The notes under the pieces: generated by a model
The model's database searches: none
Told to the model about the DNA's origin: nothing
The model's input: only the letters and a program-made list of their open reading frames with translations
Assembly: GCA_021161745.1 (NCBI GenBank)
Contig: JAGHAA010000024.1
Location: forward strand, 1-38,490
Length of the DNA stretch: 38,490 bases
Direction of reading: 5' to 3'
Origin: Candidatus Aenigmatarchaeota archaeon
GTDB lineage: Archaea; Aenigmatarchaeota; Aenigmatarchaeia; CG10238-14; JAGHAA01
Part shown: positions 1 through 38,490 of the stretch, one piece after another
Layout of the letters: each line of letters opens with the position of its first letter
How positions within the stretch are numbered: the stretch's first letter is position 1
Made by a program: the position numbers and the translations under genes

Positions 1-111
1 AACTTCATGACCAGCTCTTTGTTGAGCAGCAGCTAATTCTGTTACAACTCTTGATATACCACCGACGGTGATTGAATGCAAAGATTCCCAAGAAAAATGA
101 GCAATTTTCAT
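1..111 (-). CDS. glycogen/starch-synthase-like glycosyltransferase, first 37 codons only (gene runs off the window edge)
   Basis: Reverse complement of 1..111 reads MKIAHFSWESLHSITVGGISRVVTELAAAQQRAGHEV. This is a typical N-terminus of GT4/GT5 glycogen-synthase-type enzymes (..E..P...VGG(I/L)...v..La.al...GHEV). It is absent from the ORF track because it is truncated. It lies next to two GH57 genes. Confidence 0.55.
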   Translation of the reverse strand, partial: MKIAHFSWESLHSITVGGISRVVTELAAAQQRAGHEV

Positions 112-176
112 AAATCAAATCACCTGATTATCTTTCTATTTTTTGTATATAAAATTTATTCCTGATAGAAATTGTG

Positions 177-1415
177 TTAATCATTATTTTTTAACAAATT
201 TTCTACCATTTCTATCGTTTTTTCTGCTTGTTCGAACCAGAATGGAGAATTCCAATATGTATAACAACTCGTTTCTGCTATTAGCAGGTACTTTAAAATC
301 TTATTCCTTTTAGATTTTGACACATTTTGTTCAACGTTATGGAACATAATACTGAGTCTTTTTATCTTTTTGTTTATTTGTTGTCTCCTACCACCTTCTA
401 ACCATAATTGATGTCCACCTACCCATGATCCACCTACATCTTTTATCTTTATACAATCCATTTTTTTATCTGGGGAATCCTCTAAAAATTCTGAAAGAGT
501 TTTGGAGGATACGTTTTTGTAATTACTCTTAAAAAATGGTTCAAACGTTTCAGGGAAGAATTGATTCATCATAACATTTCCGTTTTCTCCATCAGATGCT
601 GGAACTACTATTAACGGTCTTTCATCTTTAACTATTCGAAGAGCTTCTTTACATTTAGATAGAACACATTTAGCGTCACAACCTGCCTGTTGGTCTATAA
701 AGTAGTAAGGAACTTTTATGAATGCAGTTATTTCTTCTTTCCCTACAACAAGCTTGTGAGGCTTTGTACACATATCGATTTGTTTTTCAAAACTTAAAGA
801 CTTGAATCCTTCGATAGCTTCCGGTGGTAGGAAAACCCATTCATATCCATTCTCTCTTAGAATTCTGATTAAATCTTTTAACCCATTTCTTTCACCCGGA
901 ATTCCCATTTCTGGGAACCAAAAACCTTTGACACGTTTTAAGCTTTTTTGTCCGAACAACTTTTTGAAAACTTTTTTCCATTCTATGATTTGGAGTTCCC
1001 AATCTTCTTTAGGTGTTGTAGGAAAGTAGGAATGAGAGTATGCTGTTCCAGCGAATTCCAAATTGTTGGGGTATTTCTTCAAAACTTTTTTGTAAAGTGA
1101 AATTATATCGCCGATAGTCTCGTTTTCGACTTTCAAAGTTTTTAGTAGCTTTCTCATTTTGTGTAGAGATTCTAAAAGTATTCCAGAAAAATCGACCATA
1201 ACTTTGGGGTCGTACCCGTCTTTCGAGAGTTGATACACATACTTTGCAGGATTCTTGTAAGCTCTTACTATGAGCTTTCCATCCCAATTTTCTTTTTGAT
1301 CGCTCGATGTGAGCATTTTTTCAAGATTGCTGATAAGGACTTCTCTTCCGTTTCTTTCCTGCCAAATTAAAGGTTGATGCATGTGAAGCCAAGGAACGTA
1401 GAAACATTTTTTCAT
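177..1415 (-). CDS. glycoside hydrolase family 57-like alpha-glucan-active enzyme
   Basis: 412-aa ORF. The N-terminal WLHMHQPL matches the GH57 region-I HQP motif. FWFPEMG and SDGENG resemble the nucleophile and acid/base regions. It sits in a glycogen gene context. Confidence 0.6.
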   Translation of the reverse strand: MKKCFYVPWLHMHQPLIWQERNGREVLISNLEKMLTSSDQKENWDGKLIVRAYKNPAKYVYQLSKDGYDPKVMVDFSGILLESLHKMRKLLKTLKVENETIGDIISLYKKVLKKYPNNLEFAGTAYSHSYFPTTPKEDWELQIIEWKKVFKKLFGQKSLKRVKGFWFPEMGIPGERNGLKDLIRILRENGYEWVFLPPEAIEGFKSLSFEKQIDMCTKPHKLVVGKEEITAFIKVPYYFIDQQAGCDAKCVLSKCKEALRIVKDERPLIVVPASDGENGNVMMNQFFPETFEPFFKSNYKNVSSKTLSEFLEDSPDKKMDCIKIKDVGGSWVGGHQLWLEGGRRQQINKKIKRLSIMFHNVEQNVSKSKRNKILKYLLIAETSCYTYWNSPFWFEQAEKTIEMVENLLKNND

Positions 1416-1549
1416 AATCTTTATTTTTCCATCATAAAGAAAAGAATATTATGGATCGTTTTGGTTTTGAAATTTTGCAAACGAAACGAAAGATAAGCTT
1501 AAAATTTCAACAAAAACGTATAGTTTTCTGGGAGAGAAAACTCTCAAAA

Positions 1550-2194
1550 ATGGTAAAAGATAAAGTGGTTCTTGACCCTTATGCATTTAAATCTGCAAAA
1601 AAACGAGATAAGACTATCTACCTAGTTTATAAGCTAGGTGAATCATTGGAATACTTTAAACGTCTGTCTGAAAAAACGGGTATGCATTTCGACATAACAC
1701 TTTTAAGGTCGGGAACTTTATCTGGTCGAGCTTCGGGCGAGCTAATATGCACTTATGGTCATAAGCACGAGGAGAATAGAGGAGAGCTCTACTTTGTTTT
1801 GAAGAATGAATGTATGATAGAACTTTACGATGAGACTTCTAGAGAAACTTTGGTTTTATCACTGCCTGAGAGATCATACATATTCATACATCCTAAATTC
1901 TTTCACCGCCTAATAGCAGGAAAAGAAGATTGTGTAGTGCTAGGCATAGTTCCAAAGGATGCTGGCCATGATTATTCTGTTGTTAAAAACAAAGGATTTC
2001 CATTCCACGTGTTTTACGACAGTAAAAGAGGCATGCTGAAATACGTCCATAATCCAAACTTTTCTGGCGTATCTCTTTTAATCGACAAAGTTTTGAGCAA
2101 AAGTAGTTTGACAGCTATCTTAAAAAGAATAAACACCTTTAGAAAATTACTATTCAACCCTAAAACGGGTAGGAGTATATACTACCTTGGTTAA
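1550..2194 (+). CDS. pgiA: cupin-type glucose-6-phosphate isomerase (cPGI)
   Basis: TYGHKHEENRGELY fits the cPGI signature TxGHxHx6-8E(V/L)Y. HPKFFHR...PKDAGHDYSVVKNKGF matches the second cPGI signature of the Pyrococcus/Thermococcus enzymes. The three-His-plus-Glu metal ligands are all present. The ORF track starts at ATG 1451, but the homologous part begins near ATG 1550, so the start is uncertain. Confidence 0.8.
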   Translation: MVKDKVVLDPYAFKSAKKRDKTIYLVYKLGESLEYFKRLSEKTGMHFDITLLRSGTLSGRASGELICTYGHKHEENRGELYFVLKNECMIELYDETSRETLVLSLPERSYIFIHPKFFHRLIAGKEDCVVLGIVPKDAGHDYSVVKNKGFPFHVFYDSKRGMLKYVHNPNFSGVSLLIDKVLSKSSLTAILKRINTFRKLLFNPKTGRSIYYLG

Positions 2195-2236
2195 ATTTAT
2201 TTATTCGCTGATGGAAATGAAGAATAAGGTGTTTAA

Positions 2237-3700
2237 ATGCCTGCGATTACCCTTAATTTTGAAGTTCATCAACCATTAAGATTGAAGCACTATCCTACTG
2301 GTTCAGAAGGTTTAAAGGACGAAGAACTTTTTGATCACTACATAAACAACGGGTTAAACAAATTCGTTTTCGATAGAGCTGCTAATAAATGCTATTGGCC
2401 TGCTACTAAGATTCTTGCAGAATTAGTGGATACGTTTAAAGGTCAAAAAAAAGAATTTAAATTTTCTTTTAATTTTTCTGGTGTTTGGATAGAACAATGC
2501 GAGAAGTGGCATCCAGACCTTCTTGATTTGATAAAACAACTGGCTCGATCCAAAAGAGTTGAAATACTCGGTAGCACTTACTATCATTCTCTCGCAAGTC
2601 TTTTTGATGACCATTCTGAGTTTATAGAGCAGATAGAGATGCAAACCCAACTGATGAAAGATTTGCTCGGTGTTAAACCAAAGATCTTTATGAATACCGA
2701 GATGATATACAACAACTTAATAGCAAAAACTGTAGAGGATTTGGGCTTTAAAGCAATATTTACTGAAGGAACAGAGAAAATCCTTGGTTGGAGATCTCCG
2801 AATTATGTCTATGTAAGAGGTTTAGCTCAGGAAAAAGATGCTCCACTGAAGAATCGAATAAGAGTTTTATTAAGAAATTATCGATTAAGCGATGACATAG
2901 GATATAGATTCTCTGCTAAATGGTGGGACCAATGGCCGCTTACTGCTGAAAAGTATGCGATATGGTTGTCTGCAACGGAAGGACAGGTAATAAACATCTT
3001 TATGGATTATGAAACGTTCGGAGAACATCATCCAGAAGAGAGTGGAATATTCTGGTTTTTGAAAGCTTTGCCGTGGAAAATATTCGAATGGGAGAATTTG
3101 GAGTTTCTAACTCCTTCTGAGGTCGTTAAAAAGTTTGAACCGGTAGGAGAGTTTGACGTCCCCGGCTGGTCTGCAATCTCTTGGGCCGATATGGAAAGAG
3201 ATACTTCAGCTTGGTTGGGAAATAGCATGCAACAGATGGCATTTGAAGAATTGAAAAAGCTCGAAAAGCCTGTAAAGGAGAGCGGTAATAAGTACCTCAT
3301 AAGATTATGGAGGTTGCTTTTGCAGAGTGATCATCTCTACTACATGTGTACAAAATGGTGGAATGATGGCGACGTTCATAAATACTTCTCACCATTCTCT
3401 ACTCCACACGACGGCTTCATAAGCTTGATAACCGCATTGTCTGACATAAAGCTTAGAGTGTATGCGGACAGAATAAAAAGAGAAGTTACGAAACCAAGAA
3501 AGGAAAAGGTTAGAAAAGTTTTGAAAAAACCAAAAATCCAAAAAAGAGGTGTAGAAAGGAAGATTAAACCTGAAACACAGGTCTCGACGAAAGCACAGGT
3601 CGTAAAAGAACTGAGTGACATAGAGTACTTACTAAAAGAGGAAGTTACTTATCCATCCATCGTAATCCATGATGTTGAAATAGAAAAATTAAATAAGTGA
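2237..3700 (+). CDS. GH57 alpha-amylase-like glycoside hydrolase with a Lys-rich C-terminal tail
   Basis: 487 aa. LNFEVHQPLR is GH57 region I. FMDYETFGEHH fits the DxExFGxH acid/base region. An AAGGTG Shine-Dalgarno site precedes the ATG. The last ~90 aa are K/R-rich and lie outside the catalytic fold. Confidence 0.7.
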   Translation: MPAITLNFEVHQPLRLKHYPTGSEGLKDEELFDHYINNGLNKFVFDRAANKCYWPATKILAELVDTFKGQKKEFKFSFNFSGVWIEQCEKWHPDLLDLIKQLARSKRVEILGSTYYHSLASLFDDHSEFIEQIEMQTQLMKDLLGVKPKIFMNTEMIYNNLIAKTVEDLGFKAIFTEGTEKILGWRSPNYVYVRGLAQEKDAPLKNRIRVLLRNYRLSDDIGYRFSAKWWDQWPLTAEKYAIWLSATEGQVINIFMDYETFGEHHPEESGIFWFLKALPWKIFEWENLEFLTPSEVVKKFEPVGEFDVPGWSAISWADMERDTSAWLGNSMQQMAFEELKKLEKPVKESGNKYLIRLWRLLLQSDHLYYMCTKWWNDGDVHKYFSPFSTPHDGFISLITALSDIKLRVYADRIKREVTKPRKEKVRKVLKKPKIQKRGVERKIKPETQVSTKAQVVKELSDIEYLLKEEVTYPSIVIHDVEIEKLNK

Positions 3701-3704
3701 AAGA

Positions 3705-6700
3705 TTAAGATGAGCAAATCTTCTTTTCCGTTTCATAAACGAGTTTTCTTGTTTTAAGAACAACGTCTGGGTTGACTGAAATGCTGTCTATTCCTTCTTT
3801 TATGAGGAATTCTGTTATTTCTGGGTACGTGCTCGGTGCCTGTCCGCAGATGGAAACTGTTACGCCTGCATCGTGTGCTTTTTCTATCAACATCTTTATT
3901 GCCTTCAAAACGGCCGGATTTCTTTCGTCAAAGTAACCCATCTTTCCGAGCAAACCAGAATCTCTGTCTATTCCTAATACGAGCTGTGTTAAATCGTTAC
4001 TACCTATACTAAACCCGTCGCAAAGTTTTGCAAATTCCTCTGCCAAGAAAACTATGCTTGGCACTTCTGCCATCAACCATACTTTAAAGTTTTTCTCTCC
4101 ACGCCTGAGTCCTTCTTCTTCCATTATCTTCAGAACTTTTTCAACTTCCCAAGTGGTTCTTACAAAAGGAAGCATCACCCATACGTTATCCAGACCCATC
4201 TCATCTCTGACTTTCTTTATCGCCTTACATTCAAGTCTAAACGCCTTCTCGAACTCTGGAGAGATGTAACGGCTTACTCCTCTCCAACCTAGCATTGGGT
4301 TATCCTCTTCTGGCTCATACTTTTTTCCACCTTTGAGAAGTCTGTACTCGTTCGTTTTGAAGTCGCTAAACCTTACAACAACAAAACGTGGGTATATTGC
4401 TTTGGCGACCATTGCTATGCCTTCAGCTAGTTTATCAACATACTTTTGCTCTTGGCCTATTTCTAACAAATAATTCGGATGCTCTCCGATGTAAGTCGCT
4501 ATTATGAATTCTATTCTCATCAAACCTATGCCTTCGAAAGGCAAATCTTTGTAGTCCTCTATCTTCTCTGGCACACCTAAGTTCATAAGAACCTTTGTTT
4601 TAGTTTTGAGTTTCTTTATTGCTTCTATTTCTTCAGGGCTTAATTCTTCCTTCTTTTCTCTTTCAATGATGTCCTCTATTTTGCCGGGATAGACAACCCC
4701 GTTCGTAGCATCAACAGTAACGACTTGACCATCTTTTAAAACTTTCGTTGCGTTCTCAGTTCCTACGATGCATGGTATACCGAGTTCTCTACTAACTATT
4801 GCAGCGTGACATGTTATGCCACCTTCATCAGTTATGATAGCTGAAGCTATTTTCATGTAAGGAACCCAATCAGGATTGGTCATAGTAGTAACGAGTACGT
4901 CTCCCTTTTCTAGTTTTTCTGCTTCTTGTAAAGTTTTTGCGACGATAACTCTACCTACAGCAGCTCCCGGAGATGCTGTCAAACCTTTTACTAAAGGTTT
5001 TATCTTCAACTTTTCTTCCTCTCTCCTTTTTTCGTAGAACACGGTTACAGGACGTGTTTGTAGTAAGAAAACTTTTCCATACTCGCTTGCCCATTCGAAA
5101 TCCTGAGGGAAGCCATAATGTTCTTCTAACTTCTTTGCTAATCCCCAGAGTTGATGGAGCTCATCTTCCGTTAAACATTCGATTTTTTGTAATTCCTTCG
5201 GGACTGATATTTCAACGAGTCCGCCCTTTTCTAGATCTGTGTACCGCATCGTAAGCTTATCTCCTACATGCTTCTCTACTACTTTACCCGTTTCCTTATC
5301 CAGTACATAAGTATCTGGATTTACAGACCCACTGACAACGCTTTCTCCCTGCCCCCATGAACCTTCTATCAGAATCTTGGTTTTATCGCCCGTAGAAGGG
5401 TGTATGGTAAACCCAACACCGGCTTTGTATTTACCAGCCAAGTAATCTTCTTTGCTTAAGGCACCAAGCTGCTTTTGCACAGGTACTGCTATTAAAACTT
5501 TTTCATGGGAAAAACCTTTCTGGTGTCTGTAGAAGGTTGCTCTTGCAGTAAAAAGGCTAGCCCAACATTTTTTAACACCCTCGACCACTTGTTCTGCTCC
5601 TTTCACGTTTAGTAAAGTTAGCTGTTGACCAGCGAAGCTTGCTGAATTATGCGTTATGATGCCTCCAGTTCCCGCAGCGAAGTTTTCGACGCCTGGAACG
5701 AAGAAATCATAAACATAACCACTGTATTCTCTTTCCTTAATACCTTTTACCTCATCCCAGTAAATTTCCTCAGGAACTATTTCGCTTAAGGAAATTCCGT
5801 ACTTTTCACTTAGAACTTTTTGCAATTTTTTAATACCAAAAACATCGTTAACGATTCCCTTATTCCAAGGAATCATTCCTTCCAAAAACCTTCCAAGTTC
5901 ATCATAACCTACGTACTTCAGTTCCTCTTTAACTATTACCTCGTTGCTGTAGAATGTTTTATGACAGTTCCTACAATAAAATCTTTCTCTACCCTTATAG
6001 TGGCTAGATTTTTCAACCTTGTTTTTGCAGTATGGGCATAAGTAGACTTTTACCTTTCTTTTTTGAAGCCTCTCTTCCAAGATTTTCCTAACGTGAGACG
6101 TTGGAAAAGGTAGTGTGTATATGAAATCATGATGTCTCTCACGACTTCCAAATTCTTTTGCTATTCTTTTAGCCTTCTCGAATTTTCTTCTATTTTCAAA
6201 CCCTACAATCCTTAAAAACTTCTGAGTGTCTCTAGTAAGTATCTTTATAGTTAAACTCTTTCCCTTTCTCCTTATGTAAAAGTCTATTCCGAGCACTTCT
6301 AAAAGCTTAGTTAGACCAGAGATCAAGCGTTTAGATGTGTTGTAAAAGGATACGTTGGTACTTTCAACGGTACCGTCCCCATCAAAACAACCTTTGACAA
6401 ATTCTGCTATGAACTTCTTTTCTGCATTAAAGACTATGTCTGGAACTAGTTTAACGTACCTACCCTTACCTTTTTTGCCGCTATCCTTTACTGCGATATT
6501 TTCAAGCAATTCCACTAACTTTTTGGAGTATAGCCTTAACTCATCTTTTTTAGTAGTGCTAACCCTTATTCCAAGTTTTTTAGCAAACGTTTTAATCCTT
6601 TCGACAACGGATTGATCGAAAACTGATAGGATGATGGACCTTGAGTGCTTGTCTACCGTTCCGTCGGCGGCAAAGATACCAAAAAAGTAGAAGAAATCTT

Positions 6701-7496
6701 CATCCAAGTTTAAGTTATCCATGTTTACTGGAAGTAACTCTTTAAGCTTCTTACGATTAAGTGGTTTTAATTCTAACCTTCTGGTTACGGGAACTCTAAC
6801 TTTTTTACCTATTGCATCCTTTGTTTTTTGAAGAACTTTTGGCTTAAACGATTTTTCATCTAAAATTATTAACGAATGGTTCGGAGAAACAACAACTCTT
6901 CTTCCACTTTTAGTCATTATCTCATAAAGTTTATCGTTGCAAGGATGTCTATAAACTTCTTTAACTCTCTTCCAAACAACTCTTCCATTTTCCATCGAAG
7001 GGACTTCAAGTATACAGTCTTCACTATTAAACTTTTCCCAGAGTTCGTCCATCGTAAGATGTCTAACAACGCCGTTAATCCTAACTAATACAAATTCGTC
7101 TCCAGCTATGCTAGGTAAATCCTCAGCTGTGGCTGAACTACGGATTGCGACCCATTCCTCTTCTTTTCCAAATTCTTGTGAGAGTTGTTTGTAGGCTTTA
7201 ACTATTTCTTCCTTGATTTCTTGTGGCATCTCAGTTTCCTCTATGAGCTTTCTTATGCTTGCAGTTTTTTCCTCTAAGTCCTTTGGATTGCTGTAATCTA
7301 TAGTTTCAAGTATGCTAAATATCTTACTCCTTATACGAGTAACGTCCAAAAAGTGCTTGTAAGCTTGAGCAGTGACTATGAAAGCGTTTGGCACAGGTAA
7401 ACCAGCGTTATACATCTCACCCAAATTTGCTCCTTTACCTCCAACTTCTGGTATGTCATCTTTTATTATGTCTTTGAGAAATTTTACGAACTTCAA
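3705..7496 (-). CDS. ppsA: phosphoenolpyruvate synthase (pyruvate, water dikinase) interrupted by a 489-aa intein
   Basis: Motifs present are VGGKGANLGEM, SSATAEDLP / SASFAGQQ, the TTMTNPDW..GGITCHAAIVSRELGIP phosphohistidine domain, and the C-terminal PEP-utilising TIM barrel (GSNDLTQ). The extein totals about 786 aa counted from the ORF-track start. The ORF track starts at TTG 7532. TTG 7496 is preceded by TAAGGAGGGGGAGT and gives the usual N-terminus M-KFVKFLKDIIKDDIPEVGGKGANLGEM. Confidence 0.9.
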   Translation of the reverse strand: MKFVKFLKDIIKDDIPEVGGKGANLGEMYNAGLPVPNAFIVTAQAYKHFLDVTRIRSKIFSILETIDYSNPKDLEEKTASIRKLIEETEMPQEIKEEIVKAYKQLSQEFGKEEEWVAIRSSATAEDLPSIAGDEFVLVRINGVVRHLTMDELWEKFNSEDCILEVPSMENGRVVWKRVKEVYRHPCNDKLYEIMTKSGRRVVVSPNHSLIILDEKSFKPKVLQKTKDAIGKKVRVPVTRRLELKPLNRKKLKELLPVNMDNLNLDEDFFYFFGIFAADGTVDKHSRSIILSVFDQSVVERIKTFAKKLGIRVSTTKKDELRLYSKKLVELLENIAVKDSGKKGKGRYVKLVPDIVFNAEKKFIAEFVKGCFDGDGTVESTNVSFYNTSKRLISGLTKLLEVLGIDFYIRRKGKSLTIKILTRDTQKFLRIVGFENRRKFEKAKRIAKEFGSRERHHDFIYTLPFPTSHVRKILEERLQKRKVKVYLCPYCKNKVEKSSHYKGRERFYCRNCHKTFYSNEVIVKEELKYVGYDELGRFLEGMIPWNKGIVNDVFGIKKLQKVLSEKYGISLSEIVPEEIYWDEVKGIKEREYSGYVYDFFVPGVENFAAGTGGIITHNSASFAGQQLTLLNVKGAEQVVEGVKKCWASLFTARATFYRHQKGFSHEKVLIAVPVQKQLGALSKEDYLAGKYKAGVGFTIHPSTGDKTKILIEGSWGQGESVVSGSVNPDTYVLDKETGKVVEKHVGDKLTMRYTDLEKGGLVEISVPKELQKIECLTEDELHQLWGLAKKLEEHYGFPQDFEWASEYGKVFLLQTRPVTVFYEKRREEEKLKIKPLVKGLTASPGAAVGRVIVAKTLQEAEKLEKGDVLVTTMTNPDWVPYMKIASAIITDEGGITCHAAIVSRELGIPCIVGTENATKVLKDGQVVTVDATNGVVYPGKIEDIIEREKKEELSPEEIEAIKKLKTKTKVLMNLGVPEKIEDYKDLPFEGIGLMRIEFIIATYIGEHPNYLLEIGQEQKYVDKLAEGIAMVAKAIYPRFVVVRFSDFKTNEYRLLKGGKKYEPEEDNPMLGWRGVSRYISPEFEKAFRLECKAIKKVRDEMGLDNVWVMLPFVRTTWEVEKVLKIMEEEGLRRGEKNFKVWLMAEVPSIVFLAEEFAKLCDGFSIGSNDLTQLVLGIDRDSGLLGKMGYFDERNPAVLKAIKMLIEKAHDAGVTVSICGQAPSTYPEITEFLIKEGIDSISVNPDVVLKTRKLVYETEKKICSS
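5646..7112 (-). mobile_element. class-1 intein with LAGLIDADG homing-endonuclease domain and an extra CxxC...CxxC zinc ribbon
   Basis: The insert sits between AEDLP and SASFAGQQ of PpsA. Ser1 starts SIAGDEFVLV (block A). Block B is SPNH. The LAGLIDADG motifs are FFGIFAADGTV and FVKGCFDGDGTV. Blocks F/G are YVYDFFVPGVENFAAGTGGIITHN, followed by the +1 Ser. The zinc ribbon is CPYCKNKVEKSSHYKGRERFYCRNC. Confidence 0.85.
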
Positions 7497-7544
7497 ACTC
7501 CCCCTCCTTATATATTTCTTACCATCAATCAATAATTTCTATTA

Positions 7545-8321
7545 GTGAATATTATGGATCCTCTTAAAAAAAAGCGTAAGCGTCTGAAGAAATTTTTTTC
7601 TAAAGACGGGAAAACAGTTTTGTTGGTTTTTGACCATGCTGTCGAGCATGGCCCACATAACTATGAAGGTGTAGACTTAACGCCTCTAAGGATTGCTGAA
7701 ATAGCTGTTTCTGGCGGTGCAAAAGGTGTGATTCTACATGCCGGTTCTGCCAAACTGGTAAAGCAATTCTATCCAGAATTGCCGGTGATAGTTAAGATTA
7801 CAGGAAGAACGAGCTTAACCCCTACTATGGTGCAAGAAATAGTCACGACTGTGGAAGAGGCTGAAAGAGTTGGAGCAGATGGCATAGCTATGACTGTTTA
7901 TGTCGGTGCAACGTATGAGCATAAGATGTTAAGAAACTTGGCAGAAGTAAAGAAGGAGTGTTATGAAAGAGGCCTTCCTTTGTTCACTTTCATGTACCCT
8001 CGTGTAAAAGACAAAAAAACAACAGAAGAAAAGTACGTGAGGTACGCTGCAAGGTTGGGTGCAGAATTAGGAGTAGATGTCGTCAAGACTTACTATACAG
8101 GCGATAAAAAGAGTTTTTCCAAAGTTGTGAAAGATTGTTTCGTTCCACTGGTTTGTGCTGGTGGATTAAAGACAAAAACTGTTGAGGATTTCCTTAAAAA
8201 AGTTGAAACTGTAATGGAAGCTGGAGCAAGTGGTTTGGCTGTGGGAAGGAACGTTTGGATGAGGGAAAATCCCATAGAAGTTCTAAAACAAGTCGTAAAA
8301 AGAGTTATAAAAGGTGAATGA
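7545..8321 (+). CDS. fba: class I (archaeal DhnA-type) fructose-1,6-bisphosphate aldolase
   Basis: 258 aa. The opening GKTVLLVFDHAVEHGP and the TIM-barrel pattern (VVKTYYTGD, AGGLK, GLAVGRNVW) are typical of archaeal class IA FBA. GTG 7545 or ATG 7554 could be the start. Confidence 0.75.
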   Translation: MNIMDPLKKKRKRLKKFFSKDGKTVLLVFDHAVEHGPHNYEGVDLTPLRIAEIAVSGGAKGVILHAGSAKLVKQFYPELPVIVKITGRTSLTPTMVQEIVTTVEEAERVGADGIAMTVYVGATYEHKMLRNLAEVKKECYERGLPLFTFMYPRVKDKKTTEEKYVRYAARLGAELGVDVVKTYYTGDKKSFSKVVKDCFVPLVCAGGLKTKTVEDFLKKVETVMEAGASGLAVGRNVWMRENPIEVLKQVVKRVIKGE

Positions 8322-9326
8322 ATGAAAAGGTTTGACGTAGTAGGTGTTGGTTCCTTAGTCGTAGACTTCTTTACGGATTCACCTTATCTCATCATCGAAA
8401 TGTCCTACTGGAAGAAAGAAACTTTTATAGCTCTTCCAACAGGCAAAACGTTGTCAAGAGTTGTAATGAGAGGTGGCGGGTCTTCTGGCAATACAATAGC
8501 TTATCTTTCAAAGCTCGGATTAAAATGCGGATATTTTACTAAATTAGGTTATGACACTCTTTCCCAGTTTTTAATAGACGATTTAAGTTCATTTGGTATC
8601 GATACGAGTGGTATACTAAGGGAAAGAGGCTTAGAAGCTGGAAAGTCCATAATAGTCTCATCAAAAGGTTTAAAAGACCATGCTCTTGTCGTCGACCATG
8701 GGGCTTCTGATTTTCTTACAAAGAAAGATGTCGAGAAGAAACTTGAATATGTCATGTCTGCTGAATGGATAGATTTGACGAGTTTTACGAGCAAGGCTGC
8801 AATAGAAGCTATGATGTACTTGGTAAAAAAGATAAAAGATTCCGTTAAAATATTCTTCGCTCCAAGCAAAACGATGATAAGTGTGTTTCCGAAAGAGACT
8901 TTGAAAATTCTAAAAATATCTAACGCGGTTTCGTTGAACGAAGAGGAAGCGATGATTTTAACAAAAAAGAATGATTTAATTTCTGTGCTCAAGATGTTCA
9001 AAAAAATCGGTTTACAGGCTTTCATAACTAGAGGTAAAGATGGTATTGTTGCTTTGTTCGATGGGAAAGCGTATAAAATAGGCTCTTACAAAGTCAGAGA
9101 CGTAAAGAACACGACTGGGGCTGGGGATGTTGCGGCCGCATGGTTTCTGTATGGACTGAAAACTGGCATGGACATTAAAAAAATACTGAATTACGCCTCC
9201 GTCGCGGCTGCATTTCATGTCAGGAGTAATGTTGTCGGAGGGCATGAAGGATTGCCAACGAGAAGAGAAATAGAAAGATACCTTAAAAAAGTAAGAGATT
9301 TACCAGTAAGGGAAATAAAGCTTTAG
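8322..9326 (+). CDS. PfkB-family sugar kinase, candidate ATP-dependent 6-phosphofructokinase
   Basis: GGSSGNT, NEEEA (NxxE) and TGAGDVAAAWF (the TGAGD catalytic motif) are present. The ATG immediately follows the fba stop codon, indicating translational coupling. Substrate is inferred from context only. Confidence 0.7.
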   Translation: MKRFDVVGVGSLVVDFFTDSPYLIIEMSYWKKETFIALPTGKTLSRVVMRGGGSSGNTIAYLSKLGLKCGYFTKLGYDTLSQFLIDDLSSFGIDTSGILRERGLEAGKSIIVSSKGLKDHALVVDHGASDFLTKKDVEKKLEYVMSAEWIDLTSFTSKAAIEAMMYLVKKIKDSVKIFFAPSKTMISVFPKETLKILKISNAVSLNEEEAMILTKKNDLISVLKMFKKIGLQAFITRGKDGIVALFDGKAYKIGSYKVRDVKNTTGAGDVAAAWFLYGLKTGMDIKKILNYASVAAAFHVRSNVVGGHEGLPTRREIERYLKKVRDLPVREIKL

Positions 9327-10093
9327 CCTATGTGCTTCCACTCTCCTGAAAAAACAAAACCGAATAATTTTCCTTCTTTTGCTAACTTAGGCAGGATAGT
9401 CCTTTCCAAAGAACCTTTGTTAGGTATACGTGAAAGGACATCTGGTTCCATCAAGTAGACGCCAGCATTGACATGGTAAGTTTTTTCGTTTTTTGCTGGA
9501 TATTTGAATTCAACGACTTTGTTTCCTATGAGTTTCACAGCATCCTTTGAATGGTTTAGTGAAGTCACTGAAATAGCCATCGTTACCAACGCCTTGTTGG
9601 ATTGGTGGAATTCTACCATTTTCGAAAGGTCGAAATCAAAATATTCGTCACCAAAGACTACAAAGAACGGTGTGTTTAAGTATCTTTCAGATTTTTTGAT
9701 TACACCAGCCGTTCCTAAGCCTTCATCTTTTATGTAAGTCACACGTAGTCCGTATTCTGAACCGTCTCCAACAACTTCGAAAATTTTATCTGTGATAGGA
9801 CCTGCTGCTATTATAACATTCTTCACACCAGCTTCTTTTAGTTTCTGGATTGTGTTTAATATGAGAATTTTTCCGTTCACCTTTACTAACGGCTTATAAG
9901 TATTCCCATACTTTAACTCTTTTATATCACCGCCAGCTAAGATTATGGCATGGTTTACTTCTCTTTGCCCTAAAGCTTTCCTCAACAAATACTCTATAGC
10001 TTGAGATCTGTTTCTTATGTTTATACCATCTATCAAATTGTCCACTTTGCTTAAAAGGGAAGTGTCTAAAGTTATTGAAATTTTTTCTTTCAT
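9323..10093 (-). CDS. ribbon-helix-helix (CopG-like) domain fused to a sugar-1-phosphate nucleotidyltransferase-like domain
   Basis: The N-terminus MKEKISITLDTSLLSKVDNLI..NRSQAIEYLLRKAL has an RHH pattern. It is followed by AIILAGGD...YKPLVKVNGK...GTAG...VFGDEY, an NTP-transferase fold. The ORF track starts at TTG 10117, but ATG 10093 is more plausible. Confidence 0.65.
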   Translation of the reverse strand: MKEKISITLDTSLLSKVDNLIDGINIRNRSQAIEYLLRKALGQREVNHAIILAGGDIKELKYGNTYKPLVKVNGKILILNTIQKLKEAGVKNVIIAAGPITDKIFEVVGDGSEYGLRVTYIKDEGLGTAGVIKKSERYLNTPFFVVFGDEYFDFDLSKMVEFHQSNKALVTMAISVTSLNHSKDAVKLIGNKVVEFKYPAKNEKTYHVNAGVYLMEPDVLSRIPNKGSLERTILPKLAKEGKLFGFVFSGEWKHIG

Positions 10094-10149
10094 AATAAAA
10101 TTTTTAGTTTTTATCAATATTTATTCGACGGTTAATAAAAATTACATAG

Positions 10150-10998
10150 ATGCTTGGGATAGATTTGGGGGCAAACAAAGTTCTTGGCGTGAAAGTTAAA
10201 AAAGGGAAAGTGACAAGGCGTGTCAAAATCACGTTGAAGAGTAAAACGAAAGATGAAATAGTTTCTGCAATAGATTCTCTCATAGACCAATTGGGAAAGG
10301 GTGAAAAGGCTGTTGGAATAGACATACCAGGTATACATCAAAAAGGAAAGATTTTAAAAACACCAAACTTACCTTCTCTTAACGGATTTGACTTGAAAAA
10401 AGAGATAGAAAAGAAATGGAACAAAGCTGTGGTAGTGGAGAACGACGCAAATTGTTTTGCGTACGGAGAAGCTATAAGGAGAAAGAAAAAGTTTTTGGTC
10501 GGGATAACTATAGGAAGTGGTTTAGGAGGAGGAATCGTAATAGACGGAAAGATATACCATGGAAAAAGAGATGTTGGAGAATTTGGGCATATGACTATTT
10601 TTGTCAACGGAAGAAAATGCACCTGTGGAAACAGAGGTTGTTGGGAAATGTACGTTTCTGAAAAAGGTTTTAAAATAGAGAGTAAACGGATTTTTGGAAG
10701 ATCTCTTCCTCCGTTAGAAGTGTTTAACCTTGCTAATCAAGGAAACAAAAAGGCTCTTTTAATTTTCGAAAAAATCGGAAGCTATTTGGGTGTAGGGCTT
10801 GCTAACATAGCAAACATACTGAATCCTGAGATAATAGTCATCGGTGGTGGGATTTCTAAATCCAAAAAGTTTTTACTACCTCCTGCTTTGAAAGAAATGA
10901 GAAAAAGATTGATGGTTTCTGAGCCGAAAATTGTGGTTGGAAGGTATGATTCTGCAGCCTACGGAGCAGCATTGTTGACAAAATTTTTTAAAGTATAA
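10150..10998 (+). CDS. glk: ROK-family glucokinase
   Basis: The N-terminal GIDLGA is the ATPase phosphate-1 motif. ENDANCFAYGE is present. The ROK zinc motif GHMTIFVNGRKCTCGNRGCWE is present. Confidence 0.8.
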   Translation: MLGIDLGANKVLGVKVKKGKVTRRVKITLKSKTKDEIVSAIDSLIDQLGKGEKAVGIDIPGIHQKGKILKTPNLPSLNGFDLKKEIEKKWNKAVVVENDANCFAYGEAIRRKKKFLVGITIGSGLGGGIVIDGKIYHGKRDVGEFGHMTIFVNGRKCTCGNRGCWEMYVSEKGFKIESKRIFGRSLPPLEVFNLANQGNKKALLIFEKIGSYLGVGLANIANILNPEIIVIGGGISKSKKFLLPPALKEMRKRLMVSEPKIVVGRYDSAAYGAALLTKFFKV

Positions 10999-11025
10999 GT
11001 CGTAGCAATTACAAAAATCTATAAC

Positions 11026-11715
11026 ATGAAGCAGGTTTTATCGTTACCCATTATAATGATAAACTTTAAAACGTATCCTCAATCGATTGGTAAAAAAGGT
11101 TTAAGGTTGGCTAAGATAGTTGAAAAAATTTCTAAAAAGTATGGAGTAACGATAGCTGTAGTACCTCAATTCTATGATGTAAGGCTTATCGCAACCTCTG
11201 TTGACATACCAGTTTTTGCTCAACATGTAGATCCTATAACTCCTGGTGCTCATACAGGTCATTCGCTTGCAGAAACGATAAAAGATAGCGGCGCCATAGG
11301 AAGTCTAATCAACCATTCTGAAAAAAGGATGAAGGTCGATGAGATAAAACAATCGGTGAAGATCATGAGAAAAAACGGTCTTTTGTCTGTCGTTTGTGTT
11401 CCAAACATCAAGTTTGCGAAATTAGTTGTAAAATACAAACCAAACTTTATCGCTTATGAGCCTCCAGAGTTGATAGGGAGTGGTAGAGCGGTTTCTAAAG
11501 TAAAACCAGAAGTCGTTGAGAAATTTTCTAAACTAATAAAAACTCATGGTAAAGGCATAATACCTCTGTGTGGTGCTGGGATAACGACGGCTGATGATGT
11601 GAGATTGGCTGTAGAGCTGGGAACGAGTGGTGTTCTTTTGGCTTCGGCTTTCGTTAAAGCAAAAGACCCGAAAAAAGTTTTAGAAAAGATGGCAAAAGCG
11701 TTGGTTAATGCTTAA
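11026..11715 (+). CDS. tpiA: triosephosphate isomerase (short archaeal type)
   Basis: 229 aa. INFKTY, NHSE(K)R, YEPPELIGSG, CGAGI and GVLLASAFVKAKDP are near-collinear with the Thermococcales TIM as recalled. Confidence 0.9.
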   Translation: MKQVLSLPIIMINFKTYPQSIGKKGLRLAKIVEKISKKYGVTIAVVPQFYDVRLIATSVDIPVFAQHVDPITPGAHTGHSLAETIKDSGAIGSLINHSEKRMKVDEIKQSVKIMRKNGLLSVVCVPNIKFAKLVVKYKPNFIAYEPPELIGSGRAVSKVKPEVVEKFSKLIKTHGKGIIPLCGAGITTADDVRLAVELGTSGVLLASAFVKAKDPKKVLEKMAKALVNA

Positions 11716-12922
11716 GTAAAGCTTCTATTCCTGGCATCGGTTTCCCAGAGAGATAAGTTATTAGGGCTCCACCTCCGATGCTTACATGGGAGAACTTTGA
11801 TTTATCTACGTTGAATTTCTGTAGGACTGAAAGTGTGTGTCCACCCCCGGCAAGAGAGAAACAAGGTGAGTTCGCAACCCCTTCGAATATAATCCTCGTT
11901 CCTATTTCAAACCCTTCTTTCTCAAAGACACCTGCAGGTCCTTTTAGGATGGCATTCTTAGACCCGTTTATTTCACCAACGTATTTCACAGCAGTCTTTA
12001 TTCCAATGTCTTGTATCAAATACTTCGTTGGAAGTTGATCTATCGTTAACTCAACTCTCTTTCCGTTTTTATCTACGGCTACATCTATCGGTGCTTCTAT
12101 TCTGTCTGAATGTTTCTTCCAAAGCTTTTTAACGTCATCTAAGTACTCGAGGTATCCTGCCTTTTTCAAGTATGAAATAGTAGTTCTTCCCAAATCATAA
12201 CCTTGAGCCACCAGGAAGAGTTCGCCCAACACCCCGCATGTAAGTATTCTATCTATGTACCCATTTTCTTCAAGCATATGTTTCATGATTTTTATAGGAT
12301 CTTCTGGTTTAGCCCCACCAAGTATGAAGACATCCCTTTTTGATATCTTCAACCTCCACATAAGCTTAGAGAGTGCCCTTACTTCTTTCTCCATAGTTCT
12401 TCCAGCGAAGGAAGGTAGTACTGCTGTAAAACCGACTATGCTTGCGTGGCTTCTGTGCGCAGCTGAAAAAGCATCGTTGACGAAAACATCTGCAAGTGGT
12501 GCGAGCTCTTTAACTATCGTGCTTTTCGCATGCTCTTCAGGTGGTTTGTTAAGAGTTTCATCTTCTAAGAATCTTACGTTATCGAGTAAGAGAATTTCTC
12601 CATCTCGAAGGTTTTTTATGGCATTCTTAGCCTTTTTCCCTACGATGTCGTTAACGAACTTTACCTTTTTACCCACTAATTTTTCTAAAACTTTTGCATG
12701 CTTTCTGAGCGATATGAAATCTTTTTTTCCTTTCCTTCCTTGATGTGAAAGAACTACTAGTTTTGCACCCTTTTTGCTGAGTTCTTTTATCGTTTCTGCA
12801 GAAGCATAGAATCTTTCTGTTACTACCAACCTTCCATGCCCGTTGATCGGCGAGTTTATGTCAACACGTAGAATCGTTGCTTTTCCTTTAAAGTTATAAT
12901 CATCTATAGTTGGCAATTTCAT
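11705..12922 (-). CDS. pgk: 3-phosphoglycerate kinase
   Basis: 405 aa. Motifs are RVDINSPI, LSHQGR, NVRF, VNDAFSAAHRSHAS and GGGHT...SIGGGA. Confidence 0.9.
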   Translation of the reverse strand: MKLPTIDDYNFKGKATILRVDINSPINGHGRLVVTERFYASAETIKELSKKGAKLVVLSHQGRKGKKDFISLRKHAKVLEKLVGKKVKFVNDIVGKKAKNAIKNLRDGEILLLDNVRFLEDETLNKPPEEHAKSTIVKELAPLADVFVNDAFSAAHRSHASIVGFTAVLPSFAGRTMEKEVRALSKLMWRLKISKRDVFILGGAKPEDPIKIMKHMLEENGYIDRILTCGVLGELFLVAQGYDLGRTTISYLKKAGYLEYLDDVKKLWKKHSDRIEAPIDVAVDKNGKRVELTIDQLPTKYLIQDIGIKTAVKYVGEINGSKNAILKGPAGVFEKEGFEIGTRIIFEGVANSPCFSLAGGGHTLSVLQKFNVDKSKFSHVSIGGGALITYLSGKPMPGIEALLKH

Positions 12923-13007
12923 TAAACCACCTTGTAGAAGTAGTAAAGCTGGATATGCGATTTTTCTGGCATCTATTTTAGATTAAAATTTTCTCCTTAT
13001 AAACTTT

Positions 13008-13027
13008 TCCTACTTTATCCTACTTTG
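13008..13027. repeat. tandem 10-bp direct repeat TCCTACTTT(A/G) x2 upstream of pgk
   Basis: Read directly. It lies 86-105 nt upstream of the pgk ATG, in the 147-nt pgk/gap spacer. Confidence 0.5.
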
Positions 13028-13069
13028 TGATAAAGAGTCGTAAAATTTCTATTAAAAAGAAAAAGAAAG

Positions 13070-14104
13070 CTAGTAGATGCCCATCGTTTTGTTCGTCTTT
13101 TTTATAGATTCCCAGTTGTCTTTTGCTAAGCCGAACATGGCTCTTATTGCATCGATGTTCTCTGGTATGACTATGGCTTCTGAATGCACAGCTTGTGCCC
13201 AGAAGATGTCATCTTCCATAACGTTGATGCTTTCCTCCCACACAGCGACTTCATACATGTCATACCTCGGCCTTAAAATGTCTCTGAAGTGTTCTATTAT
13301 CTCTGCTGTAGATGTATAGCCATGGCTTGCCTTGAACGTCAAAATGCGTGGTGTTTTAGCGAAAGCTTCTAAGATTTCTTCCTTTTTAGGCGGGTTTTTA
13401 CTTTCCACATGAATTACGTGTGTATGTGCTAGTGTTGTAGGTACAACTACTGCTAACGTTTTGATGTTCAAATCTTTGAGAACGGTTTTGACGTCTGGTC
13501 CATGGTGTGATGGGACGTCCATGTTAGGCACGATTGCATTAATAGGACCCTTTCTCGGATTTACAGGGTCAGCGGCTCTCCTTACCAAAGCTACAACAGC
13601 TTCCTCTATCTCACATAACTGGCTTAAAGTCCACAACGTTCTTATGAGAGCAGTTGTGTTGCATGATGGAACTCTTACAAATTGCTTGTCTTTGGCTTCA
13701 TCAAAGTTTACGAAAGAGTTGAAAGTCATGTCTGCCACATCAGCTTTTTCTCCTCCTTGAAAGATTGCTTTAACACCATACTTTTTGTACAACTCTTTGT
13801 TTTTTGCTCCAATTCCTTTGGGTGTTGCATCTACCACGACATCAACTTTTCCATCTTGTAAAAGTTCTTCCAACGTTCCCTTAACGTACATACCAGCGTT
13901 TCTCATTTCCTCTATTCTGTTTGGGTCTGAGCAATAGAGGTCGGTTTTGTACAGAGGACCATCTGGTTCAAGAACAGTCCTTAGCGTGGAAGTTGCTGTG
14001 ACATCAGAAATCCCAACCAAATTCATATCATCTTGTAATCTGACTGCATGAGCAATCCTCTTTCCTATGACACCTATTCCGTTTACAACAACTCTAACAG
14101 CCAT
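13070..14104 (-). CDS. gap: glyceraldehyde-3-phosphate dehydrogenase, archaeal phosphorylating type
   Basis: 344 aa. NGIGVIGKR is the Rossmann motif and VPSCNTT is the active-site Cys motif. A GAGGTGGT Shine-Dalgarno site lies upstream. Confidence 0.9.
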   Translation of the reverse strand: MAVRVVVNGIGVIGKRIAHAVRLQDDMNLVGISDVTATSTLRTVLEPDGPLYKTDLYCSDPNRIEEMRNAGMYVKGTLEELLQDGKVDVVVDATPKGIGAKNKELYKKYGVKAIFQGGEKADVADMTFNSFVNFDEAKDKQFVRVPSCNTTALIRTLWTLSQLCEIEEAVVALVRRAADPVNPRKGPINAIVPNMDVPSHHGPDVKTVLKDLNIKTLAVVVPTTLAHTHVIHVESKNPPKKEEILEAFAKTPRILTFKASHGYTSTAEIIEHFRDILRPRYDMYEVAVWEESINVMEDDIFWAQAVHSEAIVIPENIDAIRAMFGLAKDNWESIKKTNKTMGIY

Positions 14105-14153
14105 TCTACCACCTCAATAACTATTATTAGGAAACACTTGATAAATTTTAAAC

Positions 14154-15077
14154 ATGTACGATATCGTGATCATAGGAGCTGGACCAGCAGGATTGTCTGC
14201 AGCCGTTAACACATCATTCCTTAAGTTAACTTCTGTGGTTATAGATGATACACAAGCCGGTGGTGCTCTGATACAAGCTTATCCTTGGAAGAAAGTCGAT
14301 TACTTCGGTTTTTATGAGGTTAGTGGAAAAGAATTGGCGGAGATTTTTGTTGAGCACGCAAGGAAAAATGGTGTTGAGATAATAGAAGGAGAAGAGGCGT
14401 TGGATATCAAAAAATTAGATGAAGGGTTTGAAGTTATCACTACCAAGAATTCTTACAAAGGAAAGACTGTAGTTCTTGCCACTGGCATAATAGGAACACC
14501 AAGACATCTGAATGTAAAAGGAGAAGATTTGGAGGGAATTTATTATTACCTTAAAGATCCTGAAGGTTACAGAGGAAAAAAGGTATTGGTAGTCGGTGGA
14601 GGTGATAGTGCTGTAGAAAACGCGACGGCTTTATCTTTAAACGGAGCCGAAGTGTACGTTGCTCATAGAAGGGATGAATTCAGGGCGATGGTCAAAAATC
14701 AAGAAAGGTTGTTCAAAACTAACGCAAAAATCTTTTGGAACACAGAAGTTAAAGAGTTCGTCGGCAATAAGAAGGTAGAAGAGGTTATACTATTCAACAA
14801 CAAAACAGGAGAAGAGTTTGAGTTGGAGGTGGACAACGTTTTTATTTTTATAGGTAGCGTTTTGAAAAAGGAATTCTTCCAAAGATTAGGAATTGAGATG
14901 GAGGGGAATTTCGTAAAAGTCAACAAAGATTTTATGACGAATATACCAGGAGTGTTTGCGATAGGCGACATAACTCCTGGGATCAAAAGAATCTCTAAAG
15001 CTGTTTACGAAGGAGAAGCAGTTGCATTCTCCATATTCAAATTCTTAAAGAATCCTTACTGGGGTAAGAATGATTGA
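14154..15077 (+). CDS. thioredoxin-reductase-like flavoprotein without any cysteine (TrxR-type ferredoxin/flavodoxin-NADP reductase-like)
   Basis: GAGPAGLSAA is the FAD motif, VVGGGDSAVE the NAD(P)H motif and GVFAIGD the C-terminal FAD motif. The 307-aa translation contains no Cys, so the CxxC redox centre of true TrxR is absent. Confidence 0.7.
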   Translation: MYDIVIIGAGPAGLSAAVNTSFLKLTSVVIDDTQAGGALIQAYPWKKVDYFGFYEVSGKELAEIFVEHARKNGVEIIEGEEALDIKKLDEGFEVITTKNSYKGKTVVLATGIIGTPRHLNVKGEDLEGIYYYLKDPEGYRGKKVLVVGGGDSAVENATALSLNGAEVYVAHRRDEFRAMVKNQERLFKTNAKIFWNTEVKEFVGNKKVEEVILFNNKTGEEFELEVDNVFIFIGSVLKKEFFQRLGIEMEGNFVKVNKDFMTNIPGVFAIGDITPGIKRISKAVYEGEAVAFSIFKFLKNPYWGKND

Positions 15078-15924
15078 AACGAAACCTTCGATGCTAAGGA
15101 AAGTTTACAAAAAGCGAAACGAATGGGCACACAAGTACAATTTTGGTCATCTGCTTGTCATAGGCGGAAGTAAACAATATTCTGGATCACCATCTTTTAA
15201 CGCAATGGCCGCCTATAGGTCTGGAGTGGATTTGGTTACGGTCGTGGCTCCGGAAAGAGCTGCTAATATAATCTCTTCTTTTAAGCCAGATATGATAGCG
15301 TATCCGTTGGAAGGAGATTTCTTAAGACCATCACATCTAAGAGAGATTCTTAAGATTGCTGAAAAAACGACGGCTTTCGTTATAGGTGGTGGGTTGGGAA
15401 GAGAGAAAGAAACAAAAAAAGCTGTTGTAAAGTGGCTGAGCTCGGTAACAAAGCCAGGTGTTATAGATGCTGATGCTATTCATGCAGTATCAGAAAACCT
15501 TGATGTGATAAAAAACAAGAATTTTATCTTGACGCCACACGCTCATGAATTCTACATCCTTAGTGGGATAAGAGTAAAGGATGAAATAGCACATAGGGTA
15601 AAAGTGGTTAAAGAATTTGCGAAGAAGTTAGGGGTAACTGTATTGCTGAAAGGTCATGTGGATGTAATTTCTGATGGGAAAAAAGTTATTCTGAATAAAA
15701 CGGGAACTCCGTACATGACGAAAGGAGGTCTGGGAGACGTTCTGGCTGGTATTTGTGGGGCTTTGTTGACAAGGGATTGCGATCCGTTGATAGCAGCATC
15801 AGTAGGAGCTTTCATCTCTGGAAAAGCTGGTGAGTTGGCATCAAAAATCTATGGGGAAGGTTTGATGGCAAGCGATGTCATAGATTTCATACCTAAAGTT
15901 ATAATAACGTACACAAAACGCTAA
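15070..15924 (+). CDS. ADP/ATP-dependent NAD(P)H-hydrate dehydratase (YjeF C-terminal family)
   Basis: AHKYNFGHLLVIGGSKQYSGSPSFNAMAAYRSGVDLV and KGGLGDVLAG are typical family motifs. It overlaps the preceding gene by 8 nt. Confidence 0.8.
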   Translation: MIETKPSMLRKVYKKRNEWAHKYNFGHLLVIGGSKQYSGSPSFNAMAAYRSGVDLVTVVAPERAANIISSFKPDMIAYPLEGDFLRPSHLREILKIAEKTTAFVIGGGLGREKETKKAVVKWLSSVTKPGVIDADAIHAVSENLDVIKNKNFILTPHAHEFYILSGIRVKDEIAHRVKVVKEFAKKLGVTVLLKGHVDVISDGKKVILNKTGTPYMTKGGLGDVLAGICGALLTRDCDPLIAASVGAFISGKAGELASKIYGEGLMASDVIDFIPKVIITYTKR

Positions 15925-15948
15925 AGTTGAATCGCTTACAATTTTTTA

Positions 15949-16533
15949 TTGATGAAAAAACAACTTGAAAGTCTGATAGATAAGAGATCTGGGTTTAACG
16001 TTTCCCATGTAATTCGTGTTCTCTTTCTCCTTGATGAACACGTAGGTAGGAAAAGGATTTGTGAGACTCTTGGCATAGGAGAGGCTTCTGTGAAAACTCT
16101 GTTTAAACGATTAAAAGAAGTTGGATGGATTAGTTCAACGAAAAAAGGGCATAAGCTGACAGAGGAGGGAAGAAAAATAGTTCAGAAGATTTTGAAAGTG
16201 ATGGAAAAGCCAGTTGAAATAACTATGAAAGATTATGGTTTAGGAAAGAGGAGTTTTGTAACTGTTGTGAGGAAGGCGTGTAAAAAAGTTAAAATGGGTA
16301 TCGAGCAGAGAGACGAGGCTATAAAAATCGGGGGAGAAGGTGCGATCACGTTGATAGTAAAAGATGGAAAGCTTATTTTTCCTGGGACTGGTGAAGTTGC
16401 GAATGAAAATCTAGCTGAGATAATCAAAAGACTTTTCAAACTGAATGATTGTGATGTTGTCATAATAGGGTTTGCCAAGCAGAAGAATAAGGCTGAAGAG
16501 GCTACTTTAATGGCAGCTCTCTCACTCGTTTGA
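15949..16533 (+). CDS. winged-helix DNA-binding protein with an uncharacterised C-terminal domain (possibly DUF4443-like)
   Basis: RKRICETLGIGEASVKTLFKRLKEVGWI has a wHTH pattern. The start is TTG 15949 or ATG 15952. The family name is from memory only. Confidence 0.45.
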   Translation: MMKKQLESLIDKRSGFNVSHVIRVLFLLDEHVGRKRICETLGIGEASVKTLFKRLKEVGWISSTKKGHKLTEEGRKIVQKILKVMEKPVEITMKDYGLGKRSFVTVVRKACKKVKMGIEQRDEAIKIGGEGAITLIVKDGKLIFPGTGEVANENLAEIIKRLFKLNDCDVVIIGFAKQKNKAEEATLMAALSLV

Positions 16534-16938
16534 AAAAAGTTTCATTATATCATTGTTCTTCATGTATTTCCACTCTATCGTTGAATTTCTAAAAAGTATG
16601 TATTTATCAGCAGCCTTATCTGCTAACTTTCCGTTGACGAAGTAAATCCATGAGTGTGAAGAGTTCTGGCTTACGTTGTTTATGGAAGTTAAAAAGATTC
16701 CCATGTCCCCATAGTCTTTATACTTGATTGTGTAAACAGAGCTCAATACGTCAAAGACGGTGGATACGTTTTCTGTTTTGATGAGTGTTGATGCTTTATG
16801 ACTACCAAAATTCACGGTTAGGTTATGATAAAGGAACACATCCTTACTCTTTTGATTTTTTGTGGAATATTGTGATCCTAAGAATACCATCGTTAGTAGT
16901 AGGATCGAAATTCCTAATAGCAAGTATTTTCCTTTCAA
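16522..16938 (-). CDS. secreted or membrane-anchored DUF4430-like protein (transcobalamin beta-domain-like)
   Basis: A hydrophobic N-terminal anchor (KYLLLGISILLLTMVFLG) is followed by a ~110-aa beta-rich domain ending WIYFVNGKLADKAADKY..STIEWKY, which is typical of DUF4430. It has a TTG start and overlaps the upstream gene by 95 nt. Confidence 0.55.
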   Translation of the reverse strand: MKGKYLLLGISILLLTMVFLGSQYSTKNQKSKDVFLYHNLTVNFGSHKASTLIKTENVSTVFDVLSSVYTIKYKDYGDMGIFLTSINNVSQNSSHSWIYFVNGKLADKAADKYILFRNSTIEWKYMKNNDIMKLFSNE

Positions 16939-17518
16939 TTCTATCGAACCTCCATTTTCTTAGTTCATCGGAGAAAGCATAAAGTAAAACGCCAAACCCA
17001 ATGTTTGTAACTGTATGGATTATAGAAAACGGAATGCTTGTGACTATATATAGGAGTGGCGAAAAAGGAGAAAAAATAAACGCCATAGGAATCGTTACAA
17101 TGACTTCGTAAGCGAAAGAGCCTATTATTAGACTAATCAAAAACAAGTATTTACTCTTACTCAGACGACCTAAAAGACCTGATAAAAATCCTGCTAGCCC
17201 AACACCTAACGATTGAAAAACCGTCCAAAGACCTTGGCCTCCCCATACAAAGTAGTTAGAGATGTAAAATCCCACTGTTCCAGAAAAAAATCCTGAAAGA
17301 GGGCCTAAAAAGAAGCCTAAGAAGATTGAGATGGGTGTCAAAGGTTCTACGCTAGGGACGAATTGGAACGCAACCCTGCCTACTATTCCAGCAACCGTAA
17401 AAAGAAGAGTAAGCAGAACTAGCTTGGTTTGGGAGAGTATTGTAAGGTTCTGGTTTAGAATCAAGATTTGAGTTTCTTTCTGTCCTTGCTGTGTTTGTCT
17501 GGCTAATGAACTTTTCAC
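16844..17518 (-). CDS. polytopic membrane protein of ECF-transporter S-component size and type
   Basis: 224 aa with about 6 hydrophobic segments and Gly-rich helices (GFFLGPLSGFFSGTVGFY). It has a GTG start and is co-directional with the DUF4430 gene. Confidence 0.5.
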   Translation of the reverse strand: MKSSLARQTQQGQKETQILILNQNLTILSQTKLVLLTLLFTVAGIVGRVAFQFVPSVEPLTPISIFLGFFLGPLSGFFSGTVGFYISNYFVWGGQGLWTVFQSLGVGLAGFLSGLLGRLSKSKYLFLISLIIGSFAYEVIVTIPMAFIFSPFSPLLYIVTSIPFSIIHTVTNIGFGVLLYAFSDELRKWRFDRIERKILAIRNFDPTTNDGILRITIFHKKSKE

Positions 17519-17570
17519 GTTGGATAATTTGTCCAGTTGAATTAAAAATGTATTTTGGTTGAGAAGAATA

Positions 17571-17586
17571 TGTTATACGTATAACA
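17571..17586. promoter_or_regulatory. perfect 16-bp palindrome TGTTATACGTATAACA (copy 1 of 3)
   Basis: Read directly. It lies in the divergent spacer between the ECF-S-like gene (start 17518) and the MFS gene (start 17630). Confidence 0.75.
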
Positions 17587-17629
17587 CGAAATAACTTTAA
17601 GTAATGCTTTTATTTTAAACTAATACACC

Positions 17630-18988
17630 ATGGAAAACAGACCAGAAATAAAAAGGCTTTATTGGTTTGAATTTTTTAAATCTCTAAGTCAAGAAATGAT
17701 AAACCCCTTCTTGCCAGTCTTTGCACTAGTCTTGGGTGCTTCTAATTTTCTCCTAGGGAGCATGTCAAGTTTGGTTACGTTGGTTGGATTAATTTCACAG
17801 CTATTTTTCATGGTAGTTGTGGTCAAAACGAAAAGAAAAGAAGAAAGTTTGATTATAGCCACTATACTCTGGTCATTAATGTGGTTTGTCATAGGAAGTA
17901 GTAAGGATCCTTATCAACTCATACTATTCCTTTCCATCCAATCCTTCTTCTCCACACTGATGACGATTTCTTGGACGGAAATTTTCGTTTCTTCTGTTCC
18001 TAACTACCTTAGAGGAAGAATAGTTAGTAAGATAAACTTATTCAACAAAATAGGCTTGGTAATAGCAACTTTAGTATCTGGGATTGTTTTCAACAAATAC
18101 GGGTTCGTTCCTTTTATCTTTTCTGTTAGCACTCTTTTTGGGTTGATTGCCTGCTCGACTATGCTATGTTTAAAATGCATATCTCCAAGGTTGCCTAGGT
18201 TACGAATAAGGTTCAGAAAAACCAGAATAAATTTCAAGTTCTTGAGGGAAAATCCAAAATTCTACAAACTACTAAAAGCTAGAATTGTTTTATCCTTCGC
18301 TTTAGGACTAACTAGCGTATTTTTTACAGTCCAGTTAATAAAGCACTTCCACGCTACGTTGTTCGATATAGCTTTGATAACGATTCTAGGTTCTGTGGTT
18401 AGGATATTGGTATTCAAGCCATGGGGATTTTTGGTGGACTTTATAGGAAGAAAAGCGGTTATGATAGCAACTCTTACTTTCATTTCCCTTTACCCATTAG
18501 TCTATGCTTTTTCTCCATCTTTGATGTTGATATACGTATTTACCATTCTAGGAAACATGTCTTGGGCTGGGTTTGACGTCGCTCATTTTACGTATTTCTC
18601 AGAAACTTTAGATAAAAAAAGAGTTGTGGACTTTACGACAAGTTACAACTTTTTGACTCAGATATCACTCGTTCTAGGAAAGTTTATTGGAGGTCTTATA
18701 GCAGAATTTGGAAGTTTAATTGCTGTATTCATGTTATCTTTCCTTTTTAGAGTCTCATCCTCTTTCTTCTATTCAAGACTGGATGAAAAGACGGGTCCTG
18801 TTAGGATGCCTTTGAGGATAGGTTTCGGTGAAGTAAGGTTTTCAACGCTAGAACATACAGTGGCCATTTATGCGGAACTTTTTTCCATTCTTATGAAGAA
18901 CTTTTCACGAAGAAGAGAGAAGATTTTTCACACACTTGATTTGTTTATAGAAGAAATGAGAAGGTTTTTGAGAAAACTGAAGAGTTAG
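17630..18988 (+). CDS. MFS-type transporter
   Basis: 452 aa with about 12 hydrophobic segments in two halves separated by a basic loop (RLPRLRIRFRKTRINFK). Confidence 0.6.
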   Translation: MENRPEIKRLYWFEFFKSLSQEMINPFLPVFALVLGASNFLLGSMSSLVTLVGLISQLFFMVVVVKTKRKEESLIIATILWSLMWFVIGSSKDPYQLILFLSIQSFFSTLMTISWTEIFVSSVPNYLRGRIVSKINLFNKIGLVIATLVSGIVFNKYGFVPFIFSVSTLFGLIACSTMLCLKCISPRLPRLRIRFRKTRINFKFLRENPKFYKLLKARIVLSFALGLTSVFFTVQLIKHFHATLFDIALITILGSVVRILVFKPWGFLVDFIGRKAVMIATLTFISLYPLVYAFSPSLMLIYVFTILGNMSWAGFDVAHFTYFSETLDKKRVVDFTTSYNFLTQISLVLGKFIGGLIAEFGSLIAVFMLSFLFRVSSSFFYSRLDEKTGPVRMPLRIGFGEVRFSTLEHTVAIYAELFSILMKNFSRRREKIFHTLDLFIEEMRRFLRKLKS

Positions 18989-19299
18989 AAAATCTTTTCC
19001 TCTCTAATTAGTTCACATATTTCACAAAATCTTTTTTCCATTTTAAAGTTCTTTTTGTTTACGAGTTCGGTCGTTATTTCCTCTATCTTTCCCATTATCT
19101 TCTCATTCTTCATTATCTTTCTCACGTGTCTAGCTCTCAGTCCCTTCAAATACTGTGAAACGGCAGGCTGAGTTATGCCAAGCTTTTTTGCTGTTTCAGT
19201 TTGGGTTAAGTTAAACTCGTTGATCAATATGCTTGCCATTATAGCCCTTACGGCTGGAAGGATTTTCGGAACGAATTTTTCACAGAACATTTTTTCCAT
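18985..19299 (-). CDS. small helix-turn-helix transcriptional regulator with a C-terminal CxxC
   Basis: LTQTETAKKLGITQPAVSQYLKG is a classic HTH. CEIC lies near the C-terminus. The gene is divergent from thioredoxin. Confidence 0.6.
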   Translation of the reverse strand: MEKMFCEKFVPKILPAVRAIMASILINEFNLTQTETAKKLGITQPAVSQYLKGLRARHVRKIMKNEKIMGKIEEITTELVNKKNFKMEKRFCEICELIREEKIF

Positions 19300-19328
19300 G
19301 AATAGATAGAGTGTTAAAGAAATTTAAA

Positions 19329-19347
19329 TAAATAACATCGTTATTTA
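19329..19347. promoter_or_regulatory. inverted repeat TAAATAAC-ATC-GTTATTTA directly upstream of trx
   Basis: Read directly. The 8-bp arms are perfect. It ends 5 nt before the trx ATG and overlaps a TTTAAATA TATA-like box. Confidence 0.5.
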
Positions 19348-19351
19348 ATCT

Positions 19352-19690
19352 ATGGTTGACGAAATAAGTATGGACGAGTTTGAGGAAGAGGTTGTTTACT
19401 CGGATTTACCAGTAATAATAGATTTTTGGGCAAAATGGTGTGGCCCTTGCCTGGCTTTTGCTCCTACTTTTGAAAAGTATGCAAAAAAGTATGAAGGAAA
19501 AGTAAAGTTTTTTCGTTGTAACATAGAAAAGAACAGGTCTTTGGCAGAGATGTTTGAAGTTAAATCAATCCCTACGATGCTTTTCTTTTGTGAAGGGAAA
19601 GTCGTGGAAAGAATAACTGGTGCTTATCCAGAAGATTCTTTTGGAGATAAAATAGAAGAGTTTTTCAAAAAGTGTGAGAATGCGGATTAA
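19352..19690 (+). CDS. trxA: thioredoxin
   Basis: The WCGPC active site is present in FWAKWCGPCLAF. The protein is 112 aa. Confidence 0.9.
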   Translation: MVDEISMDEFEEEVVYSDLPVIIDFWAKWCGPCLAFAPTFEKYAKKYEGKVKFFRCNIEKNRSLAEMFEVKSIPTMLFFCEGKVVERITGAYPEDSFGDKIEEFFKKCENAD

Positions 19691-20894
19691 GTTAAGTTTT
19701 CCTTTTTTGTTGAAAAGAAAACAAGATAGGAGTTTACCAGATAGAGTTAGGTTTGAAGAACTAAGTGATTTGCTGAAGAAGATTAAAGAAAGTAACGATG
19801 ATCTAAAGGAATGTTACGGTAGAGGGATGGAATTGTGTCAAAGGATAATGAAAGATATGGAAAAGATGAGAGAGCATGTTCTGTCTATGGAAAAAGAGGA
19901 GAAAGATTTTTCCAGAATGGTTTATAGATTGCTTGAAAAAGTACAACCCTGTAAAGGCGAGACGTTCCAAGAATTCATGAAATTTTATGACGATGTTTTT
20001 AAAACGCTTGAAACTATCGCGAAGGTTCCTAAAAACATTCAACTAAGAGTGATGGAGAAAAAGAGTGGGGTTACGTTTACGAAGCTCATGGAGAGGACGA
20101 CTAAAGATTTGAATAAACTTAAGAAATTTGTAAAAAGAAGGTTTACTGACGAGAGATGCTCGACGATAAACGATTACGAATTCTGTTGGAAGGTTTTTAA
20201 AGAAATTAAGATGATCGAAGAGCATATGGGAGAAAAAAGAATGGAGTTAAAAAAATTATCTGAAAGTTTGAATAGATTGGAGGAGGAACTAAAAAGGAAA
20301 GAAGAGTTGTTAGAAAAAATAGAAAGATTGTTTGAAGTCGAGAGACTGAATGAAGAGAAAAAAAGGATAGAGGAGAAGGTCAAAGCTTTGGAAGAAGGTA
20401 TAACAACTTCTGTTTTTTCAGCATCTCGTGTTGTAAAGAAATCAATTCATGGGATTAAAAGTCTGGAAAACGTTTGGAAGAAAATTGAAACGGATGTATG
20501 GAGTTTAAGTAAAGAAGAAATAAATGACATCGCAGATTATCTGAATAAATCTGTCTCAAAGCTAGGGGAGAAAGAGAAACAAAAGGTTTCTCACCTGTTA
20601 AAAATACTTAGAGAGTTTGATTCTTACGTTAGAAGAAGAAAGGAGTTGATGGGATCTTTAGAAAAGATAAATTCTGAATTAGAAAGTATTGAGACTAAAA
20701 AATTAACAAACATAAGAGATGTAAAACTCGAGATCGACGAATTGAAGAAAAAGATGAGAAACATCAGTTCTAAAGTTTCTCAGCTGGGGAGCGATATCAA
20801 CAAAATGGAAAGGAAGAAGAAAACGAAGTTAAAAGTCATTCAGAAAGCTTTAAAGAAGATTGTACTAAAAGAAATTTCGATCGTGGATGATTGA
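19674..20894 (+). CDS. long coiled-coil protein of unknown function
   Basis: 406 aa, K/E/L-rich with heptad-like stretches (e.g. LKKLSESLNRLEEELKRKEELLEKIERLFEVERLNEEKKRIEEKVKALEE). The start is GTG 19674 or ATG 19680. It overlaps the trx end and overlaps the udg start by 4 nt. Confidence 0.5.
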   Translation: MRMRIKLSFPFLLKRKQDRSLPDRVRFEELSDLLKKIKESNDDLKECYGRGMELCQRIMKDMEKMREHVLSMEKEEKDFSRMVYRLLEKVQPCKGETFQEFMKFYDDVFKTLETIAKVPKNIQLRVMEKKSGVTFTKLMERTTKDLNKLKKFVKRRFTDERCSTINDYEFCWKVFKEIKMIEEHMGEKRMELKKLSESLNRLEEELKRKEELLEKIERLFEVERLNEEKKRIEEKVKALEEGITTSVFSASRVVKKSIHGIKSLENVWKKIETDVWSLSKEEINDIADYLNKSVSKLGEKEKQKVSHLLKILREFDSYVRRRKELMGSLEKINSELESIETKKLTNIRDVKLEIDELKKKMRNISSKVSQLGSDINKMERKKKTKLKVIQKALKKIVLKEISIVDD

Positions 20895-21493
20895 TCATGA
20901 GAAAGGAGATTTTGTTGGAGAAAATTTTTGAAGAGATAAAAGTCTGTAAAAAATGCTCGTTGTGGAAAACGAGAAAAAATCCAGTGTTAGGAGAGGGTGA
21001 TCCAAACTCAAAGATTATGCTCATAGGCTTGGGGCCTGGTAAACAAGAAGACGCTGAAGGTAGGCCATTTGTTGGGGCTGCTGGAAAGTTTCTGAATAAA
21101 CTTTTGAAACTCGCAGGCATGAAGAGGGAGGGCGTTTACATAACGAACGTTATGAAGTGCTTTCTACCGCAAAACAAAGTTGCGGAAGAGCAGATAAGGG
21201 CTTGCTCTCCCTACCTTGAACGTCAGATAGAGATAATAAAACCTAGAGTTATAATAACTTTAGGCAACGTTGCCACGGATTTTATCTTTGAGAAGTTTGG
21301 GCTTCAAAAGCATAAGCATAGTATAAGTAAAATCCATGCCCAAATCTTCAAGGTTTCAACTTTAGTCGGCGAGCTAACGATAATACCAATGTATCATCCG
21401 GCGACAGCTCTTTATAATCCAGGGTTAAAAGAAACTTTAAGAGAAGATTGGATGAAAGTTGGAAAATATTTAAAACTAAAAGGTTTTATATAA
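20891..21493 (+). CDS. udg: family-4 (thermostable, Fe-S type) uracil-DNA glycosylase
   Basis: CKKCSL..R.N.VLGEGDPNSKIMLIGLGPGKQEDAEGRPFVGAAGKFL and the C-terminal MYHPA match family-4 UDG motifs. Confidence 0.8.
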   Translation: MIMRKEILLEKIFEEIKVCKKCSLWKTRKNPVLGEGDPNSKIMLIGLGPGKQEDAEGRPFVGAAGKFLNKLLKLAGMKREGVYITNVMKCFLPQNKVAEEQIRACSPYLERQIEIIKPRVIITLGNVATDFIFEKFGLQKHKHSISKIHAQIFKVSTLVGELTIIPMYHPATALYNPGLKETLREDWMKVGKYLKLKGFI

Positions 21494-21500
21494 CATTGTT

Positions 21501-22232
21501 ATGGAAGTATTAAAAATCCAAGACCTTCATGTCAAAGCAGACTCGAAAAAGATTTTAAAAGGCGTGAATCTATCTGTTAAGAAAGGAGAAGTCATCGCTC
21601 TTCTTGGACCGAACGCTAGTGGAAAAAGCACGCTGGCTTATACTATCATGGGTCTTCCAGAGTTCAAAGTGGAGAAGGGAAAAATTTTCTTCGAAGGGTT
21701 AGAGATAACACATCTTAAGACGTTTGAAAGGGCAAAGCTTGGGATTTCTTTGGCTTTTCAACACCCACCTCAAGTGAGAAACGTTAAATTGAAAGATTTA
21801 TTAAGAAGAATTCAAACACGAAGAATAGAGCTATCTCCTCTTGGGTTGGACGGCTTCAGTAGGCTGTTGGGAAGAGAAGTAAACGTCGGGTTTTCTGGTG
21901 GAGAGAGAAAGATTTCAGAGCTTCTACAACTGATAGCTATGAATCCAAAAGTTGTGATATTCGACGAAATAGATTCTGGACTAGACATTCAAAAGCTTAA
22001 ACTAGTGACTAAAATCATCAAAGAAAACTTTGTAGATGGTACATCTGTCATTCTCATCACACATCGTGGTAGCATTTTAAGATGGATCAAGCCTCACAGA
22101 GTTGCCATAATGATAGAGGGAAAGATTGTATGCGAGTCAGACGATTGGGAAAAAGTCTGGGGCACTATCGGGAGGTATGGGTATGAAAAGTGTAGAGAAT
22201 GCGAAGTATCTCCAAATAGATCATCGAGTTGA
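21501..22232 (+). CDS. sufC: Fe-S cluster assembly ATPase SufC
   Basis: Walker A is GPNASGKST. The signature is FSGGERKISELLQ. Walker B is VVIFDEIDSGLD. It has the usual SufC length. Confidence 0.85.
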   Translation: MEVLKIQDLHVKADSKKILKGVNLSVKKGEVIALLGPNASGKSTLAYTIMGLPEFKVEKGKIFFEGLEITHLKTFERAKLGISLAFQHPPQVRNVKLKDLLRRIQTRRIELSPLGLDGFSRLLGREVNVGFSGGERKISELLQLIAMNPKVVIFDEIDSGLDIQKLKLVTKIIKENFVDGTSVILITHRGSILRWIKPHRVAIMIEGKIVCESDDWEKVWGTIGRYGYEKCRECEVSPNRSSS

Positions 22233-23085
22233 AGAAATTTTGCGGAAGGAAGGAGTAGTGATTTTACCTAGCCAAAAAGCCTGGGAAAAGTTTGAATGGA
22301 GTAGAGAATACTTCGGAAAAAAACCGGATGAAGGATTTTTCGTATGGGTAACAAAGCAAATTCCGTTTCCAATTTCTACGTGTGTGACTATAAGTAGTGA
22401 AAACGTTGAGCAAAATATGATGAACCTTGTGGTGATCGAAGAAGGTATTAAAGTAAAATCTTACTCTATATGTAATGCCTCTTCTTTTGACCTTCATGGA
22501 AGGCATAACGCTCTTGGAAAAATAATTCTGAAGAAAGGTTCTAAAATGGAACTTCTTTCCACACAATCATGGGGATCTGAAGATGTTGTGGAGCCTACGT
22601 ACTACTTTATTCTGGAAGAAAACTCTATGCTAGATTACAAATTCAAAAGCTTGAACCCGCCTAAAAGGTTTGTTTCCAAAAACGTTTTTGAGCTGAAAGA
22701 AAATGCGAAGGTAAGGATAGAGGTGGCTGTGAAAGCTAACAACTCATACGTTGAACTTCATGAAACGACATACCTCAACGGAAAGAACGCGGATGCTGTT
22801 TCCAAATTACGCGTAGTCTCAGACAAAAAGAGTGAGATAATAGGCTACACCAAAATGGTTGCTAACGCTCCTTCTAAAGGACATCTGGACTGTCAAGGAT
22901 TGATGTTAAGGAACGATTCAAGGATAACTTTAATTCCTGCATTGGAAAACGCGAACAAAGAAGCTACGTTAACTCATGAAGCTTCGATAGGTAGAATAAC
23001 TGAAGATGTTTTGAACTACTTGATGACGAGAGGGTTAACTGAGGAGGAGGCAATAGACCTTATCGTTACAGGCTTTTTGAGTTAA
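22183..23085 (+). CDS. sufB: short SufB/SufD-family Fe-S scaffold protein
   Basis: It has a beta-helix-type repeat region and the C-terminal THEASIGRI..E.L.YL..RGL..EEA motif typical of SufB/D. The ORF track starts at 22126. ATG 22183 lies 6 nt after GGAGGT (22171-22176) and is the likely start, giving a ~50-nt overlap with sufC. Confidence 0.75.
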   Translation: MKSVENAKYLQIDHRVEEILRKEGVVILPSQKAWEKFEWSREYFGKKPDEGFFVWVTKQIPFPISTCVTISSENVEQNMMNLVVIEEGIKVKSYSICNASSFDLHGRHNALGKIILKKGSKMELLSTQSWGSEDVVEPTYYFILEENSMLDYKFKSLNPPKRFVSKNVFELKENAKVRIEVAVKANNSYVELHETTYLNGKNADAVSKLRVVSDKKSEIIGYTKMVANAPSKGHLDCQGLMLRNDSRITLIPALENANKEATLTHEASIGRITEDVLNYLMTRGLTEEEAIDLIVTGFLS

Positions 23086-23798
23086 TGTTCGCAAACTTCT
23101 AATTTTATCTTTTTTCTGAAGAATTCTTTTGTTGAAGAAAACAGTTTTATCCTACCTTTTTCCATCAGATAAACTCTTTTGGCCAACAGTTTAACGACAT
23201 CTATTTGGTTTGTGGAAAAAAGTATAGTTAAGTTTTTCTCTTTATTCAACTTTTTTAAGAATTCTATTATCTTCTTTTTAGATTGATGGTCTATCCCTGC
23301 AAAAGGTTCATCCATTATCAATAACTCAGGGTTATGTGCTAAAGCACCGGCGATAGCTACTTTCTTCTTCTCTCCACCGCTTAAGTAATGAGGAACCTTA
23401 TGTTTCAAGTGAGATATTTCAATCTCTTTTAGCAGGTGGTTTGCAACTTTAATCGCTTCCTTTTCACTCATCCCTATGTTGATGGGTGTAAAAACAATGT
23501 CGTCCATGACAGTAGGACCTATCAACTGGTATTCGACGTTTTGGAAAACTACTCCGATCTTTGGGATCAGTTTCTTCAAATCCTTCGATGGATCTAAACC
23601 GAAAACTTCTACTTTACCTTCTATAGGCTTAAGTAAACCTATTATATGGTTGAGTAAAGTCGTTTTACCAGAACCGTTTGGGCCTAAAAGAGCGAGTATG
23701 TCACCTCTTTTTACTACGAAGTCTAGACCACAAACCTGAACTTCTGTTTCATCTTCATACTTATGCTTTATACAATTTACTCTTACTAAAGTGTCCAT
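23082..23798 (-). CDS. cbiO: ECF/cobalt-type ABC transporter ATPase
   Basis: Walker A is GPNGSGKTT. The signature is LSGGEKKKVAIA. Walker B is LLIMDEPFAGID. Confidence 0.8.
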   Translation of the reverse strand: MDTLVRVNCIKHKYEDETEVQVCGLDFVVKRGDILALLGPNGSGKTTLLNHIIGLLKPIEGKVEVFGLDPSKDLKKLIPKIGVVFQNVEYQLIGPTVMDDIVFTPINIGMSEKEAIKVANHLLKEIEISHLKHKVPHYLSGGEKKKVAIAGALAHNPELLIMDEPFAGIDHQSKKKIIEFLKKLNKEKNLTILFSTNQIDVVKLLAKRVYLMEKGRIKLFSSTKEFFRKKIKLEVCEH

Positions 23799-24496
23799 CC
23801 TACCACTCCAGATAACGCCAAGATCCCAAGCCCTAGGAATATTATGGCTAAATCTTTCAAGCCAAAACTTTCTTTTTCTAAATGGTAGAATTTTCCTTTG
23901 AATCCTCTAATCATCAAAGAGTTGTAGAATTTCTCGCTAATCTCGATGGAATTAAGGAATACGTGGCCTATTAAGTTTGAGATGTTTTTTAGAGTCTGAA
24001 GTTTGTTGGCCGAATAAAGACCTCTGACCTTCAAAGACCTTATTCTGTTTTCTACGTCGTTCAATAGCACAAAAAAGAATCGATAAGTTAAGAAGAGAAC
24101 ATTTCCTAAAAATCCAGAGAATTTGCTCAGAAAATAAAAGATTTTTGTGTAAGGCGTTGTGGAGAATAAAAGTATTACCGACAAGAAAGATGAGAAACCT
24201 TTGAGAATGCTGAGAAGAGGCAACAGACTACTAGAGCTCAGTTGGCTTATCGCAAAGATGGAAGCAAAGAATGTTGGGTAAAGAGCCCATTTGAGAATTT
24301 TTGTGAGAGGCAGGTCAGAAATTTTTATCAACGCTAGTAGGATTGTTATCGTTAAACTAAGGAAGATTAAGGATTGAGTTAGCAGGATGGAAAAAAGAAC
24401 ACATAAGAAGAAAATTAGCTTAGAAAAAGTAGTAGCAGAATGATAAAACGTTTTCTTGCTTGTGGAAAAATAGTCTATTAAAAAAATTTCGCTCAT
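23786..24496 (-). CDS. cbiQ: ECF transporter transmembrane (T) component
   Basis: 236-aa polytopic protein between cbiM and cbiO. It contains the R-rich coupling-helix region (RIRSLKVRG) and has overlapping starts and stops with its neighbours. Confidence 0.7.
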   Translation of the reverse strand: MSEIFLIDYFSTSKKTFYHSATTFSKLIFFLCVLFSILLTQSLIFLSLTITILLALIKISDLPLTKILKWALYPTFFASIFAISQLSSSSLLPLLSILKGFSSFLSVILLFSTTPYTKIFYFLSKFSGFLGNVLFLTYRFFFVLLNDVENRIRSLKVRGLYSANKLQTLKNISNLIGHVFLNSIEISEKFYNSLMIRGFKGKFYHLEKESFGLKDLAIIFLGLGILALSGVVGWTL

Positions 24497-25137
24497 GGTA
24501 ACAAATTGGGTTTTGTTCTTCTTATGTATGAAACTATCATACCCGTTATGATAGATTCTATGAATGCTCCATACAAACCTATAGGTGTTACGATCGAGGC
24601 AAAAGTGATCACGGAGATTCTTTCTTTAGTTTGATGGACATGATGGTGTAAAAATTCTGCGGGATTAACGTTGGAGATTGCCACTATAGACACTACTAGG
24701 CCTATCGAAAGAGTTAGTGCGATAAAAGAGCTGATGGAGGAAATGACAAAGTAATTTTTCATTAGTTTTTTGAAAAAGGAAAAGAGAAAATAAGAGGCCA
24801 ATGCTTCTGACCAAACAACTATGGTGTTAAGTCCGACTATCGTTATGCCTCCATGGCCCATAGATGCTAGCAAAAGATTGACTACGAATGAAGATACTAG
24901 TGACCAGTATGGGCCTAGTAAGATACCTGATAACGTTGAAAGGTTTATATGAGTCGGTATGCCGAGCGGTATGGACATCGATATGAGCATGAGAGCCGAG
25001 ATCATCGAAACTTTTGGCAAAGATTTCCAATCGTTTTTAAGCTTGAAAGACAAAAGTAAAAGTAAACCTAATGAAATGCCGTATCCAGATAACCATAGCC
25101 AAACGGGCAGAACACCGTCTGGTATGTGAATGTGCAT
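24493..25137 (-). CDS. cbiM: CbiM/NikM-type metal (Co/Ni) uptake substrate component
   Basis: The N-terminus MHIHIPDGVLP resembles the conserved MHIxDG metal-binding N-terminus of CbiM/NikM. The protein is 214 aa and polytopic. Confidence 0.75.
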   Translation of the reverse strand: MHIHIPDGVLPVWLWLSGYGISLGLLLLLSFKLKNDWKSLPKVSMISALMLISMSIPLGIPTHINLSTLSGILLGPYWSLVSSFVVNLLLASMGHGGITIVGLNTIVVWSEALASYFLFSFFKKLMKNYFVISSISSFIALTLSIGLVVSIVAISNVNPAEFLHHHVHQTKERISVITFASIVTPIGLYGAFIESIITGMIVSYIRRTKPNLLP

Positions 25138-25149
25138 GCTATTAGTATT

Positions 25150-25164
25150 TATAACACGGTTATA
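25150..25164. promoter_or_regulatory. inverted repeat TATAAC-ACG-GTTATA in the cbiM/feoA divergent spacer
   Basis: Read directly. The 6-bp arms are perfect. It has the same ATAAC-N3-GTTAT core as the site upstream of trx. Confidence 0.45.
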
Positions 25165-25202
25165 TAAATTTTGATGTTTAAATAATAAAATCTATTTAAA
25201 GG

Positions 25203-25439
25203 ATGGTAGCAATGAAGATTGATTTATTGCGAGCTCCTTTGGGAAGAGATGTTATAGTCATAGATGTTGTAGGGGGAATCTGTTTAAAACAAAGGTTGTT
25301 CGCACTAGGCATAGTTCCTGGTAAGAAGATTAAAAAAGTGGTTCAACATCCGATGGGCGGTCCTATAATCGTGGAAATCAACGGTAGTAGATTCGCACTA
25401 GGAAGGGGCATGGCATCAAAAGTAATAGTAGAGGTATGA
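25203..25439 (+). CDS. feoA: FeoA-family small protein
   Basis: 78 aa with an SH3-like FeoA pattern (L..LG..PG..i.v....P.GGPi.v...g..faLgr..A..i.V). It overlaps feoB by 4 nt. Confidence 0.8.
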   Translation: MVAMKIDLLRAPLGRDVIVIDVVGGICLKQRLFALGIVPGKKIKKVVQHPMGGPIIVEINGSRFALGRGMASKVIVEV

Positions 25440-27151
25440 AAATGAGGAGAATACTCCTTCTTGGGAATCCTAACGTGGGTAAAAGTGTCATTTTTTCCCG
25501 TCTTACTGGGACAGACGTGATAGTATCCAACTATCCTGGGACAACTGTTGAGTATACGAAAGGGAGCATGAAGATAAACGGGAAAGAAGTAGAGGTTATA
25601 GATGTCCCAGGAACTTATTCATTAAAACCTTCTAACAAGGCTGAAGAAGTTGCAGTGAAAATGCTCGAAGAATTGGGAAAAGATGCTGTTGTTGTTAACG
25701 TGGTCGATTCTACCAATTTGGAAAGAAATCTGTACCTTACACTAGAATTGATGAAGAAAAAATTTCCAATGGTAGTTGCCTTAAACTTATGGGATGAAAC
25801 GAACAAGAAAGGCATACACATCGATTATAAAAAACTCGAAAAGATTTTAGGAGTGCCCGTTGTTGCTACAGTAGCTATAACGGGCGAAGGAATCAAAGAT
25901 CTTGTAGAAAAACTAAAACACGCTTCTCGTGGAAAGTTAAGATTCTCTGAAGACTGGACATGGGAAAAAATAGGAGAGATTGTTTCAGAGGTTCAAAGAA
26001 TAGAGCATAGACATCCTACGTGGAAAGAGATTTTAGAAACTGCTAGCGTAAAACCGATAACAGGGATACCTATAGCTATAATCGTTTTACTTCTATCGTT
26101 TTTCTTCGTGAGGATTATAGGAGAAGGTTTGATCGACTATGTTTTTGACCCTCTGTTTGAAGCGTATAAACCATTCGTTATAAGGCTTGATGGAATGATA
26201 AAGAATGAGTTTTTGAAAAAAATCCTTATGGGTGAGGTGTTCGATGGTGAGATAAGTTTTGAAGAGTCCTTAGGACTATTGACCACAGGCCTTTATGTTC
26301 CCTTCGCGATGGTTCTGCCTTATGTCGTGGCCTTTTATTTTGTTCTTGGAATATTGGAAGATACGGGATACTTGCCCAGACTCGCTGTTCTACTCGATAA
26401 TGTGTTTCATAAACTAGGACTTCATGGGTCTGCCATAGTTCCCACGTTGTTGGGGTTTGGTTGCAACGTTCCTGGAGCGTTGTCTACCAGGATACTAGAA
26501 ACTAGGAGGCAGAGGTTTATAGCACTTACACTCCTCTCTATTGCGATTCCATGTATAGCACAGAGTTCAATAATATTCGTGCTAGTTGGGAGGTATGGTG
26601 TGTGGGCGATAGCTAAGGTTTATTCGATACTCAGCATAGTCTGGTTGAGTGTTGGGTACTTGCTAAACAAATTGATGAAAGGAAGTAGTCCAGAACTCTT
26701 TTTAGAAATACCACCCTATAGGTTCCCATACATTCCAGGACTTCTAAAAAAATTGTGGATAAGAATTAGATGGTTTTTGGAAGATGCTATACCTTATGTG
26801 ATGTTAGGAGTACTCCTTGTCAACTTCCTTTATACTTTCAACGTGTTGTCAACCGTTTCTAGATTCTTTGAACCTCTTATATCTGGATGGTTAGGACTAC
26901 CTAAAGAAAGTGTTGTTGGTATTGTGATGGGGTTCTTGCGTAAGGACATTGCGATGAGTATGCTATTGCCAATAAACATGACAGAAAAACAGGCTATAAT
27001 AGCTAGCGTTATTCTTGCGATGTACTTTCCATGTATGGCAACGTTTGTCATAGTTTTTAAAGAATTGTGTGCAAGAGACTTGATTAAGATGGTTTTCATA
27101 ATGCTTTTGGTCTCGTTCTTAGTTGGAGGTTTTCTGAACAAAATACTGTAG
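25436..27151 (+). CDS. feoB: ferrous iron transporter FeoB
   Basis: The N-terminal G domain has GNPNVGKS, DVPGTYS and NLWD. A polytopic C-terminal permease follows. The protein is 571 aa. Confidence 0.9.
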   Translation: MKMRRILLLGNPNVGKSVIFSRLTGTDVIVSNYPGTTVEYTKGSMKINGKEVEVIDVPGTYSLKPSNKAEEVAVKMLEELGKDAVVVNVVDSTNLERNLYLTLELMKKKFPMVVALNLWDETNKKGIHIDYKKLEKILGVPVVATVAITGEGIKDLVEKLKHASRGKLRFSEDWTWEKIGEIVSEVQRIEHRHPTWKEILETASVKPITGIPIAIIVLLLSFFFVRIIGEGLIDYVFDPLFEAYKPFVIRLDGMIKNEFLKKILMGEVFDGEISFEESLGLLTTGLYVPFAMVLPYVVAFYFVLGILEDTGYLPRLAVLLDNVFHKLGLHGSAIVPTLLGFGCNVPGALSTRILETRRQRFIALTLLSIAIPCIAQSSIIFVLVGRYGVWAIAKVYSILSIVWLSVGYLLNKLMKGSSPELFLEIPPYRFPYIPGLLKKLWIRIRWFLEDAIPYVMLGVLLVNFLYTFNVLSTVSRFFEPLISGWLGLPKESVVGIVMGFLRKDIAMSMLLPINMTEKQAIIASVILAMYFPCMATFVIVFKELCARDLIKMVFIMLLVSFLVGGFLNKIL

Positions 27152-27159
27152 GTGGTAGT

Positions 27160-27456
27160 ATGGTAACGAAAGAAGAGGTAATGAAGGCTTTATCGACAGT
27201 CAAAGACGTGGAAACTGGTTTTGACATAGTAGAAATGGGTTTGATAACTGGAGTAGAAATAAAAGGAGATTATGTGAAGGTTAAAATGACACTTACGACA
27301 CCACTCTGCCCTTATGCAGGTTACCTTTTTGAAGAAACAGAAAAGGCTGTTAAAAAGCTTAAAGGCGTAAAAAAGGTCGAGGTTGAGTACGATTGGGAAC
27401 ATCCATGGACACCGGAGATGGCGTCAGAAAGAATAAGGAAAATGCTTGGAATTTAA
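27160..27456 (+). CDS. DUF59/MIP18-family Fe-S assembly-associated protein (SufT-like)
   Basis: 98 aa. The V.DPE-like segment (VKDVETGFDIVEMGLI) and the conserved TLTTPLCP motif are present. Confidence 0.75.
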   Translation: MVTKEEVMKALSTVKDVETGFDIVEMGLITGVEIKGDYVKVKMTLTTPLCPYAGYLFEETEKAVKKLKGVKKVEVEYDWEHPWTPEMASERIRKMLGI

Positions 27457-27779
27457 ACTCTTTTTATTTCACCCTTTGGCTGAATTATCAAAGGTCTGGA
27501 CTCAGTTAAAGCTTGTGCTATCTTTTTTCTTGCAGACTCTGCTAAGCGCCAAACAGTTGCGCGTGATGTGTTCATTTTGTTGGCAGCTTCTTCTTGTGTC
27601 AAACCTTCTAAATCAAGCAAACGTAGCACTTCGTACTCCGCATAACTGAGCTCTATCGGTTGTGGATTAAGCATAGGTTGGGGTACGAATTCTTTAACGT
27701 TTGGCAAAGAATAGAGAAATAGCCAACTTGGAGGCCTACCCCTTCCAAACTTTCTACATCCCCAACGCCAACGAGGCAT
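27453..27779 (-). CDS. DUF134 (UPF0251) family predicted DNA-binding protein
   Basis: The MPR-basic N-terminus is followed by EYEVLRLLDLEGLTQEEAANKMNTSRATVWRLAESARKKIAQAL, a sigma-70 region-4-like HTH typical of DUF134. The gene is divergent from the operon at 27867. Confidence 0.75.
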   Translation of the reverse strand: MPRWRWGCRKFGRGRPPSWLFLYSLPNVKEFVPQPMLNPQPIELSYAEYEVLRLLDLEGLTQEEAANKMNTSRATVWRLAESARKKIAQALTESRPLIIQPKGEIKRV

Positions 27780-27788
27780 ACTACCAAT

Positions 27789-27810
27789 TATGTGTTATTG
27801 CACAAAATTT
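27789..27810. promoter_or_regulatory. 22-nt operator-like repeat R1, TATGTGTTATTGCACAAAATTT
   Basis: It matches R2 at 20 of 22 positions. It contains the TGTG-N6-CACA dyad. It lies 10-31 nt upstream of the DUF134 ATG. Confidence 0.6.
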
Positions 27811-27832
27811 AAATAGTTTTGATTCTTAGATT

Positions 27833-27854
27833 TATGTGATAATGCACAAAATTT
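27833..27854. promoter_or_regulatory. 22-nt operator-like repeat R2, TATGTGATAATGCACAAAATTT
   Basis: It is a direct repeat of R1, 44 bp downstream (start to start). It abuts the GGAGGT Shine-Dalgarno site of the 27867 ORF. Confidence 0.6.
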
Positions 27855-27866
27855 GGAGGTGATATT

Positions 27867-28217
27867 ATGCCTTGGTGGGGAGGTCGGGGAGGAAGAGGAT
27901 TTAGATGGATGTTCTGGTTAACGGGTATGCCAGGATGGGCAAGATGGGGCTATGGTTATGGTTACTCTGGAGTATATCCATGGTTCTGGAGATGTAGATG
28001 GTTTCCATGGCTTCCCAGAGGTTGGTGGACAGGAATATATGGACCAGTAACCTGGACGCCACAAGGCCCTGTTTTAACGCAGCAAATTCAACAGCCTATA
28101 ACACAACCAACAGTTCAAAACGAGATAGAGTACTTAAAAGAACAAAAGAGAATGTTGGAAGAGGAACTTAAAGCGATAGAAAAAAGAATAAAAGAATTGG
28201 AGGCGATGTTAAAATGA
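27867..28217 (+). CDS. DUF5320-like protein with an extremely Trp/Arg/Gly/Tyr-rich N-terminal half and a C-terminal coiled coil
   Basis: A GGAGGTGA Shine-Dalgarno site lies 7 nt upstream. There are 13 Trp in the first 63 residues. The C-terminal EIEYLKEQKRMLEEELKAIEKRIKELEAMLK resembles the DUF5320 coiled-coil tail. The stop overlaps the next ATG (ATGA). Confidence 0.65.
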   Translation: MPWWGGRGGRGFRWMFWLTGMPGWARWGYGYGYSGVYPWFWRCRWFPWLPRGWWTGIYGPVTWTPQGPVLTQQIQQPITQPTVQNEIEYLKEQKRMLEEELKAIEKRIKELEAMLK

Positions 28218-28759
28218 AGATTCTTGTTGCTACCCAAGGACCTGGTGGATTGGATGATGTGGTCTCTGCGGTGTTTGGTAGAGCACCAAGCTTTACGATA
28301 GTTGAAGTGGAAGGTAAACAAATAAAAAACGTTGAAACGCTTACTAATCCTGCTGCAAACGCTTTTGGTGGAGCAGGCATCCAAGCTGCTCAGCTTGCAG
28401 TGGAGAAAGGAGTTAATGTAGTAATTACTGGTAACATGGGACCAAACGCTTCGATGGTACTACAGCAATCGGGGATTCAGATAGTTACTGACTTCGTTGG
28501 AATGAAAGTTAAAGATGCTATAGATGCTTTTTTGCAGAAGGGGTTTAGCTCATCACAACAGTTATCGACTACACAACCTATGCCTGTTCCAACAGTTCCA
28601 TACCAAGTGGGTGAGAAATCTAAGTTAGATTTAGAGTTTGAGAAGCGAATGCTTGAGTTGCAGAAGCAAATGATAGAAGAACAGATAAAGTACATCGAGA
28701 AGAAGATAAAAGAGTTGGAAGGTAAAAAGAATGAGAATCGTTATACCTCTCGAGAGTAA
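28214..28759 (+). CDS. NifX/NafY-like (Nitro_FeMo-Co family) domain protein with a C-terminal linker plus coiled-coil extension
   Basis: MKILVATQG...VSAVFGRAPSFTIVEVE...NPAANAFGGAGIQAAQLAVEKGVNVVITGNMGPNA is the canonical family pattern. Residues 111-181 are an added Q/P/T linker plus heptad segment. Confidence 0.8.
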   Translation: MKILVATQGPGGLDDVVSAVFGRAPSFTIVEVEGKQIKNVETLTNPAANAFGGAGIQAAQLAVEKGVNVVITGNMGPNASMVLQQSGIQIVTDFVGMKVKDAIDAFLQKGFSSSQQLSTTQPMPVPTVPYQVGEKSKLDLEFEKRMLELQKQMIEEQIKYIEKKIKELEGKKNENRYTSRE

Positions 28760-29069
28760 TGAGGGAGAGAATTCAAAAGTTTCATGGCACTTTGGTAGGG
28801 CCTCATACTTTGCAATATTCGACACAGTAAACAAAAAGTTGGAGATAATAGAAAATAGGAGTGAACATTTTGGTGGTGTAGGAAAGCCAGCAGAAATTAT
28901 AGCGAAAATTCAGCCAGATATGGTGTTTGCAAAAGGTATGGGACCTAAAGCTATACAGCTGTTGACATCGAGAGGTATTAAGGTGGTGACAGGTAACTAT
29001 TCTATTTTAAAAGAGATAATACAAAACATCGATAAACTAGTGGAATTGAATGAGAGTTGTAAAGAATAA
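28731..29069 (+). CDS. NifX/NafY-like (Nitro_FeMo-Co family) domain protein
   Basis: MRIVIPLES...VSWHFGRASYFAIFD...FAKGMGPKAIQLL..RGIKV fits the family pattern. It overlaps the preceding gene by 29 nt. Confidence 0.75.
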   Translation: MRIVIPLESNEGENSKVSWHFGRASYFAIFDTVNKKLEIIENRSEHFGGVGKPAEIIAKIQPDMVFAKGMGPKAIQLLTSRGIKVVTGNYSILKEIIQNIDKLVELNESCKE

Positions 29070-29865
29070 AGTAATAGTTCTTCCAATCCTTTGCATCTTT
29101 TTACTATCAGTTATTTTAATAATGAATAAAGGTGAGTTTGAAATGGTTAATATGGCTAAGAATCTTACGATTGTAGTGGTTTATGACAATACAGCCTACC
29201 TACCCAACTTAAAAGCGGATCATGGTTTTTCCTGTGTTGTTAGAATTGATGGCAAAAAGATCCTCTTTGATACAGGAACTGATGAAAATGTGCTGCTGAA
29301 TAACTTGGAAAAATTGGGCATTCGACCAGAATCAATCTCTACCATTATTCTTTCGCACGAGCATACCGACCATGTTGGTGGGCTCGAGGGTTTTTTAAAA
29401 AAGAATGGGAACGTTACGGTATACTTGCTGGCCTCATTTCCAACCGAATTTAAACAAATGATTAAAAGCTTTGGTGCAAACGTTGTAGAAGTTTCTGAAC
29501 CGAGGAGAATAGACGAATCCGTTTATTCTACAGGCAAATTAGGAATCTTTATACAAGAGCAGGCATTAGTTATCAACACACCGAAGGGTTTGGTTGTAAT
29601 AACTGGATGTGCACATCCTGGAATTGCCAATATAGTTAGGTTTGTTGAACAAAAGTTTGGGAAAGTTTATTTGGTTGTTGGTGGTTTTCATCTGATGTGG
29701 TCTTCTGAAGACGAAATAGGTAAAGTGTTAAGAGAGTTGAAAGAATTAGGCGTGGAAAAAGTTATGCCATGCCATTGTACAGGCAAGTTAGCATCTGAAA
29801 TGTTTAGGAAAACTTTCAAAGAAAATTTTGAAGAATGTGGTGTTGGAAGAATCTTAAAAATATAG
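29050..29865 (+). CDS. metallo-beta-lactamase-fold protein (COG1237-like)
   Basis: HGFSCVV...ILFDTG and the SHEHTDHVGG zinc motif (HxHxDH) are present, with C-terminal GGFHL...PCHCTG. The ATG 29050 form adds a hydrophobic N-terminal segment. An alternative ATG at 29143 follows a GGTGA Shine-Dalgarno site. Confidence 0.7.
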   Translation: MRVVKNKVIVLPILCIFLLSVILIMNKGEFEMVNMAKNLTIVVVYDNTAYLPNLKADHGFSCVVRIDGKKILFDTGTDENVLLNNLEKLGIRPESISTIILSHEHTDHVGGLEGFLKKNGNVTVYLLASFPTEFKQMIKSFGANVVEVSEPRRIDESVYSTGKLGIFIQEQALVINTPKGLVVITGCAHPGIANIVRFVEQKFGKVYLVVGGFHLMWSSEDEIGKVLRELKELGVEKVMPCHCTGKLASEMFRKTFKENFEECGVGRILKI

Positions 29866-29877
29866 GAGGTTGATAGG

Positions 29878-30129
29878 ATGAAAGGGTTTGGCAGTGGTTT
29901 TGGAAGAGGTGGTATAGGTAGGGGTCGAAGAGGAATGGGAAAAGGACGAGGACAGGGTAGAGGTCGAGGGATGGGACGTGGTCGAGGAAGAATGGGTGGA
30001 TTTGGCTTAGGACCTGGTGGTGAGTGTGTTTGTCCAAACTGTGGTTACAGAGTCCCTCATGAACCTGGAATACCTTGCTTTAACATAAAATGCCCAAAAT
30101 GTGGGACACCTATGACAAGGATGAGGTAA
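29878..30129 (+). CDS. small protein with an Arg-Gly repeat N-terminus and a Cys-rich zinc ribbon
   Basis: A GGAGGT Shine-Dalgarno site lies 8 nt upstream. The N-terminus is MKGFGSGFGRGGIGRGRRGMGKGRGQGRGRGMGRGRGRMGGFG. It is followed by ECVCPNCGYRV...PCFNIKCPKCGTPM, which carries six Cys. Confidence 0.65.
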   Translation: MKGFGSGFGRGGIGRGRRGMGKGRGQGRGRGMGRGRGRMGGFGLGPGGECVCPNCGYRVPHEPGIPCFNIKCPKCGTPMTRMR

Positions 30130-30156
30130 AAGTTTGTTTACAGAATACTATGGAGT

Positions 30157-31002
30157 GTGAATATGCGAATTTATGTGAGCTCTGGAACGAAAGGAGGTGT
30201 GGGCAAGTCAACGTTCGCGGTTTTACTTTCTTTGAAATTGTCTAAAAGTTCAAAGGTTTTGCTTTTCGATGCTGATGTTGAATGTCCTAACGACTATTTG
30301 CTTCTTAGTCAGAAGCTTAAAGAGTCTGTCGGGTTTACGTATCAAGAATTTCCAGAAATAGATGAACAGAAATGTAAAAAATGTGGTGTTTGTGCTAAAG
30401 TTTGTAGAGAGCATGCCATTTTTTGGGTTCCTGGCAAGTATCCGATAATACTCAACGATCTATGCTCTGGTTGTGGTGCATGCAAAATAGCTTGTCCATT
30501 TAATGCCATAAGGATGAACAGAAAAGTTTCTGGCGAGATTTTTGTCAACCAGATTAACCCAAACCTTTGGCTTGTAACTGGTTTATCAAAACCTGGAATA
30601 ACGGAGACAGGTCCTGTAGTTAAACAAGCAAAGGATTTTGTATTGAAGTTTGCGGAAGAAAGAGGGATAGATTATTTAATTGTCGACACAGCTCCTGGTA
30701 CACATTGTAACGTTATACAGGCCTTACTTAATGCAGAAAAGGTCTATGCTGTTACAGAACCTACACCGTTGGGTGCTCATGATTTAAGCATAATGTTGGA
30801 ACTAACGAAAAGAATTGGGATAAAAAGTGAAATAGTTTTGAACAAGTCAAATATTGGCAACAGAAAATTGATAGAAAAAGTTTCTAAAGAGTATAACGTC
30901 CCGATAAGCGTTGAGATTCCTTATAGCGAGGAACTGGTAAAAGCTTATAGTACTGGTAAGCTTGTGGAGTTTACTGATAAACTTAAATTGGTGGTTGAAT
31001 GA
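30157..31002 (+). CDS. MinD/ParA-superfamily P-loop ATPase with an inserted 2x[4Fe-4S] ferredoxin domain (COG1149-like)
   Basis: The deviant Walker A is GTKGGVGKST. The cluster motifs are CKKCGVCAKVC and CSGCGACKIACP. Walker B is LIVDTAPG. The start is GTG 30157 or ATG 30163. Confidence 0.8.
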   Translation: MNMRIYVSSGTKGGVGKSTFAVLLSLKLSKSSKVLLFDADVECPNDYLLLSQKLKESVGFTYQEFPEIDEQKCKKCGVCAKVCREHAIFWVPGKYPIILNDLCSGCGACKIACPFNAIRMNRKVSGEIFVNQINPNLWLVTGLSKPGITETGPVVKQAKDFVLKFAEERGIDYLIVDTAPGTHCNVIQALLNAEKVYAVTEPTPLGAHDLSIMLELTKRIGIKSEIVLNKSNIGNRKLIEKVSKEYNVPISVEIPYSEELVKAYSTGKLVEFTDKLKLVVE

Positions 31003-31853
31003 AAATAGTAGTTGCAAGCGGTAAAGGAGGCGTTGGTAAAAGTATGCTTGCAAGCTCTTTAGTAGTTTTACTGAGTAAGGAAAGGGAGATCGTTGCTTGT
31101 GATTGCGATGTTGACGCACCAAACCTTGGTCTGTGGTTAGGTGTAACGAATTATGATGAAGTTAAAAGAATTTCAACATCTGAAAAAGCTTTTATAATCG
31201 ATGCTGATGCTTGTAAAGGAAAGCTTAAGCCGAGTGATTGTAAGTTTGGAGCAATCGAAATAAAAGAAGGTAAACTTTGGATAAATCCGTTTCTATGTGA
31301 GGGTTGTGGAGTTTGTAAGTTGTTATGCAAAGATGGAGTAGAGTTAAAGCCTGTGGAGAATGGAGAAATAAGAATAACCAAGACGAAGTATGGGTTTACA
31401 CTCGTTTCAGCACAACTTTATCCAGGTGAGAAAGGTTCTGGTAAGGTAGTTGAAGAGTTGAGAAGGCATGCTGAAAAGTTTGGTGGTTTCATTCTGATGG
31501 ATGCTGCGGCTGGCATAGGTTGTCCAGTCATAGCGTCTTTGCGTGGTGTTGATTATGCTATCATGGTTACTGAACCAACGCTCTCTGGGCTCTCAGATTT
31601 GAAAAGGGTGATGAGCATAGCAAACCATTTTAAGGTTCCTTACAGCGTTGTTATAAACAAGTATGACATAAACGAAGGGATGAGTAAGAAGATTGAGGAA
31701 GAGTTTGGAGATAAGATTCTTGGAAAGATTAGTTATGATAAAAGCGTTATAGATGCGATAGTAAACCTTAAACCTGTTGTTGAAACCGAAAGCAAGGTCG
31801 TTGAGGAAATAAAACAGATTTTTGAAAGGTTGAAAGAAGAAATCAAAATTTAG
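30999..31853 (+). CDS. MinD/ParA-superfamily P-loop ATPase with an inserted, partly degenerate ferredoxin domain
   Basis: Walker A is SGKGGVGKS. Only one complete cluster motif remains (CEGCGVCKLLC). The first motif is reduced to C-x9-C. Walker B is ILMDAAAG. It overlaps the preceding gene with ATGA. Confidence 0.8.
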   Translation: MKIVVASGKGGVGKSMLASSLVVLLSKEREIVACDCDVDAPNLGLWLGVTNYDEVKRISTSEKAFIIDADACKGKLKPSDCKFGAIEIKEGKLWINPFLCEGCGVCKLLCKDGVELKPVENGEIRITKTKYGFTLVSAQLYPGEKGSGKVVEELRRHAEKFGGFILMDAAAGIGCPVIASLRGVDYAIMVTEPTLSGLSDLKRVMSIANHFKVPYSVVINKYDINEGMSKKIEEEFGDKILGKISYDKSVIDAIVNLKPVVETESKVVEEIKQIFERLKEEIKI

Positions 31854-31881
31854 TTTCAAGGCTTATTTGCAGAAGAAGTAA

Positions 31882-32448
31882 CTACATCATCACTATACTC
31901 AAGAAGAAGTCCTGTAAAAAGTAAGCCAACAAGATGTTGTAAACAGCATTCGTTATGTATGCGAATATGTACATGTAGTCTTGCCTTATGAATATATCCA
32001 TCGTTGCTAACAACAAACCTTTCACGATCATGCATACAGCAACTATGATAACGAAAGGGATCTGATTTGCCCAAAGTATGCTTGCTAAAGCACTTATTAT
32101 ACCATAAACGACATTATCAGGCGTCGGTAAGAAAGGAGGATATTTCATCTGCATAGGTGGAGTTAATTGCCATGAGACTATGCTCAAGAAACCTGTCAAT
32201 ACGGGCATTACTAAAAAACCAAAGATAAAACCACCAATAGGTCCTTCTATCATGCCTACGAGTATCATAGGGATAAAAATGAGGTCTATTCCTATGTACG
32301 AGTTTATCTTGATGAAGGAAGTAAAGATGACTTTGTCTATCCAGATCATCACATAGATTATTCCATAGCCTAAACCACCAAGCTTTGAAAAAATCCAAAA
32401 GCCTGCTATCAAGCTTATGAGAGCTTCTATAAGCCAGCGTGTATTCAT
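31882..32448 (-). CDS. polytopic membrane protein of unknown function (about 6 TM, ECF S-component-like size)
   Basis: 188 aa and hydrophobic throughout. Copy 2 of the GTTATACGTATAAC palindrome lies 53 nt upstream of its ATG. Confidence 0.5.
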   Translation of the reverse strand: MNTRWLIEALISLIAGFWIFSKLGGLGYGIIYVMIWIDKVIFTSFIKINSYIGIDLIFIPMILVGMIEGPIGGFIFGFLVMPVLTGFLSIVSWQLTPPMQMKYPPFLPTPDNVVYGIISALASILWANQIPFVIIVAVCMIVKGLLLATMDIFIRQDYMYIFAYITNAVYNILLAYFLQDFFLSIVMM

Positions 32449-32500
32449 GATCTATATGTGAAAATTGTGGTCGGTTTTAAAAATTTTTAAGGTTTATCAA

Positions 32501-32514
32501 GTTATACGTATAAC
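32501..32514. promoter_or_regulatory. perfect 14-bp palindrome GTTATACGTATAAC (copy 2 of 3)
   Basis: Read directly. It lies upstream of the membrane-protein gene and abuts the 5' truncation point of the MBL pseudogene. Confidence 0.75.
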
Positions 32515-32530
32515 ACATCTTCATAATTAT

Positions 32531-32817
32531 TCTGGATGTGCACATGTGGGTATTATAAAATTCCATAAGGTAATTCTTAAAAAATAACTGGGAGAGAAAA
32601 AGTGTATGGTATAGTTGGAGGTTTGCACCTTAAAAACGACAAACAGAAAATAAACAATACGATCAGAAAATTGAAGAAGATAAATCCTACTTACATACTT
32701 CCATGCCATTATACGGGTTATGTTGCTGTTAATAGAATGATAGAAGAATTCAGTGAAGAACGTGTGATAACATCTCCTACAGGAAGTTTTTCAGTAGGTG
32801 AGAAGTGGAGCATATGA
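32531..32817 (+). pseudogene. 5'-truncated, frameshifted remnant of an MBL-fold (COG1237-like) gene, paralogous to 29050..29865
   Basis: The frame starting at 32531 reads SGCAHVGIIKFHKVILKK-stop, matching TGCAHPGIANIVRFVEQKF of the intact paralog. A second frame from about 32590 reads GREKVYGIVGGLHL...LPCHYTG...SVGEKWSI, matching FGKVYLVVGGFHL...MPCHCTG...GVGRILKI. The HxHxDH half is missing. Confidence 0.7.
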
Positions 32818-32874
32818 AAGTTTTGTATGAAGAATGTTGAATAATATGTGTTTTGGAGTGTAGAAAAATTTATA

Positions 32875-32890
32875 TGTCTCACGTGAGACA
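32875..32890. promoter_or_regulatory. perfect 16-bp palindrome TGTCTCACGTGAGACA between a TATA-like box and the 32896 ATG
   Basis: Read directly. AAATTTATA lies immediately upstream and the ATG lies 5 nt downstream. It has the same TGT-NNN-ACGT-NNN-ACA architecture as the thrice-repeated palindrome. Confidence 0.6.
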
Positions 32891-32895
32891 AAATA

Positions 32896-33111
32896 ATGGT
32901 GAGTCAAGTGTTTGTTTTAGTCTTCGACTTCCCAAGAAGCTTGACAACAGAAAGAAGACAGCTAAACAGAATGCTCCACCGTATAGGAGCCAAGCGTTTG
33001 CAAGACTCGCTTTGGAGACACGAAGACCTTAATTCTTTGATGGAAGTTGCGATGTTTATAAAACGGTTTGGCGGAAGTGCAAGAATCTTGGAAGAGAGGT
33101 TCGTTTTCTAA
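32896..33111 (+). CDS. small stand-alone Cas2-like / PaaX-C-like ferredoxin-fold protein (tentative)
   Basis: 71 aa. VFVLVFDFP...ERRQLNRMLHRIGAKRLQDSLWR....LMEVAMFIKRFGGSARILEERFVF follows the beta-alpha-beta-beta-alpha-beta pattern. The 'v.fD.p....rr.l.r.L...G...lq.SvW' signature is that of Cas2-like domains. No CRISPR array or other cas genes are in the window. Confidence 0.35.
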   Translation: MVSQVFVLVFDFPRSLTTERRQLNRMLHRIGAKRLQDSLWRHEDLNSLMEVAMFIKRFGGSARILEERFVF

Positions 33112-33328
33112 GGTAAAGCAACTCTATTATTTTATCAATTATCGGAAAAACAATAATTACAAACGAGTATTTCGATTAAATTTAAAATTAAAGAAGCCTA
33201 AACAATTGATTATGTGCGAGGCAATTATCCAGAAGATAAAAGAATTATTGCTTAGAAAAAAGAAGTCGAAGAAGAAAGCTGGAAAGAAGAGTGCACAGAA
33301 AGGAAAGAGAAAACGAAAGAGATAATAA

Positions 33329-33805
33329 CTAAACTTTCAACTCTCTAACTCTTCTCTCAAAATCTAACTCTTTTAAAATTTTAAACGCACATTTTGGCAC
33401 TAAATCTTCCCACTCCTCGCCTTTAACGATTCTTTCCCTTATAACAGTTCCATGGTAAAGCTCGGGCTTTAAAAAATCTGGGTCTAAAACAGGCTTAATA
33501 CCTTTGAAACATCTTTTTACCCAACCACTTCCGCTTATTACGACGTCGAAATCACCGACTGTATCGAAGATTATCTCTACCCATTTTTTATCGTCATGGA
33601 CATCTGGAATACCATAGACCTTACTTTGAATTCCACATTCTCTTAAGATTCTTACTCTTTCCTCGAAGCTTAGTGGATTTTCAAAATTTCTGACGTTGAT
33701 ACTCCCTATAGCTATGATAACCTCATACTTTTCCATCGCTTTTTTAATCATGTGCAAATGACCTTTATGGAAAGGTTGAAACCTTCCTATGATCAAGGCT
33801 TTCAT
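33329..33805 (-). CDS. nadM: nicotinamide-nucleotide adenylyltransferase (archaeal NadM type)
   Basis: MKALIIGRFQPFHKGHLHMIKKA contains the (H/T)xGH nucleotidyltransferase motif. The protein is 158 aa, with IAIGS and SGSGW motifs. Confidence 0.85.
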   Translation of the reverse strand: MKALIIGRFQPFHKGHLHMIKKAMEKYEVIIAIGSINVRNFENPLSFEERVRILRECGIQSKVYGIPDVHDDKKWVEIIFDTVGDFDVVISGSGWVKRCFKGIKPVLDPDFLKPELYHGTVIRERIVKGEEWEDLVPKCAFKILKELDFERRVRELKV

Positions 33806-33852
33806 AGAATCACGCTATCTTTATATTTACTCTTTTCTCAAAAATATCAAAC

Positions 33853-35181
33853 ATGAAAAAGAAAAAGAAACTTCTTTTCGTCGTTCTTGATGGAGCTGCC
33901 GACAAACCAGTCAAGCAGTACAAAAGAAAAACACCGTTTGAAGTCGCTGACACACCGAATTTGGATTTTTTAGCTTTGCATGGCGTTACAGGGAAGCTCG
34001 ATTTGCTGGGCAAGATACCACCAGAAACGGATAGCGGTGTTTTGGCGTTGTTTGGTTACGACCCTTTTAAACGTGGAAGATGCCGTGCTGTGTTGGAAGC
34101 TTACGCTTTAGGAATTCCGTTTGAGAAAGGAGACGTCGTGATGCGTGGAAACTTTGCGACAGTTGAGGATTCTTACATAGTCGACGTTCGTGCAGGTAGG
34201 ATTCCTGGTAAAGATGCAAAAAAACTCATAGACGATTTGAACAGACAGCTAGAGCTTGAATCGTGGCCGGTTGAGGCAAGGGTATACCATACGTTGAATT
34301 ATCGTTCTATACTCGTTTTACATCCTTTAAAAGGAAAACTGTCAGACCAAATCTCCAACACACATCCTGCGTACTTGAGAAAACCTAAGTACGTTGAAAT
34401 CCCGGTTCCAGTAAAAGGTAAGATGAAACTCAAAAAATGCAGAGCATTGGATGATAAAAAAATGTCAAAGGTCACTGCGAAGTTGGTTAATGAATTCACG
34501 AAGAAATCTATAGAGATACTCGACTCTCATAGGATAAATGAAAAAAGAAAGAAGGAAGGTTTACTTTCAGCCAACGGAATAATACTGCGTGCGGCTGGTA
34601 ATGAATTACCAAAGCTGGATAACTTGGAAGAGAAGTATGGATATTCTTGGTTTTGCTTAGGCGATACGCCTGTAGAAAGAGGTATAGCAAAGCTTCTTGG
34701 CATGGATTTGGTAGAAGATTTACCTGAGCTAAAGATGGAAAGTCTGAAGAAAAACGCAAGCGTGGAAGAAATAAAGAAAGCTGTAAGGAAGGATATGAAA
34801 ATCAGAGTTAAAAAGTTGTTTGAAGTTTGGGACAAGTATGATGCATTTTATCTCCACATAAAAGGTGCTGACCCATTCGGGCATGCTGGCAGACCAGAAG
34901 CGAAGAAAGCTGTCATAGAAGCTTTAGACGAGTTCTTGTTTGGAAAGATTCTCAAAAACATAGACATGGATGAGACTATAGTCTGTGTTACTAGCGACCA
35001 TACTACAGCATGTTCTGCTAGAGCGCATACAGCAGATCCCGTTCCGGTTGTGATAGCTGGGGATGGTTTTAAACCAGACAACGTTAAGAAATTCGGTGAA
35101 AACTATTTCAAAAAAGGAAAGCTTGGCGTCATGAAGGCAACAAAGCTCTTACGTTTATTGATGAAGAAAATGGGTGGTTGA
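33853..35181 (+). CDS. apgM: 2,3-bisphosphoglycerate-independent phosphoglycerate mutase, archaeal ApgM type
   Basis: LLFVVLDGAADKP, TPNLD, ETDSG and TSDHTT...AHTADPVP are alkaline-phosphatase-superfamily metal and Ser motifs typical of ApgM. Confidence 0.85.
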   Translation: MKKKKKLLFVVLDGAADKPVKQYKRKTPFEVADTPNLDFLALHGVTGKLDLLGKIPPETDSGVLALFGYDPFKRGRCRAVLEAYALGIPFEKGDVVMRGNFATVEDSYIVDVRAGRIPGKDAKKLIDDLNRQLELESWPVEARVYHTLNYRSILVLHPLKGKLSDQISNTHPAYLRKPKYVEIPVPVKGKMKLKKCRALDDKKMSKVTAKLVNEFTKKSIEILDSHRINEKRKKEGLLSANGIILRAAGNELPKLDNLEEKYGYSWFCLGDTPVERGIAKLLGMDLVEDLPELKMESLKKNASVEEIKKAVRKDMKIRVKKLFEVWDKYDAFYLHIKGADPFGHAGRPEAKKAVIEALDEFLFGKILKNIDMDETIVCVTSDHTTACSARAHTADPVPVVIAGDGFKPDNVKKFGENYFKKGKLGVMKATKLLRLLMKKMGG

Positions 35182-35182
35182 G

Positions 35183-36322
35183 ATGAAATTTGAAAGGTTG
35201 AAGATTAGAAAAGTTTTGAATACAAAGTCAAACTTAACGATAGAAGTAGAGGGAAAGTTTAACAAAGGAAGAGTAAGGGGTTCTGTGCCAGCAGGCACGA
35301 GTGCTGGCAAACATGAAGTAGTTTCACTCCCAGTAGATAGAGTGATAAGGAAGTTTAAACTTCTGAAAAAGAAGTTTGAAGGTGTTGAATTCAGTTCGTT
35401 GGAAGAAGTCGATAGTTTATTGCATGAAATAGATGGGACGGAGAATTTCAGCAAGATTGGTGGTAACCTAGCTCTTGCTATTTCTTACGTTTTCCTTAAA
35501 GGTTTTGCTCTGAACGAAGGGTTAGAGGTTTTTGAGTACCTTGGTGGGAAGAAACTTCCAAAGCCCTTATGCAACGTTGCTGGGGGCTGGGGTAAGGAGA
35601 GTGAAATACAGGAGTATTTGATTTATCCTAAAGTCCAAAGGTCCATAGCGGCTTCGATTTTCAAGATAGCAGAAGTTTACAGGCAGCTTGGAAAGATGTT
35701 CAAAAAGTATGATAAGACTTTTAACATGGGTAAAAACTATGAATCTGCTTGGGCTGTAAGGTTGGATGCCAAGAAAATCTTAACGATAATTTCAAAGGCT
35801 ATAGAAGGTAAAGGTTTGGTCATTGGCTTGGATGTTGCAGCAAGCGACAGATGGGATGGAAAGACTTACGTTGGGAGGAGCGAAAAAGAGCATTACACGT
35901 TTCTTAAAAGATTAGTAAAGAGATTTGGCATAGGGTATGTTGAAGATCCTTTCCATGAGGATGATTTCGAAACGTTCGCAAAGTTTACAAAAGAGATGAA
36001 AAGAGTTATGGTGTGCGGTGATGATTTACTAGTCACTAACGTCAAACGACTAGAAACTGCGCTGAAGAACAAATCCGTTAACACAGTCTTAGTCAAACCA
36101 AACCAAATAGGAACTGTAAGCGATACGATAGCGTTCGTTAAGATGGCAAAAAAACATGGGTTGAAAACCGTACTCTCACATCGTTCTGGTGAGACAGACG
36201 ACGCCATAATAGCTCATCTTGCTGTAGGACTAGAAACAGACTATGCGAAATTTGGAACGAGTGGAGAGCGTGTAGTTAAGTTGAACGAGTTGATAAGAAT
36301 AGAAGAAAAGATAAAAGGTTAA
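35183..36322 (+). CDS. eno: enolase, short and divergent form
   Basis: Motifs present are PAGTSAGKHE, IDGTENFSKIGGN, QEYLIYP, LDVAASD, VEDPF, CGDDLLVTN, VKPNQIGT, SHRSGETDD and LNELIRIEE. It is only about 380 aa. The ORF track starts at GTG 35174. ATG 35183 follows the apgM stop by 1 nt. Confidence 0.8.
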   Translation: MKFERLKIRKVLNTKSNLTIEVEGKFNKGRVRGSVPAGTSAGKHEVVSLPVDRVIRKFKLLKKKFEGVEFSSLEEVDSLLHEIDGTENFSKIGGNLALAISYVFLKGFALNEGLEVFEYLGGKKLPKPLCNVAGGWGKESEIQEYLIYPKVQRSIAASIFKIAEVYRQLGKMFKKYDKTFNMGKNYESAWAVRLDAKKILTIISKAIEGKGLVIGLDVAASDRWDGKTYVGRSEKEHYTFLKRLVKRFGIGYVEDPFHEDDFETFAKFTKEMKRVMVCGDDLLVTNVKRLETALKNKSVNTVLVKPNQIGTVSDTIAFVKMAKKHGLKTVLSHRSGETDDAIIAHLAVGLETDYAKFGTSGERVVKLNELIRIEEKIKG

Positions 36323-36355
36323 ATTTTTAAACTTCGGTTAAAAAAATTAAACCAT

Positions 36356-36886
36356 ATGGTTAAATTTTTTGAACTACTATCTTCAAGAACGTTGGGAAAA
36401 ATCTTAGATGTTATGCTTGAGAATTCGAACAAAGAGTACAGCTTAAGAGAAATAATAAAGAAGTCCAAAGTTTCAAAGATAACGGCTTTGAACAATCTGA
36501 AGAAGCTATCTAAAATGGATGTAGTAGAGAAAATCAGAAAAAATGATGGAAGAGTGTTTTTTAAAATAAAGAATAACTCGTTAACACATGAGTTAAAACT
36601 GTTGTGGATAGTGTCTCAACTCTATCCGTTCTTTAAGAATGTTGACTATGAGGTTTATCTTTTTGGAAGTTATGCTAATGGCGATTATGATGAAAACAGT
36701 GACATAGACTTGTTGATTTTTCAGAGGAGAACGAAGGAAATTATCAGAACAATAAGAAGGATTGAGAATAAATTGAAGAAGAGAGTTAACGCTATATTCT
36801 ATACACCCATTGAATGGATGAAAGTAAAAAAAGTTAATCCAGGATTTTTTGAGATGGTGGAAAGAAGCAAGGTAAGGATATCATGA
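36356..36886 (+). CDS. winged-helix plus minimal nucleotidyltransferase (MNT) protein, antitoxin-like partner of HEPN
   Basis: YLFGSYANGDYDENSDIDLLIF fits the GSxxxG..x..SDIDLL MNT signature. The N-terminal ~80 aa have a wHTH pattern. It overlaps the HEPN gene by 4 nt. Confidence 0.75.
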   Translation: MVKFFELLSSRTLGKILDVMLENSNKEYSLREIIKKSKVSKITALNNLKKLSKMDVVEKIRKNDGRVFFKIKNNSLTHELKLLWIVSQLYPFFKNVDYEVYLFGSYANGDYDENSDIDLLIFQRRTKEIIRTIRRIENKLKKRVNAIFYTPIEWMKVKKVNPGFFEMVERSKVRIS

Positions 36887-37305
36887 GAGTAGAAGAATTG
36901 GTAAAAAGAGGATTTCTGAAGAGAATAAAACCGGATAAAAGAATGGTGGAACATGAATTAAAAGAGGCTGAGTATGATTTAGAAAAAGCAAAGATTAGCT
37001 ATCAAGAAGGAGATTTTAAGTGGTCTACTATAAAAGCTTACTATACTATGTTTCATGCTGGAAGAGCAATCCTTTTCTCGAGGGGATTTAAAGATAGACG
37101 TCATTTCGCTGTAGGTATGTTCTTAGAAGAACTTGCGAAAAGAGGAGAAATCAAGTTTTCGCTCGTGGACTCTTTCAGGGCTGGTATGTCAGCAAGAGAG
37201 GATGCCGATTACGGTGGCATTTATTTTGAAGATGTCGCATTACAGACTCTTCAGATGGCTGAGGAATTTGTGGAAGAAGTGAAGAAAATTTTATTCAAGA
37301 AGTAG
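36883..37305 (+). CDS. HEPN-domain protein (toxin-like partner of MNT)
   Basis: 140 aa and all-helical. YYTMFHAGRAILFSRGFKDRRHFAV and the AREDADYG motif are typical of HEPN proteins paired with MNT genes. Confidence 0.65.
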   Translation: MRVEELVKRGFLKRIKPDKRMVEHELKEAEYDLEKAKISYQEGDFKWSTIKAYYTMFHAGRAILFSRGFKDRRHFAVGMFLEELAKRGEIKFSLVDSFRAGMSAREDADYGGIYFEDVALQTLQMAEEFVEEVKKILFKK

Positions 37306-37306
37306 A

Positions 37307-37322
37307 TGTTATACGTATAACA
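37307..37322. promoter_or_regulatory. perfect 16-bp palindrome TGTTATACGTATAACA (copy 3 of 3)
   Basis: Read directly. It starts 2 nt after the HEPN stop codon and ends 53 nt before ATG 37375 of the MinD-like gene. Confidence 0.75.
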
Positions 37323-37374
37323 ACGTCCATGATAAACTAATTTATTTTATAGCGATGAATTTTATTTGAGAAGC

Positions 37375-38154
37375 ATGCCTTTACCAAGAATAATAGCGAT
37401 AACGTCAGGAAAGGGTGGTGTAGGCAAAACGACAGTTTCTGTAAACCTTTCTGCAACACTCGTAAACTACTTTAAAAAGAAAGTGACGATAATCGATGCT
37501 AACGTAACCACTCCTCATCTAGCTCTTCATTTTGGTATTTACAAATACGACGCAACTCTTAACGATGTCTTGCGTGGGAGAGCAGACTTGTCTGATGCCT
37601 CTATACTTCATCCTAGTGGGATACAGATAATCCCGGCTTCTTTGAACCTCACCGATTTAGTCGGAGTAGATATAGCGACTCTTGGGGATGTGTTGAAGGA
37701 CATGTTACCTACAGAGGATTTCATCATAATAGATTCTGCTCCAGGATTTGGAAAGGAAGCAGTATCTGCTTTAAAGGCTTGTGAAGAAGCTATTATCGTT
37801 TCTACGCCGACTGTACCAGCTATAATGGATGCTATCAAAGCGAAAAAAGTTCTGCAGGAGCTTGGTGTCGAAAATCTAGGGCTTGTTTTGAACAAAGTAA
37901 TGGGAAGAAAGTATGAGTTGAAAAGGAGTGAAATAACTGAGCTCATAGACCTTCCAGTCTTGGCAGAAATACCATTCGATGAGAAATTTCAGGAAGCTTT
38001 GGCGGCAAAGATGCCCTTAATCCTTTACGATAGAAAATCACCCACAACTCTTCAATTCCTAGAACTAGCATCAATTCTTACTGGAGAAAAGTACGAAATG
38101 CCAAGGTTAAGTATATGGGCAAGGATCAGGAAACTTTTCTGGAAGTTTTCTTAA
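37375..38154 (+). CDS. minD: MinD/ParA-family P-loop ATPase
   Basis: The deviant Walker A is SGKGGVGKTT and Walker B is IIIDSAPG. The ORF track starts at TTG 37366, but ATG 37375 is more likely. Confidence 0.75.
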   Translation: MPLPRIIAITSGKGGVGKTTVSVNLSATLVNYFKKKVTIIDANVTTPHLALHFGIYKYDATLNDVLRGRADLSDASILHPSGIQIIPASLNLTDLVGVDIATLGDVLKDMLPTEDFIIIDSAPGFGKEAVSALKACEEAIIVSTPTVPAIMDAIKAKKVLQELGVENLGLVLNKVMGRKYELKRSEITELIDLPVLAEIPFDEKFQEALAAKMPLILYDRKSPTTLQFLELASILTGEKYEMPRLSIWARIRKLFWKFS

Positions 38155-38159
38155 ACTTG

Positions 38160-38462
38160 CTACTTTTGTTCGACCTTTTTCTTTGCTAAAAGCTTTTTCC
38201 TCAGTTTTTCAAGAATTTCCTCTTGCTTAACTTCTTGTACGTACCTTTCTTTCAAGTAGCAGAGCTTTGCCACTCCTACTTTCCTTTGGTATATTACACC
38301 CGCTCCTAGTAGTTCATGTATATACTTAGTTGCTGTAAGCCTACTCATACCAGATAACTTGGCTATCTTTTGTATAGTCAAACCTTCGGGATGCATCTTT
38401 AAGATTTCCATTATAACCTTTCTAGGGTCTTTTTTTAACTGCTTACTCATACAATCTACCAT
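38160..38462 (-). CDS. winged-helix transcriptional regulator with a basic coiled C-terminal tail
   Basis: LTIQKIAKLSGMSRLTATKYIHELLGAGVI is an HTH followed by a beta-wing (YQRKVGVAKLCY). The gene is convergent with the MinD-like gene. Confidence 0.6.
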   Translation of the reverse strand: MVDCMSKQLKKDPRKVIMEILKMHPEGLTIQKIAKLSGMSRLTATKYIHELLGAGVIYQRKVGVAKLCYLKERYVQEVKQEEILEKLRKKLLAKKKVEQK

Positions 38463-38490
38463 TTTTTAGCATTACTATTAAATATTTATG

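Follow-up and report, generated by a model that had tools for sequence, protein, structure and literature searches.

Thermoproteus tenax carries the operons fba-pfp and pgk-gap, Bacillus subtilis carries the operon cggR-gapA-pgk-tpiA-pgm-eno, and bacterial operons of the glgBXCAP type keep the genes for glycogen synthesis and breakdown together. Cupin-type phosphoglucose isomerase (cPGI), GH57 enzymes and a glycolytic PEP synthase (PpsA) are typical of Thermococcales, which use ADP-dependent kinases and GAPOR and whose genes are dispersed and make up a regulon. Aeropyrum pernix reportedly has an ATP-dependent ROK glucokinase and a PFK-B-type ATP-phosphofructokinase (Hansen et al., 2002; Hansen and Schonheit, 2001; both as listed among the references of PMC12525153).

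As reported in PMC8407114, glycolysis in Thermococcales requires PpsA (Imanaka et al., 2006, as cited there). In Aenigmarchaeota, pyruvate kinase (PK) is missing and PEP synthase, which is present, was proposed as its substitute, and only one metagenome-assembled genome (MAG) has a phosphofructokinase (PFK) (Li et al., 2021; PMC8407114). That reconstruction and the one of Ca. Nanohalobium constans (PMC7443923) share with the genome studied here glycogen synthase, debranching enzyme, glycoside hydrolases, PGI, TIM, GAPDH, PGK, PGM, enolase, PEP synthase and acetate fermentation; neither PMC7443923 nor PMC8407114 speaks of clustered genes, synteny or operons. Nanohalobium differs in that its secreted glucoamylases act on external glucans.

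The window analyzed here (38,490 nt) is one entire contig (C76) of an Aenigmatarchaeota (DPANN) MAG of 0.745 Mb (88% complete, 84 contigs, roughly 850 genes). In this reduced-genome archaeon nearly all genes of sugar synthesis, storage and breakdown are neighbors, in what appears to be an old inherited trait of the lineage. The features are:

1-111, minus strand: first 37 codons of the gene for a GT4/GT5 GlgA-like alpha-glucosyltransferase, whose remainder is found at one end of contig C10
177-1415, minus strand: GH57a, a divergent GH57 glycoside hydrolase (PF03065, 60.6 bits, cut-off 21.2)
1451-2194, plus strand: cPGI (PF06560, 49.2 bits)
2237-3700, plus strand: GH57b, a GH57 enzyme with alpha-amylase-type motifs (PF03065, 276 bits)
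3705-7532, minus strand: PpsA, intein-interrupted (NF005057, 1020 bits, cut-off 598)
5646-7112, minus strand: intein with LAGLIDADG homing endonuclease, inside PpsA, in agreement with the Pfam span
7545-8321, plus strand: archaeal class IA fructose-1,6-bisphosphate (FBP) aldolase of the DhnA/DeoC family (Pfam and NCBIfam profiles)
8322-9326, plus strand: PfkB-family sugar kinase, candidate ATP-dependent 6-phosphofructokinase (PF00294, 125.8 bits)
9323-10117, minus strand: RHH domain fused to a sugar-nucleotidyltransferase-like domain (NikR-type RHH matches, residues 11-55)
10150-10998, plus strand: ROK-family sugar kinase, putative ATP-glucokinase (PF00480, 213.7 bits)
11026-11715, plus strand: archaeal triose-phosphate isomerase (TIM; NF003302, 294.8 bits, cut-off 132)
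11705-12922, minus strand: phosphoglycerate kinase (PGK; PF00162, 370.7 bits)
13070-14104, minus strand: type II (archaeal, phosphorylating) GAPDH (NF003251, 458.8 bits, cut-off 185)
14154-15077, plus strand: thioredoxin-reductase-like flavoprotein, divergent from GAPDH
15070-15924, plus strand: NAD(P)HX dehydratase NnrD; with the flavoprotein it spans 14154-15924
15949-16533, plus strand: wHTH protein (PH0730-like_N/CggR_N and DUF4443 domain profiles)
33853-36322, plus strand: cofactor-independent phosphoglycerate mutase (ApgM) and enolase, with an 8-nt overlap, 20 kb from the main cluster

The ORF list and the Pfam and NCBIfam profiles place all named sugar genes of the main cluster at 1-14104 and the ApgM-enolase pair at 33853-36322, exactly as the first-pass annotation had listed them, and their identities are established at the level of family.

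The cluster exceeds the left end of the window and resumes on contig C10. The two contigs overlap by 29 nt exactly, and the reading frame is unbroken (AQQRAGHEV before the junction, HVFTR after it). The GlgA-like fragment is 78% identical to residues 1-37 of the orthologue at locus L066, and C10:27552-28655 corresponds to residues 19-388 of the same orthologue at 67% identity; the top NCBIfam match of this gene is glgA_Coryne (141 bits, under cut-off). The overlap, the frame continuity and synteny suggest that C10 and C76 adjoin. A GH13 amylase, a GT3 glycogen synthase, PGM, a GalT-like transferase and a debranching enzyme are contributed by C10, so that the 12 consecutive carbohydrate genes of the window alone become about 17 (at least 17) contiguous sugar genes over ∼23 kb. 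Their chance origin among ∼850 genes, whether 12 or, with C10, 17 are counted, is not plausible (P <1e-15, a rough estimate), and the identical arrangement was found again in many independent MAGs. A sugar-metabolism supercluster in a reduced genome had been proposed earlier, and the 12-17 consecutive genes in 0.745 Mb bear this out.

The locus resembles the T. tenax and B. subtilis operons in joining an aldolase with a (here candidate) phosphofructokinase gene, GAPDH with PGK, and both with a local regulator, for which the CggR_N-like wHTH protein of the window is a possible counterpart. In contrast to them, the neighborhood is far larger, adds glycogen synthesis and breakdown, PGI, PpsA and glucokinase, and is spread over at least seven small transcription units; its kinase is PfkB-type and not the PPi-PFK of T. 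tenax. A single operon for the whole cluster is ruled out, since the genes lie on both strands, and a shared operator sought among the cluster units was not found. As in glgBXCAP-type operons, the genes that make and degrade glycogen are grouped, but GlgC, GlgB (GH13 type) and GlgP are absent from the cluster, which holds instead a GT3 synthase, a GT4/5 synthase-like enzyme, GH57 enzymes, a debranching enzyme of archaeal type and a GalT-like transferase, joined to a glycolytic trunk.

In GH57a, HQP, WxPE (E169) and SDGEN (D275) are invariant across 15 orthologues, and in GH57b, E155 and D257-x-ETFGEH are invariant across 17. The two proteins are related by hhalign at 92% probability, with E169 aligned to E155, and the latter aligns with Glu123, which we take to be the nucleophile of T. 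litoralis 4-alpha-glucanotransferase. GH57a always has the GlgA-like gene as its partner, and the order GlgA-GH57a-cPGI is conserved in relatives. The recorded cPGI gene begins at a later ATG (214 aa). When aligned to the P. furiosus and T. litoralis cPGI structures, the protein keeps TxGHxH, GExY, PxxxH and AGHDY, residues that are invariant in 22 sequences. PpsA is 1275 aa long because of the intein with its LAGLIDADG endonuclease (residues 159-629 match Intein_splicing, LAGLIDADG_3 and Hom_end in Pfam), and its true start is probably slightly downstream of the listed TTG. The likeness to Thermococcales lies in a cupin PGI whose metal ligands are conserved, in GH57 hydrolases and in PpsA, which probably carries out the step from PEP to pyruvate; in contrast, neither ADP-dependent kinases nor GAPOR were found in the genome of the window, and its genes are clustered.

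The aldolase scores 175-178 bits against T. tenax FBPA and MJ0400, with ∼40% identity to the former, and is identical at the positions aligned with what are presumably the Schiff-base Lys and the active-site Tyr of FBP aldolase. A DHQS-II partner was sought and not found, so that a function as ADH synthase is less likely. The aldolase stop codon directly abuts the start codon of PfkB. No other PfkB gene was detected in the genome, and this one has the GG and NTTGAGD motifs. PfkB reaches the cut-off of none of the NCBIfam equivalog models (top ribokinase, 95 bits; IolC, 93 bits). Among solved structures it comes closest to an uncharacterised kinase and a KDG kinase, and sulfofructose kinase is also among the structure matches; the structure of MJ0406, a relative of the A. 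pernix enzyme, is matched only weakly (26.9 bits), and ribose-1-phosphate (R1P) kinase models also match weakly. PfkB directly adjoins the aldolase in 14 of the 19 relatives with a close aldolase orthologue and stands beside TIM in three more; one genus (g5) keeps the PfkB-aldolase adjacency with TIM standing alone, and at locus L024 a close PfkB homologue is found without an aldolase neighbor. The window PfkB is only 25-31% identical to the PfkB beside FBA-TIM in same-order relatives, falls in a separate clade and is not orthologous to it. Since the adjacency involves three separate PfkB clades, the window PfkB is the best phosphofructokinase candidate and may be the enzyme said to be missing in these archaea; the genome differs from the PFK gap of Li et al. 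(2021) in having PfkB directly beside the aldolase.

The ROK protein carries the zinc motif GH...CxCGxxGCxE and an N-terminal DxGxN motif, has no DNA-binding domain and matches ROK_glcA_fam at 134 bits, under the cut-off of 260. Likened to A. pernix by family only, the ROK and PfkB kinases would supply both ATP-dependent steps of the Embden-Meyerhof pathway. ADP-dependent kinases (ADP-PFK/GK), GAPOR, ALDH/GAPN and PFK-A were searched for in the genome and not found, so that GAPDH/PGK with ATP-type kinase families is the only route visible, as the first-pass annotation had supposed. It had also suggested PpsA as a possible terminal or gluconeogenic step; this agrees with the search for PK, which was found in only 1 of the 41 genomes of the order sample and not in this genome, and with PpsA apparently being the sole PEP/pyruvate enzyme. 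Among the steps it had missed in the window, glycogen phosphorylase is not found genome-wide either, nor as a full-length copy in relatives, but PGM is present on C10 and a class V FBP aldolase/phosphatase (FBPase) on contig C62. POR and ACD are also on other contigs, and canonical nucleotidyltransferases are encoded elsewhere in the genome. All gene absences are provisional, because the genome is 88% complete and in 84 contigs.

Synteny among relatives showed conserved clustering, both in same-order genomes (blocks GH57b-PfkB-FBA-TIM(-PGK), GlgA-GH57a and cPGI-GH57a) and in 36 cPGI-centered loci, ∼25 of them titled Aenigmatarchaeota. Fourteen of these loci hold 9-14 carbohydrate gene kinds (up to 14 in 20 kb in relatives), in the order GT4-GT5-PGM-PfkB-GH15-GlgA-GH57a-cPGI-GDE-GH57b-(FBPase V or DeoC-PfkB)-TIM-PGK-GAPDH. 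At locus L021 the ApgM-enolase pair directly follows GAPDH. Locus L040, from another order of the class, reads PGK-PfkB-FBA-TIM-NnrD, with ROK and GH57b nearby. The supercluster is not universal in the class, since TIM has no glycolytic neighbor within 10 kb in about half of the sampled other-order genomes. Three groups defined by arrangement are clades in 16 of 17 gene-tree tests (GH57a, cPGI, GH57b, PGK, TIM and GAPDH), and all trunk genes show an even 40-64% identity to their same-order orthologues.

These data suggest that the locus is probably a vertically inherited, Aenigmatarchaeota-native neighborhood with local rearrangements, whose small operons serve glycogen synthesis and breakdown and a two-way Embden-Meyerhof trunk. 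We infer the substrates of the PfkB, ROK and GH57 enzymes and the direction of flux as follows. For storage, cPGI would turn F6P into G6P and PGM would make G1P, which the GalT-like transferase of the cluster or the canonical nucleotidyltransferases would convert to NDP-glucose; the GT3 glycogen synthase and the GlgA-like enzyme would then build the alpha-glucan. With no phosphorylase found, breakdown would be hydrolytic, by the debranching enzyme, GH57a/b and GH13, and the ROK kinase would re-phosphorylate free glucose. The trunk would continue through cPGI, PfkB as ATP-PFK (the weakest link), the class I aldolase, TIM, GAPDH and PGK to ApgM, enolase and PpsA toward pyruvate, from which POR and ACD would yield acetate and ATP. 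Gluconeogenesis would use PpsA and the class V FBP aldolase/phosphatase.

Alternatively, the cluster might serve mainly gluconeogenesis and glycogen storage, with upper glycolysis incomplete as in the published reconstructions and PfkB acting as another kinase, a reading that we consider possible but rather unlikely. The family scores of PfkB, highest for ribokinase and IolC, and the strictly gluconeogenic type of the FBP aldolase/phosphatase are consistent with it. A class I aldolase beside a class V enzyme is, however, best explained by FBP cleavage, for which a PFK is needed; the aldolase shares ∼40% identity with the FBP aldolase of T. tenax, the PfkB-aldolase pair has cPGI, TIM, PGK and GAPDH around it, and a ROK kinase with hydrolytic glucan breakdown implies entry of free glucose. 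PfkB could in that case be, for example, a ribokinase, a nucleoside kinase or an R1P kinase feeding a RuBisCO pentose-bisphosphate route. The weak R1P-kinase matches and a RuBisCO large subunit gene adjoining an AMP-phosphorylase-like gene fit the last of these, but the AMP-phosphorylase-like enzyme would yield ribose 1,5-bisphosphate directly, so that an R1P kinase is not required. PfkB might also phosphorylate another ketose phosphate whose product the neighboring aldolase splits: pairs of PfkB and DeoC-family aldolase also occur in tagatose, sulfoquinovose and inositol pathways, and the sulfofructose kinase structure match is consistent with this.

Vertical inheritance in turn has to be weighed against a mobile or recently acquired sugar island, e.g., from Thermococcales, as the first-pass annotation had considered. 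The Thermococcales-typical cupin PGI, GH57 enzymes and PpsA, and the selfish intein in PpsA, could point that way, but we judge this origin very improbable. The GC content of the cluster is native (0.34-0.40 vs. 0.383 for the genome) and composition is even along the contig; no tRNA was found, and no integrase or transposase domain among the genes scanned. The even identities and congruent gene trees argue likewise. Against the Pyrococcus/Thermococcus structures the cPGI reaches no more than 48 bits (∼26% identity to Thermococcales enzymes), and it belongs, with the 36 homologous loci, to a single, mostly aenigmarchaeal clade. That single genes or small blocks do sometimes move laterally is indicated by aenigmarchaeal-type cPGI on two contigs titled Bathyarchaeota and, with glycolytic neighbors, on contigs that bear the titles Nanoarchaeia and Woesearchaeota. 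The copies from Bathyarchaeota are solitary and branch within the aenigmarchaeal clade, suggesting one-gene export rather than cluster import. Shared neighborhood, congruent trees, native GC, the failure to find mobility genes and the cPGI clade together argue for vertical inheritance. Of the earlier interpretation the supercluster and the route are supported, as is conserved clustering in relatives, whereas mobility and a Thermococcales donor are not supported. An assembly or binning artefact, with a chimeric contig, would accord with the fragmentation of the MAG and with ∼68 nt at the end of C10 that have no match in the window, but is scarcely credible given the same order in >20 independently assembled MAGs from different studies and the uniform contig composition.

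Coordinated control of the inherited neighborhood could act through four very short divergent intergenic regions in the cluster, possibly with the RHH-nucleotidyltransferase-like protein, a candidate ligand-sensing regulator. Its nucleotide loop is degenerate (GGDIKELK replaces GGxGTRL), and in this DPANN-wide family conservation is higher in the RHH than in the loop; at locus L089 the gene also adjoins a ROK gene. On the other flank, NnrD is found again beside TIM, GAPDH or PGK (L008, L010, L026-L029, L040, L046 and L059). The wHTH protein may be a regulator and its membership in the cluster is uncertain; at locus L090 a homologue lies 3 kb from the RHH-nucleotidyltransferase-like gene.

The window is contig C76, the longest of the 84 contigs of a 744,764-bp MAG (completeness 88%, contamination 0, GC 0.383). 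ORF listing and family scans recovered, in place, all the sugar genes that the first-pass annotation had named. They run in the order GlgA-like glycosyltransferase, GH57a, cupin PGI (cPGI), GH57b, PpsA, aldolase (FBA), PfkB, RHH-NTP, ROK, TIM, PGK and GAPDH, where RHH-NTP is a ribbon-helix-helix (RHH) domain fused to a nucleotidyltransferase-like domain.

Features of the window referred to in the text
1-111, minus strand: first 37 codons of a GlgA-like GT4/5 glycosyltransferase (translation and family scans)
5646-7112, minus strand: intein with LAGLIDADG endonuclease, inside the PPDK_N domain of PpsA
9323-10117, minus strand: RHH-NTP
15070-15924, plus strand: nnrD, NAD(P)HX dehydratase
15949-16533, plus strand: wHTH protein (PH0730-like_N/CggR_N and DUF4443), after nnrD
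33853-36322: ApgM and enolase, with an 8-nt overlap

The locus extends beyond the left end of the window. Nucleotides 1-29 are identical to C10:28599-28627 on another contig of the MAG, C10 encodes residues 19-388 of the GlgA-like orthologue, and the reading frame continues across the join (…AQQRAGHEV followed by HVFTR…). The GlgA-like gene is predicted to run on at the end of C10. The final ~68 nt of C10 (28628-28695) have no counterpart in the window and interrupt the GlgA frame with a stop codon; they look like a contig-end assembly artefact at the C10/C76 break. Leftwards from the join, C10 carries genes for a GH13 alpha-amylase-family protein, a GT3 (eukaryote-type) glycogen synthase, a phosphoglucomutase (PGM), a GalT-like protein and an archaeal-type glycogen debranching enzyme (GDE). 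Given the C10/C76 join inferred from sequence, ~17 carbohydrate genes follow one another uninterrupted over ~22.8 kb, directly followed by nnrD and then the wHTH gene. No exact match to GH57a turned up in public assemblies.

Two further groups of C10 genes were noted. A GalT-family (hexose-1-phosphate uridylyltransferase, DUF4921-like) gene is flanked by those for the debranching enzyme and PGM (C10:21885-22886; L084:12886-13887, minus strand), and its product may stand in for a GlgC-type enzyme as the source or recycler of NDP-glucose. Directly on the 5′ side of the glycogen genes (C10:15670-19940; L084:6670-10941), a Cys/Met PLP enzyme, an MtnA-type methylthioribose-1-phosphate isomerase, an MTA phosphorylase and a TRZ/ATZ-type deaminase are encoded. 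These genes resemble a 5′-deoxyadenosine/MTA salvage set, with products that could enter the triose phosphate pool.

In the genome library the window's genome is the sole member of its family, and the nearest comparison genomes belong to the same order. Around TIM, the blocks GH57b-PfkB-FBA-TIM(-PGK), GlgA-GH57a, cPGI-GH57a and PpsA-PfkB-FBA-TIM recurred among the 20 same-order genomes compared, and one same-order genome carries PfkB-FBA-TIM…PGK-GAPDH-ApgM-enolase. When species-representative genomes were scanned with a cPGI alignment, 36 loci came up, ∼25 of them titled Aenigmatarchaeota and many from hot springs. At 14 of the 36, 9-14 carbohydrate gene kinds lie within 20 kb in the near-fixed order GT4-GT5-PGM-PfkB-GH15-GlgA-GH57a-cPGI-GDE-GH57b, followed by either FBPase V-TIM-PGK-GAPDH or DeoC-like aldolase-PfkB-PGK-GAPDH-TIM. 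The window keeps the backbone GlgA-GH57a-cPGI-GH57b…TIM-PGK-GAPDH-NnrD. It has no debranching gene between cPGI and GH57b, where that gene is instead found farther left, on C10, and PpsA-FBA-PfkB-(RHH-NTP)-ROK stands between GH57b and TIM. TIM stands without a glycolytic neighbour within 10 kb in about half of 20 genomes from other orders of the class; one family there (L040) has PGK-PfkB-FBA-TIM-NnrD with ROK and GH57b nearby. The sugar supercluster proposed from the window alone is thus borne out by synteny among relatives.

Inheritance and mobility were weighed as origins of this arrangement. The three groups defined by arrangement were clades in 16 of 17 tests across six gene trees (GH57a, cPGI, GH57b, PGK, TIM and GAPDH). 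Identity to same-order orthologues is even (40-64%), and the GC of the cluster (0.34-0.40) brackets that of the genome. Scanned for Rfam families and tRNAs, the window gave no RNA element and no tRNA, and no integrase or transposase domain was matched in the scanned genes of the window and C10. We rejected a mobile genomic island on its native composition and the lack of a tRNA or an integrase/transposase domain in the scanned genes; together with the congruent gene trees, these results speak against the possible mobility raised in the first-pass annotation. A Thermococcales donor, also raised there, fares no better for cPGI. The window protein is on a long branch, within a clade made up mostly of Aenigmatarchaeota sequences, and matches the Pyrococcus and Thermococcus cPGI structures with 48 bits and ∼26% identity, which excludes a recent donor of that kind for this gene. 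Two contigs titled Bathyarchaeota (L070 and L078; 169 and 175 kb) carry a cPGI nested in the aenigmarchaeal clade (support 99/93) with no further cluster gene beside it. This points to export of a single gene rather than import of a cluster, and probably reflects transfer of cPGI alone out of Aenigmatarchaeota.

Both glycolytic and glycogen operons are familiar types of gene cluster. The enzyme inventory is that already described for glycogen-making and -using DPANN archaea (PMC7443923; PMC8407114), and the latter study makes no mention of clusters, synteny or operons. The size of the combined neighbourhood and its lineage-wide conservation were not mentioned in the literature searched. We conclude that the feature is real and ordinary in kind, and that its main value lies in the testable enzyme assignments it provides.

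The cupin protein scored 49.2 bits against PF06560 (the Pfam GPI model; cut-off 20.7). Its TYGHKH..GELY, the H of HPKFFHR and DAGHDY align to P. furiosus cPGI, and TxGHxH, GExY, PxxxH and AGHDY are invariant across 22 clade members. In the P. furiosus enzyme, we take the aligned residues to bind the metal (His, His, Glu, His) and to form the catalytic segment. The second signature, PPxxxHxxxN, is incomplete clade-wide: HPKFFHRLI in the window protein keeps P-x3-H and lacks the first Pro and the Asn. The protein is a putative G6P/F6P isomerase of the cupin PGI type.

The aldolase matched T. tenax FBPA (1OJX) with 175.5 bits and is about equally close to MJ0400 (175-178 bits). The K of VVKTYYTGD and the Y of MYPR align with identical residues of T. 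tenax FBPA, presumably the Schiff-base Lys and the active-site Tyr. Against curated models, the protein stays below the NF040816 equivalog cut-off (216.7 vs. 430 bits) and narrowly exceeds that of the ADH-synthase subfamily model PRK07226 (244 vs. 241). The type II DHQ synthase (PF01959) that partners ADH synthase in the DKFP aromatic pathway was not found in the 88%-complete genome, which favours a predicted role as FBP aldolase over ADH synthase.

The ROK protein (213.7 bits, match from residue 2) has the zinc motif GHMTIFVNGRKCTCGNRGCWE and no N-terminal DNA-binding domain. It falls below the curated glucokinase cut-offs (ROK_glcA_fam, 134 vs. 260 bits; GK_Pyrobac, 99 vs. 500), and is a putative glucokinase by family. 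PpsA, TIM and the type II GAPDH all passed curated cut-offs, PpsA with 1020 bits against 598 for NF005057 and with PPDK_N, the mobile domain and the PEP-binding domain all present; its length of 1275 aa is explained by the interrupting intein. Both GH57 proteins matched the GH57 Pfam model, GH57b strongly and GH57a as a divergent member, and GH57a gave no match to solved structures. GH57b E155 lines up with Glu123 in the T. litoralis enzyme, which we take to be the nucleophile, and with E169 of GH57a, invariant among its orthologues. Direct BLASTP between the two was not significant; the profile-profile comparison that alone links them (hhalign probability 92%) identifies them as distant paralogues with an invariant Glu at the nucleophile position in both. 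The locus gives the divergent family members (cPGI, the two GH57 types and the GalT-like transferase) a clear pathway context that can guide annotation of other genomes.

Homing elements were also seen in relatives: one PpsA (L024:1873-6681) is 1602 aa long with two intein matches, and elsewhere a LAGLIDADG ORF adjoins the class V FBPase gene (L066:15402-16349). The central-carbon genes of the lineage seem prone to such elements. The TIM genes of seven relatives (G016, G013, G097, G121, G144, G069 and G052) contain one in-frame TAG, TAA or TGA inside the match, which could be sequencing errors, gene boundaries or recoding.

The first-pass annotation had proposed a route free of ADP-dependent kinases and GAPOR, and had noted several steps as not seen in the window. 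ADP-dependent kinases, GAPOR, aldehyde dehydrogenase/GAPN and PFK-A were all without a match in the 88%-complete genome, in line with the proposed route. Among the missing steps, pyruvate kinase and glycogen phosphorylase were not found genome-wide either, but a class V FBP aldolase/phosphatase is encoded on contig C62, among housekeeping genes and with no extra sugar genes around it. For phosphoglucomutase, besides the gene on C10, a second PGM/PMM gene adjoins a canonical nucleotidyltransferase gene on contig C66. Pyruvate kinase is present in one of 41 order-sample genomes. For glycogen phosphorylase, relatives gave only weak partial matches in ∼500-aa ORFs, and a GT5 synthase-like ORF in L066 gave the same kind of match. 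With the genome 88% complete, these absences are provisional. The genome also encodes 2-oxoacid:ferredoxin oxidoreductase (POR) and ADP-forming acetyl-CoA synthetase (ACD).

As a whole, the locus would provide a route from glycogen to pyruvate and back. For storage, cPGI, PGM and an NDP-glucose-forming step would feed the GT3 and GT4/5 synthases. Mobilisation would be hydrolytic, by GDE, GH57 and GH13 enzymes, which would explain the presence of a glucokinase-type ROK enzyme in the cluster. Downward flow would pass through cPGI, PfkB, aldolase, TIM, GAPDH/PGK, ApgM, enolase and PpsA, then POR and ACD; gluconeogenesis would use PpsA and the class V FBPase. NnrD repairs NAD(P)HX, and NADHX is a by-product of GAPDH. 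The nnrD gene lies beside TIM, GAPDH or PGK in many Aenigmatarchaeota (L008, L010, L026-L029, L040, L046 and L059), a position that fits a repair gene linked to the source enzyme. The physical joining of glycogen metabolism to the glycolytic trunk fits the idea that glycolysis evolved as a way back from a glycogen store (PMC12525153).

A separate observation concerns contig C22, where an AMP-phosphorylase-like gene (518 bits, cut-off 535) adjoins a RuBisCO large-subunit gene (C22:3283-5624; L088, L092). This pair is the archaeal AMP/pentose-bisphosphate route, which gives 3-phosphoglycerate to the lower trunk of the cluster.

The phosphofructokinase (PFK) step depends on the reading of PfkB. 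The protein has the PfkB fold (PF00294, 125.8 bits) with RGGGSSGN and NTTGAGD motifs. All 19 of its curated-model matches are far under their cut-offs (TIGR03828 pfkB, 1-PFK: 42 bits vs. 292), and no curated model for the archaeal PFK-B enzymes is among them; NCBIfam, PDB and named homologues gave no substrate assignment. The closest named homologues of PfkB, as of cPGI, are from Candidatus Aenigmarchaeota/Aenigmatarchaeota MAGs. The PfkB clade is small, with ∼13 clusters at 46-62% identity before a fall to ≤35%.

Gene context argues for a PFK role. Searches of the genome with 84 PfkB queries detected no other PfkB-family gene, and the stop codon of the aldolase gene directly precedes the PfkB start codon. 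In L026, a clade member with 55% identity directly adjoins the aldolase gene. PfkB is directly beside the aldolase in 14 of the 19 order-sample genomes with a close aldolase orthologue and beside TIM in three more, and the pair persists even where TIM stands alone. In the tree, four aenigmarchaeal PfkB clades were resolved (window type, FBA-TIM type, DeoC-PGK type and PGM/GH15-associated type), and three of the four are found beside an aldolase. Window PfkB shares 25-31% identity with the kinase at the equivalent place in the nearest relatives; the two belong to separate clades and are therefore not orthologues, which we read as a replacement in place. Against a PFK role stand the lack of a substrate assignment by any curated model or solved structure and the fact that kinase and class I aldolase pairs also serve other ketose phosphates. 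On balance we lean slightly towards PfkB as a candidate phosphofructokinase converting F6P to FBP.

The usual picture of DPANN archaea is that of metabolically crippled symbionts. If PfkB were confirmed as a PFK, these organisms would be able to store and ferment glycogen on their own, and the reading of host dependence would change. The main Aenigmarchaeota study found glycolysis incomplete for lack of PFK, which was missing from all but one MAG, and proposed that PPS may replace PK (PMC8407114; Li et al., 2021). The class I aldolase, PfkB and ROK of the window could make the glycolytic direction complete. No mention of PfkB-aldolase coupling as an answer to the missing PFK was found in the literature searched. 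The conserved neighbourhood offers a concrete and cheaply testable PFK candidate in the PfkB gene that directly adjoins the aldolase gene.

A single operon was rejected, as strands alternate along the cluster (-,-,+,+,-,+,+,-,+,+,-,-); this implies seven or more transcription units and leaves four divergent spacers, each 12-49 bp long. The motif TWCCATCA is present in three cluster promoters, with 10 copies across the window against 2.8 expected, and was rejected as a shared operator because it is common genome-wide (0.18 per kb). The 10-mer TATTTATTCG lies upstream of GH57b and in the RHH-NTP/ROK spacer, with only 4 copies genome-wide; placed ∼30 nt upstream of start codons, it was read as a TATA-box region and likewise set aside. 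No convincing shared operator was found among the cluster promoters.

The RHH-NTP family is DPANN-wide, with ∼60 database clusters that also cover the RHH domain and named members from Micrarchaeota, Diapherotrites and GW2011_AR3. Across a 24-sequence alignment, conservation is far stronger in the RHH than in the nucleotide-binding loop, which is either replaced or missing; GTAG and single Asp and Glu residues persist. Close homologues adjoin a ROK gene (L089) or sit near HAD-like and PfkB genes (L090). RHH-NTP is a reasonable candidate for a sugar-sensing transcription factor.

As a tentative proposal, which we hold to be less likely than not in all its parts together, (i) Aenigmatarchaeota may use their own glycogen to feed a complete EMP pathway of the classical, ATP-dependent type; (ii) fast-evolving PfkB kinases, recruited at least three times beside a class I aldolase, would fill the PFK step; and (iii) in this lineage both kinase genes would be controlled by the DPANN-wide factor, its RHH joined to a catalytically degenerate sugar-nucleotidyltransferase fold acting as sugar sensor.

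The wHTH protein encoded after nnrD may be a putative second local regulator, and a homologue lies near the RHH-NTP gene in L090 (2712-3323). The RHH-NTP loci noted in relatives are L089, L090, L091 and L039:5871-6716, and a distant homologue lies among surface-sugar genes.

Follow-up and report, generated by a model that had tools for sequence, protein, structure and literature searches.

A Ser1 intein with a LAGLIDADG endonuclease domain and a putative transposase-type zinc-ribbon module in an archaeal PEP synthase

The insertion site described in the literature for inteins of PEP synthase (PEPS) is GG[TRM]T/CHAA, located at the catalytic histidine (PMC10710043). We found no other PEPS intein site in the literature, nor a description of the AEDLP/S site considered here. 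Accessory domains of inteins, which follow the endonuclease and precede the C-terminal splicing region, are diverse and believed to contact DNA, and it has been proposed that inteins escape extinction by acquiring such diverse domains (Beyer et al. 2022, PMC8966425).

Here we analyze the PEP synthase gene (ppsA) of a Candidatus Aenigmatarchaeota archaeon (assembly GCA_021161745.1, contig JAGHAA010000024.1) in a window, i.e. the whole stretch of DNA that was analysed, of 38,490 nucleotides. We consider it roughly 80% probable that PpsA carries a canonical class-1 intein of the Ser1/His-Asn/Ser+1 type, equipped with a homing endonuclease and a DNA-binding ribbon as accessory module; taken overall, the intein is ordinary and the novelty of its accessory domain modest. 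The published GGxT/CHAA allele was considered as its identity and rejected, the insertion being at AEDLP/S (residue 140/141). Similarly, the PEP synthase intein of M. jannaschii, which had been brought up in an earlier reading made from the sequence only and which we take to occupy the GGxT/CHAA site, is not the same allele, as that site is intact and empty here. The features are as follows, all on the minus strand:

3705..7532, minus strand: ppsA (PEP synthase / pyruvate, water dikinase) precursor ORF including the intein, open for 1275 aa
7113..7532, minus strand: N-extein, ending ...VAIRSSATAEDLP; N-terminal part of the ATP-binding PPDK_N domain
5646..7112, minus strand: intein, SIAGDEF...GGIITHN, 489 aa from Ser1 to Asn489 (ORF residues 141-629)
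6783..7112, minus strand: N-terminal HINT splicing region (TIGR01445 matches residues 2-82)
7110-7112, minus strand: block A, the codon of Ser1
6876-6887, minus strand: block B, S76-P-N-H79
6138..6725, minus strand: LAGLIDADG homing-endonuclease domain (Pfam LAGLIDADG_3, Hom_end; Foldseek PI-PfuI, I-DmoI)
6657-6701, minus strand: LAGLIDADG motif 1, DEDFFYFFGIFAADGTV, intein residues 138-152, acidic residue D150
6369-6416, minus strand: LAGLIDADG motif 2, FIAEFVKGCFDGDGTV, intein residues 233-248, acidic residue D246
5793..6110, minus strand: accessory module (helix, zinc ribbon, GRF..PWNKG linker, helix), intein residues ~335-440
5937..6062, minus strand: putative four-Cys zinc ribbon, C359-P-Y-C362 ... 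C380-R-N-C383, of IS1/IS1595/IS256 transposase N-terminal type
5856..5903, minus strand: conserved D-E-x-G-R-F-x-x-G-x-x-P-W-N-K-G stretch after the ribbon, predicted flexible
5646..5771, minus strand: C-terminal HINT splicing region (TIGR01443), with block F, YVYDFFVPGVENFAAG, and block G, GGIITH488-N489
3705..5645, minus strand: C-extein, from the +1 Ser (SASFAGQQ...) through the stop codon
4809..4814, minus strand: published PEPS intein site, empty, T907/C908 in contiguous GGITCHAAIV (residue 904)

The true start of ppsA is probably the TTG at 7496, giving MKFVKF..., at which the database protein P0001 (1263 aa) also begins. Matches to the PEP synthase equivalog NF005057 (1020 bits) and to TIGR01418 (989 bits) each fall into two stretches, one on either side of the insert, and the Pfam PPDK_N match is likewise split. 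The insert is in frame, flanked by ...SSATAEDLP upstream and SASFAGQQ... downstream, and its excision gives back a colinear host protein, an extein of 786 aa reading AEDLPSASFAGQQ, in which the mobile His and PEP-binding domains and the remainder of PPDK_N come from the C-extein. Sixteen orthologues that lack the intein have RSSATAED(L/V/I)PxASFAGQ here, the junction position being filled by a single residue. These results agree with the sequence-only reading, in which an insert of 489 aa at exactly the same coordinates (5646-7112) was said to split the SSATAEDLP-x-ASFAGQQ motif and its removal to restore PpsA. The placement of ppsA inside a glycolysis cluster was also borne out, its neighbours in a glycolysis/glycogen cluster comprising two GH57 genes and those for cupin PGI, class I FBP aldolase, PfkB, a ROK kinase, TIM, PGK and GAPDH. 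As the ATP-binding domain is divided by the insert, it is reasonable to expect that PpsA activity would depend on splicing. For the source genome the finding amounts to routine annotation of a ppsA that is intact but must splice.

From the letters of the DNA, the insert within ppsA had been read as an intein that has a zinc ribbon besides its two LAGLIDADG motifs. The analysis supports this reading and makes it a bona fide class-1 intein, for which the Pfam and NCBIfam intein and LAGLIDADG models scored above their cut-offs. Pfam Intein_splicing (PF14890) matched at E=4.6e-20 (72.4 bits, cut-off 35.8), NCBIfam intein_Nterm (TIGR01445) at 41.2 bits (cut-off 24.5) and intein_Cterm (TIGR01443) at 18 bits (cut-off 15.6); the endonuclease was recognised by Pfam LAGLIDADG_3 (PF14528; E=3e-19, 69.3 bits, cut-off 22.5) and Hom_end (PF05204; E=1.4e-10, 41.7 bits, cut-off 21.1). 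These matches are far beyond chance. In an alignment of 32 homologues, S1, T67, H79, D469, H488 and N489 are invariant, as are G145, G151, K216, K221, P224, D244, D246 and G247 in the endonuclease; the invariant set thus includes the catalytic acidic residue of each LAGLIDADG motif and the lysine of block D (block D residues K221 and P224), and the intein ends in THN followed by Ser at +1. Among sequences in the PDB, the best match was PI-PkoII (2cw7), accompanied by the C-terminal blocks of several inteins, and an AlphaFold2 model of the intein (pLDDT 89, pTM 0.84) returned PI-PfuI (4e-23), the TliVMA intein, PI-PkoII, PI-SceI and I-DmoI as the top Foldseek matches.

On this basis, the intein, which divides the ATP-binding domain of PEP synthase after Pro140 and before the residue preceding ASFAGQQ, would excise itself after translation through its HINT domain. 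An N-O acyl shift at Ser1 would be followed by transesterification to Ser+1; Asn489 would then cyclise, and a final O-N shift would yield the 786-aa PpsA. The nested two-motif LAGLIDADG endonuclease would cut intein-free ppsA alleles at the sequence coding for AEDLP/xASFAGQ, whereupon the element would be copied in (homing). The ~100-aa module, in which a transposase-type ribbon leads into a helix by way of the flexible, basic GRF..PWNKG segment, most likely binds DNA beside the LAGLIDADG footprint, and this contact would lengthen or strengthen target recognition.

Occupation of the same AEDLP site, followed by Ser or Thr at +1, was found in 44 database proteins and ~50 genome loci (~90 inteins), all with Ser1 and THN. 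Their hosts include DPANN archaea, Methanococci, ANME-1, haloarchaea and at least two genuine CPR bacteria, sortase and RecX confirming a bacterial context for L058 and type I GAPDH one for L022. Across these two domains of life the family sequences are ~35-55% identical overall, and Ser1, which had been supposed to be less common, is invariant in the ~90 same-site inteins. Within the order of the source genome, the intein is present in only 3 of ~30 genomes with ppsA (G002, G017 and G029), and the eight closest exteins (70-75% identity) are free of it; in the intein tree, DPANN, euryarchaeal and CPR hosts are intermingled. This patchy distribution fits a mobile element.

The scattered occurrence within the order and in hosts of both domains, and the fact that all endonuclease signature residues are intact in the source intein and conserved across the family, argue against the most probable of the competing explanations, namely that the intein is fixed and serves splicing only, its endonuclease and accessory domain being relics that no longer drive homing in the source lineage. 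We regard this as unlikely, at about one chance in four; several observations are consistent with it. In base composition the intein cannot be told from its host gene (GC 0.36 for the intein and 0.38-0.41 for the gene, GC3 equal), which gives no hint that it arrived recently, and the endonuclease may have lost its activity. The nearest known homologue is just 55% identical, again giving no sign of recent transfer, and many empty sites in relatives are altered, with VE, VK, IK or LS at -2/-1 and G, E or D at +1, changes that could make them immune to cleavage.

The CPYC-x17-CRNC ribbon had been placed by the sequence-only reading beyond the endonuclease and ahead of the C-terminal splicing region, and it is found there, with CPYC at intein residues 359-362 (6027-6038), CRNC at 380-383 (5964-5975) and 17 residues between them. 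Its four cysteines are invariant in the 32 homologues, as are G407, F409, P415 and N417 after the ribbon. The module is basic (K+R 21%, D+E 13%) and is modelled as a discrete folded ribbon and linker between the endonuclease and the C-terminal HINT part, with predicted pLDDT of 85-97 for the ribbon and 47-62 for the GRF..PWNKG stretch; by its position it is an accessory domain in the sense of Beyer et al. 2022 (PMC8966425). Profile comparisons point to a ribbon of the IS1/IS1595/IS256 transposase N-terminal type: the source-genome ribbon scores 26.6 bits against NF048018 (cut-off 27) and 24.8 bits against NF050000 (cut-off 28), and at E<=1e-3 these models match 8 of 11 (best 4.7e-10) and 7 of 11 (best 7.7e-10) family members, respectively, with PF03811 precomputed on the relatives P0036 and P0037. 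Pfam searches of the source-genome ribbon gave weak, generic zinc-ribbon matches only, and phmmer searches with the module also retrieved tandem InsA-type ribbon proteins and a protein combining ribbons with Endonuclease VII. The source genome contains ~14 other inteins, among which Ser1 appears to be in use too. An HMM of the module matched none of these ~14 inteins and, among ~130 non-allelic intein/endonuclease loci, gave one borderline match only (E~1e-3), to an unrelated 111-aa ORF in L112; it matches every same-site PpsA intein.

The four-Cys ribbon and the GRF..PWNKG stretch are present in all but two of the ~90 same-site inteins. What had been viewed as an unusual extra is a family trait and a standard part of this allele family, which lowers its novelty, as the sequence-only reading had itself foreseen; it is the standard, apparently undescribed and probably DNA-binding add-on of a widespread intein family, and most likely extends DNA target recognition. 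The two exceptions, haloarchaeal L059 and L062, lack exactly the ribbon module through a clean ~100-aa deletion in the alignment, and because both nest inside a ribbon-bearing clade in the tree, the loss is secondary. Both keep all splicing residues and an open frame. L059 retains both LAGLIDADG acidic residues, so the endonuclease does not obviously need the module; L062 also has an E-to-Q change in LAGLIDADG motif 1.

Such clean deletability in nature, together with the likeness to transposase N-terminal domains and a Foldseek search in which the isolated module had no significant structural neighbour (generic ribbons only, E>0.2), would also suit a captured transposase fragment with a structural or stabilising role, or none, that makes no contact with DNA. 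We consider this improbable: the four cysteines, R377, G407, F409, P415 and N417 show little or no variation among these diverged sequences, which argues for selection on function, and the deletions are both rare (2 of ~50 loci) and derived, the E-to-Q change in L062 being of the sort that decay of the element would bring.

Inhibition by zinc and control of splicing by disulfides are known from other inteins, and since the module lies immediately upstream of block F, has four invariant cysteines in an intein with no cysteine at either splice junction, and interrupts an enzyme at a switch point of central carbon metabolism in a glycolysis cluster, the ribbon might be imagined as a metal or redox switch through which PpsA matures only in a particular zinc or redox state and gluconeogenic flux is tied to the environment; if true, this would be a natural conditional-splicing regulator of central metabolism common to DPANN archaea and CPR bacteria, making conditional the glycolysis/gluconeogenesis switch of minimal-genome organisms. 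It is, however, highly improbable, as this type of ribbon serves DNA binding in transposases, is followed by a conserved basic flexible segment, occupies a known accessory-domain position associated with DNA recognition, shows no spatial link of its cysteines to the splice junctions, and is missing from two natural variants that keep all splicing residues and an open frame.

Returning to the preferred reading of an intein with a DNA-binding accessory module, the published PEPS intein shares the host enzyme and differs in its site, a catalytic His loop ~770 precursor residues (~280 spliced) downstream of AEDLP/S, and in its Cys1/Cys+1 junctions, unlike the Ser1/Ser+1 of the source intein. The GGxT/CHAA site is occupied in the relatives G002, G005, G010 and G038 (break at residues ~907-913), and both inteins co-occur in P0008, P0010, P0022, P0039 and others (1600-1730 aa). 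PI-PfuI (1DQ3), TliVMA/PhoVMA (7QSS, 7QST) and PI-PkoII/PI-TkoII (2CW7) have the same three-part architecture, in which a two-motif LAGLIDADG endonuclease splits the HINT domain and an accessory domain follows it, and match the structure best (E 4e-23 to 1e-18), but differ in host gene and insertion site and share only ~17% sequence identity. Their accessory domains, the Stirrup of PI-PfuI and domain IV of PI-TkoII, are not known to hold a metal site, whereas the source intein has a transposase-type four-Cys ribbon with GRF..PWNKG.

The closest non-allelic relatives, forming a sister group in the tree, are the RNA polymerase subunit A'' inteins of DPANN archaea (EPxTQM/S...THN/T); NF011491, which includes one such intein, matches residues 35-343 of the source intein (2.7e-39). 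They share Ser1, THN and Thr at +1 with this family, but have a different host protein and, in place of a Cys ribbon, a shorter helix-rich segment at the same position (e.g. ...FTKRQKIGRT.L.K.I..F...). The IS1 InsA/IS1595/IS256-N domains (NF050000, NF048018, PF03811, PF12760) have the same CxxC-x17/18-CxxC spacing and a K.G....QRY.C..C.K.F-like signature, although these ribbons are N-terminal in transposases and that of PpsA is embedded in an intein. Endonucleases of the I-TevI type, which are GIY-YIG enzymes, free-standing or intron-encoded, consist of a catalytic domain, a linker with a zinc finger and a DNA-binding domain; we found no sequence or structural match between them and the source intein, and the likeness is functional only, that of a homing endonuclease adding a small zinc module and an extended flexible DNA-contact segment.

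Together, these comparisons make a modest but real point: a large intein family spanning both prokaryotic domains appears to use a transposase-type ribbon as a LAGLIDADG accessory domain. The compact zinc-ribbon-plus-meganuclease scaffold could interest engineers of rare-cutting nucleases, and the family would illustrate in nature the proposal of Beyer et al. 2022, with an accessory domain built from the toolkit of another mobile element and with naturally occurring deletion variants to compare it with.

The PEP synthase gene (ppsA) of this archaeal contig is interrupted by a 489-aa insert, and translation of the reading frame, which runs ...VAIRSSATAEDLP up to the insert and SASFAGQQ... after it, bears out the coordinates and motifs proposed in the sequence-only reading. 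The features on which our analysis is based are as follows (intein-free target site, joined flanks: ...ACAGCTGAGGATTTACCT/TCAGCAAGCTTCGCTGGTCAA...).

3705-7532, minus strand: ppsA precursor ORF, open over 1275 codons
5646-7112, minus strand: intein, SIAGDEF...GGIITHN, ORF residues 141-629, 489 aa
Intein residues 76-79: block B, SPNH
Intein residues 138-152 and 233-248: the two LAGLIDADG motifs
6027-6038, minus strand: CPYC, intein residues 359-362
5964-5975, minus strand: CRNC, intein residues 380-383, separated from CPYC by 17 residues
4809-4814: second PEP synthase intein site, T907/C908 (GGxT/CHAAIV, catalytic His loop), empty in this ppsA

Removal of the insert leaves an extein of 786 aa that reads AEDLPSASFAGQQ. 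The database protein P0001 (1263 aa) begins MKFVKF, corresponding to the TTG at 7496 rather than that at 7532. The insert interrupts the Pfam PPDK_N profile at position ~115/116, in the RSSATAEDLPxASFAGQ motif, which is conserved; without splicing the precursor would therefore very probably be inactive.

The insert is an intein with a LAGLIDADG endonuclease and a zinc ribbon, as had been claimed; the wider interpretation offered in the sequence-only reading finds support in part. Pfam matches above gathering scores were obtained for Intein_splicing (4.6e-20), LAGLIDADG_3 (3.3e-19) and Hom_end (1.4e-10), the NCBIfam intein_Nterm and intein_Cterm models both exceed their cut-offs, and the PEP synthase equivalogs NF005057 and TIGR01418 each match in two stretches flanking the insert. 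Sequence matches in the PDB include PI-PkoII and the C-terminal blocks of the TFIIB, CDC21, RadA and PolII inteins. An AlphaFold2 model of the intein built from 32 sequences (pLDDT 89.1, pTM 0.84) gave PI-PfuI (4.4e-23) and the TliVMA intein (4.8e-22) as best Foldseek matches, with further matches to PI-PkoII, the PhoVMA intein, PI-SceI and I-DmoI. The class-1 splicing residues Ser1, His79 (block B), Asp469 (block F), His488 and Asn489 are present and invariant in the homologue alignment, and the +1 residue is Ser; splicing would be predicted to follow the standard Ser1/Ser+1/Asn route. Also conserved are the endonuclease residues, namely an acidic residue in both LAGLIDADG motifs together with Lys221 and Pro224 of block D.

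An intein was found at the identical site (AEDLP/S or T) in 44 PEP synthases, all of which display Ser1, a terminal THN and Ser or Thr at +1; a CxxC-x17/18-CxxC ribbon occupies the same place in 43 of them, with a CxC variant in the remaining one. A scan covering one genome per species, which required an alignment as query since a single intein sequence returned no match to the genome contigs, added ~50 further loci, all with Ser1, THN and S/T+1. Across the family alignment the four ribbon cysteines are invariant, as are G407, F409, P415 and N417 of the GRFxxGxxPWNKG stretch that follows. Hosts of the scan loci include DPANN lineages (Aenigmatarchaeota, Woesearchaeota, Nanoarchaeota, Iainarchaeota and Micrarchaeota) and Euryarchaeota (a Methanococci MAG, an ANME-1 MAG and several haloarchaea), while other loci sit in bins labelled as CPR bacteria. 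The bacterial context is real for L058, with sortase and RecX as neighbours, and for L022, with type I GAPDH. For L030 (JAFCBY010000024.1), labelled Candidatus Falkowbacteria, a bacterial origin was rejected: archaeal-type uL16 and Dph2 (diphthamide synthase) adjoin the intein-bearing ppsA, so the contig is archaeal. Labels of Saccharibacteria, Methanosarcinales and Gammaproteobacteria on 'binchicken' MAGs among the matches may also be unreliable. Two same-site inteins (L050 and L057) contain many stops toward the 3' end of the tblastn frame and are apparently frameshifted, with the ribbon still matched by the module HMM described below; these represent either decaying copies or assembly errors.

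Ser1 and the ribbon had been regarded in the sequence-only reading as less common, with the proviso that a ribbon standard in this allele family would lower the novelty. Both proved standard across the same-site family (44 proteins, ~50 loci), and the novelty of this individual intein is lowered accordingly. Ser1 was rejected as a remarkable trait, being invariant both in the family and in its sister RpoA'' inteins; two or more further inteins of the source genome apparently have it too.

What, then, is the ribbon? It lies within a module of about 100 residues (intein residues ~335-440) comprising a helix, the four-cysteine ribbon, the GRF..PWNKG stretch and a further helix. In the window's intein the ribbon narrowly misses the curated thresholds set for two NCBIfam models of transposase N-terminal zinc-binding domains (NF048018, 26.6 vs 27 bits; NF050000, 24.8 vs 28 bits), and among 11 family members these models are matched by 8 (best E 4.7e-10) and 7 (best E 7.7e-10), respectively. 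Single members also match IS1 and IS1249 transposase models, and PF03811 (InsA N-terminal) is precomputed on two database proteins (P0036 and P0037). A phmmer search of 1.84 billion representatives with the module returned only 19 matches, consisting of PpsA inteins, tandem InsA-type ribbon proteins and one ribbon-Endonuclease VII fusion. The free-standing proteins (P0085, 254 aa; P0082, P0083, P0088-P0090) carry one to five tandem InsA-type ribbons, one of them having two ribbons fused to the Endonuclease VII domain; another nuclease family has therefore also adopted this ribbon type for DNA targeting. Pfam and PHROGs gave only weak, generic ribbon matches to the module and none to the GRF..PWNKG stretch, for which a NUMOD-like motif was considered and rejected, as nothing in these searches supports it. 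Structural models predict a fold with confidence for the ribbon (pLDDT 85-97) but not for the GRF..PWNKG stretch (pLDDT 47-62), after which comes a helix. Foldseek with the isolated module (model pLDDT 78) gave no significant match: the lowest E-value was 0.28, the matches were generic zinc ribbons such as Trm112, RPB9/C11 and YfgJ, and none of the solved structures corresponds to the module.

The module is a discrete unit, specific to this allele and separable from it. An HMM built from the ribbon and the GRF..PWNKG stretch picks out all same-site PpsA inteins, three of which belong to relatives in the same order, and none of the other ~14 inteins of the 745-kb source genome. When it was run on ~130 intein or endonuclease loci that are not allelic, taken from genomes and viral contigs, its sole match was borderline (E~1e-3) and fell on a 111-aa ORF in L112 that is unrelated; a word-indexed protein search with the module alone returned only the window's own protein. 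Two haloarchaeal same-site inteins (L059, 422 aa; L062, 416 aa) lack exactly the ~100-aa module block and keep everything else. Since both nest within a ribbon-bearing haloarchaeal clade of the intein tree (support 100/100), the absence represents a secondary deletion; LAGLIDADG motif 1 of L062 also has a Glu-to-Gln change.

Beyer et al. (2022, PMC8966425) assign intein accessory domains to the segment that separates the endonuclease from the C-terminal part of HINT, and characterise them as diverse in structure and believed to make DNA contacts. The module occupies exactly this position and is basic (K+R 21%). Its homology to transposase DNA-binding ribbons, basic charge, strong conservation and the flexible conserved segment after the ribbon suggest that it may extend DNA recognition by the LAGLIDADG core. 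Against this, one of the variants that lack the module keeps its endonuclease motifs intact.

Occupancy of the site is sporadic. Among same-order genomes ppsA is present in ~30 of 40, the same-site intein occurs only in three (G002, G017 and G029), and the eight nearest exteins (70-75% identity) carry no intein. In same-order ppsA genes (L091-L110) the +1 residue of an empty AEDLP site may be G, E, D, S or T; some sites also differ at -2/-1 (VE, VK, IK, LS), with E, K or S in place of the -1 proline. Such variants may resist the endonuclease, and the variation is consistent with a homing cycle made up of invasion, loss and alteration of the target site. The base composition of the intein equals that of its host gene, with no foreign signature, and the intein shares 55% identity with its nearest relative, which argues that it did not arrive recently. 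Neither an allelic relative nor a copy of the module turned up in viral contigs, and hence no viral vector for spread was found.

The source genome (G000; 745 kb, 88% complete) contains ~14 inteins by Pfam Intein_splicing matches, a very high density for its size, with several host ORFs carrying two. They are distributed over contigs C9, C10, C21, C41, C55, C57, C67, C68, C75, C80 and the window's C76, and their junctions look mixed: both Cys1 and Ser1 apparently occur, and the +1 residue is S, T or C.

With respect to known systems, the comparison with the Methanocaldococcus jannaschii PEP synthase intein probably bears on a different site: the published PEP synthase intein site, GG[TRM]T/CHAA, lies at the catalytic histidine (PMC10710043) and is empty here. 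We found no other PEP synthase intein site in the literature, and neither the AEDLP insertion site nor a zinc-ribbon accessory domain of any intein is described in the open-access texts searched, an earlier description elsewhere being possible. The GGxT/CHAAIV site, which is independent of the AEDLP site, is occupied in four relatives (G002, G005, G010 and G038) and in many double-intein PpsA proteins, 1570-1730 aa long (P0008, P0010, P0022, P0024, P0029, P0034, P0035, P0038 and P0039). The remaining interest lies at the level of the family, an intein allele that is widespread, crosses domain boundaries and has a transposase-type zinc ribbon for its accessory domain. Its sister group in the intein tree is formed by RNA polymerase A'' inteins of DPANN archaea (L064-L068 and L081; site ...EPxTQM/S; conserved segment e.g. 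FTKRQKIGRT.L.K.I..F). Like the same-site PpsA inteins these have Ser1 and THN, with Thr+1, but they differ in carrying a shorter, cysteine-free helical segment at the module position; the conservation of this segment where the ribbon module otherwise sits suggests that accessory DNA-binding modules may have been swapped between related inteins.

Follow-up and report, generated by a model that had tools for sequence, protein, structure and literature searches.

The three perfect copies of the palindrome GTTATACGTATAAC in the window (the whole stretch of 38,490 nucleotides analysed here, from a Candidatus Aenigmatarchaeota archaeon) are probably operators of a TAT-specific paralogue of a ~68-amino-acid Cas2-fold homodimer, whose gene would lie off the contig; from the comparison of sequences we put the probability of this reading at roughly 0.68. 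The broader pattern is most likely that of an undescribed Aenigmarchaeota family of ~68-residue Cas2-shaped proteins, each of which would read its own 16-bp palindrome. We found no description of such a system in the literature on the sequence, on palindromic motifs in DPANN archaea or on Cas2-like DNA-binding proteins. The features of the window that enter the argument are as follows.

16522-16938: DUF4430 gene, which comes after the ECF-S-like gene.
16844-17518, minus strand: gene similar to the S component of ECF transporters; flanks copy 1 and is a possible target.
17571-17586, no strand: canonical palindrome copy 1, TGTTATACGTATAACA, in the 111-bp divergent spacer between the ECF-S-like and MFS genes.
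17630-18988, plus strand: MFS transporter gene; flanks copy 1 and is a possible target.
31882-32448, minus strand: gene for an orphan 188-aa polytopic membrane protein; downstream of copy 2 and a possible target.
32500-32515, no strand: canonical palindrome copy 2, AGTTATACGTATAACA, with the exact 14-mer core at 32501-32514, ~52 nt 5' of the 188-aa membrane-protein gene.
32862-32874, plus strand: BRE/TATA-like box AGAAAAATTTATA, which abuts the CTC palindrome, matches the family consensus and is the putative promoter of the small gene.
32875-32890, no strand: fourth member of the palindrome family, the CTC variant TGTCTCACGTGAGACA, between the BRE/TATA box and the ATG of the small Cas2-fold gene, 5 nt before that ATG.
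32896-33111, plus strand: gene for a 71-aa protein of predicted Cas2 fold (P0026, J7K98_01575, annotated 'hypothetical'), a member of the palindrome-associated family with homologues beside sites.
37307-37322, no strand: canonical palindrome copy 3, TGTTATACGTATAACA, ~52 nt 5' of the ATG of the archaeal MinD gene.
37375-38154, plus strand: gene for an archaeal MinD-type ATPase (TIGR01969, 220 bits against a cutoff of 201.75); downstream of copy 3 and a possible target.

An exact motif scan places the three copies of the 14-mer at 17572-17585, 32501-32514 and 37308-37321, all of them non-coding, and the next-best matches in the window carry three mismatches. A base-composition model predicts ~0.0004 copies, and none of 100 shuffles of the window reached the observed count. 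The sequence-only reading, which had reported three perfect intergenic copies beyond chance, was correct on both points. Counted as bases between, the gap from core edge to start codon is 53 nt to the GTG at 17518 (minus) and 44 nt to the ATG at 17630 for copy 1, 52 nt to the ATG at 32448 (minus) for copy 2 and 53 nt to the ATG at 37375 for copy 3; the geometry described earlier holds, and its values of 53-54 and 45 nt count one base more than the bases between (52-53 and 44). Copies 2 and 3 are indeed followed, in the direction of the gene, by TGATAAAC and then an A/T-rich box. From these positions, just upstream of A/T-rich TATA-like boxes and 43-52 bp from start codons, the canonical sites are best read as binding sites of a two-fold symmetric protein. 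The earlier proposal of a dimer's operator upstream of BRE/TATA survives to that extent. An abutting BRE/TATA box is present at none of the three window sites. Likewise, its statement that there is no further full copy is right for the exact 14-mer but overlooks a site of the same architecture, the CTC variant at 32875-32890.

Within a palindrome family, TGTnnnACGTnnnACA, the canonical sequence is the form seen most often. Of 87 occurrences of GTNNNACGTNNNAC in archaeal loci, 70 are perfect palindromes, 16 have one asymmetry, one has two and none is random. The perfect variants other than the canonical one number 17, against 0.45 in shuffles. Doublets of sites 33-62 bp apart are common. A TATA box that happens to be palindromic was considered and rejected: the canonical site has TATAA on both strands, but variants such as TGTCGTACGTACGACA do not. 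In the sites compared there were no conserved flanks beyond ~18 bp around the palindrome; the site is therefore not part of a longer repeat, and an origin as a MITE was rejected.

The exact 16-mer TGTTATACGTATAACA occurs in several copies per genome in ~15 archaeal MAGs, several of them titled Aenigmatarchaeota. About half of its 98 matches in genome contigs fall in archaeal MAGs, with up to nine matches per MAG and an exact-site copy number of ~5-10. Of 58 canonical sites examined across archaea, 52 fall outside every ORF of 100 aa or more, in DNA that is 82% coding (P = 5e-32). The genes beside the identical 16-mer in the ~15 other archaeal MAGs include those for SMC, SepF, RFC, aminoacyl-tRNA synthetases, Cbf5, dCTP deaminase, aIF5A and Cdc6. 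The same 16-mer is also found in bacteria: in Sphaerochaeta it has a LacI-family regulator gene on one side and an operon for a sugar ABC transporter on the other, and in Adlercreutzia it precedes a gene of 99 aa, after which comes a PIN toxin gene. We found no member of the small Cas2-fold family in those bacterial loci or in the viral loci; the same system in bacteria or viruses was rejected on these grounds, and the bacterial copies look like the work of unrelated readers that use the same sequence.

These neighbourhoods bear directly on the regulon first proposed for the window, in which the palindrome would be the operator of a winged-helix (wHTH) factor encoded there (at 15949, 18985 or 38160) and would control a small set of vitamin or cofactor uptake genes. 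In the window alone this idea has some appeal: the possible targets are the ECF-S-like/DUF4430 pair, the MFS transporter and a small membrane protein, wHTH genes lie nearby and a gene for NMN adenylyltransferase is adjacent. Elsewhere, however, the identical site adjoins housekeeping genes that are unrelated to one another, with no bias towards transporters, and is frequent in convergent spacers (13 of 42 sites), a pattern that speaks against a small regulon for cofactor uptake. All ORFs of the window were annotated, and the three wHTH genes among them do not recur beside sites in other loci. Footprinting through the ECF-S gene also failed, since its homologues in three loci (L114, L116 and L118; ~50% identical) lack the palindrome. 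The comparison of ECF-S homologues revealed a different conserved palindrome, TGGATAATTTGTCCA, distinct from the canonical one. The DUF4443 wHTH gene at 15949 is more plausibly tied to this second palindrome, at 17521-17535 in the window, and co-occurs with it both there and in L118. Taken together, we consider the cofactor-uptake regulon very improbable. The DUF134 gene of the window does not recur beside sites elsewhere either, and a homology search with the 188-aa membrane protein (31882-32448) gave no protein except itself.

Only one gene does recur beside the palindromes, a small gene for a protein of 68-71 aa, represented in the window at 32896-33111. Homologues of the 71-aa ORF are present in ten palindrome-selected loci, each from a different MAG, and the palindrome stands at the start of the gene in all ten. 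An independent sample, approached from the protein, agrees: among 80 metagenome loci picked only for the similarity of the protein, 76 carry a 16-bp palindrome, perfect or with one mismatch, no more than 48 nt upstream of the start codon. Several paralogues occur per genome, with at least six on the 419-kb contig Ga0315298_1000011, and paralogues within one genome can have different palindromes. Around them lie housekeeping genes, in an arrangement that orthologues of one subtype share and other members do not; on this ground both a conserved partner gene and a mobile cassette were rejected.

At ~90 loci the family palindrome lies between a BRE/TATA box and the start of the small gene. In 51 non-redundant family promoters it ends 3-26 nt before the start codon (median 17), and the box directly 5' of it, (A/C)(C/A)GAAAAG(T/C)TTATA, matches BRE plus TATA. 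This is the classical position of an archaeal repressor. MDR1, LrpA, Phr and NrpR are small, autoregulated archaeal repressors whose operators lie between TATA and the transcription start, and repressors of this kind block the recruitment of RNA polymerase from there; the family palindrome resembles such operators in abutting BRE/TATA and ending a few bases before the start. The proteins differ, however, in that those four have HTH, wHTH or RHH domains together with sensor domains or ligands, whereas the archaeal family has a predicted Cas2-type fold and no obvious effector domain. In the window this fixed core-promoter position, in front of the small gene itself, is occupied by the CTC site at 32875 and not by the three canonical copies. 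We infer that the CTC palindrome is an autoregulatory operator of the Cas2-fold gene; the same variant also precedes a 76%-identical homologue in another locus (L220). The idea that solitary sites also carry this promoter module was rejected, since a BRE/TATA box abuts just three of 59 canonical sites.

An indication of which protein reads which palindrome comes from their covariation. There are ~21 half-site subtypes, and the same protein subtype is found with the same palindrome in independent samples. Residue 21 is K or R if and only if base 4 of the half-site is C, a rule that divides the unique pairs 38/0/0/32 and, at the level of subtypes, 10/0/0/11 with no exceptions (Fisher P = 2.8e-6). 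Arg25 is replaced by Leu only where G2 is replaced by T. In addition, L238 and L300 are paralogues from a single contig whose sequences hardly differ except in helix 1, and their operators differ at one mirrored position (CGT versus CAT). Some of this covariation could reflect shared descent. The covariation suggests that helix 1 (residues 17-29) of the window protein is the recognition helix, and R21 of that protein predicts C at base 4, that is, the CTC site rather than the canonical one. If the window protein is specific for the CTC variant by the residue-21 rule, the reader of the canonical sites should therefore be an off-contig paralogue. The canonical sites have T at base 4, and their predicted reader is a paralogue whose residue 21 is V or L, encoded elsewhere. 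The retrieved loci of two site-rich MAGs, co184_616 and SMAG_U8146, contain no family gene.

The same data weigh on the idea that the palindromes act as hairpins in RNA or single-stranded DNA (a terminator, processing signal or stabiliser), with inner triplets that co-vary simply to keep the stem paired. Such a function would account for the perfect symmetry of divergent variants and for sites placed after stop codons, and the G+C-richer CTC variant does fold at -7.4 kcal/mol. The canonical stem, however, reaches just -1.7 to -2.6 kcal/mol, and two of the three copies fold no more stably than shuffled sequence. The sites are not followed by a T-run, and Rfam gave no match in the window; a terminator or RNA hairpin was rejected on these three points. 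Stem-breaking hybrid half-sites also recur, for example TGTAATACGTATAACA, whose A·A mismatch is found four times in one locus (L168), and the residues of helix 1 track the bases. At family genes, moreover, the palindrome sits between TATA and the predicted start and is therefore upstream of the transcript. A hairpin function is accordingly extremely improbable.

What sort of protein is the presumptive reader? An AlphaFold2 model of the small protein, built on a four-sequence alignment, has a pLDDT of 92 and the topology b-a-b-b-a-b, and its best matches in the PDB are Cas2 (E = 2.4e-4, TM-score 0.66) and VapD. On this model the small protein has a Cas2-like fold. Its similarity to the Cas2 model TIGR01573 extends over strand 1, helix 1 and strand 2 and remains below threshold (16-22 bits against a cutoff of 24.5), and the aspartate that closes strand 1, a catalytic residue in Cas2, is at least 90% conserved in the small family. 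Cas2 itself is a homodimer that sits on duplex DNA in the Cas1-Cas2 complex. The resemblance does not extend to genetic context: there were no cas domains in the window ORFs scanned and no cas1 gene or CRISPR array in the window, and the neighbours in other loci are housekeeping genes. The small protein is also shorter than Cas2 and is tied to short stand-alone palindromes inside promoters, and the sequence-specific readout by helix 1 proposed for the small family is not a property of Cas2.

Remote relatives are also found among known regulators. A profile of the family retrieves two ChrB_N proteins (P0101 and P0109) that share its pattern in strand 1 and helix 1, and so detects both remote homology to ChrB_N and a shared arginine motif in helix 1. 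ChrB_N (Pfam PF20229) and the central Cas2-like domain of PaaX, PaaX_M (PF20803), are remote sequence relatives of the small family, with Pfam scores below the gathering thresholds (19.7 versus 24 for PaaX_M; 20.7 versus 23 for ChrB_N, with the L183 copy). ChrB is a chromate-responsive regulator whose N-terminal domain has been implicated in DNA binding by mutagenesis (PMC3817168). The ChrB of O. tritici binds, mainly as a dimer, to an inverted repeat just upstream of the gene that encodes it, at -37 to -4, and repression is lost in the mutants R18A and R23A (PMC3817168). R18/R23 of ChrB and R20/R25 of the window protein are arginine pairs with the same i, i+5 spacing, a putative correspondence drawn from the residue pattern. 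Unlike ChrB, the archaeal proteins are bare ~68-aa domains without the C-terminal sensor half, and among the 89 family representatives, nearly all of them 65-80 aa long, none stands out as joined to a sensor or wHTH domain in the manner of ChrB and PaaX. They also differ in that a genome has several archaeal paralogues, every one of them paired with an exact 16-bp palindrome of its own, and in that sites are dispersed outside the proteins' own promoters. DNA binding by the small Cas2-fold protein is inferred from these lines of evidence.

A Cas2-like protein beside dispersed palindromes also calls to mind REP/RAYT systems. The palindromes might be mostly non-regulatory and be kept or spread by a Cas2-like nuclease or palindrome-handling enzyme, with one paralogue for each palindrome family. 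As with REP elements, the archaeal palindromes are extragenic and often doublets; they occur in all kinds of spacers and are in excess between convergent genes. As with RAYTs, there is one paralogue per palindrome family, and the gene can have its cognate palindromes around it: in L240, L253, L257, L210 and L201 the same variant stands on both sides of a small gene or short operon. A module of promoter plus palindrome is duplicated within one MAG (L165 and L203), and conservation of the Cas2-catalytic aspartate would fit an enzyme. Against this, the protein has only ~68 residues, and the alignment shows neither an HUH motif nor a conserved tyrosine of the kind found in IS200/IS605-type transposases; exact sites number about 5-10 per MAG rather than hundreds, are perfect 16-bp palindromes and have no flanking sequence in common. 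Precise placement between BRE/TATA and gene start in ~90 loci is typical of an operator, each paralogue keeps its own conserved neighbourhood among housekeeping genes, and different MAGs have sites at conserved positions (L152 and L180, for example). We regard a REP/RAYT-like origin as unlikely.

The distribution of canonical sites nevertheless goes beyond promoters. In gene maps drawn by crude ORF calling, 13 of 42 classifiable sites lie in convergent-gene spacers, against a background of 17% (P about 0.02), so that placement is not confined to promoters; some of these spacers measure just 23-46 bp, with flanking genes confirmed with Pfam. One convergent spacer of 137 bp has two or three sites and is conserved between two MAGs. 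Many canonical sites begin 0-8 nt after a stop codon, among them window copy 3, which begins 1 nt past the TAG (37303-37305) of a HEPN gene. A pure promoter-operator model does not explain the sites in convergent spacers. They would be expected if the palindromes were architectural, either as gene-boundary punctuation that blocks read-through or as a parS-like means of organising the chromosome, whichever protein binds them. The family pattern also fits the bacterial parS consensus, TGTTTCACGTGAAACA, phage copies of which were seen in the sequence search. However, parS was rejected in the lack of any ParB-like gene tied to the sites: a weak HTH_ParB match fell on a generic 104-aa HTH protein that is not recurrent and whose PDB matches are non-specific. 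The sites of QQ_2_bin_128 are, moreover, spread over more than 100 kb. As to a roadblock, the geometry at the family's own promoters points to control of initiation, and we know of no sequence-specific roadblock terminator in archaea. An architectural role of either kind as the main function is unlikely.

We return, then, to operators read by Cas2-fold paralogues, for which a mechanism can be outlined. Each subunit of a homodimer would set helix 1 in the major groove and read one half-site, TGT-nnn-AC, with the nearly invariant Arg25 coupled to G2 and residue 21 coupled to base 4. Comparison shows that the promoter of every family member carries that member's variant between BRE/TATA and gene start, from where bound protein would give autorepression by blocking the recruitment of RNA polymerase; it also shows further copies of each family member's variant elsewhere in the genome. 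At the three window sites, which lie 43-52 bp before starts and just upstream of TATA-like boxes, bound protein would for that reason act on the neighbouring promoters, those of ECF-S/DUF4430, MFS, the 188-aa membrane protein and MinD, and its effect could be either activation or insulation from read-through. A wider extrapolation, which is possible but doubtful, is that Aenigmarchaeota and perhaps other DPANN archaea use an enlarged repertoire of minimal Cas2-fold proteins as 'addressable' DNA readers, with a simple code in helix 1 that ties each paralogue to its own 16-bp palindrome, and with palindromes at promoters and convergent gene ends of the compact genome that serve both as a transcription factor network and as boundary or roadblock elements; sites of different paralogues would then be stacked in the same spacers. 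Were this so, the Cas2 fold would be capable of reading short palindromes sequence-specifically, which bears on the origin of the CRISPR adaptation module.

The results support the view that the Cas2-like N-terminal domain of ChrB binds DNA; homology may extend this to PaaX, whose central domain has otherwise found little explanation. They also raise the question of what perfect operator-like palindromes do between convergent genes. The family may also provide a compact protein scaffold, already diversified in nature, for reading specific DNA sequences. If the proposed code is true, DNA targets would be predictable from protein sequence (residue 21 with base 4, Arg25 with G2), and sites could be assigned to their readers across uncultured genomes. 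Gene control is poorly understood in the tiny genomes of DPANN archaea, and in this window we recognised few regulators; if our reading is true, part of DPANN regulation runs through ~68-residue proteins that are at present annotated as 'hypothetical'.

A scan of the window found exact copies of the 14-mer GTTATACGTATAAC at 17572-17585, 32501-32514 and 37308-37321, where a base-composition model expects 0.0004 copies; the second-best matches have three mismatches and no shuffle reached the observed count. This confirms the claim of a sequence-only reading that three exact copies are present and that all are intergenic (non-coding). At copies 1 and 3 the full 16-mer is TGTTATACGTATAACA; at copy 2 it is AGTTATACGTATAACA. 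These canonical (TAT) sites, which have T at half-site base 4, belong to a family of palindromes with a fourth member in the window, TGTCTCACGTGAGACA (the CTC site), which precedes a gene for a small Cas2-fold protein.

17571-17586: canonical copy 1, in a divergent spacer of 111 bp flanked by an ECF-S-like gene (then a DUF4430 gene) and by an MFS gene
32500-32515: canonical copy 2, 52 nt upstream of a gene for a 188-aa orphan membrane protein
32875-32890: CTC site
32896-33111, plus strand: small Cas2-fold gene, 71 aa
37307-37322: canonical copy 3, first base 1 nt past the stop of a HEPN gene, with an archaeal MinD gene 52 nt downstream

None of the three canonical window sites has an abutting BRE/TATA box. 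They lie 43-52 bp from the start codons with A/T-rich boxes in between, and hence upstream of core promoters; the site-to-start distances put forward earlier are correct, and the TGATAAAC and TATA-like boxes named there are present. This placement is compatible with the activator-like geometry that had been proposed, but would fit shielding of the promoter from read-through equally well, given that copy 3 directly follows a stop codon. The gene that ends there is part of a wHTH-nucleotidyltransferase (MNT) and HEPN pair (36356-37305), probably a toxin-antitoxin module.

When one genome per species was scanned, the 16-mer gave at least 98 matches; about half of those listed are in archaeal MAGs, with up to nine per MAG among the matches listed. 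Several of these MAGs have Aenigmatarchaeota in the record title, on which the taxonomy given here is based. In the retrieved archaeal loci, 52/58 canonical sites are clear of any ORF of 100 aa or more, against 82% coding DNA (P = 5e-32), and the flanks are unconserved, so that the palindromes are not pieces of a longer repeat; scatter into coding DNA and a longer repetitive element, both raised by the sequence-only reading, were thus checked. The adjacent genes (from our own ORF calling, with convergent cases spot-checked with Pfam) are heterogeneous housekeeping genes: SMC, SepF, RFC small subunit and Cdc6; Arg- and Trp/Tyr-tRNA synthetases; Cbf5, dCTP deaminase (twice) and aIF5A; POR and NifU. 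The homologues of the window ECF-S gene in three other assemblies (L114, L116 and L118) lack a canonical site, so footprinting through this gene failed. Together with the mixed neighbours, this rules out the small, functionally coherent vitamin or cofactor uptake regulon proposed earlier. The 42 classifiable canonical sites occupy 13 convergent, 10 divergent and 19 tandem spacers, the convergent share exceeding the 17% background (P about 0.02), and many start 0-8 nt past a stop codon. A parS-like or roadblock role may apply at the convergent sites, but no ParB is associated with the palindromes.

The ECF-S/DUF4430 locus has features of its own. The pair (16522-17518) is kept in all homologous loci (L114, L116, L118), followed in L118 by a 675-aa prenyltransferase/terpene-cyclase-like protein. 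DUF4430 resembles the beta domain of transcobalamin, so the pair may be a cobamide-uptake module. A separate palindrome, TGGATAATTTGTCCA (17521-17535), immediately precedes the GTG start of the ECF-S-like gene, and the near-identical TGGATAATTTATCCA immediately precedes the ATG of its homologue in L118 (9990-10004, on a 769-kb JGI contig). In both, a PH0730-like_N/DUF4443 winged-helix gene is convergent with the operon, and this palindrome looks like the operator of that regulator. Elsewhere in the window, an intein with a LAGLIDADG homing endonuclease interrupts a PEP-utilising enzyme of 1275 aa with the domains PPDK_N, PEP-utilizers and PEP-utilizers_C (3705-7532, minus strand).

Two bacterial groups also carry the identical 16-mer, conserved at a single orthologous position in each genome: in Sphaerochaeta (L144, L170, L177, L185) it separates a LacI-family regulator gene from a sugar ABC transporter operon, and in Adlercreutzia/Eggerthellaceae (L133, L157, L190) it precedes a 99-aa gene, after which comes a PIN toxin gene. 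These copies look like parts of unrelated systems. Some viral contigs (L011, L105, L061 and L063/L096/L097, the last being IMGVR_UViG_3300028188_000013) carry two to five copies or near variants of the 14-mer, spaced for example 742-755 bp apart. The Cas2-fold family gene is absent from these contigs, and the viral copies probably serve an unrelated phage regulator as its operators.

The wider family is defined by the common form TGT-nnn-ACGT-nnn-ACA. Of 87 matches to GTNNNACGTNNNAC in the retrieved loci, 70 are perfectly palindromic, 16 have a single asymmetry, one has two and none is random; perfect non-canonical variants (CGT, CCT, CAT, GAA, CAC, AAA, AAC, CTC and others) number 17, compared with 0.45 in shuffles. 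Neighbouring members are often 20-60 bp apart. That the sites act as an RNA hairpin or terminator is unlikely: canonical stems have folding energies of just -1.7 to -2.6 kcal/mol, the sites are not followed by a T-run, hybrid sites that break the stem recur, and Rfam has no match in the window.

Several arrangements are more elaborate. In MAG SRP093762_co1_53, a second palindrome, TGATACACGTGTATCA (TGATACATATGTATCA in L186), lies 4-5 nt before every canonical site (L156 4507-4542, L169 7521-7557, L186 7837-7873, L191 2884-2920), which suggests two paralogues acting jointly. Upstream of cbf5 (TruB/PUA) stands a stack of five or six family palindromes (L168 2001-2428, L183 286-618); here the small Cas2-fold gene reads in frame into cbf5, and the gene call for one database representative, P0085, gives a fusion of this kind. 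A BRE/TATA and palindrome stretch of at least 30 identical nt occurs twice in MAG QQ_2_bin_128, one copy driving a small Cas2-fold gene and the other facing an arginyl-tRNA synthetase gene 115 nt off (L165 about 4990-5033, L203 about 7709-7753); in other metagenome contigs the family gene itself is directly 5' of ArgRS. In two Aenigmatarchaeota MAGs (L210 1300-1764, L201 5324-5788), the small Cas2-fold gene is directly followed by one for a 154-aa membrane-anchored protein with, by eye, a PD-(D/E)xK-like motif (D..E.K), and canonical palindromes 1526 bp apart flank this short operon.

When all window proteins were compared by tblastn with the palindrome-selected loci, the one striking result was the 71-aa ORF at 32896-33111, which has homologues in ten loci from ten MAGs, with a family palindrome at the gene start in 10/10. 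The L220 homologue (76% identical) has the same CTC palindrome, and a close relative, P0029 from SRP093762_co1_53, has TGTAAAACGTTTTACA. Of 80 further metagenome loci chosen by protein similarity, ignoring DNA motifs, 76 carry a perfect or one-mismatch 16-bp palindrome no more than 48 nt ahead of the start codon. Across 51 non-redundant promoters it ends 3-26 nt (median 17) before the start codon, and the preceding 16 nt have the consensus (A/C)(C/A)GAAAAG(T/C)TTATA, a match to an archaeal BRE and TATA box. Because this element abuts the palindrome, the latter occupies the gap from TATA to the expected transcription start, a position at which archaeal repressors block recruitment of RNA polymerase. 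The window shows the same order: AGAAAAATTTATA, TGTCTCACGTGAGACA, AAATA, ATG. Just upstream, a 71-aa ORF (32602-32817) without a Pfam match resembles by eye a C-terminal metallo-beta-lactamase-fold fragment and may be a gene remnant.

The AlphaFold2 model of the small protein (mean pLDDT 92, topology b1-a1-b2-b3-a2-b4) has Cas2 proteins (E = 2.4e-4, TM-score 0.66) and VapD as top PDB matches, and sub-cutoff sequence matches are to Cas2 (TIGR01573), PaaX_M and ChrB_N. No cas1 gene or CRISPR array lies beside the gene in the window or among its neighbours in other loci. The family is small: 1.84 billion proteins yielded 89 representatives, almost every one of them 65-80 aa long. Its profile also retrieves bacterial ChrB_N proteins, with which it has the pattern of strand 1 and helix 1 in common. 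ChrB of O. tritici acts mainly as a dimer; its target is an inverted repeat spanning -37 to -4 of its own gene, and repression is lost in R18A and R23A mutants (PMC3817168). This arginine pair has the same spacing as R20/R25 of the window protein, to which we infer it would map.

The most serious alternative is a REP/RAYT-like system, with which the bias to convergent spacers, the palindrome doublets and the genes flanked by palindromes agree; against it stand the lack of an HUH/Tyr protein, the low copy number, the fixed promoter placement and the stable housekeeping neighbourhood of each paralogue.

The small Cas2-fold proteins, putative readers of the palindromes, co-vary with them. Among the 85 protein/operator pairs there are about 21 half-site subtypes, and a given helix 1 sequence is paired with one and the same palindrome across independent samples. 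Position 21 is K/R in 10/10 subtypes with C at half-site base 4 and V/L/T in all 11 with another base (38/0/0/32 unique pairs; Fisher P = 2.8e-6 at subtype level). R25 is nearly invariant, giving way to L solely in the TTTCACAC subtype, which has T in place of G2. This covariation could be partly inherited, but paralogue pairs within a contig argue against that source: those of L238 and L300, on one 419-kb contig, are near-identical except in helix 1 (LQRQVQRDLHR vs LEKRINRELRK), and their operators differ by a single mirrored change, CGT vs CAT. That contig holds at least six paralogues and another holds three, so putative readers of different palindromes coexist in one genome, which explains why different variants can be neighbours within a single spacer. 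Under the residue 21 rule, the window protein (R21) would fit the CTC operator and not the canonical site. Nine MAGs bearing canonical sites have a V/L21 member whose own promoter contains the canonical palindrome or one 1-2 bases off, and on these grounds the source genome is predicted to encode a TAT-specific paralogue elsewhere.

What the first reader, a model, noticed from the sequence alone, without database searches (positions are those of the whole stretch)
27453..31853. Eight-gene translationally coupled operon plus divergent DUF134 regulator: candidate uncharacterised metallocluster-handling system
SEEN: Eight same-strand ORFs (27867..31853) are joined by ATGA overlaps at 28214 and 30999. 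Overlaps of 29 nt (28731) and 20 nt (29050) also occur, and the gaps are 27 nt or less, so a single transcription unit is likely. Two members carry strong GGAGGT Shine-Dalgarno sites. The gene order is: W/R/G-rich DUF5320-like protein, NifX-like protein with coiled coil, NifX-like protein, MBL-fold protein, RG-repeat zinc ribbon, MinD-ferredoxin ATPase, MinD-ferredoxin ATPase. A DUF134 HTH gene is divergent, and a duplicated operator-like repeat lies in the spacer. ESTABLISHED: The NifX/NafY (Nitro_FeMo-Co) fold binds complex metalloclusters. As I recall, the Desulfovibrio orange protein (Mo-Cu cluster) belongs to this fold. Also from memory, it is encoded with MinD/ferredoxin-type ATPases in the orp cluster, whose physiological role is unresolved. 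INFERENCE: This is an ATP- and redox-driven cofactor assembly, trafficking or insertion machine. The two low-complexity proteins and the shared coiled coil would act as scaffolding elements. It lies directly downstream of Suf, Cbi, Feo and DUF59 genes. I know of no functional description of this full composition.
Basis: partly seen in the sequence, partly recalled or inferred. Interest (0 to 1): 0.8.

Follow-up and report, generated by a model that had tools for sequence, protein, structure and literature searches.

The report
Archaeal orange-protein (ORP) type operon
This is an archaeal version of the known but functionally unresolved "orange protein" (ORP) gene cluster of anaerobes, carrying extra conserved small proteins and an undescribed DUF134 regulator whose likely DNA-binding site could be read from the sequence.

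Summary
A compact same-strand operon (27867-31853) lies opposite a divergent DUF134 gene, and all domain calls hold. There are seven operon genes, not eight. The 20-nt overlap at 29050 depends on an uncertain start codon.

The core matches the anaerobe-specific ORP system of Desulfovibrio. It has an orange-protein-type NifX-fold protein (E 9.6e-15 to D. gigas ORP), a second NifX-fold protein, and two paralogous MinD-type ATPases with ferredoxin inserts (Orp3/Orp4-like).

The other parts are not oddities of this window. DUF134, DUF5320, an RG-tailed zinc ribbon with six Cys and one His, and a COG1237-type metallo-beta-lactamase recur with this core in about 160 fetched loci. These span DPANN archaea, Thermoplasmatales, Dehalococcoidia, Desulfobacterota and others. 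Fusions occur too: DUF134-zinc ribbon in 18 loci, DUF134-NifX in 2.

The spacer repeat is an imperfect 20-bp palindrome (TTWTGTG-N5-GCACAAAA). It flanks a TATA-like box and recurs in ORP-type promoters of five related contigs.

Most likely this is an ATP- and electron-driven metal-sulfur cluster carrier or insertion complex under DUF134 control. The biochemical function remains unproven, as it does for ORP itself. I rate it a new variant of a known kind, of moderate interest.

The parts
27453..27779 (-). DUF134 (UPF0251) small HTH protein with an R/G-rich N-terminus; presumed regulator of the operon and of itself
   Evidence: PF02001 scores 75.3 bits (cutoff 27), with sigma-70 region 4-like HTH hits. 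DUF134 is the only transcription-factor-like protein that recurs in these clusters: 32 of 82 genome loci plus fusions. No PDB relative was found.
27788..27810 (.). Operator copy 1 (TTATGTGTTATTGCACAAAATTT), an imperfect palindrome TGTG-N6-CACA. It lies between the TATA-like box and the DUF134 start codon.
   Evidence: 0 of 100 shuffles. The same 20-bp palindrome occurs in ORP-type promoters of L089, L096, L135, L137 and L162.
27808..27815 (.). TTTAAATA, an archaeal TATA-like box shared by the two divergent genes
   Evidence: Read directly from the sequence. The same TTTAAATA lies next to the motif in L089. Promoter function is inferred.
27832..27854 (.). Operator copy 2 (TTATGTGATAATGCACAAAATTT), between the TATA-like box and the Shine-Dalgarno site (GGAGGT, 27855-27860) of the first operon gene
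   Evidence: L089 has the orthologous site 39 nt upstream of its DUF5320 gene, with one mismatch.
27867..28217 (+). DUF5320 protein: a W/R/G-rich N-terminal part with a conserved FWRCRWFPWLPRxWW motif, plus a C-terminal coiled-coil helix
   Evidence: PF17253 scores 34.5 bits (cutoff 27). Clear orthologue in L089 and a related one in L162. A 'MPWGDCTGPWWM' type sits divergent from DUF134 in L139, L147, L151, L155 and L157.
28214..28759 (+). Orange-protein-type NifX-fold protein (Orp8-like) with no Cys, fused to a DUF5320-type C-terminal helix
   Evidence: PF02579 scores 86.5 bits. PDB hits are MTH1175 at 5.9e-18 and D. gigas ORP 2wfb at 9.6e-15. It is 34% identical to the Desulfovibrio sp. X2 ORP. 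The helix is shared with the DUF5320 protein.
28731..29069 (+). Second NifX-fold protein (PH0822/TM1290 type), with one Cys near the C-terminus
   Evidence: PF02579 scores 67.9 bits. PDB hits are PH0822 at 1.4e-11 and TM1290 at 5.4e-10. A second NifX-type gene follows the ORP-type gene in most related loci.
29050..29865 (+). COG1237-type metallo-beta-lactamase-fold hydrolase (SHEHTDH and PCHCTG motifs). The start is uncertain: 29050 gives a hydrophobic N-terminal segment; 29143 or 29152 do not.
   Evidence: PF00753 scores 56 bits. PDB hits are 7dck at 1.3e-52, TM1679 at 3.4e-36 and 2p4z at 5.3e-31. Homologues sit inside ORP-type operons in many loci.
29878..30129 (+). Small protein with a disordered G/R-repeat N-terminal half and a C-terminal zinc-ribbon/rubredoxin-like knuckle. 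C50, C52, C55, H61, C67, C72 and C75 are invariant.
   Evidence: Family of 455 or more 90%-identity clusters, present in 403 or more species genomes. Alignment A1. In the AF2 model residues 46-83 have pLDDT about 90 and residues 1-45 below 50. Foldseek gave only generic zinc-ribbon or rubredoxin matches, none at E <= 0.001. Fused to DUF134 in 18 loci.
30157..31002 (+). MinD/ParA-type ATPase (KGGVGKS) with a complete 2x[4Fe-4S] ferredoxin insert; Orp3/Orp4-like. The probable start is ATG 30163.
   Evidence: CbiA, ParA and Fer4 hits. It is 31% identical to both ATPases of the Desulfovibrio sp. X2 orp locus. It is always paired with and precedes the second type, apart from two loci.
30999..31853 (+). 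Second, paralogous MinD/ParA-type ATPase (KGGVGKS). Its ferredoxin insert keeps one complete CxxCxxCxxxC motif and a degenerate first motif.
   Evidence: CbiA and ParA hits, with only weak HdrA-type ferredoxin matches. It is 38% identical (1e-55) to the second ATPase of the Desulfovibrio sp. X2 orp locus. The best metagenome relative is 69% identical.

Best explanation
The locus is an archaeal, probably DPANN-type, member of the anaerobe-specific ORP (orange protein) gene-cluster family.

**Proposed mechanism**
- Shown by homology: two paralogous MinD-type ATPases with deviant Walker A motifs and ferredoxin inserts correspond to Orp3/Orp4.
- Inferred from the Desulfovibrio pull-downs: they form a hetero-oligomer with NifX-fold carrier proteins. 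One carrier is orange-protein type and Cys-free. The other is a second type.
- Inferred: the complex uses ATP hydrolysis and low-potential electrons. It holds, matures or hands over a metal-sulfur cluster (Fe-S, or a heterometallic Mo/W-S species as in ORP) to client proteins.
- Inferred: a shared DUF5320-type helix links the W/R/G-rich DUF5320 protein to the orange-protein-type carrier.
- The COG1237 metallo-hydrolase is a conserved accessory enzyme of unknown substrate.

**Proposed regulation**
- DUF134 controls expression by binding as a dimer to a 20-bp palindrome (TTWTGTG-N5-GCACAAAA).
- Two copies flank a shared TATA-like box. Occupancy would therefore block both the operon and the DUF134 gene.
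- The site is shown to be conserved. Binding and repression are inferred.
- The RG-tailed Cys6His zinc ribbon most likely works with DUF134 as a metal- or redox-sensing partner, because the two are fused in many genomes. This would be analogous to the Fe-S-containing PAS sensor of OrpR in Desulfovibrio.
For: **Homology of the core**
-.
- ORP literature: PMC6345978 reports a complex of Orp3, Orp4, Orp5, Orp8 and Orp9, with Fe-S transfer from MrpORP to Orp3-Orp4-Orp8. PMC8359166 reports that OrpR senses redox through an Fe-S cluster.

**Synteny**
- Of 82 loci anchored on the zinc ribbon, 66 have NifX-type genes within 6 kb, 49 have MinD-Fer4 genes, 32 have DUF134, 19 have the MBL and 10 have DUF5320.
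- Among the 80 loci anchored on the second ATPase, contigs that extend far enough upstream show the two ATPase types as an adjacent pair in the same order (two exceptions), with NifX-type genes upstream and the MBL often inside the operon.
- The closest relative, L086 (69% identity), has the same order: NifX, MBL, zinc ribbon, ATPase 1, ATPase 2.

**Link to named ORP clusters**
- Bacterial loci L046, L006 and L060 carry the zinc ribbon.
- L046 and L006 also carry DUF134 and the same MBL type.
- All three encode proteins above the NCBIfam MrpORP equivalog cutoff (515-523 bits against 450).

**Domain fusions**
- DUF134-zinc ribbon in 18 loci and DUF134-NifX in 2.
- NifX with a G/R tail in 40 of 187 NifX ORFs. 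NifX-GR-DUF5320 helix fusions also occur.

**Operator**
-.
- Sites with 0-2 mismatches lie in the promoters of DUF134, DUF5320, NifX and ATPase genes in L089, L096, L135 and L137. L162 has one 43 nt upstream of a MinD/Mrp-type P-loop gene.
- The total is 30 sites against 5-14 in shuffles.
- Three of these five contigs (L096, L135, L137) also encode the same R/G-N-terminal DUF134 subtype as the window.

**Context pointing to Fe-S and iron**
- SufC/SufBD, FeoB and DUF59 lie next door.
- FeoB is adjacent in L096, L099 and L102.
- The zinc ribbon, NifX and both ATPases are kept in a complete 0.71-Mb Pacearchaeota genome (L009).
Against: - No biochemical function is established even for the Desulfovibrio ORP complex. 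Its role is described as 'still unclear', with a possible link to cell division (PMC8359166).
- The window lacks an MrpORP-type protein. The P-loop gene at 37366 is an archaeal MinD (TIGR01969, 220 bits).
- The second NifX-fold protein lacks the Cys residues of the Orp5/MrpORP-domain type (HFGHC), so Fe-S binding by it is doubtful.
- The second ATPase has lost half of its ferredoxin Cys ligands.
- The Desulfovibrio sp. X2 orp locus has no zinc ribbon, DUF134 or COG1237 MBL. These parts are therefore not universal to ORP systems.
- DUF134 binding to the palindrome, co-transcription and complex formation are all inferred. No expression or protein data exist for this organism.
Confidence: 0.6

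Rival explanations
1. It is a spatial or cell-division system. The MinD-like ATPases would act as membrane-associated positioning proteins, as first proposed for the Desulfovibrio ORP complex. The metal centres would serve only as redox switches.
For: - ORP proteins are 'putatively involved in cell division', and inactivating OrpR gives morphological defects (PMC6345978, PMC8359166).
- MrpORP localises to the cell pole, and Orp3/Orp4 have a MinD-like C-terminal amphipathic helix (PMC6345978).
- The window ATPases belong to the MinD/ParA superfamily.
Against: - Both ATPases score far below the MinD models: TIGR01969 gives 38 and 66.9 bits against a cutoff of 201.75.
- A separate, true archaeal MinD is encoded at 37366 (220 bits).
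- The invariant partners are cluster-binding NifX-fold proteins.
- The genomic context is Suf, Feo and DUF59, not division genes.
Confidence: 0.12
2. It is a metal (Mo/W/Cu) or sulfide buffering and detoxification module. The NifX-fold proteins would sequester thiometallate-type species, as the Mo-Cu cluster of ORP suggests. The ATPases and the MBL would process or release them. No client protein would be matured.
For: - ORP binds a non-covalent [S2MoS2CuS2MoS2] cluster (PMC6345978).
- The window's orange-protein-type protein has no Cys, which fits non-covalent binding.
- In O. alaskensis G20, two NifX-type genes that my own recollection places in the orp operon (Dde_3197, Dde_3198) respond strongly to copper-surface stress (PMC10533852).
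Against: - No Mo/W or Cu transporters or enzymes occur in the window.
- The cluster is retained in very small DPANN genomes (L009).
- Neighbours are Fe and Fe-S genes.
- MrpORP transfers Fe-S clusters to Orp3-Orp4-Orp8 in vitro (PMC6345978).
Confidence: 0.12
3. It is a nitrogenase-type cofactor (FeMo-co) trafficking system, as the Pfam name Nitro_FeMo-Co and the NifX label suggest.
For: Pfam PF02579 hits on both small proteins. There are weak hits to the nifB C-terminal domain and to nifX.
Against: - The nifX equivalog TIGR02663 scores 18.4 bits against a cutoff of 112. nifB scores 17.3 against 343.
- No nifHDK, nifEN or nifB genes lie in the window.
- The cluster occurs in DPANN archaea with minimal fermentative gene sets.
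Confidence: 0.03

Closest known systems
ORP (orange protein) complex and orp operons of Desulfovibrio vulgaris Hildenborough and relatives (Orp3, Orp4, Orp5, Orp8, Orp9/MrpORP; regulator OrpR)
   Same: - An orange-protein-type NifX-fold protein (E 9.6e-15 to D. gigas ORP).
- Two adjacent paralogous MinD-type ATPases with ferredoxin inserts (38% identity, 1e-55, to the Desulfovibrio sp. X2 pair).
- An additional NifX-fold protein.
- Restricted to anaerobes.
- A dedicated regulator binding a palindrome in a divergent promoter region.
- G/R-rich low-complexity ORFs also lie next to ORP in Desulfovibrio sp. X2.
   Different: - No MrpORP in the window.
- The regulator is a 108-aa DUF134 HTH protein with an archaeal-type promoter, not the sigma-54 enhancer-binding protein OrpR. 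The palindrome differs too: TTTTGTGC-N4-GCACAAAA against GGGCGYRTTTTGCGCCC.
- Extra conserved genes: DUF5320, the Cys6His zinc ribbon and the COG1237 MBL.
- The orange-protein homologue carries a coiled-coil extension.
- The second ATPase has a degenerate ferredoxin insert.
- All genes form one operon, not two divergent ones.
MTH1175 / PH0822 / TM1290 / TM1816 structural-genomics NifX-fold proteins (PDB 1eo1, 2yx6, 1o13/1t3v, 1rdu)
   Same: Same fold family, and these are the best sequence matches to the two small proteins (5.9e-18 and 1.4e-11).
   Different: They are single-domain proteins of unknown function. None carries the DUF5320-type helix.
COG1237-type MBL-fold hydrolases (PDB 7dck, TM1679 3h3e, 2p4z)
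   Same: Full-length match to 7dck at E 1.3e-52. The HxHxDH and C-terminal HCTG motifs are present.
   Different: The PDB entries are named only generically, and I found no paper on them in the library. The operon association described here is not part of their annotation.
Mrp/NBP35/ApbC Fe-S carrier ATPases
   Same: Deviant Walker A P-loop ATPases implicated in Fe-S delivery. There is weak similarity in the N-terminal P-loop region.
   Different: The window ATPases carry an inserted ferredoxin domain rather than the bridging CxxC motif. They score far below the ApbC and MrpORP cutoffs.

Membership tests
ORP (orange protein) gene cluster / complex | Orange-protein (Orp8) homologue of the NifX fold | tested here: met
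   Protein 28214-28759 against D. gigas ORP 2wfb: E 9.6e-15 over residues 2-108. It is 34% identical to the Desulfovibrio sp. X2 ORP.
ORP (orange protein) gene cluster / complex | Two adjacent paralogous MinD-type ATPases, each with two [4Fe-4S] ferredoxin motifs (Orp3/Orp4) | tested here: met
   Both ATPases are present, adjacent and orthologous to the Desulfovibrio sp. X2 pair. Caveat: the second keeps only one complete Cys motif.
ORP (orange protein) gene cluster / complex | Small Cys-containing NifX-type protein (Orp5/Dde_3197 class) that binds [2Fe-2S] | tested here: inconclusive
   A second NifX-fold gene is present (28731-29069). It lacks the HFGHC-type Cys seen in the Desulfovibrio sp. 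X2 126-aa protein. Dde_3197 is described as NifX-family in PMC10533852.
ORP (orange protein) gene cluster / complex | MrpORP (Orp9): Mrp/NBP35 domain fused to a NifX-type domain | tested here: not met
   No such gene lies in the window. The P-loop gene at 37366-38154 is an archaeal MinD (TIGR01969, 220.3 bits; MrpORP 77 bits against a cutoff of 450). Related bacterial loci L046, L006 and L060 do meet the cutoff.
ORP (orange protein) gene cluster / complex | Control by sigma-54 and the enhancer-binding protein OrpR | tested here: not met
   No EBP is present. A DUF134 gene lies divergent in its place. OrpR is reported as restricted to Deltaproteobacteria (PMC8359166).
ORP (orange protein) gene cluster / complex | Physical complex of the proteins; bound Mo-Cu or Fe-S clusters | not testable with these tools
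   Needs anaerobic purification, ICP-MS and EPR.
NifX/NafY (nitrogenase FeMo-co carriers) | Score above the nifX equivalog model; nif gene context | tested here: not met
   TIGR02663 scores 18.4 bits against a cutoff of 112. No nif genes in the window.
MinD (cell-division ATPase) | Score above the minD_arch or minD_bact models | tested here: not met
   TIGR01969 scores 38 and 66.9 bits against a cutoff of 201.75.
DUF134 (PF02001, UPF0251) | Pfam gathering score | tested here: met
   75.3 bits against 27, covering profile positions 4-96 of 98.
DUF5320 (PF17253) | Pfam gathering score | tested here: met
   34.5 bits against 27, but only profile positions 35-99 match. The usual MPRGDGTGP N-terminus is replaced by a W-rich segment.
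COG1237-type MBL hydrolase (7dck / TM1679 type) | Full-length similarity and the HxHxDH metal motif | tested here: met
   7dck at E 1.3e-52 over residues 4-239. SHEHTDH and PCHCTG motifs are present.

The most novel reading that the evidence does not exclude
DUF134, together with the RG-tailed Cys6His zinc ribbon (separate or fused), is a widespread and so far undescribed metal- or redox-sensing transcription-factor system of anaerobic archaea and bacteria. It would govern ORP-type operons through a 20-bp palindrome, as the functional counterpart and possibly forerunner of OrpR. In reduced DPANN genomes with only SufBC, the ORP-type machine it controls would be a core Fe-S delivery system rather than an accessory one.
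Probability: 0.3. Interest if true: 0.65.

Novelty: new variant of a known kind. Interest (0 to 1): 0.45.

Why it matters
The ORP system is conserved across anaerobes. It has been studied since the orange protein was found, yet its role is still called unclear.

This locus and its roughly 160 relatives show a larger and more regular conserved parts list than the Desulfovibrio model suggests. It includes DUF134, DUF5320, a Cys6His zinc ribbon and a COG1237 hydrolase. Gene fusions tie the regulator to the metal-binding parts, and the cluster survives in a 0.7-Mb archaeal genome.

Three concrete handles follow:
- a candidate regulator-operator pair that can be tested by gel shift;
- candidate sensor domains;
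- a hydrolase to assay.

DUF134 and DUF5320 have essentially no literature. Only three papers in the held library mention them in passing.

The work does not itself reveal the biochemical function.

Tried and rejected
1. **Idea that the zinc ribbon is the Orp5/Dde_3197 'small iron-sulfur protein': rejected.**
   - PMC10533852 describes Dde_3197 as homologous to NifX-family proteins.
   - The Desulfovibrio sp. X2 orp locus was fetched through the D. gigas ORP sequence. It has a Cys-bearing NifX-type 126-aa gene after the two ATPases and no zinc ribbon by tblastn.
2. **My first label 'Mrp' for the gene at 37366-38154 was wrong.** It is an archaeal MinD. The 'Mrp' counts therefore mean 'other MinD/Mrp-type P-loop ATPase'. 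Only the 407-425 aa proteins were verified as MrpORP.
3. **Exact look-up of the 181-aa protein** found no record. The best metagenome relative of the second ATPase is 69% identical, so the source organism is not in those collections.
4. **Fold search of the zinc-ribbon model** gave only generic zinc-ribbon or rubredoxin-like matches, none at E <= 0.001.
5. **Literature searches** for 7DCK, COG1237, TM1679, MptB, COG1342, COG1149 and UPF0251 returned nothing useful. Fievet 2011 (PMC3133258) is not held.
6. **No tRNA or Rfam hits** in the window.
7. **A second spacer motif does not match the window.** The bacterial-type divergent DUF134|DUF5320 loci share TTTAAGTATATTGTCTCATAAGTTACTA, which does not resemble the window's palindrome. 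The operator is therefore subfamily-specific.
8. **The sigma-70 promoter/terminator scanner was not used,** because the organism is archaeal.

Full report
**1. What is in the sequence**

The ORF listing shows seven + strand genes between 27867 and 31853, and a divergent 108-aa gene at 27453-27779.

- *Junctions*:
  - ATGA start/stop overlaps lie at 28214 and 30999.
  - A 29-nt overlap lies at 28731.
  - Gaps of 12 and 27 nt precede 29878 and 30157.
  - GGAGGT lies upstream of 27867 and 29878.
- *MBL start.* The 20-nt overlap at 29050 assumes the longest ORF.
  - Most homologues of this protein, including the closest (L086, E 2.2e-95), begin just before the I-x-YDN motif.
  - An ATG at 29143 has AAAGGTGAG six nt upstream.
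  - Two homologues (L007, L105) nevertheless also carry a hydrophobic N-terminal extension. The start is unresolved.

**2. Domain assignments** (Pfam and NCBIfam)

| Gene | Result |
|---|---|
| 27453-27779 (-) | DUF134, 75.3 bits |
| 27867-28217 | DUF5320, 34.5 bits; only the C-terminal two thirds of the profile match |
| 28214-28759 | Nitro_FeMo-Co, 86.5 bits |
| 28731-29069 | Nitro_FeMo-Co, 67.9 bits |
| 29050-29865 | Lactamase_B, 56 bits |
| 30157-31002 | CbiA/ParA plus a full set of Fer4 hits |
| 30999-31853 | CbiA/ParA; only weak HdrA-type ferredoxin similarity |
| 29878-30129 | No family above cutoff |

- The insert of the second ATPase keeps one complete CxxCxxCxxxC motif and a degenerate first motif (CKGKLKPSDC).
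- Neither NifX-like protein reaches the nifX equivalog (18.4 bits against 112). Neither ATPase reaches the MinD models (38 and 66.9 bits against 201.75).
- The C-terminal helix of the DUF5320 protein recurs at the end of the 181-aa NifX-like protein (40% identity over 57 aa). The 'shared coiled coil' is therefore real.

**3. Context**

- Upstream lie thioredoxin, SufC, SufBD, CbiMQO, FeoB and DUF59.
- The rest of the window encodes glycolytic and gluconeogenic enzymes, a PEP-utilising enzyme with an intein, a thioredoxin-reductase-like flavoprotein and small HTH proteins.
- Archaeal markers are PH0730-like/DUF4443, an archaeal-type MinD at 37366 (TIGR01969, 220 bits) and a TTTAAATA box.
- The best genome matches of the zinc ribbon are in Aenigmatarchaeota and other DPANN archaea. 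A DPANN-like fermentative archaeon is the likely source; this is an inference.
- No nif genes or Mo/W enzyme genes are present.

**4. Relation to the known ORP system**

- *PDB matches.* The 181-aa protein matches MTH1175 (5.9e-18) and the D. gigas orange protein (2wfb, 9.6e-15). The 112-aa protein matches PH0822 and TM1290.
- *What is known about ORP.*
  - In D. vulgaris the complex comprises Orp3 and Orp4 (MinD-like, each with two [4Fe-4S] motifs), Orp5, Orp8 (the orange protein) and Orp9/MrpORP.
  - MrpORP transfers Fe-S clusters to Orp3-Orp4-Orp8 in vitro (PMC6345978).
  - OrpR senses redox potential through an Fe-S cluster.
- *A Desulfovibrio orp locus for comparison.* Using the D. gigas ORP sequence I fetched the locus of Desulfovibrio sp. 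X2 (L084).
  - Its gene order starts with two sigma-54 EBPs and two G/R-rich ORFs without Pfam hits.
  - ORP, two MinD-Fer4 genes and a Cys-bearing NifX-type protein follow.
  - A 130-aa ORF without Pfam hits and an MBL-rhodanese gene close the locus.
  - The window's second ATPase is 38% identical (1e-55) to the second ATPase there. The first is about 31% identical to both. The 181-aa protein is 34% identical to ORP.

**5. The accessory genes are conserved parts of a larger family**

- *The zinc-ribbon family.*
  - It has 455 or more 90%-identity clusters. C50, C52, C55, H61, C67, C72 and C75 are invariant.
  - Hosts include DPANN archaea, Thermoplasmatales, methanogen relatives, Dehalococcoidia, Desulfobacterota, Syntrophorhabdus, WOR-3, KSB1, Latescibacteria and others.
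- *Neighbours of the zinc ribbon.* Within 6 kb in 82 loci, phmmer with the window proteins finds NifX-type genes in 66, MinD-Fer4 in 49, DUF134 in 32, the MBL in 19 and DUF5320 in 10. Nearly all lie on one strand.
- *Loci anchored on the second ATPase.* In 80 metagenome loci (best 69% identity), contigs long enough to show it carry the two ATPase types as a pair in fixed order, with two exceptions.
  - The orange-protein type and second-type NifX genes precede them.
  - The MBL often sits inside the operon. FeoB follows in three loci.
  - L086 repeats the window's order: NifX, MBL, zinc ribbon, ATPase 1, ATPase 2.
- *Link to named ORP clusters.* Bacterial loci L046 (Syntrophorhabdus aromaticivorans), L006 and L060 combine the zinc ribbon with proteins above the NCBIfam MrpORP cutoff (515-523 bits against 450).
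  - L046 and L006 also carry DUF134 and the same MBL type.
  - This ties the accessory genes to bona fide ORP clusters.
- *Fusions*.
  - DUF134-zinc ribbon occurs in 18 loci and DUF134-NifX in 2.
  - NifX with a G/R-rich tail occurs in 40 of 187 NifX ORFs.
  - NifX-GR-DUF5320 helix fusions also occur.
- *Annotation.* Many zinc-ribbon proteins start with the MPRGDGTGP motif, and NCBI names them DUF5320.
- *Retention in a small genome.* The cluster is kept in a complete 0.71-Mb Pacearchaeota genome (L009).

**6. The zinc ribbon**

- The AlphaFold2 model built on alignment A1 has a confident C-terminal knuckle (pLDDT about 90 for residues 46-83) and a disordered G/R-rich half.
- Foldseek returns only generic zinc-ribbon or rubredoxin-type matches, none significant.
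- Four Cys form the classic CxxC...CxxC pair. C50, H61 and C67 are extra invariant ligand candidates.
- My idea that this protein is Orp5/Dde_3197 was rejected.

**7. The operator**

- The 23-nt repeat is an imperfect 20-bp palindrome, TTWTGTG-N5-GCACAAAA.
- The ideal form, TTTTGTGCATATGCACAAAA, occurs in L135 next to an orange-protein-type gene.
- Sites with 0-2 mismatches lie in ORP-type promoter regions:

| Locus | Position of site |
|---|---|
| L089 | 39 nt upstream of the orthologous W-rich DUF5320 gene |
| L096 | Upstream of DUF134 and of the NifX gene |
| L135 | At the NifX gene and at ATPase 1 |
| L137 | At the NifX gene and at ATPase 1 |
| L162 | 43 nt upstream of a MinD/Mrp-type P-loop gene; two further sites (2674, 12101) were not matched to an annotated gene |

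- Across 1.75 Mb of loci plus the window there are 30 hits, against 5-14 in 20 shuffles.
- L096, L135 and L137 encode the same R/G-N-terminal DUF134 subtype as the window.
- In the window, TTTAAATA (27808-27815) lies between the two copies.
  - One copy sits between the box and the DUF134 ATG, giving a near-leaderless transcript.
  - The other sits between the box and the Shine-Dalgarno site of the operon.
  - This geometry suggests autoregulated repression of both promoters. That reading is an inference.

**8. Interpretation**

- *Identity.* That this is an ORP-family cluster is well supported.
- *Mechanism.* An ATP- and electron-dependent metal-sulfur cluster carrier or insertion complex rests on three things: homology, the in vitro Desulfovibrio data, and the Fe/Fe-S context.
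- *Regulator and sensor.* The fusions point to DUF134 acting with the zinc ribbon (or a NifX domain) as sensor. This parallels the Fe-S sensor of OrpR.
- *Untested parts.* The roles of DUF5320 and the MBL are unknown. A published computational note flags RG motifs in Methanosarcina DUF134 and DUF5320 proteins as possible G-quadruplex binders (PMC7565180). Nucleic-acid binding by the RG tails is therefore an open alternative to 'scaffolding'.
- *Rivals.* Cell-division or positioning, metal buffering and nitrogenase cofactor handling are each less well supported.

**9. Verdict**

- This is a new variant of a known kind. It adds a conserved accessory parts list and a candidate regulator-operator pair to an old open problem, but it does not resolve the function. 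Interest 0.45.

Noticed in passing
window 32480-32817 (+): A frameshifted C-terminal remnant of a second COG1237-type MBL. GCAHVGI reads in one frame and GGLHL...LPCHYTG in another. It is 37% identical to the operon's MBL (5e-7). It lies just past the convergent membrane-protein gene 31882-32448. Probably a pseudogene.
   Followed up: partly
window 3705-7532 (-): A 1275-aa PEP-utilising enzyme (PPDK_N, PEP-utilizers, PEP-utilizers_C) interrupted by an intein with a LAGLIDADG homing endonuclease.
   Followed up: no
window 37366-38154 (+): A bona fide archaeal MinD (TIGR01969, 220.3 bits, cutoff 201.75). It is distinct from the two ferredoxin-insert ATPases of the operon.
   Followed up: partly
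window 36356-37305 (+): An overlapping nucleotidyltransferase/HEPN gene pair, resembling a minimal toxin-antitoxin type module.
   Followed up: no
window 27867-28217; L089 1402-1785; L162 2698-3030: The W-rich part of the DUF5320 protein is not mere low complexity. The motif (F)W(R)C(R)(W)FPWLPRxWW is conserved between the window, L089 and, partly, L162.
   Followed up: partly
L084 7059-7900 (Desulfovibrio sp. X2 orp locus): Two ORFs without Pfam hits lie directly upstream of ORP. One is 168 aa, Cys-rich with a G/R tail. The other is 112 aa of G/R/Q repeats. G/R-rich low-complexity proteins therefore accompany ORP in Desulfovibrio too, although the zinc ribbon is absent.
   Followed up: partly
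L139, L147, L151, L155, L157, L160 (DUF134|DUF5320 spacers): A different conserved spacer element, TTTAAGTATATTGTCTCATAAGTTACTA, lies between a divergent DUF134 (N-terminus MCPCRGRRRGRRW) and a 'MPWGDCTGPWWM' DUF5320 gene. It may be the operator of another DUF134 subfamily, or it may simply reflect close relatedness of these contigs.
   Followed up: no
L046 398-2255 (-), Syntrophorhabdus aromaticivorans UI: A second pair lies a few kb from the main ORP cluster. It consists of a NifX protein with a GMGR-repeat and DUF5320-helix tail, and a COG1237 MBL. So the NifX and MBL pairing recurs within one genome.
   Followed up: no
L009 (Candidatus Pacearchaeota Pace33H, complete genome, 710,724 bp): An ultra-small complete archaeal genome still carries the zinc ribbon, NifX and both ferredoxin-insert ATPases.
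   Followed up: no
window 19674-20894 (+), 31882-32448 (-) and 32896-33111 (+): ORFs of 406, 188 and 71 aa with no Pfam hit at the thresholds used. By eye, the 188-aa sequence looks like a multi-pass membrane protein; it lies convergent with the end of the operon.
   Followed up: no

Follow-up and report, generated by a model that had tools for sequence, protein, structure and literature searches.

The window analyzed here is the 38,490-nucleotide contig JAGHAA010000024.1 from a Candidatus Aenigmatarchaeota archaeon, an AT-rich stretch of DNA (GC content 37.7%) that includes an operon for NifX-like proteins and MinD-type ATPases. The first gene of this operon encodes a protein with an N-terminal head of extreme Trp content (here termed the W-rich protein). 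The locus raises three questions: (i) is such an ORF a real gene, (ii) is the aromatic head a low-complexity segment or a defined module, and (iii) what would the protein contribute to the gene cluster that it heads? The initial annotation of this DNA, made from the letters and ORF translations, had viewed the head as low complexity and possibly a cation-pi (aromatic sticker) domain, and the C-terminal coiled coil as a tether to the NifX-like protein encoded next in the operon.

Composition and translation signals

Thirteen Trp residues (positions 3, 4, 14, 17, 24, 27, 39, 41, 45, 48, 53, 54 and 63) are found in the first 63 residues of the W-rich protein. The translation bears out the extreme content first noted (20.6%), and the ORF ranks first in Trp among the window ORFs of at least 80 aa. 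This content was also rightly judged to be far from normal, as the longer ORFs of the window average 1.1% Trp (binomial P ~2e-13). The reported dominance of Trp, Arg, Gly, Tyr, Phe and Pro holds, as these account for 49 of the first 64 residues. By inspection, a hydrophobic signal core is missing from the N-terminus (MPWWGGRGGRGFR), and neither an amphipathic helix nor a transmembrane segment is present in the protein. The head is strongly cationic (net charge +7), and acidic residues are absent before position 86. Tryptic peptides of the protein include WMFWLTGMPGWAR and WFPWLPR.

Translation of the W-rich ORF as a real gene is very likely, as had been proposed, judging from an ORF, ribosome-binding site and coupling to the next gene that are all conserved across phyla. 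The Shine-Dalgarno-like site GGAGGTGA is positioned 4 nt 5' of the ATG and is the 8-mer most widely common to the upstream regions of related genes (29 of 74). The stop codon (TGA, 28215-28217) overlaps the start codon of the next ORF (28214) as ATGA. Since the upstream gene is divergent, the W-rich gene opens a series of seven closely spaced genes in the same orientation, in agreement with its placement at the head of the operon. An artifactual or non-coding ORF is ruled out by the conservation across phyla, and the ORFs on the opposite strand are merely 48-53 aa; no tRNA genes are found in the window. The Trp-rich composition is not due to chance, because both the ORF and the Trp pattern are retained in 49 database homologs and in relatives from 193 species-representative genomes. 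A search for the identical protein found no record, and the closest relatives are from DPANN-type archaeal MAGs.

Table 1. Features of the W-rich gene and its neighborhood in the window (A1, alignment of 34 homologs; AF2, AlphaFold2).
Feature	Coordinates	Strand	Evidence or remark
Divergent DUF134 gene, sigma-70 region-4-like HTH	27453..27779	-	PF02001, E = 5.8e-21
Operator-like repeat 1, TGTGTTATTGCACAAAATTT	27791..27810	+	Sequence; TGCACA/TGTGCA core
TATA-like TTTAAATA	27808-27815		Overlapped by operator-like repeat 1
Operator-like repeat 2, TGTGATAATGCACAAAATTT	27835..27854	+	18/20 identical to repeat 1; directly before the Shine-Dalgarno-like site
Shine-Dalgarno-like GGAGGTGA	27855..27862	+	Sequence; 4 nt before ATG
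W-rich gene, 116 aa, DUF5320 family, fused A+B type	27867..28217	+	ORF, translation, PF17253, homologs
Head motif A, residues 10-27, RGFRWMFWLTGMPGWARW	27894..27947	+	A1
Variable G/Y-rich spacer between motifs A and B, residues 28-39	27948..27983	+	A1
Head motif B, residues 40-69, FWRCRWFPWLPRGWWTGIYGPVTWTPQGPV	27984..28073	+	A1
Flexible Q/P/T-rich linker, residues 70-84	28074..28118	+	A1, AF2
C-terminal coiled coil, residues 85-116	28119..28214	+	Pfam tail match, AF2 helix, heptads
NifX-like (Nitro_FeMo-Co) protein, coupled partner	28214..28759	+	PF02579, E = 1.5e-24
Second NifX-like protein, without tail	28731..29069	+	PF02579, E = 9.7e-19
Metallo-beta-lactamase-fold (MBL) protein	29050..29865	+	PF00753; recurs in many loci
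RG-rich small protein with six-Cys zinc-ribbon-like C-terminus	29878..30129	+	Translation; weak zinc-ribbon matches
Two MinD/CooC-type P-loop ATPases, Orp3/Orp4-like	30157..31853 (30157-31002; 30999-31853)	+	CbiA, ParA, Fer4

Conserved motifs of the head

Conservation within the protein was assessed from an alignment of 34 homologs (A1), in which the three Trp residues Trp48, Trp53 and Trp54 are invariant. The term low complexity does not suit the Trp-rich core, where positional conservation is instead the highest in the protein. Motif B (CRWFPWLPRxWWTGxYGP) averages 83% identity with zero gaps and motif A (RWMFWLTGxPGWxR) averages 71% over residues 13-27, compared to 47% for the coiled coil. 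The 13 invariant columns (C43, F46, P47, W48, P50, R51, W53, W54, G56, G59, T64, G67 and P68) include the single cysteine of the protein, Cys43. Because the core is positionally conserved, a specific fold or binding interface is suggested rather than a generic aromatic sticker, and pure low complexity is rejected for both motifs. Within the head, low-complexity behavior is limited to the G/Y spacer, which is 31% identical, has 24% gaps and varies in length. The pattern expected of stickers and spacers, in which composition is kept and positions are not, fits only this spacer and the linker (25% identity, variable length). The order of a Q/P/T linker followed by a heptad coiled coil, as first described, is confirmed.

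AlphaFold2 models based on 35 and 120 sequences have mean pLDDT values of 57.8 and 61.5. No confident structure of the head was obtained (pLDDT 42-64), and pLDDT drops below 50 at residues 76-81 of the linker. A helix is predicted at residues 83-115 (pLDDT 72-87).

Relationship to DUF5320

By profile match, the W-rich protein is a member of Pfam DUF5320 (PF17253), a "family of unknown function". The whole protein scores 34.5 bits (E = 4.8e-8; gathering cutoff 27 bits) in a match that spans residues 29-111 and profile positions 35-99. Nearly all of this score comes from the coiled coil: the tail alone scores 29.6 bits, whereas the head alone matches neither DUF5320 nor any other Pfam model. A fused-type homolog that is 52% identical (P0018) carries the NCBI label DUF5320, NCBIfam has no family for the W-rich protein, and DUF5320 appears in the literature in two papers, incidentally in both. 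Residues 85-116 align with all homologs and conform to the coiled-coil consensus of the family (…EQEIxxLExQxxxLExxLxxIxKRIxELxK), with heptad a/d positions at I87, L90, L97, L101, I104, I108, L111 and L115 and near-invariant residues in A1 that include E98, R107 and L111. A search of PDB sequences with the family profile returned only generic coiled coils (designed coils, haemagglutinin HA2 and prefoldin).

The W-rich protein also resembles DUF5320 proteins in its small size and gene neighborhood, as NifX-like, MinD-Fer4 and DUF134 genes are all present in the window. In the common type A members, the counterpart of motif A is the head (RxRxMYYLTGLPGWxRFGYSPGW), which is matched by FRWMFWLTGMPGWARWG at residues 12-28; the regular expression [LAMIVF]TG[LMIVT]P[GRE]W retrieves the fused type and 43 type A proteins. 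By contrast, type A members are ~5% Trp and have no Cys, while the W-rich protein adds the rare motif B and joins A and B in a single chain. Type A is abundant, with at least 2941 clusters found by profile search. A head that bears motif B is rare, with 17 representatives among 1.84 billion matching the head at E <= 0.001. Among 76 related loci of archaea and anaerobic bacteria, 20 resemble the window in having A and B fused, and 30 have them as separate adjacent genes, with A preceding B in 21 of the latter. Motif B is nearly unaltered in the type B proteins of 75-105 aa. At the level of sequence, the W-rich head is a fusion of two modules that are encoded separately elsewhere. Of 63 proteins with motif B, 57 have exactly one Cys, and 40 of 43 type A proteins have none; a type B variant without the Cys occurs at one locus (L077). 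The related loci are restricted to anaerobes. Both the DUF5320 membership and the fusion of two head modules had been overlooked in the initial annotation.

Coiled coils and cationic tails of NifX-like partners

The NifX-like protein encoded directly after the W-rich gene has a Q/P/T linker followed by a DUF5320-type C-terminal coiled coil (~nt 28616-28729). Its residues 132-168 match DUF5320 (E = 0.007), and it matches the HMM of the family coiled coil with E = 4.5e-7. The coiled coils of the two proteins are identical at 14 of 21 positions (E = 8e-8). Across the related loci, the coiled-coil HMM recovers 94 ORFs of the W-rich family, 38 NifX-like ORFs and 15 other small ORFs. A NifX-like gene is located within 400 nt downstream of a W-rich-family gene in 59 of 76 loci. 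In the subgroup of the window, all six coiled-coil-tailed NifX-like genes directly after a W-rich gene overlap it by ATGA (the window, L001, L003, L005, L009 and L014). What stands of the tether proposed earlier is its basis, a homologous coil in the partner and in 38 NifX-like proteins overall, which supports coil-to-coil attachment indirectly. The e/g charge patterns are alike in both coils and, therefore, heterospecificity is not enforced. Coil-mediated pairing is also not universal, because the NifX-like protein encoded downstream in 10 fused-type loci lacks the coiled coil and ends in an RG tail instead.

Other tails are common in this group. Of the 128 NifX-like ORFs, 38 end in the coiled coil, 14 in an RG-rich tail and 4 in an RG tail with a Zn-ribbon, and 9 are fused to a cation diffusion facilitator (CDF) transporter, with an Arg/Trp tail ending five of these nine. 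At least one NifX-like protein is tailed or fused in such ways in 58 of 72 loci. As a general theme of these clusters, a NifX-like domain almost always carries some tethered cationic arm. The NifX-like partner in the window has no Cys and no His. The idea that the head Cys compensates for a Cys-less partner is weakened, as elsewhere 35 of 38 NifX-like proteins with the coiled coil contain one Cys or more (1-2 in most). The Nanoarchaeum proteome includes a NifX-family protein among its entries and nothing on the DUF5320 family.

Gene neighborhood and comparison with the ORP cluster

The metal and Fe-S context of the cluster comprises SufC, SufBD, CbiMQO, FeoAB, DUF59 and the MinD-Fer4 ATPases. 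The pair of MinD-type ATPases is conserved in most related loci; in the window, the first (30157-31002) has inserted 4Fe-4S ferredoxin motifs and the second (30999-31853) has a weak Fer4_10 match. The RG-Zn-ribbon protein has homologs in 23 loci, and its module is fused to the C-terminal end of a NifX-like protein in four (L002, L013, L019 and L021). The DUF134 gene, which adjoins the W-rich gene in most loci, encodes a protein of 108 aa with an N-terminus (MPRWRWGCRKFGRGR) that is itself Arg/Trp-rich, and is the likely regulator. The repeats between the two genes (27791-27854) have the form TGTG-N5-TGCACAAAATTT, and their TGCACA/TGTGCA core occurs in 30 of 72 regions upstream of homologous operons, an enrichment over the 6.2% background, which suggests a candidate operator for the DUF134 protein. 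A literature search on DUF134, COG1433 and COG1149 found nothing functional.

In Desulfovibrio, the related orange proteins (ORP) have been connected with Fe-S delivery and possibly with cell division. The cluster of the window resembles the ORP cluster of Desulfovibrio vulgaris Hildenborough (orp5-4-3/orp7-8-9) in (i) two MinD-like ATPases with 4Fe-4S motifs, comparable to Orp3/Orp4 at the domain level only, (ii) two Nitro_FeMo-Co proteins (28214 and 28731), comparable to Orp8 at the family level only, and (iii) a small first gene ahead of the NifX-like gene. An Mrp-Di-Nase fusion such as MrpORP (Mrp/NBP35 + Di-Nase, Orp9) is not encoded in the operon of the window, and the NCBIfam MrpORP model matches the two NifX-like proteins in its Di-Nase part only, at 47.6 and 37.3 bits (cutoff 450). 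The regulatory regions differ: Desulfovibrio has sigma-54-dependent control by OrpR, an enhancer-binding protein (EBP) encoded between the divergent operons, while in the window the divergent neighbor is the DUF134 HTH protein and not an AAA+ EBP, and the promoter region has an archaeal TATA-like box and TGCACA repeats. The window also has the extra MBL and RG-Zn-ribbon genes. Fe-S binding and transfer have been demonstrated for Desulfovibrio ORP proteins, and Orp8 homologs carry a metal-sulfide cluster non-covalently (PMC6345978). The purified Desulfovibrio ORP complex is composed of Orp3, 4, 5, 8 and 9, and Orp7, the product of the first gene of its operon, is absent (PMC6345978). A literature search on Orp7 (DVU2107) found nothing functional, and no match labeled Desulfovibrio is among the best 120 of the at least 2941 clusters of the type A search.

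Proposed function and alternatives

The W-rich protein is probably a small adaptor subunit of this anaerobe-type, ORP-like complex for the handling of metalloclusters. The coiled coils of the W-rich and NifX-like proteins would most likely pair with each other, perhaps joined by additional copies, and this would place the cationic, Trp-rich, single-Cys head beside the NifX-like carrier domain. The head may be a tethered arm that folds only within the complex and acts on the cargo of the NifX-like domain, an anionic metal-sulfur cluster, to capture, shield or hand it over, with Arg/Trp contacts and with the invariant Cys serving as a transient ligand. Both the heteromeric pairing of the coils and the role of the arm are inferred here. 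The cluster-handling role, taken by itself, is doubtful, and a single Cys per chain, which is insufficient alone for cluster binding, counts against it. An adaptor with a cluster-handling arm is nonetheless offered as the best explanation overall, in a tentative sense.

An unlikely alternative is that the head is a membrane-interface anchor, which sits in the lipid interface while the coil keeps the NifX-like carrier near the FeoB, CDF and CbiMQO transporters that feed it. Residues 1-64 have a Wimley-White interfacial free energy of -26.1 kcal/mol, below all 9633 other 64-residue segments encoded in the window, transmembrane proteins included (minimum -18.9), and the charge and lack of early acidic residues fit such a site. 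FeoAB adjoins the cluster in the window and in ~10 loci, and CDF transporter-NifX fusions occur in 9 loci. Tritrpticin (VRRFPWWWPFLRR) and indolicidin (ILPWKWPWWPWRR) are Trp/Arg/Pro interfacial binders of similar sequence, cationic and with Pro-punctuated Trp clusters (R-x-FPW…PR-WWW) and favorable interfacial energy. These are, however, secreted and processed host-defense peptides of animals, and no homology is implied: the W-rich protein is cytoplasmic-looking, 116 aa long, and has an invariant Cys and a coiled coil within a metallocluster operon. Generic anchors also tolerate substitution, whereas the Pro, Gly, Thr, Cys and Arg positions of the head are invariant from archaea to bacteria and, thus, suggest a specific partner or fold. 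Furthermore, the CDF-NifX fusions are already tethered to the membrane and still have an Arg/Trp tail, the DUF134 regulator has a similar Arg/Trp N-terminus and is a soluble DNA-binding protein, and the head offers neither an amphipathic helix nor a transmembrane segment for insertion.

Positional conservation likewise makes it quite improbable that the head is part of a multivalent cation-pi hub, in which aromatic heads and RG-rich tails would concentrate the assembly machinery within a condensate or loose network. Complementary low-complexity segments are unusually abundant in the cluster, among them Trp/Tyr/Phe heads, RG tails on 14 NifX-like ORFs, the RG-Zn-ribbon protein and the Arg/Trp tails of CDF-NifX proteins; its spacers vary in length and are conserved in composition only, and AlphaFold2 yields no stable monomer fold. 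The two motifs are, however, held in position more strictly than the coiled coil and include invariant residues that are not stickers.

There is a slim chance that the W-rich protein is instead a MinE-, ParB- or McdB-like partner that stimulates or recruits the Orp3/4-like ATPases and links them to the NifX-like cargo. Partners of ParA/MinD ATPases tend to be small, fast-evolving proteins that contain a coiled coil and a basic N-terminal peptide. The W-rich protein likewise combines small size with a coiled coil and an N-terminus that is basic and RG-rich, and two MinD/CooC-type ATPases are conserved in the same operon; MinE and McdB are similarly encoded with MinD-family ATPases and presumed cargo. 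No sequence similarity to MinE or McdB was found, however, and in place of a disordered basic peptide the W-rich protein has a head of fixed motif. It is the NifX-like gene that lies tightly adjacent, often with an overlap, while the ATPase genes are 2 kb downstream in the window, and no result ties the head to the ATPases.

Least convincing, and highly improbable, is a nucleic-acid-binding or regulatory protein with an RGG-plus-aromatic head that binds RNA or DNA (e.g., G-rich structures) or modulates the DUF134 regulator, a view consistent with the +7 charge, the RG- and aromatic-rich composition, the adjacent DUF134 gene with its compositionally similar N-terminus, the conserved operator-like motif in the intergenic region common to both genes, and a computational motif search that flagged Methanosarcina mazei DUF5320 and DUF134 proteins for an RG-rich quadruplex-binding-like motif (PMC7565180), a weak match only, but at odds with the coupling to metallocluster proteins, the coiled coil in common with the NifX-like carrier and the lack of a recognized nucleic-acid-binding domain in the W-rich protein.

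Implications

What began as a compositional oddity now has a concrete architecture, with fixed motifs that are fused or split by lineage, a coil common to the heads and NifX-like carriers, and tethered cationic arms. The novelty is modest, as the W-rich protein is a new architectural variant of the known DUF5320 family. A bolder proposal, decidedly unlikely to hold in full, is that the invariant CRWFPWLPRWWWTG and motif A form an undescribed Trp/Arg "ladder" mini-domain that would fold only when bound to its partner and cage an anionic metal-sulfur cluster or dock it to the membrane. Whether fused to NifX-like carriers or joined to them via a shared coiled-coil zipper, Arg/Trp or RG arms would organize a widespread machinery of metallocluster trafficking in anaerobes, and the Arg/Trp/Cys N-terminus of the DUF134 protein would sense the same ligand. 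If a cluster-caging or membrane-docking Trp/Arg module proves true, it would represent a new structural solution in metallocofactor trafficking; otherwise, the W-rich protein is an unusual yet ordinary member of a known DUF family. Among strict anaerobes, DUF5320 proteins and their ORP-like clusters occur widely, with examples in DPANN, Bathyarchaeia, Asgard archaea, relatives of methanogens and several bacterial candidate phyla.

The W-rich protein and its conserved head

The Trp-rich (W-rich) protein is a 116-residue product whose translation is as the initial annotation quoted it. The gene has GGAGGTGA 4 nt 5' of its ATG, and its TGA stop shares the sequence ATGA with the start codon of the following ORF. 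As the gene before it runs divergently, the W-rich gene is the first of seven co-directional, closely spaced genes. Residues 1-63 contain 13 Trp in a window of 37.7% GC, whose longer ORFs contain 1.1% Trp (binomial probability of the head ~2e-13), and no other window ORF of at least 80 residues comes near this richness. The head is followed by a Q/P/T linker (residues 70-84) and a regular heptad coiled coil (residues 85-116).

Database searching recovers 49 homologues, the majority from DPANN-type archaea and including one labelled Thermococcus and one labelled Hecatellales. When the window protein is aligned with 34 of these, 13 columns are invariant (C43, F46, P47, W48, P50, R51, W53, W54, G56, G59, T64, G67 and P68). 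Ten of the 13 Trp are present in at least 62% of the aligned sequences; W48, W53 and W54 occur in 100% of them, W24 and W63 in 94%. The head had been described as low-complexity; its Trp-rich core is instead under stronger constraint than any other part, since identity to the window residue reaches 83% in motif B (residues 40-69) and 71% in motif A (residues 13-27), compared to 47% in the coiled coil and 25-31% in the two spacers. Neither a broken ORF nor loss of the aromatic pattern was found at the orthologous loci.

Membership in the DUF5320 family

The W-rich protein scores 34.5 bits against Pfam DUF5320 (PF17253; curated threshold 27), and a homologue of 52% identity is labelled 'DUF5320 domain-containing protein' by NCBI. 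The protein is thus not categorically new but a member of a known, database-annotated family without known function. By themselves, the C-terminal 46 residues score 29.6 bits for DUF5320, while residues 1-73 match no Pfam family, nor do the heads of other family members; what the Pfam model captures is therefore the coiled coil rather than the Trp-rich head. No NCBIfam model exists for the protein, and a PDB sequence search returns generic coiled coils only.

Two head types, fused or split

Relatives occur in 193 genomes (one genome per species), spanning many archaeal lineages (DPANN, Bathyarchaeia, Hadarchaeota, Thermoplasmata, Methanocellales/Methanosarcinales and Asgard) and anaerobic bacterial phyla (including WOR-3, Omnitrophota, Calescamantes, Thermotogae, Clostridia, Planctomycetia and Acetothermia). 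The 80 loci fetched for comparison encode two head types: (i) type A, RxRxMYYLTGLPGWxRFG[FY]SPGW, with ~5% Trp and no Cys, and (ii) type B, C-R-W-F-P-W-L-P-R-x-W-W-T-G-x-Y-G-P, with 9-17% Trp and a single Cys in 57 of 63 proteins. Type A is common, forming at least 2941 clusters at 90% identity. The Trp-rich head, by contrast, is seldom found: an exhaustive HMMER search of 1.84 billion representatives with residues 1-69 retrieved 17 at E <= 0.001.

Of the 76 loci classifiable by head arrangement, 20 share the window's arrangement, with A and B fused ahead of a single coiled coil. The two are separate adjacent genes in 30 others, with a coiled coil on both (17) or with B lacking it (13). Within the fetched stretch, 13 loci have A only, 12 have B only and one pairs an unclassified head with B. 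As the motifs are fused in some loci and split in others, a Rosetta-stone argument suggests joint action of A and B. Interspersed among the A, B and NifX-like genes are those for a third class of small protein, in which the DUF5320-type coiled coil follows a Tyr/Trp/Pro-rich head distinct from motifs A and B.

The coiled coil and cationic tails of NifX-like proteins

An HMM built from the last 40 residues of the family matches 94 W-rich-family ORFs, 38 NifX-like (Nitro_FeMo-Co domain) proteins and, in the same clusters, 15 further small ORFs rich in aromatic residues. The tail of the NifX-like protein encoded downstream of the W-rich gene matches this HMM (E = 4.5e-7) and Pfam DUF5320 (E = 0.007), and its coiled coil is identical to that of the W-rich protein at 14 of 21 positions (E = 8e-8). 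A NifX-like gene lies <=400 nt downstream in 59 of 76 loci, and in the window's subgroup the six cases with a coiled-coil-tailed NifX-like gene directly 3' all overlap by ATGA. The proposed coiled-coil link between the two proteins is supported by the shared coiled coil, adjacency and ATGA coupling, from which we infer heteromeric pairing itself.

Among 128 NifX-like ORFs of related loci, the tail is a coiled coil in 38, RG-rich in 14, RG-rich with a six-Cys zinc ribbon in four and absent in 63; the remaining nine are fused to a CDF metal transporter (Cation_efflux, ZT_dimer and Nitro_FeMo-Co). Of 72 loci, 58 encode one or more NifX-like proteins tailed in one of these ways. The CDF fusions belong to the same clusters and place a C-terminal NifX-like domain on a membrane transporter; five of the nine end in an Arg/Trp tail (…GPWWRR; e.g., …RRWGRWRRRGPWWRRIWG). 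In the window the RG/six-Cys module is a separate gene, whose small RG-repeat product has the conserved motif C-x-C-P-x-C-G … P-C-x5-C-P-x-C-G, is conserved in 23 loci and has weak zinc-ribbon matches in Pfam, otherwise none. In L002, L013, L019 and L021 the module is fused to the C-terminus of the NifX-like protein encoded after the W-rich gene.

Gene neighbourhood and upstream region

The W-rich operon encodes, in order, the W-rich protein, two NifX-like proteins, a metallo-beta-lactamase (MBL)-fold protein, the RG-zinc-ribbon protein and two MinD-Fer4 proteins. It is preceded by SufC, SufB/D, CbiO/Q/M, FeoA/B, DUF59 and DUF134 genes, and a hydrophobic ORF directly follows on the opposite strand.

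Features of the window and of related loci fetched from other genomes (L handles)
Feature	Position or loci	Strand	Remark
406-aa ORF	19674-20894	+	no Pfam match at E <= 1e-5
Metal and Fe-S supercluster	21501-27456		directly upstream of W-rich operon
SufC	21501-22232
SufB/D	22126-23085
CbiO/CbiQ/CbiM	23082-25137	-
FeoA	25203-25439
FeoB	25436-27151
DUF59/FeS_assembly_P protein	27160-27456
DUF134 HTH gene	27453-27779	-
20-nt direct repeats	27791-27810, 27835-27854
TATA-like element	27808-27815
W-rich protein	27867..28217	+	ORF, 116 aa
NifX-like protein, coiled-coil tail	28214-28759
RG-repeat, six-Cys protein	29878-30129
188-aa hydrophobic ORF	31882-32448	-	no Pfam match at E <= 1e-5
ATGA-coupled W-rich/NifX-like pairs	window, L001, L003, L005, L009, L014
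CDF-NifX fusions	L003:7071-8381, L005:2935-4245, L013:2717-4039, L014:3582-4838, L015:1023-2378, L017:7068-8399, L019:6646-7998, L022:6434-7651, L046:10261-11496
Third-class small proteins	L046:6306-6497, L076:6490-6666, L072:1074-1289, L058:5872-6099, L064:5869-6099, L070:5740-5979, L075:675-935
Upstream regions sharing the repeat element	L002, L004, L007, L008, L013, L017, L019, L024, L055, L056, L080, others
DUF134 genes with Arg/Trp/Cys N-terminus	window, L001, L003, L007, L009, L017, L019, L021, others

The operon resembles the Desulfovibrio 'orange protein' (ORP) cluster in its component parts. According to published work on that cluster, Orp3, 4, 5, 8 and 9 form a complex to which MrpORP donates Fe-S clusters, and homologues of Orp8 bind a metal-sulfide cluster non-covalently (PMC6345978). 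By contrast, two defining ORP features, MrpORP and sigma-54/OrpR control, are absent from the window, and the cluster is therefore named ORP-like rather than an ORP cluster.

Between the divergent DUF134 and W-rich genes, two direct repeats, TGTG(T/A)TA(T/A)TGCACAAAATTT, flank the archaeal TATA-like TTTAAATA. Their TGCACA/TGTGCA core, often near-palindromic (GTGCA-WW-TGCAC), is shared by 30 of the 72 upstream regions of homologous operons compared to 6.2% of background windows (P ~7e-18), and the element probably acts as operator for the DUF134 regulator. In many of these loci the DUF134 protein opens, outside the Pfam domain, with a Cys-containing peptide rich in Arg and Trp (MPRWRWGCRR…, MPRWCWRWRR…) and similar in composition to the W-rich head; 24 of 43 have at least one Trp and at least three Arg in the first 16 residues.

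Putative role of the head

AlphaFold2 models from 35 or 120 sequences give no confident head structure (pLDDT 42-64), only the C-terminal helix being reliable. The preferred reading is that the head forms an Arg/Trp arm with one Cys beside a NifX-like carrier, and that this arm may take up, protect or pass on an anionic metal-sulfur cluster. This putative role is favoured because NifX-like domains carry such arms through several alternative kinds of tether, the Arg/Trp tail is kept even on membrane-fused NifX domains, the head Cys is almost invariant and the surrounding genes relate to Fe-S and metals. Against it, a single Cys per chain is insufficient for cluster binding, and one variant lacks the Cys.

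Other roles are possible. The head, physically extreme in having a net charge of +7 and no acidic residue before position 86, may dock at the membrane; its interfacial partitioning energy (-26 kcal/mol) is beyond that of all other 64-residue segments encoded in the window, including those of transmembrane proteins. It may join the RG tails in a cation-pi hub, or the protein may be a partner of the MinD proteins of the operon. Nucleic-acid binding is likewise possible.

The Trp-rich region is now resolved into two fixed motifs, fused or split by lineage, the Pfam DUF5320 model is limited to the coiled coil, and NifX-like carriers share both this coiled coil and further cationic arms. Although its family is already catalogued, the W-rich protein is striking and a good target for structural and biochemical study.
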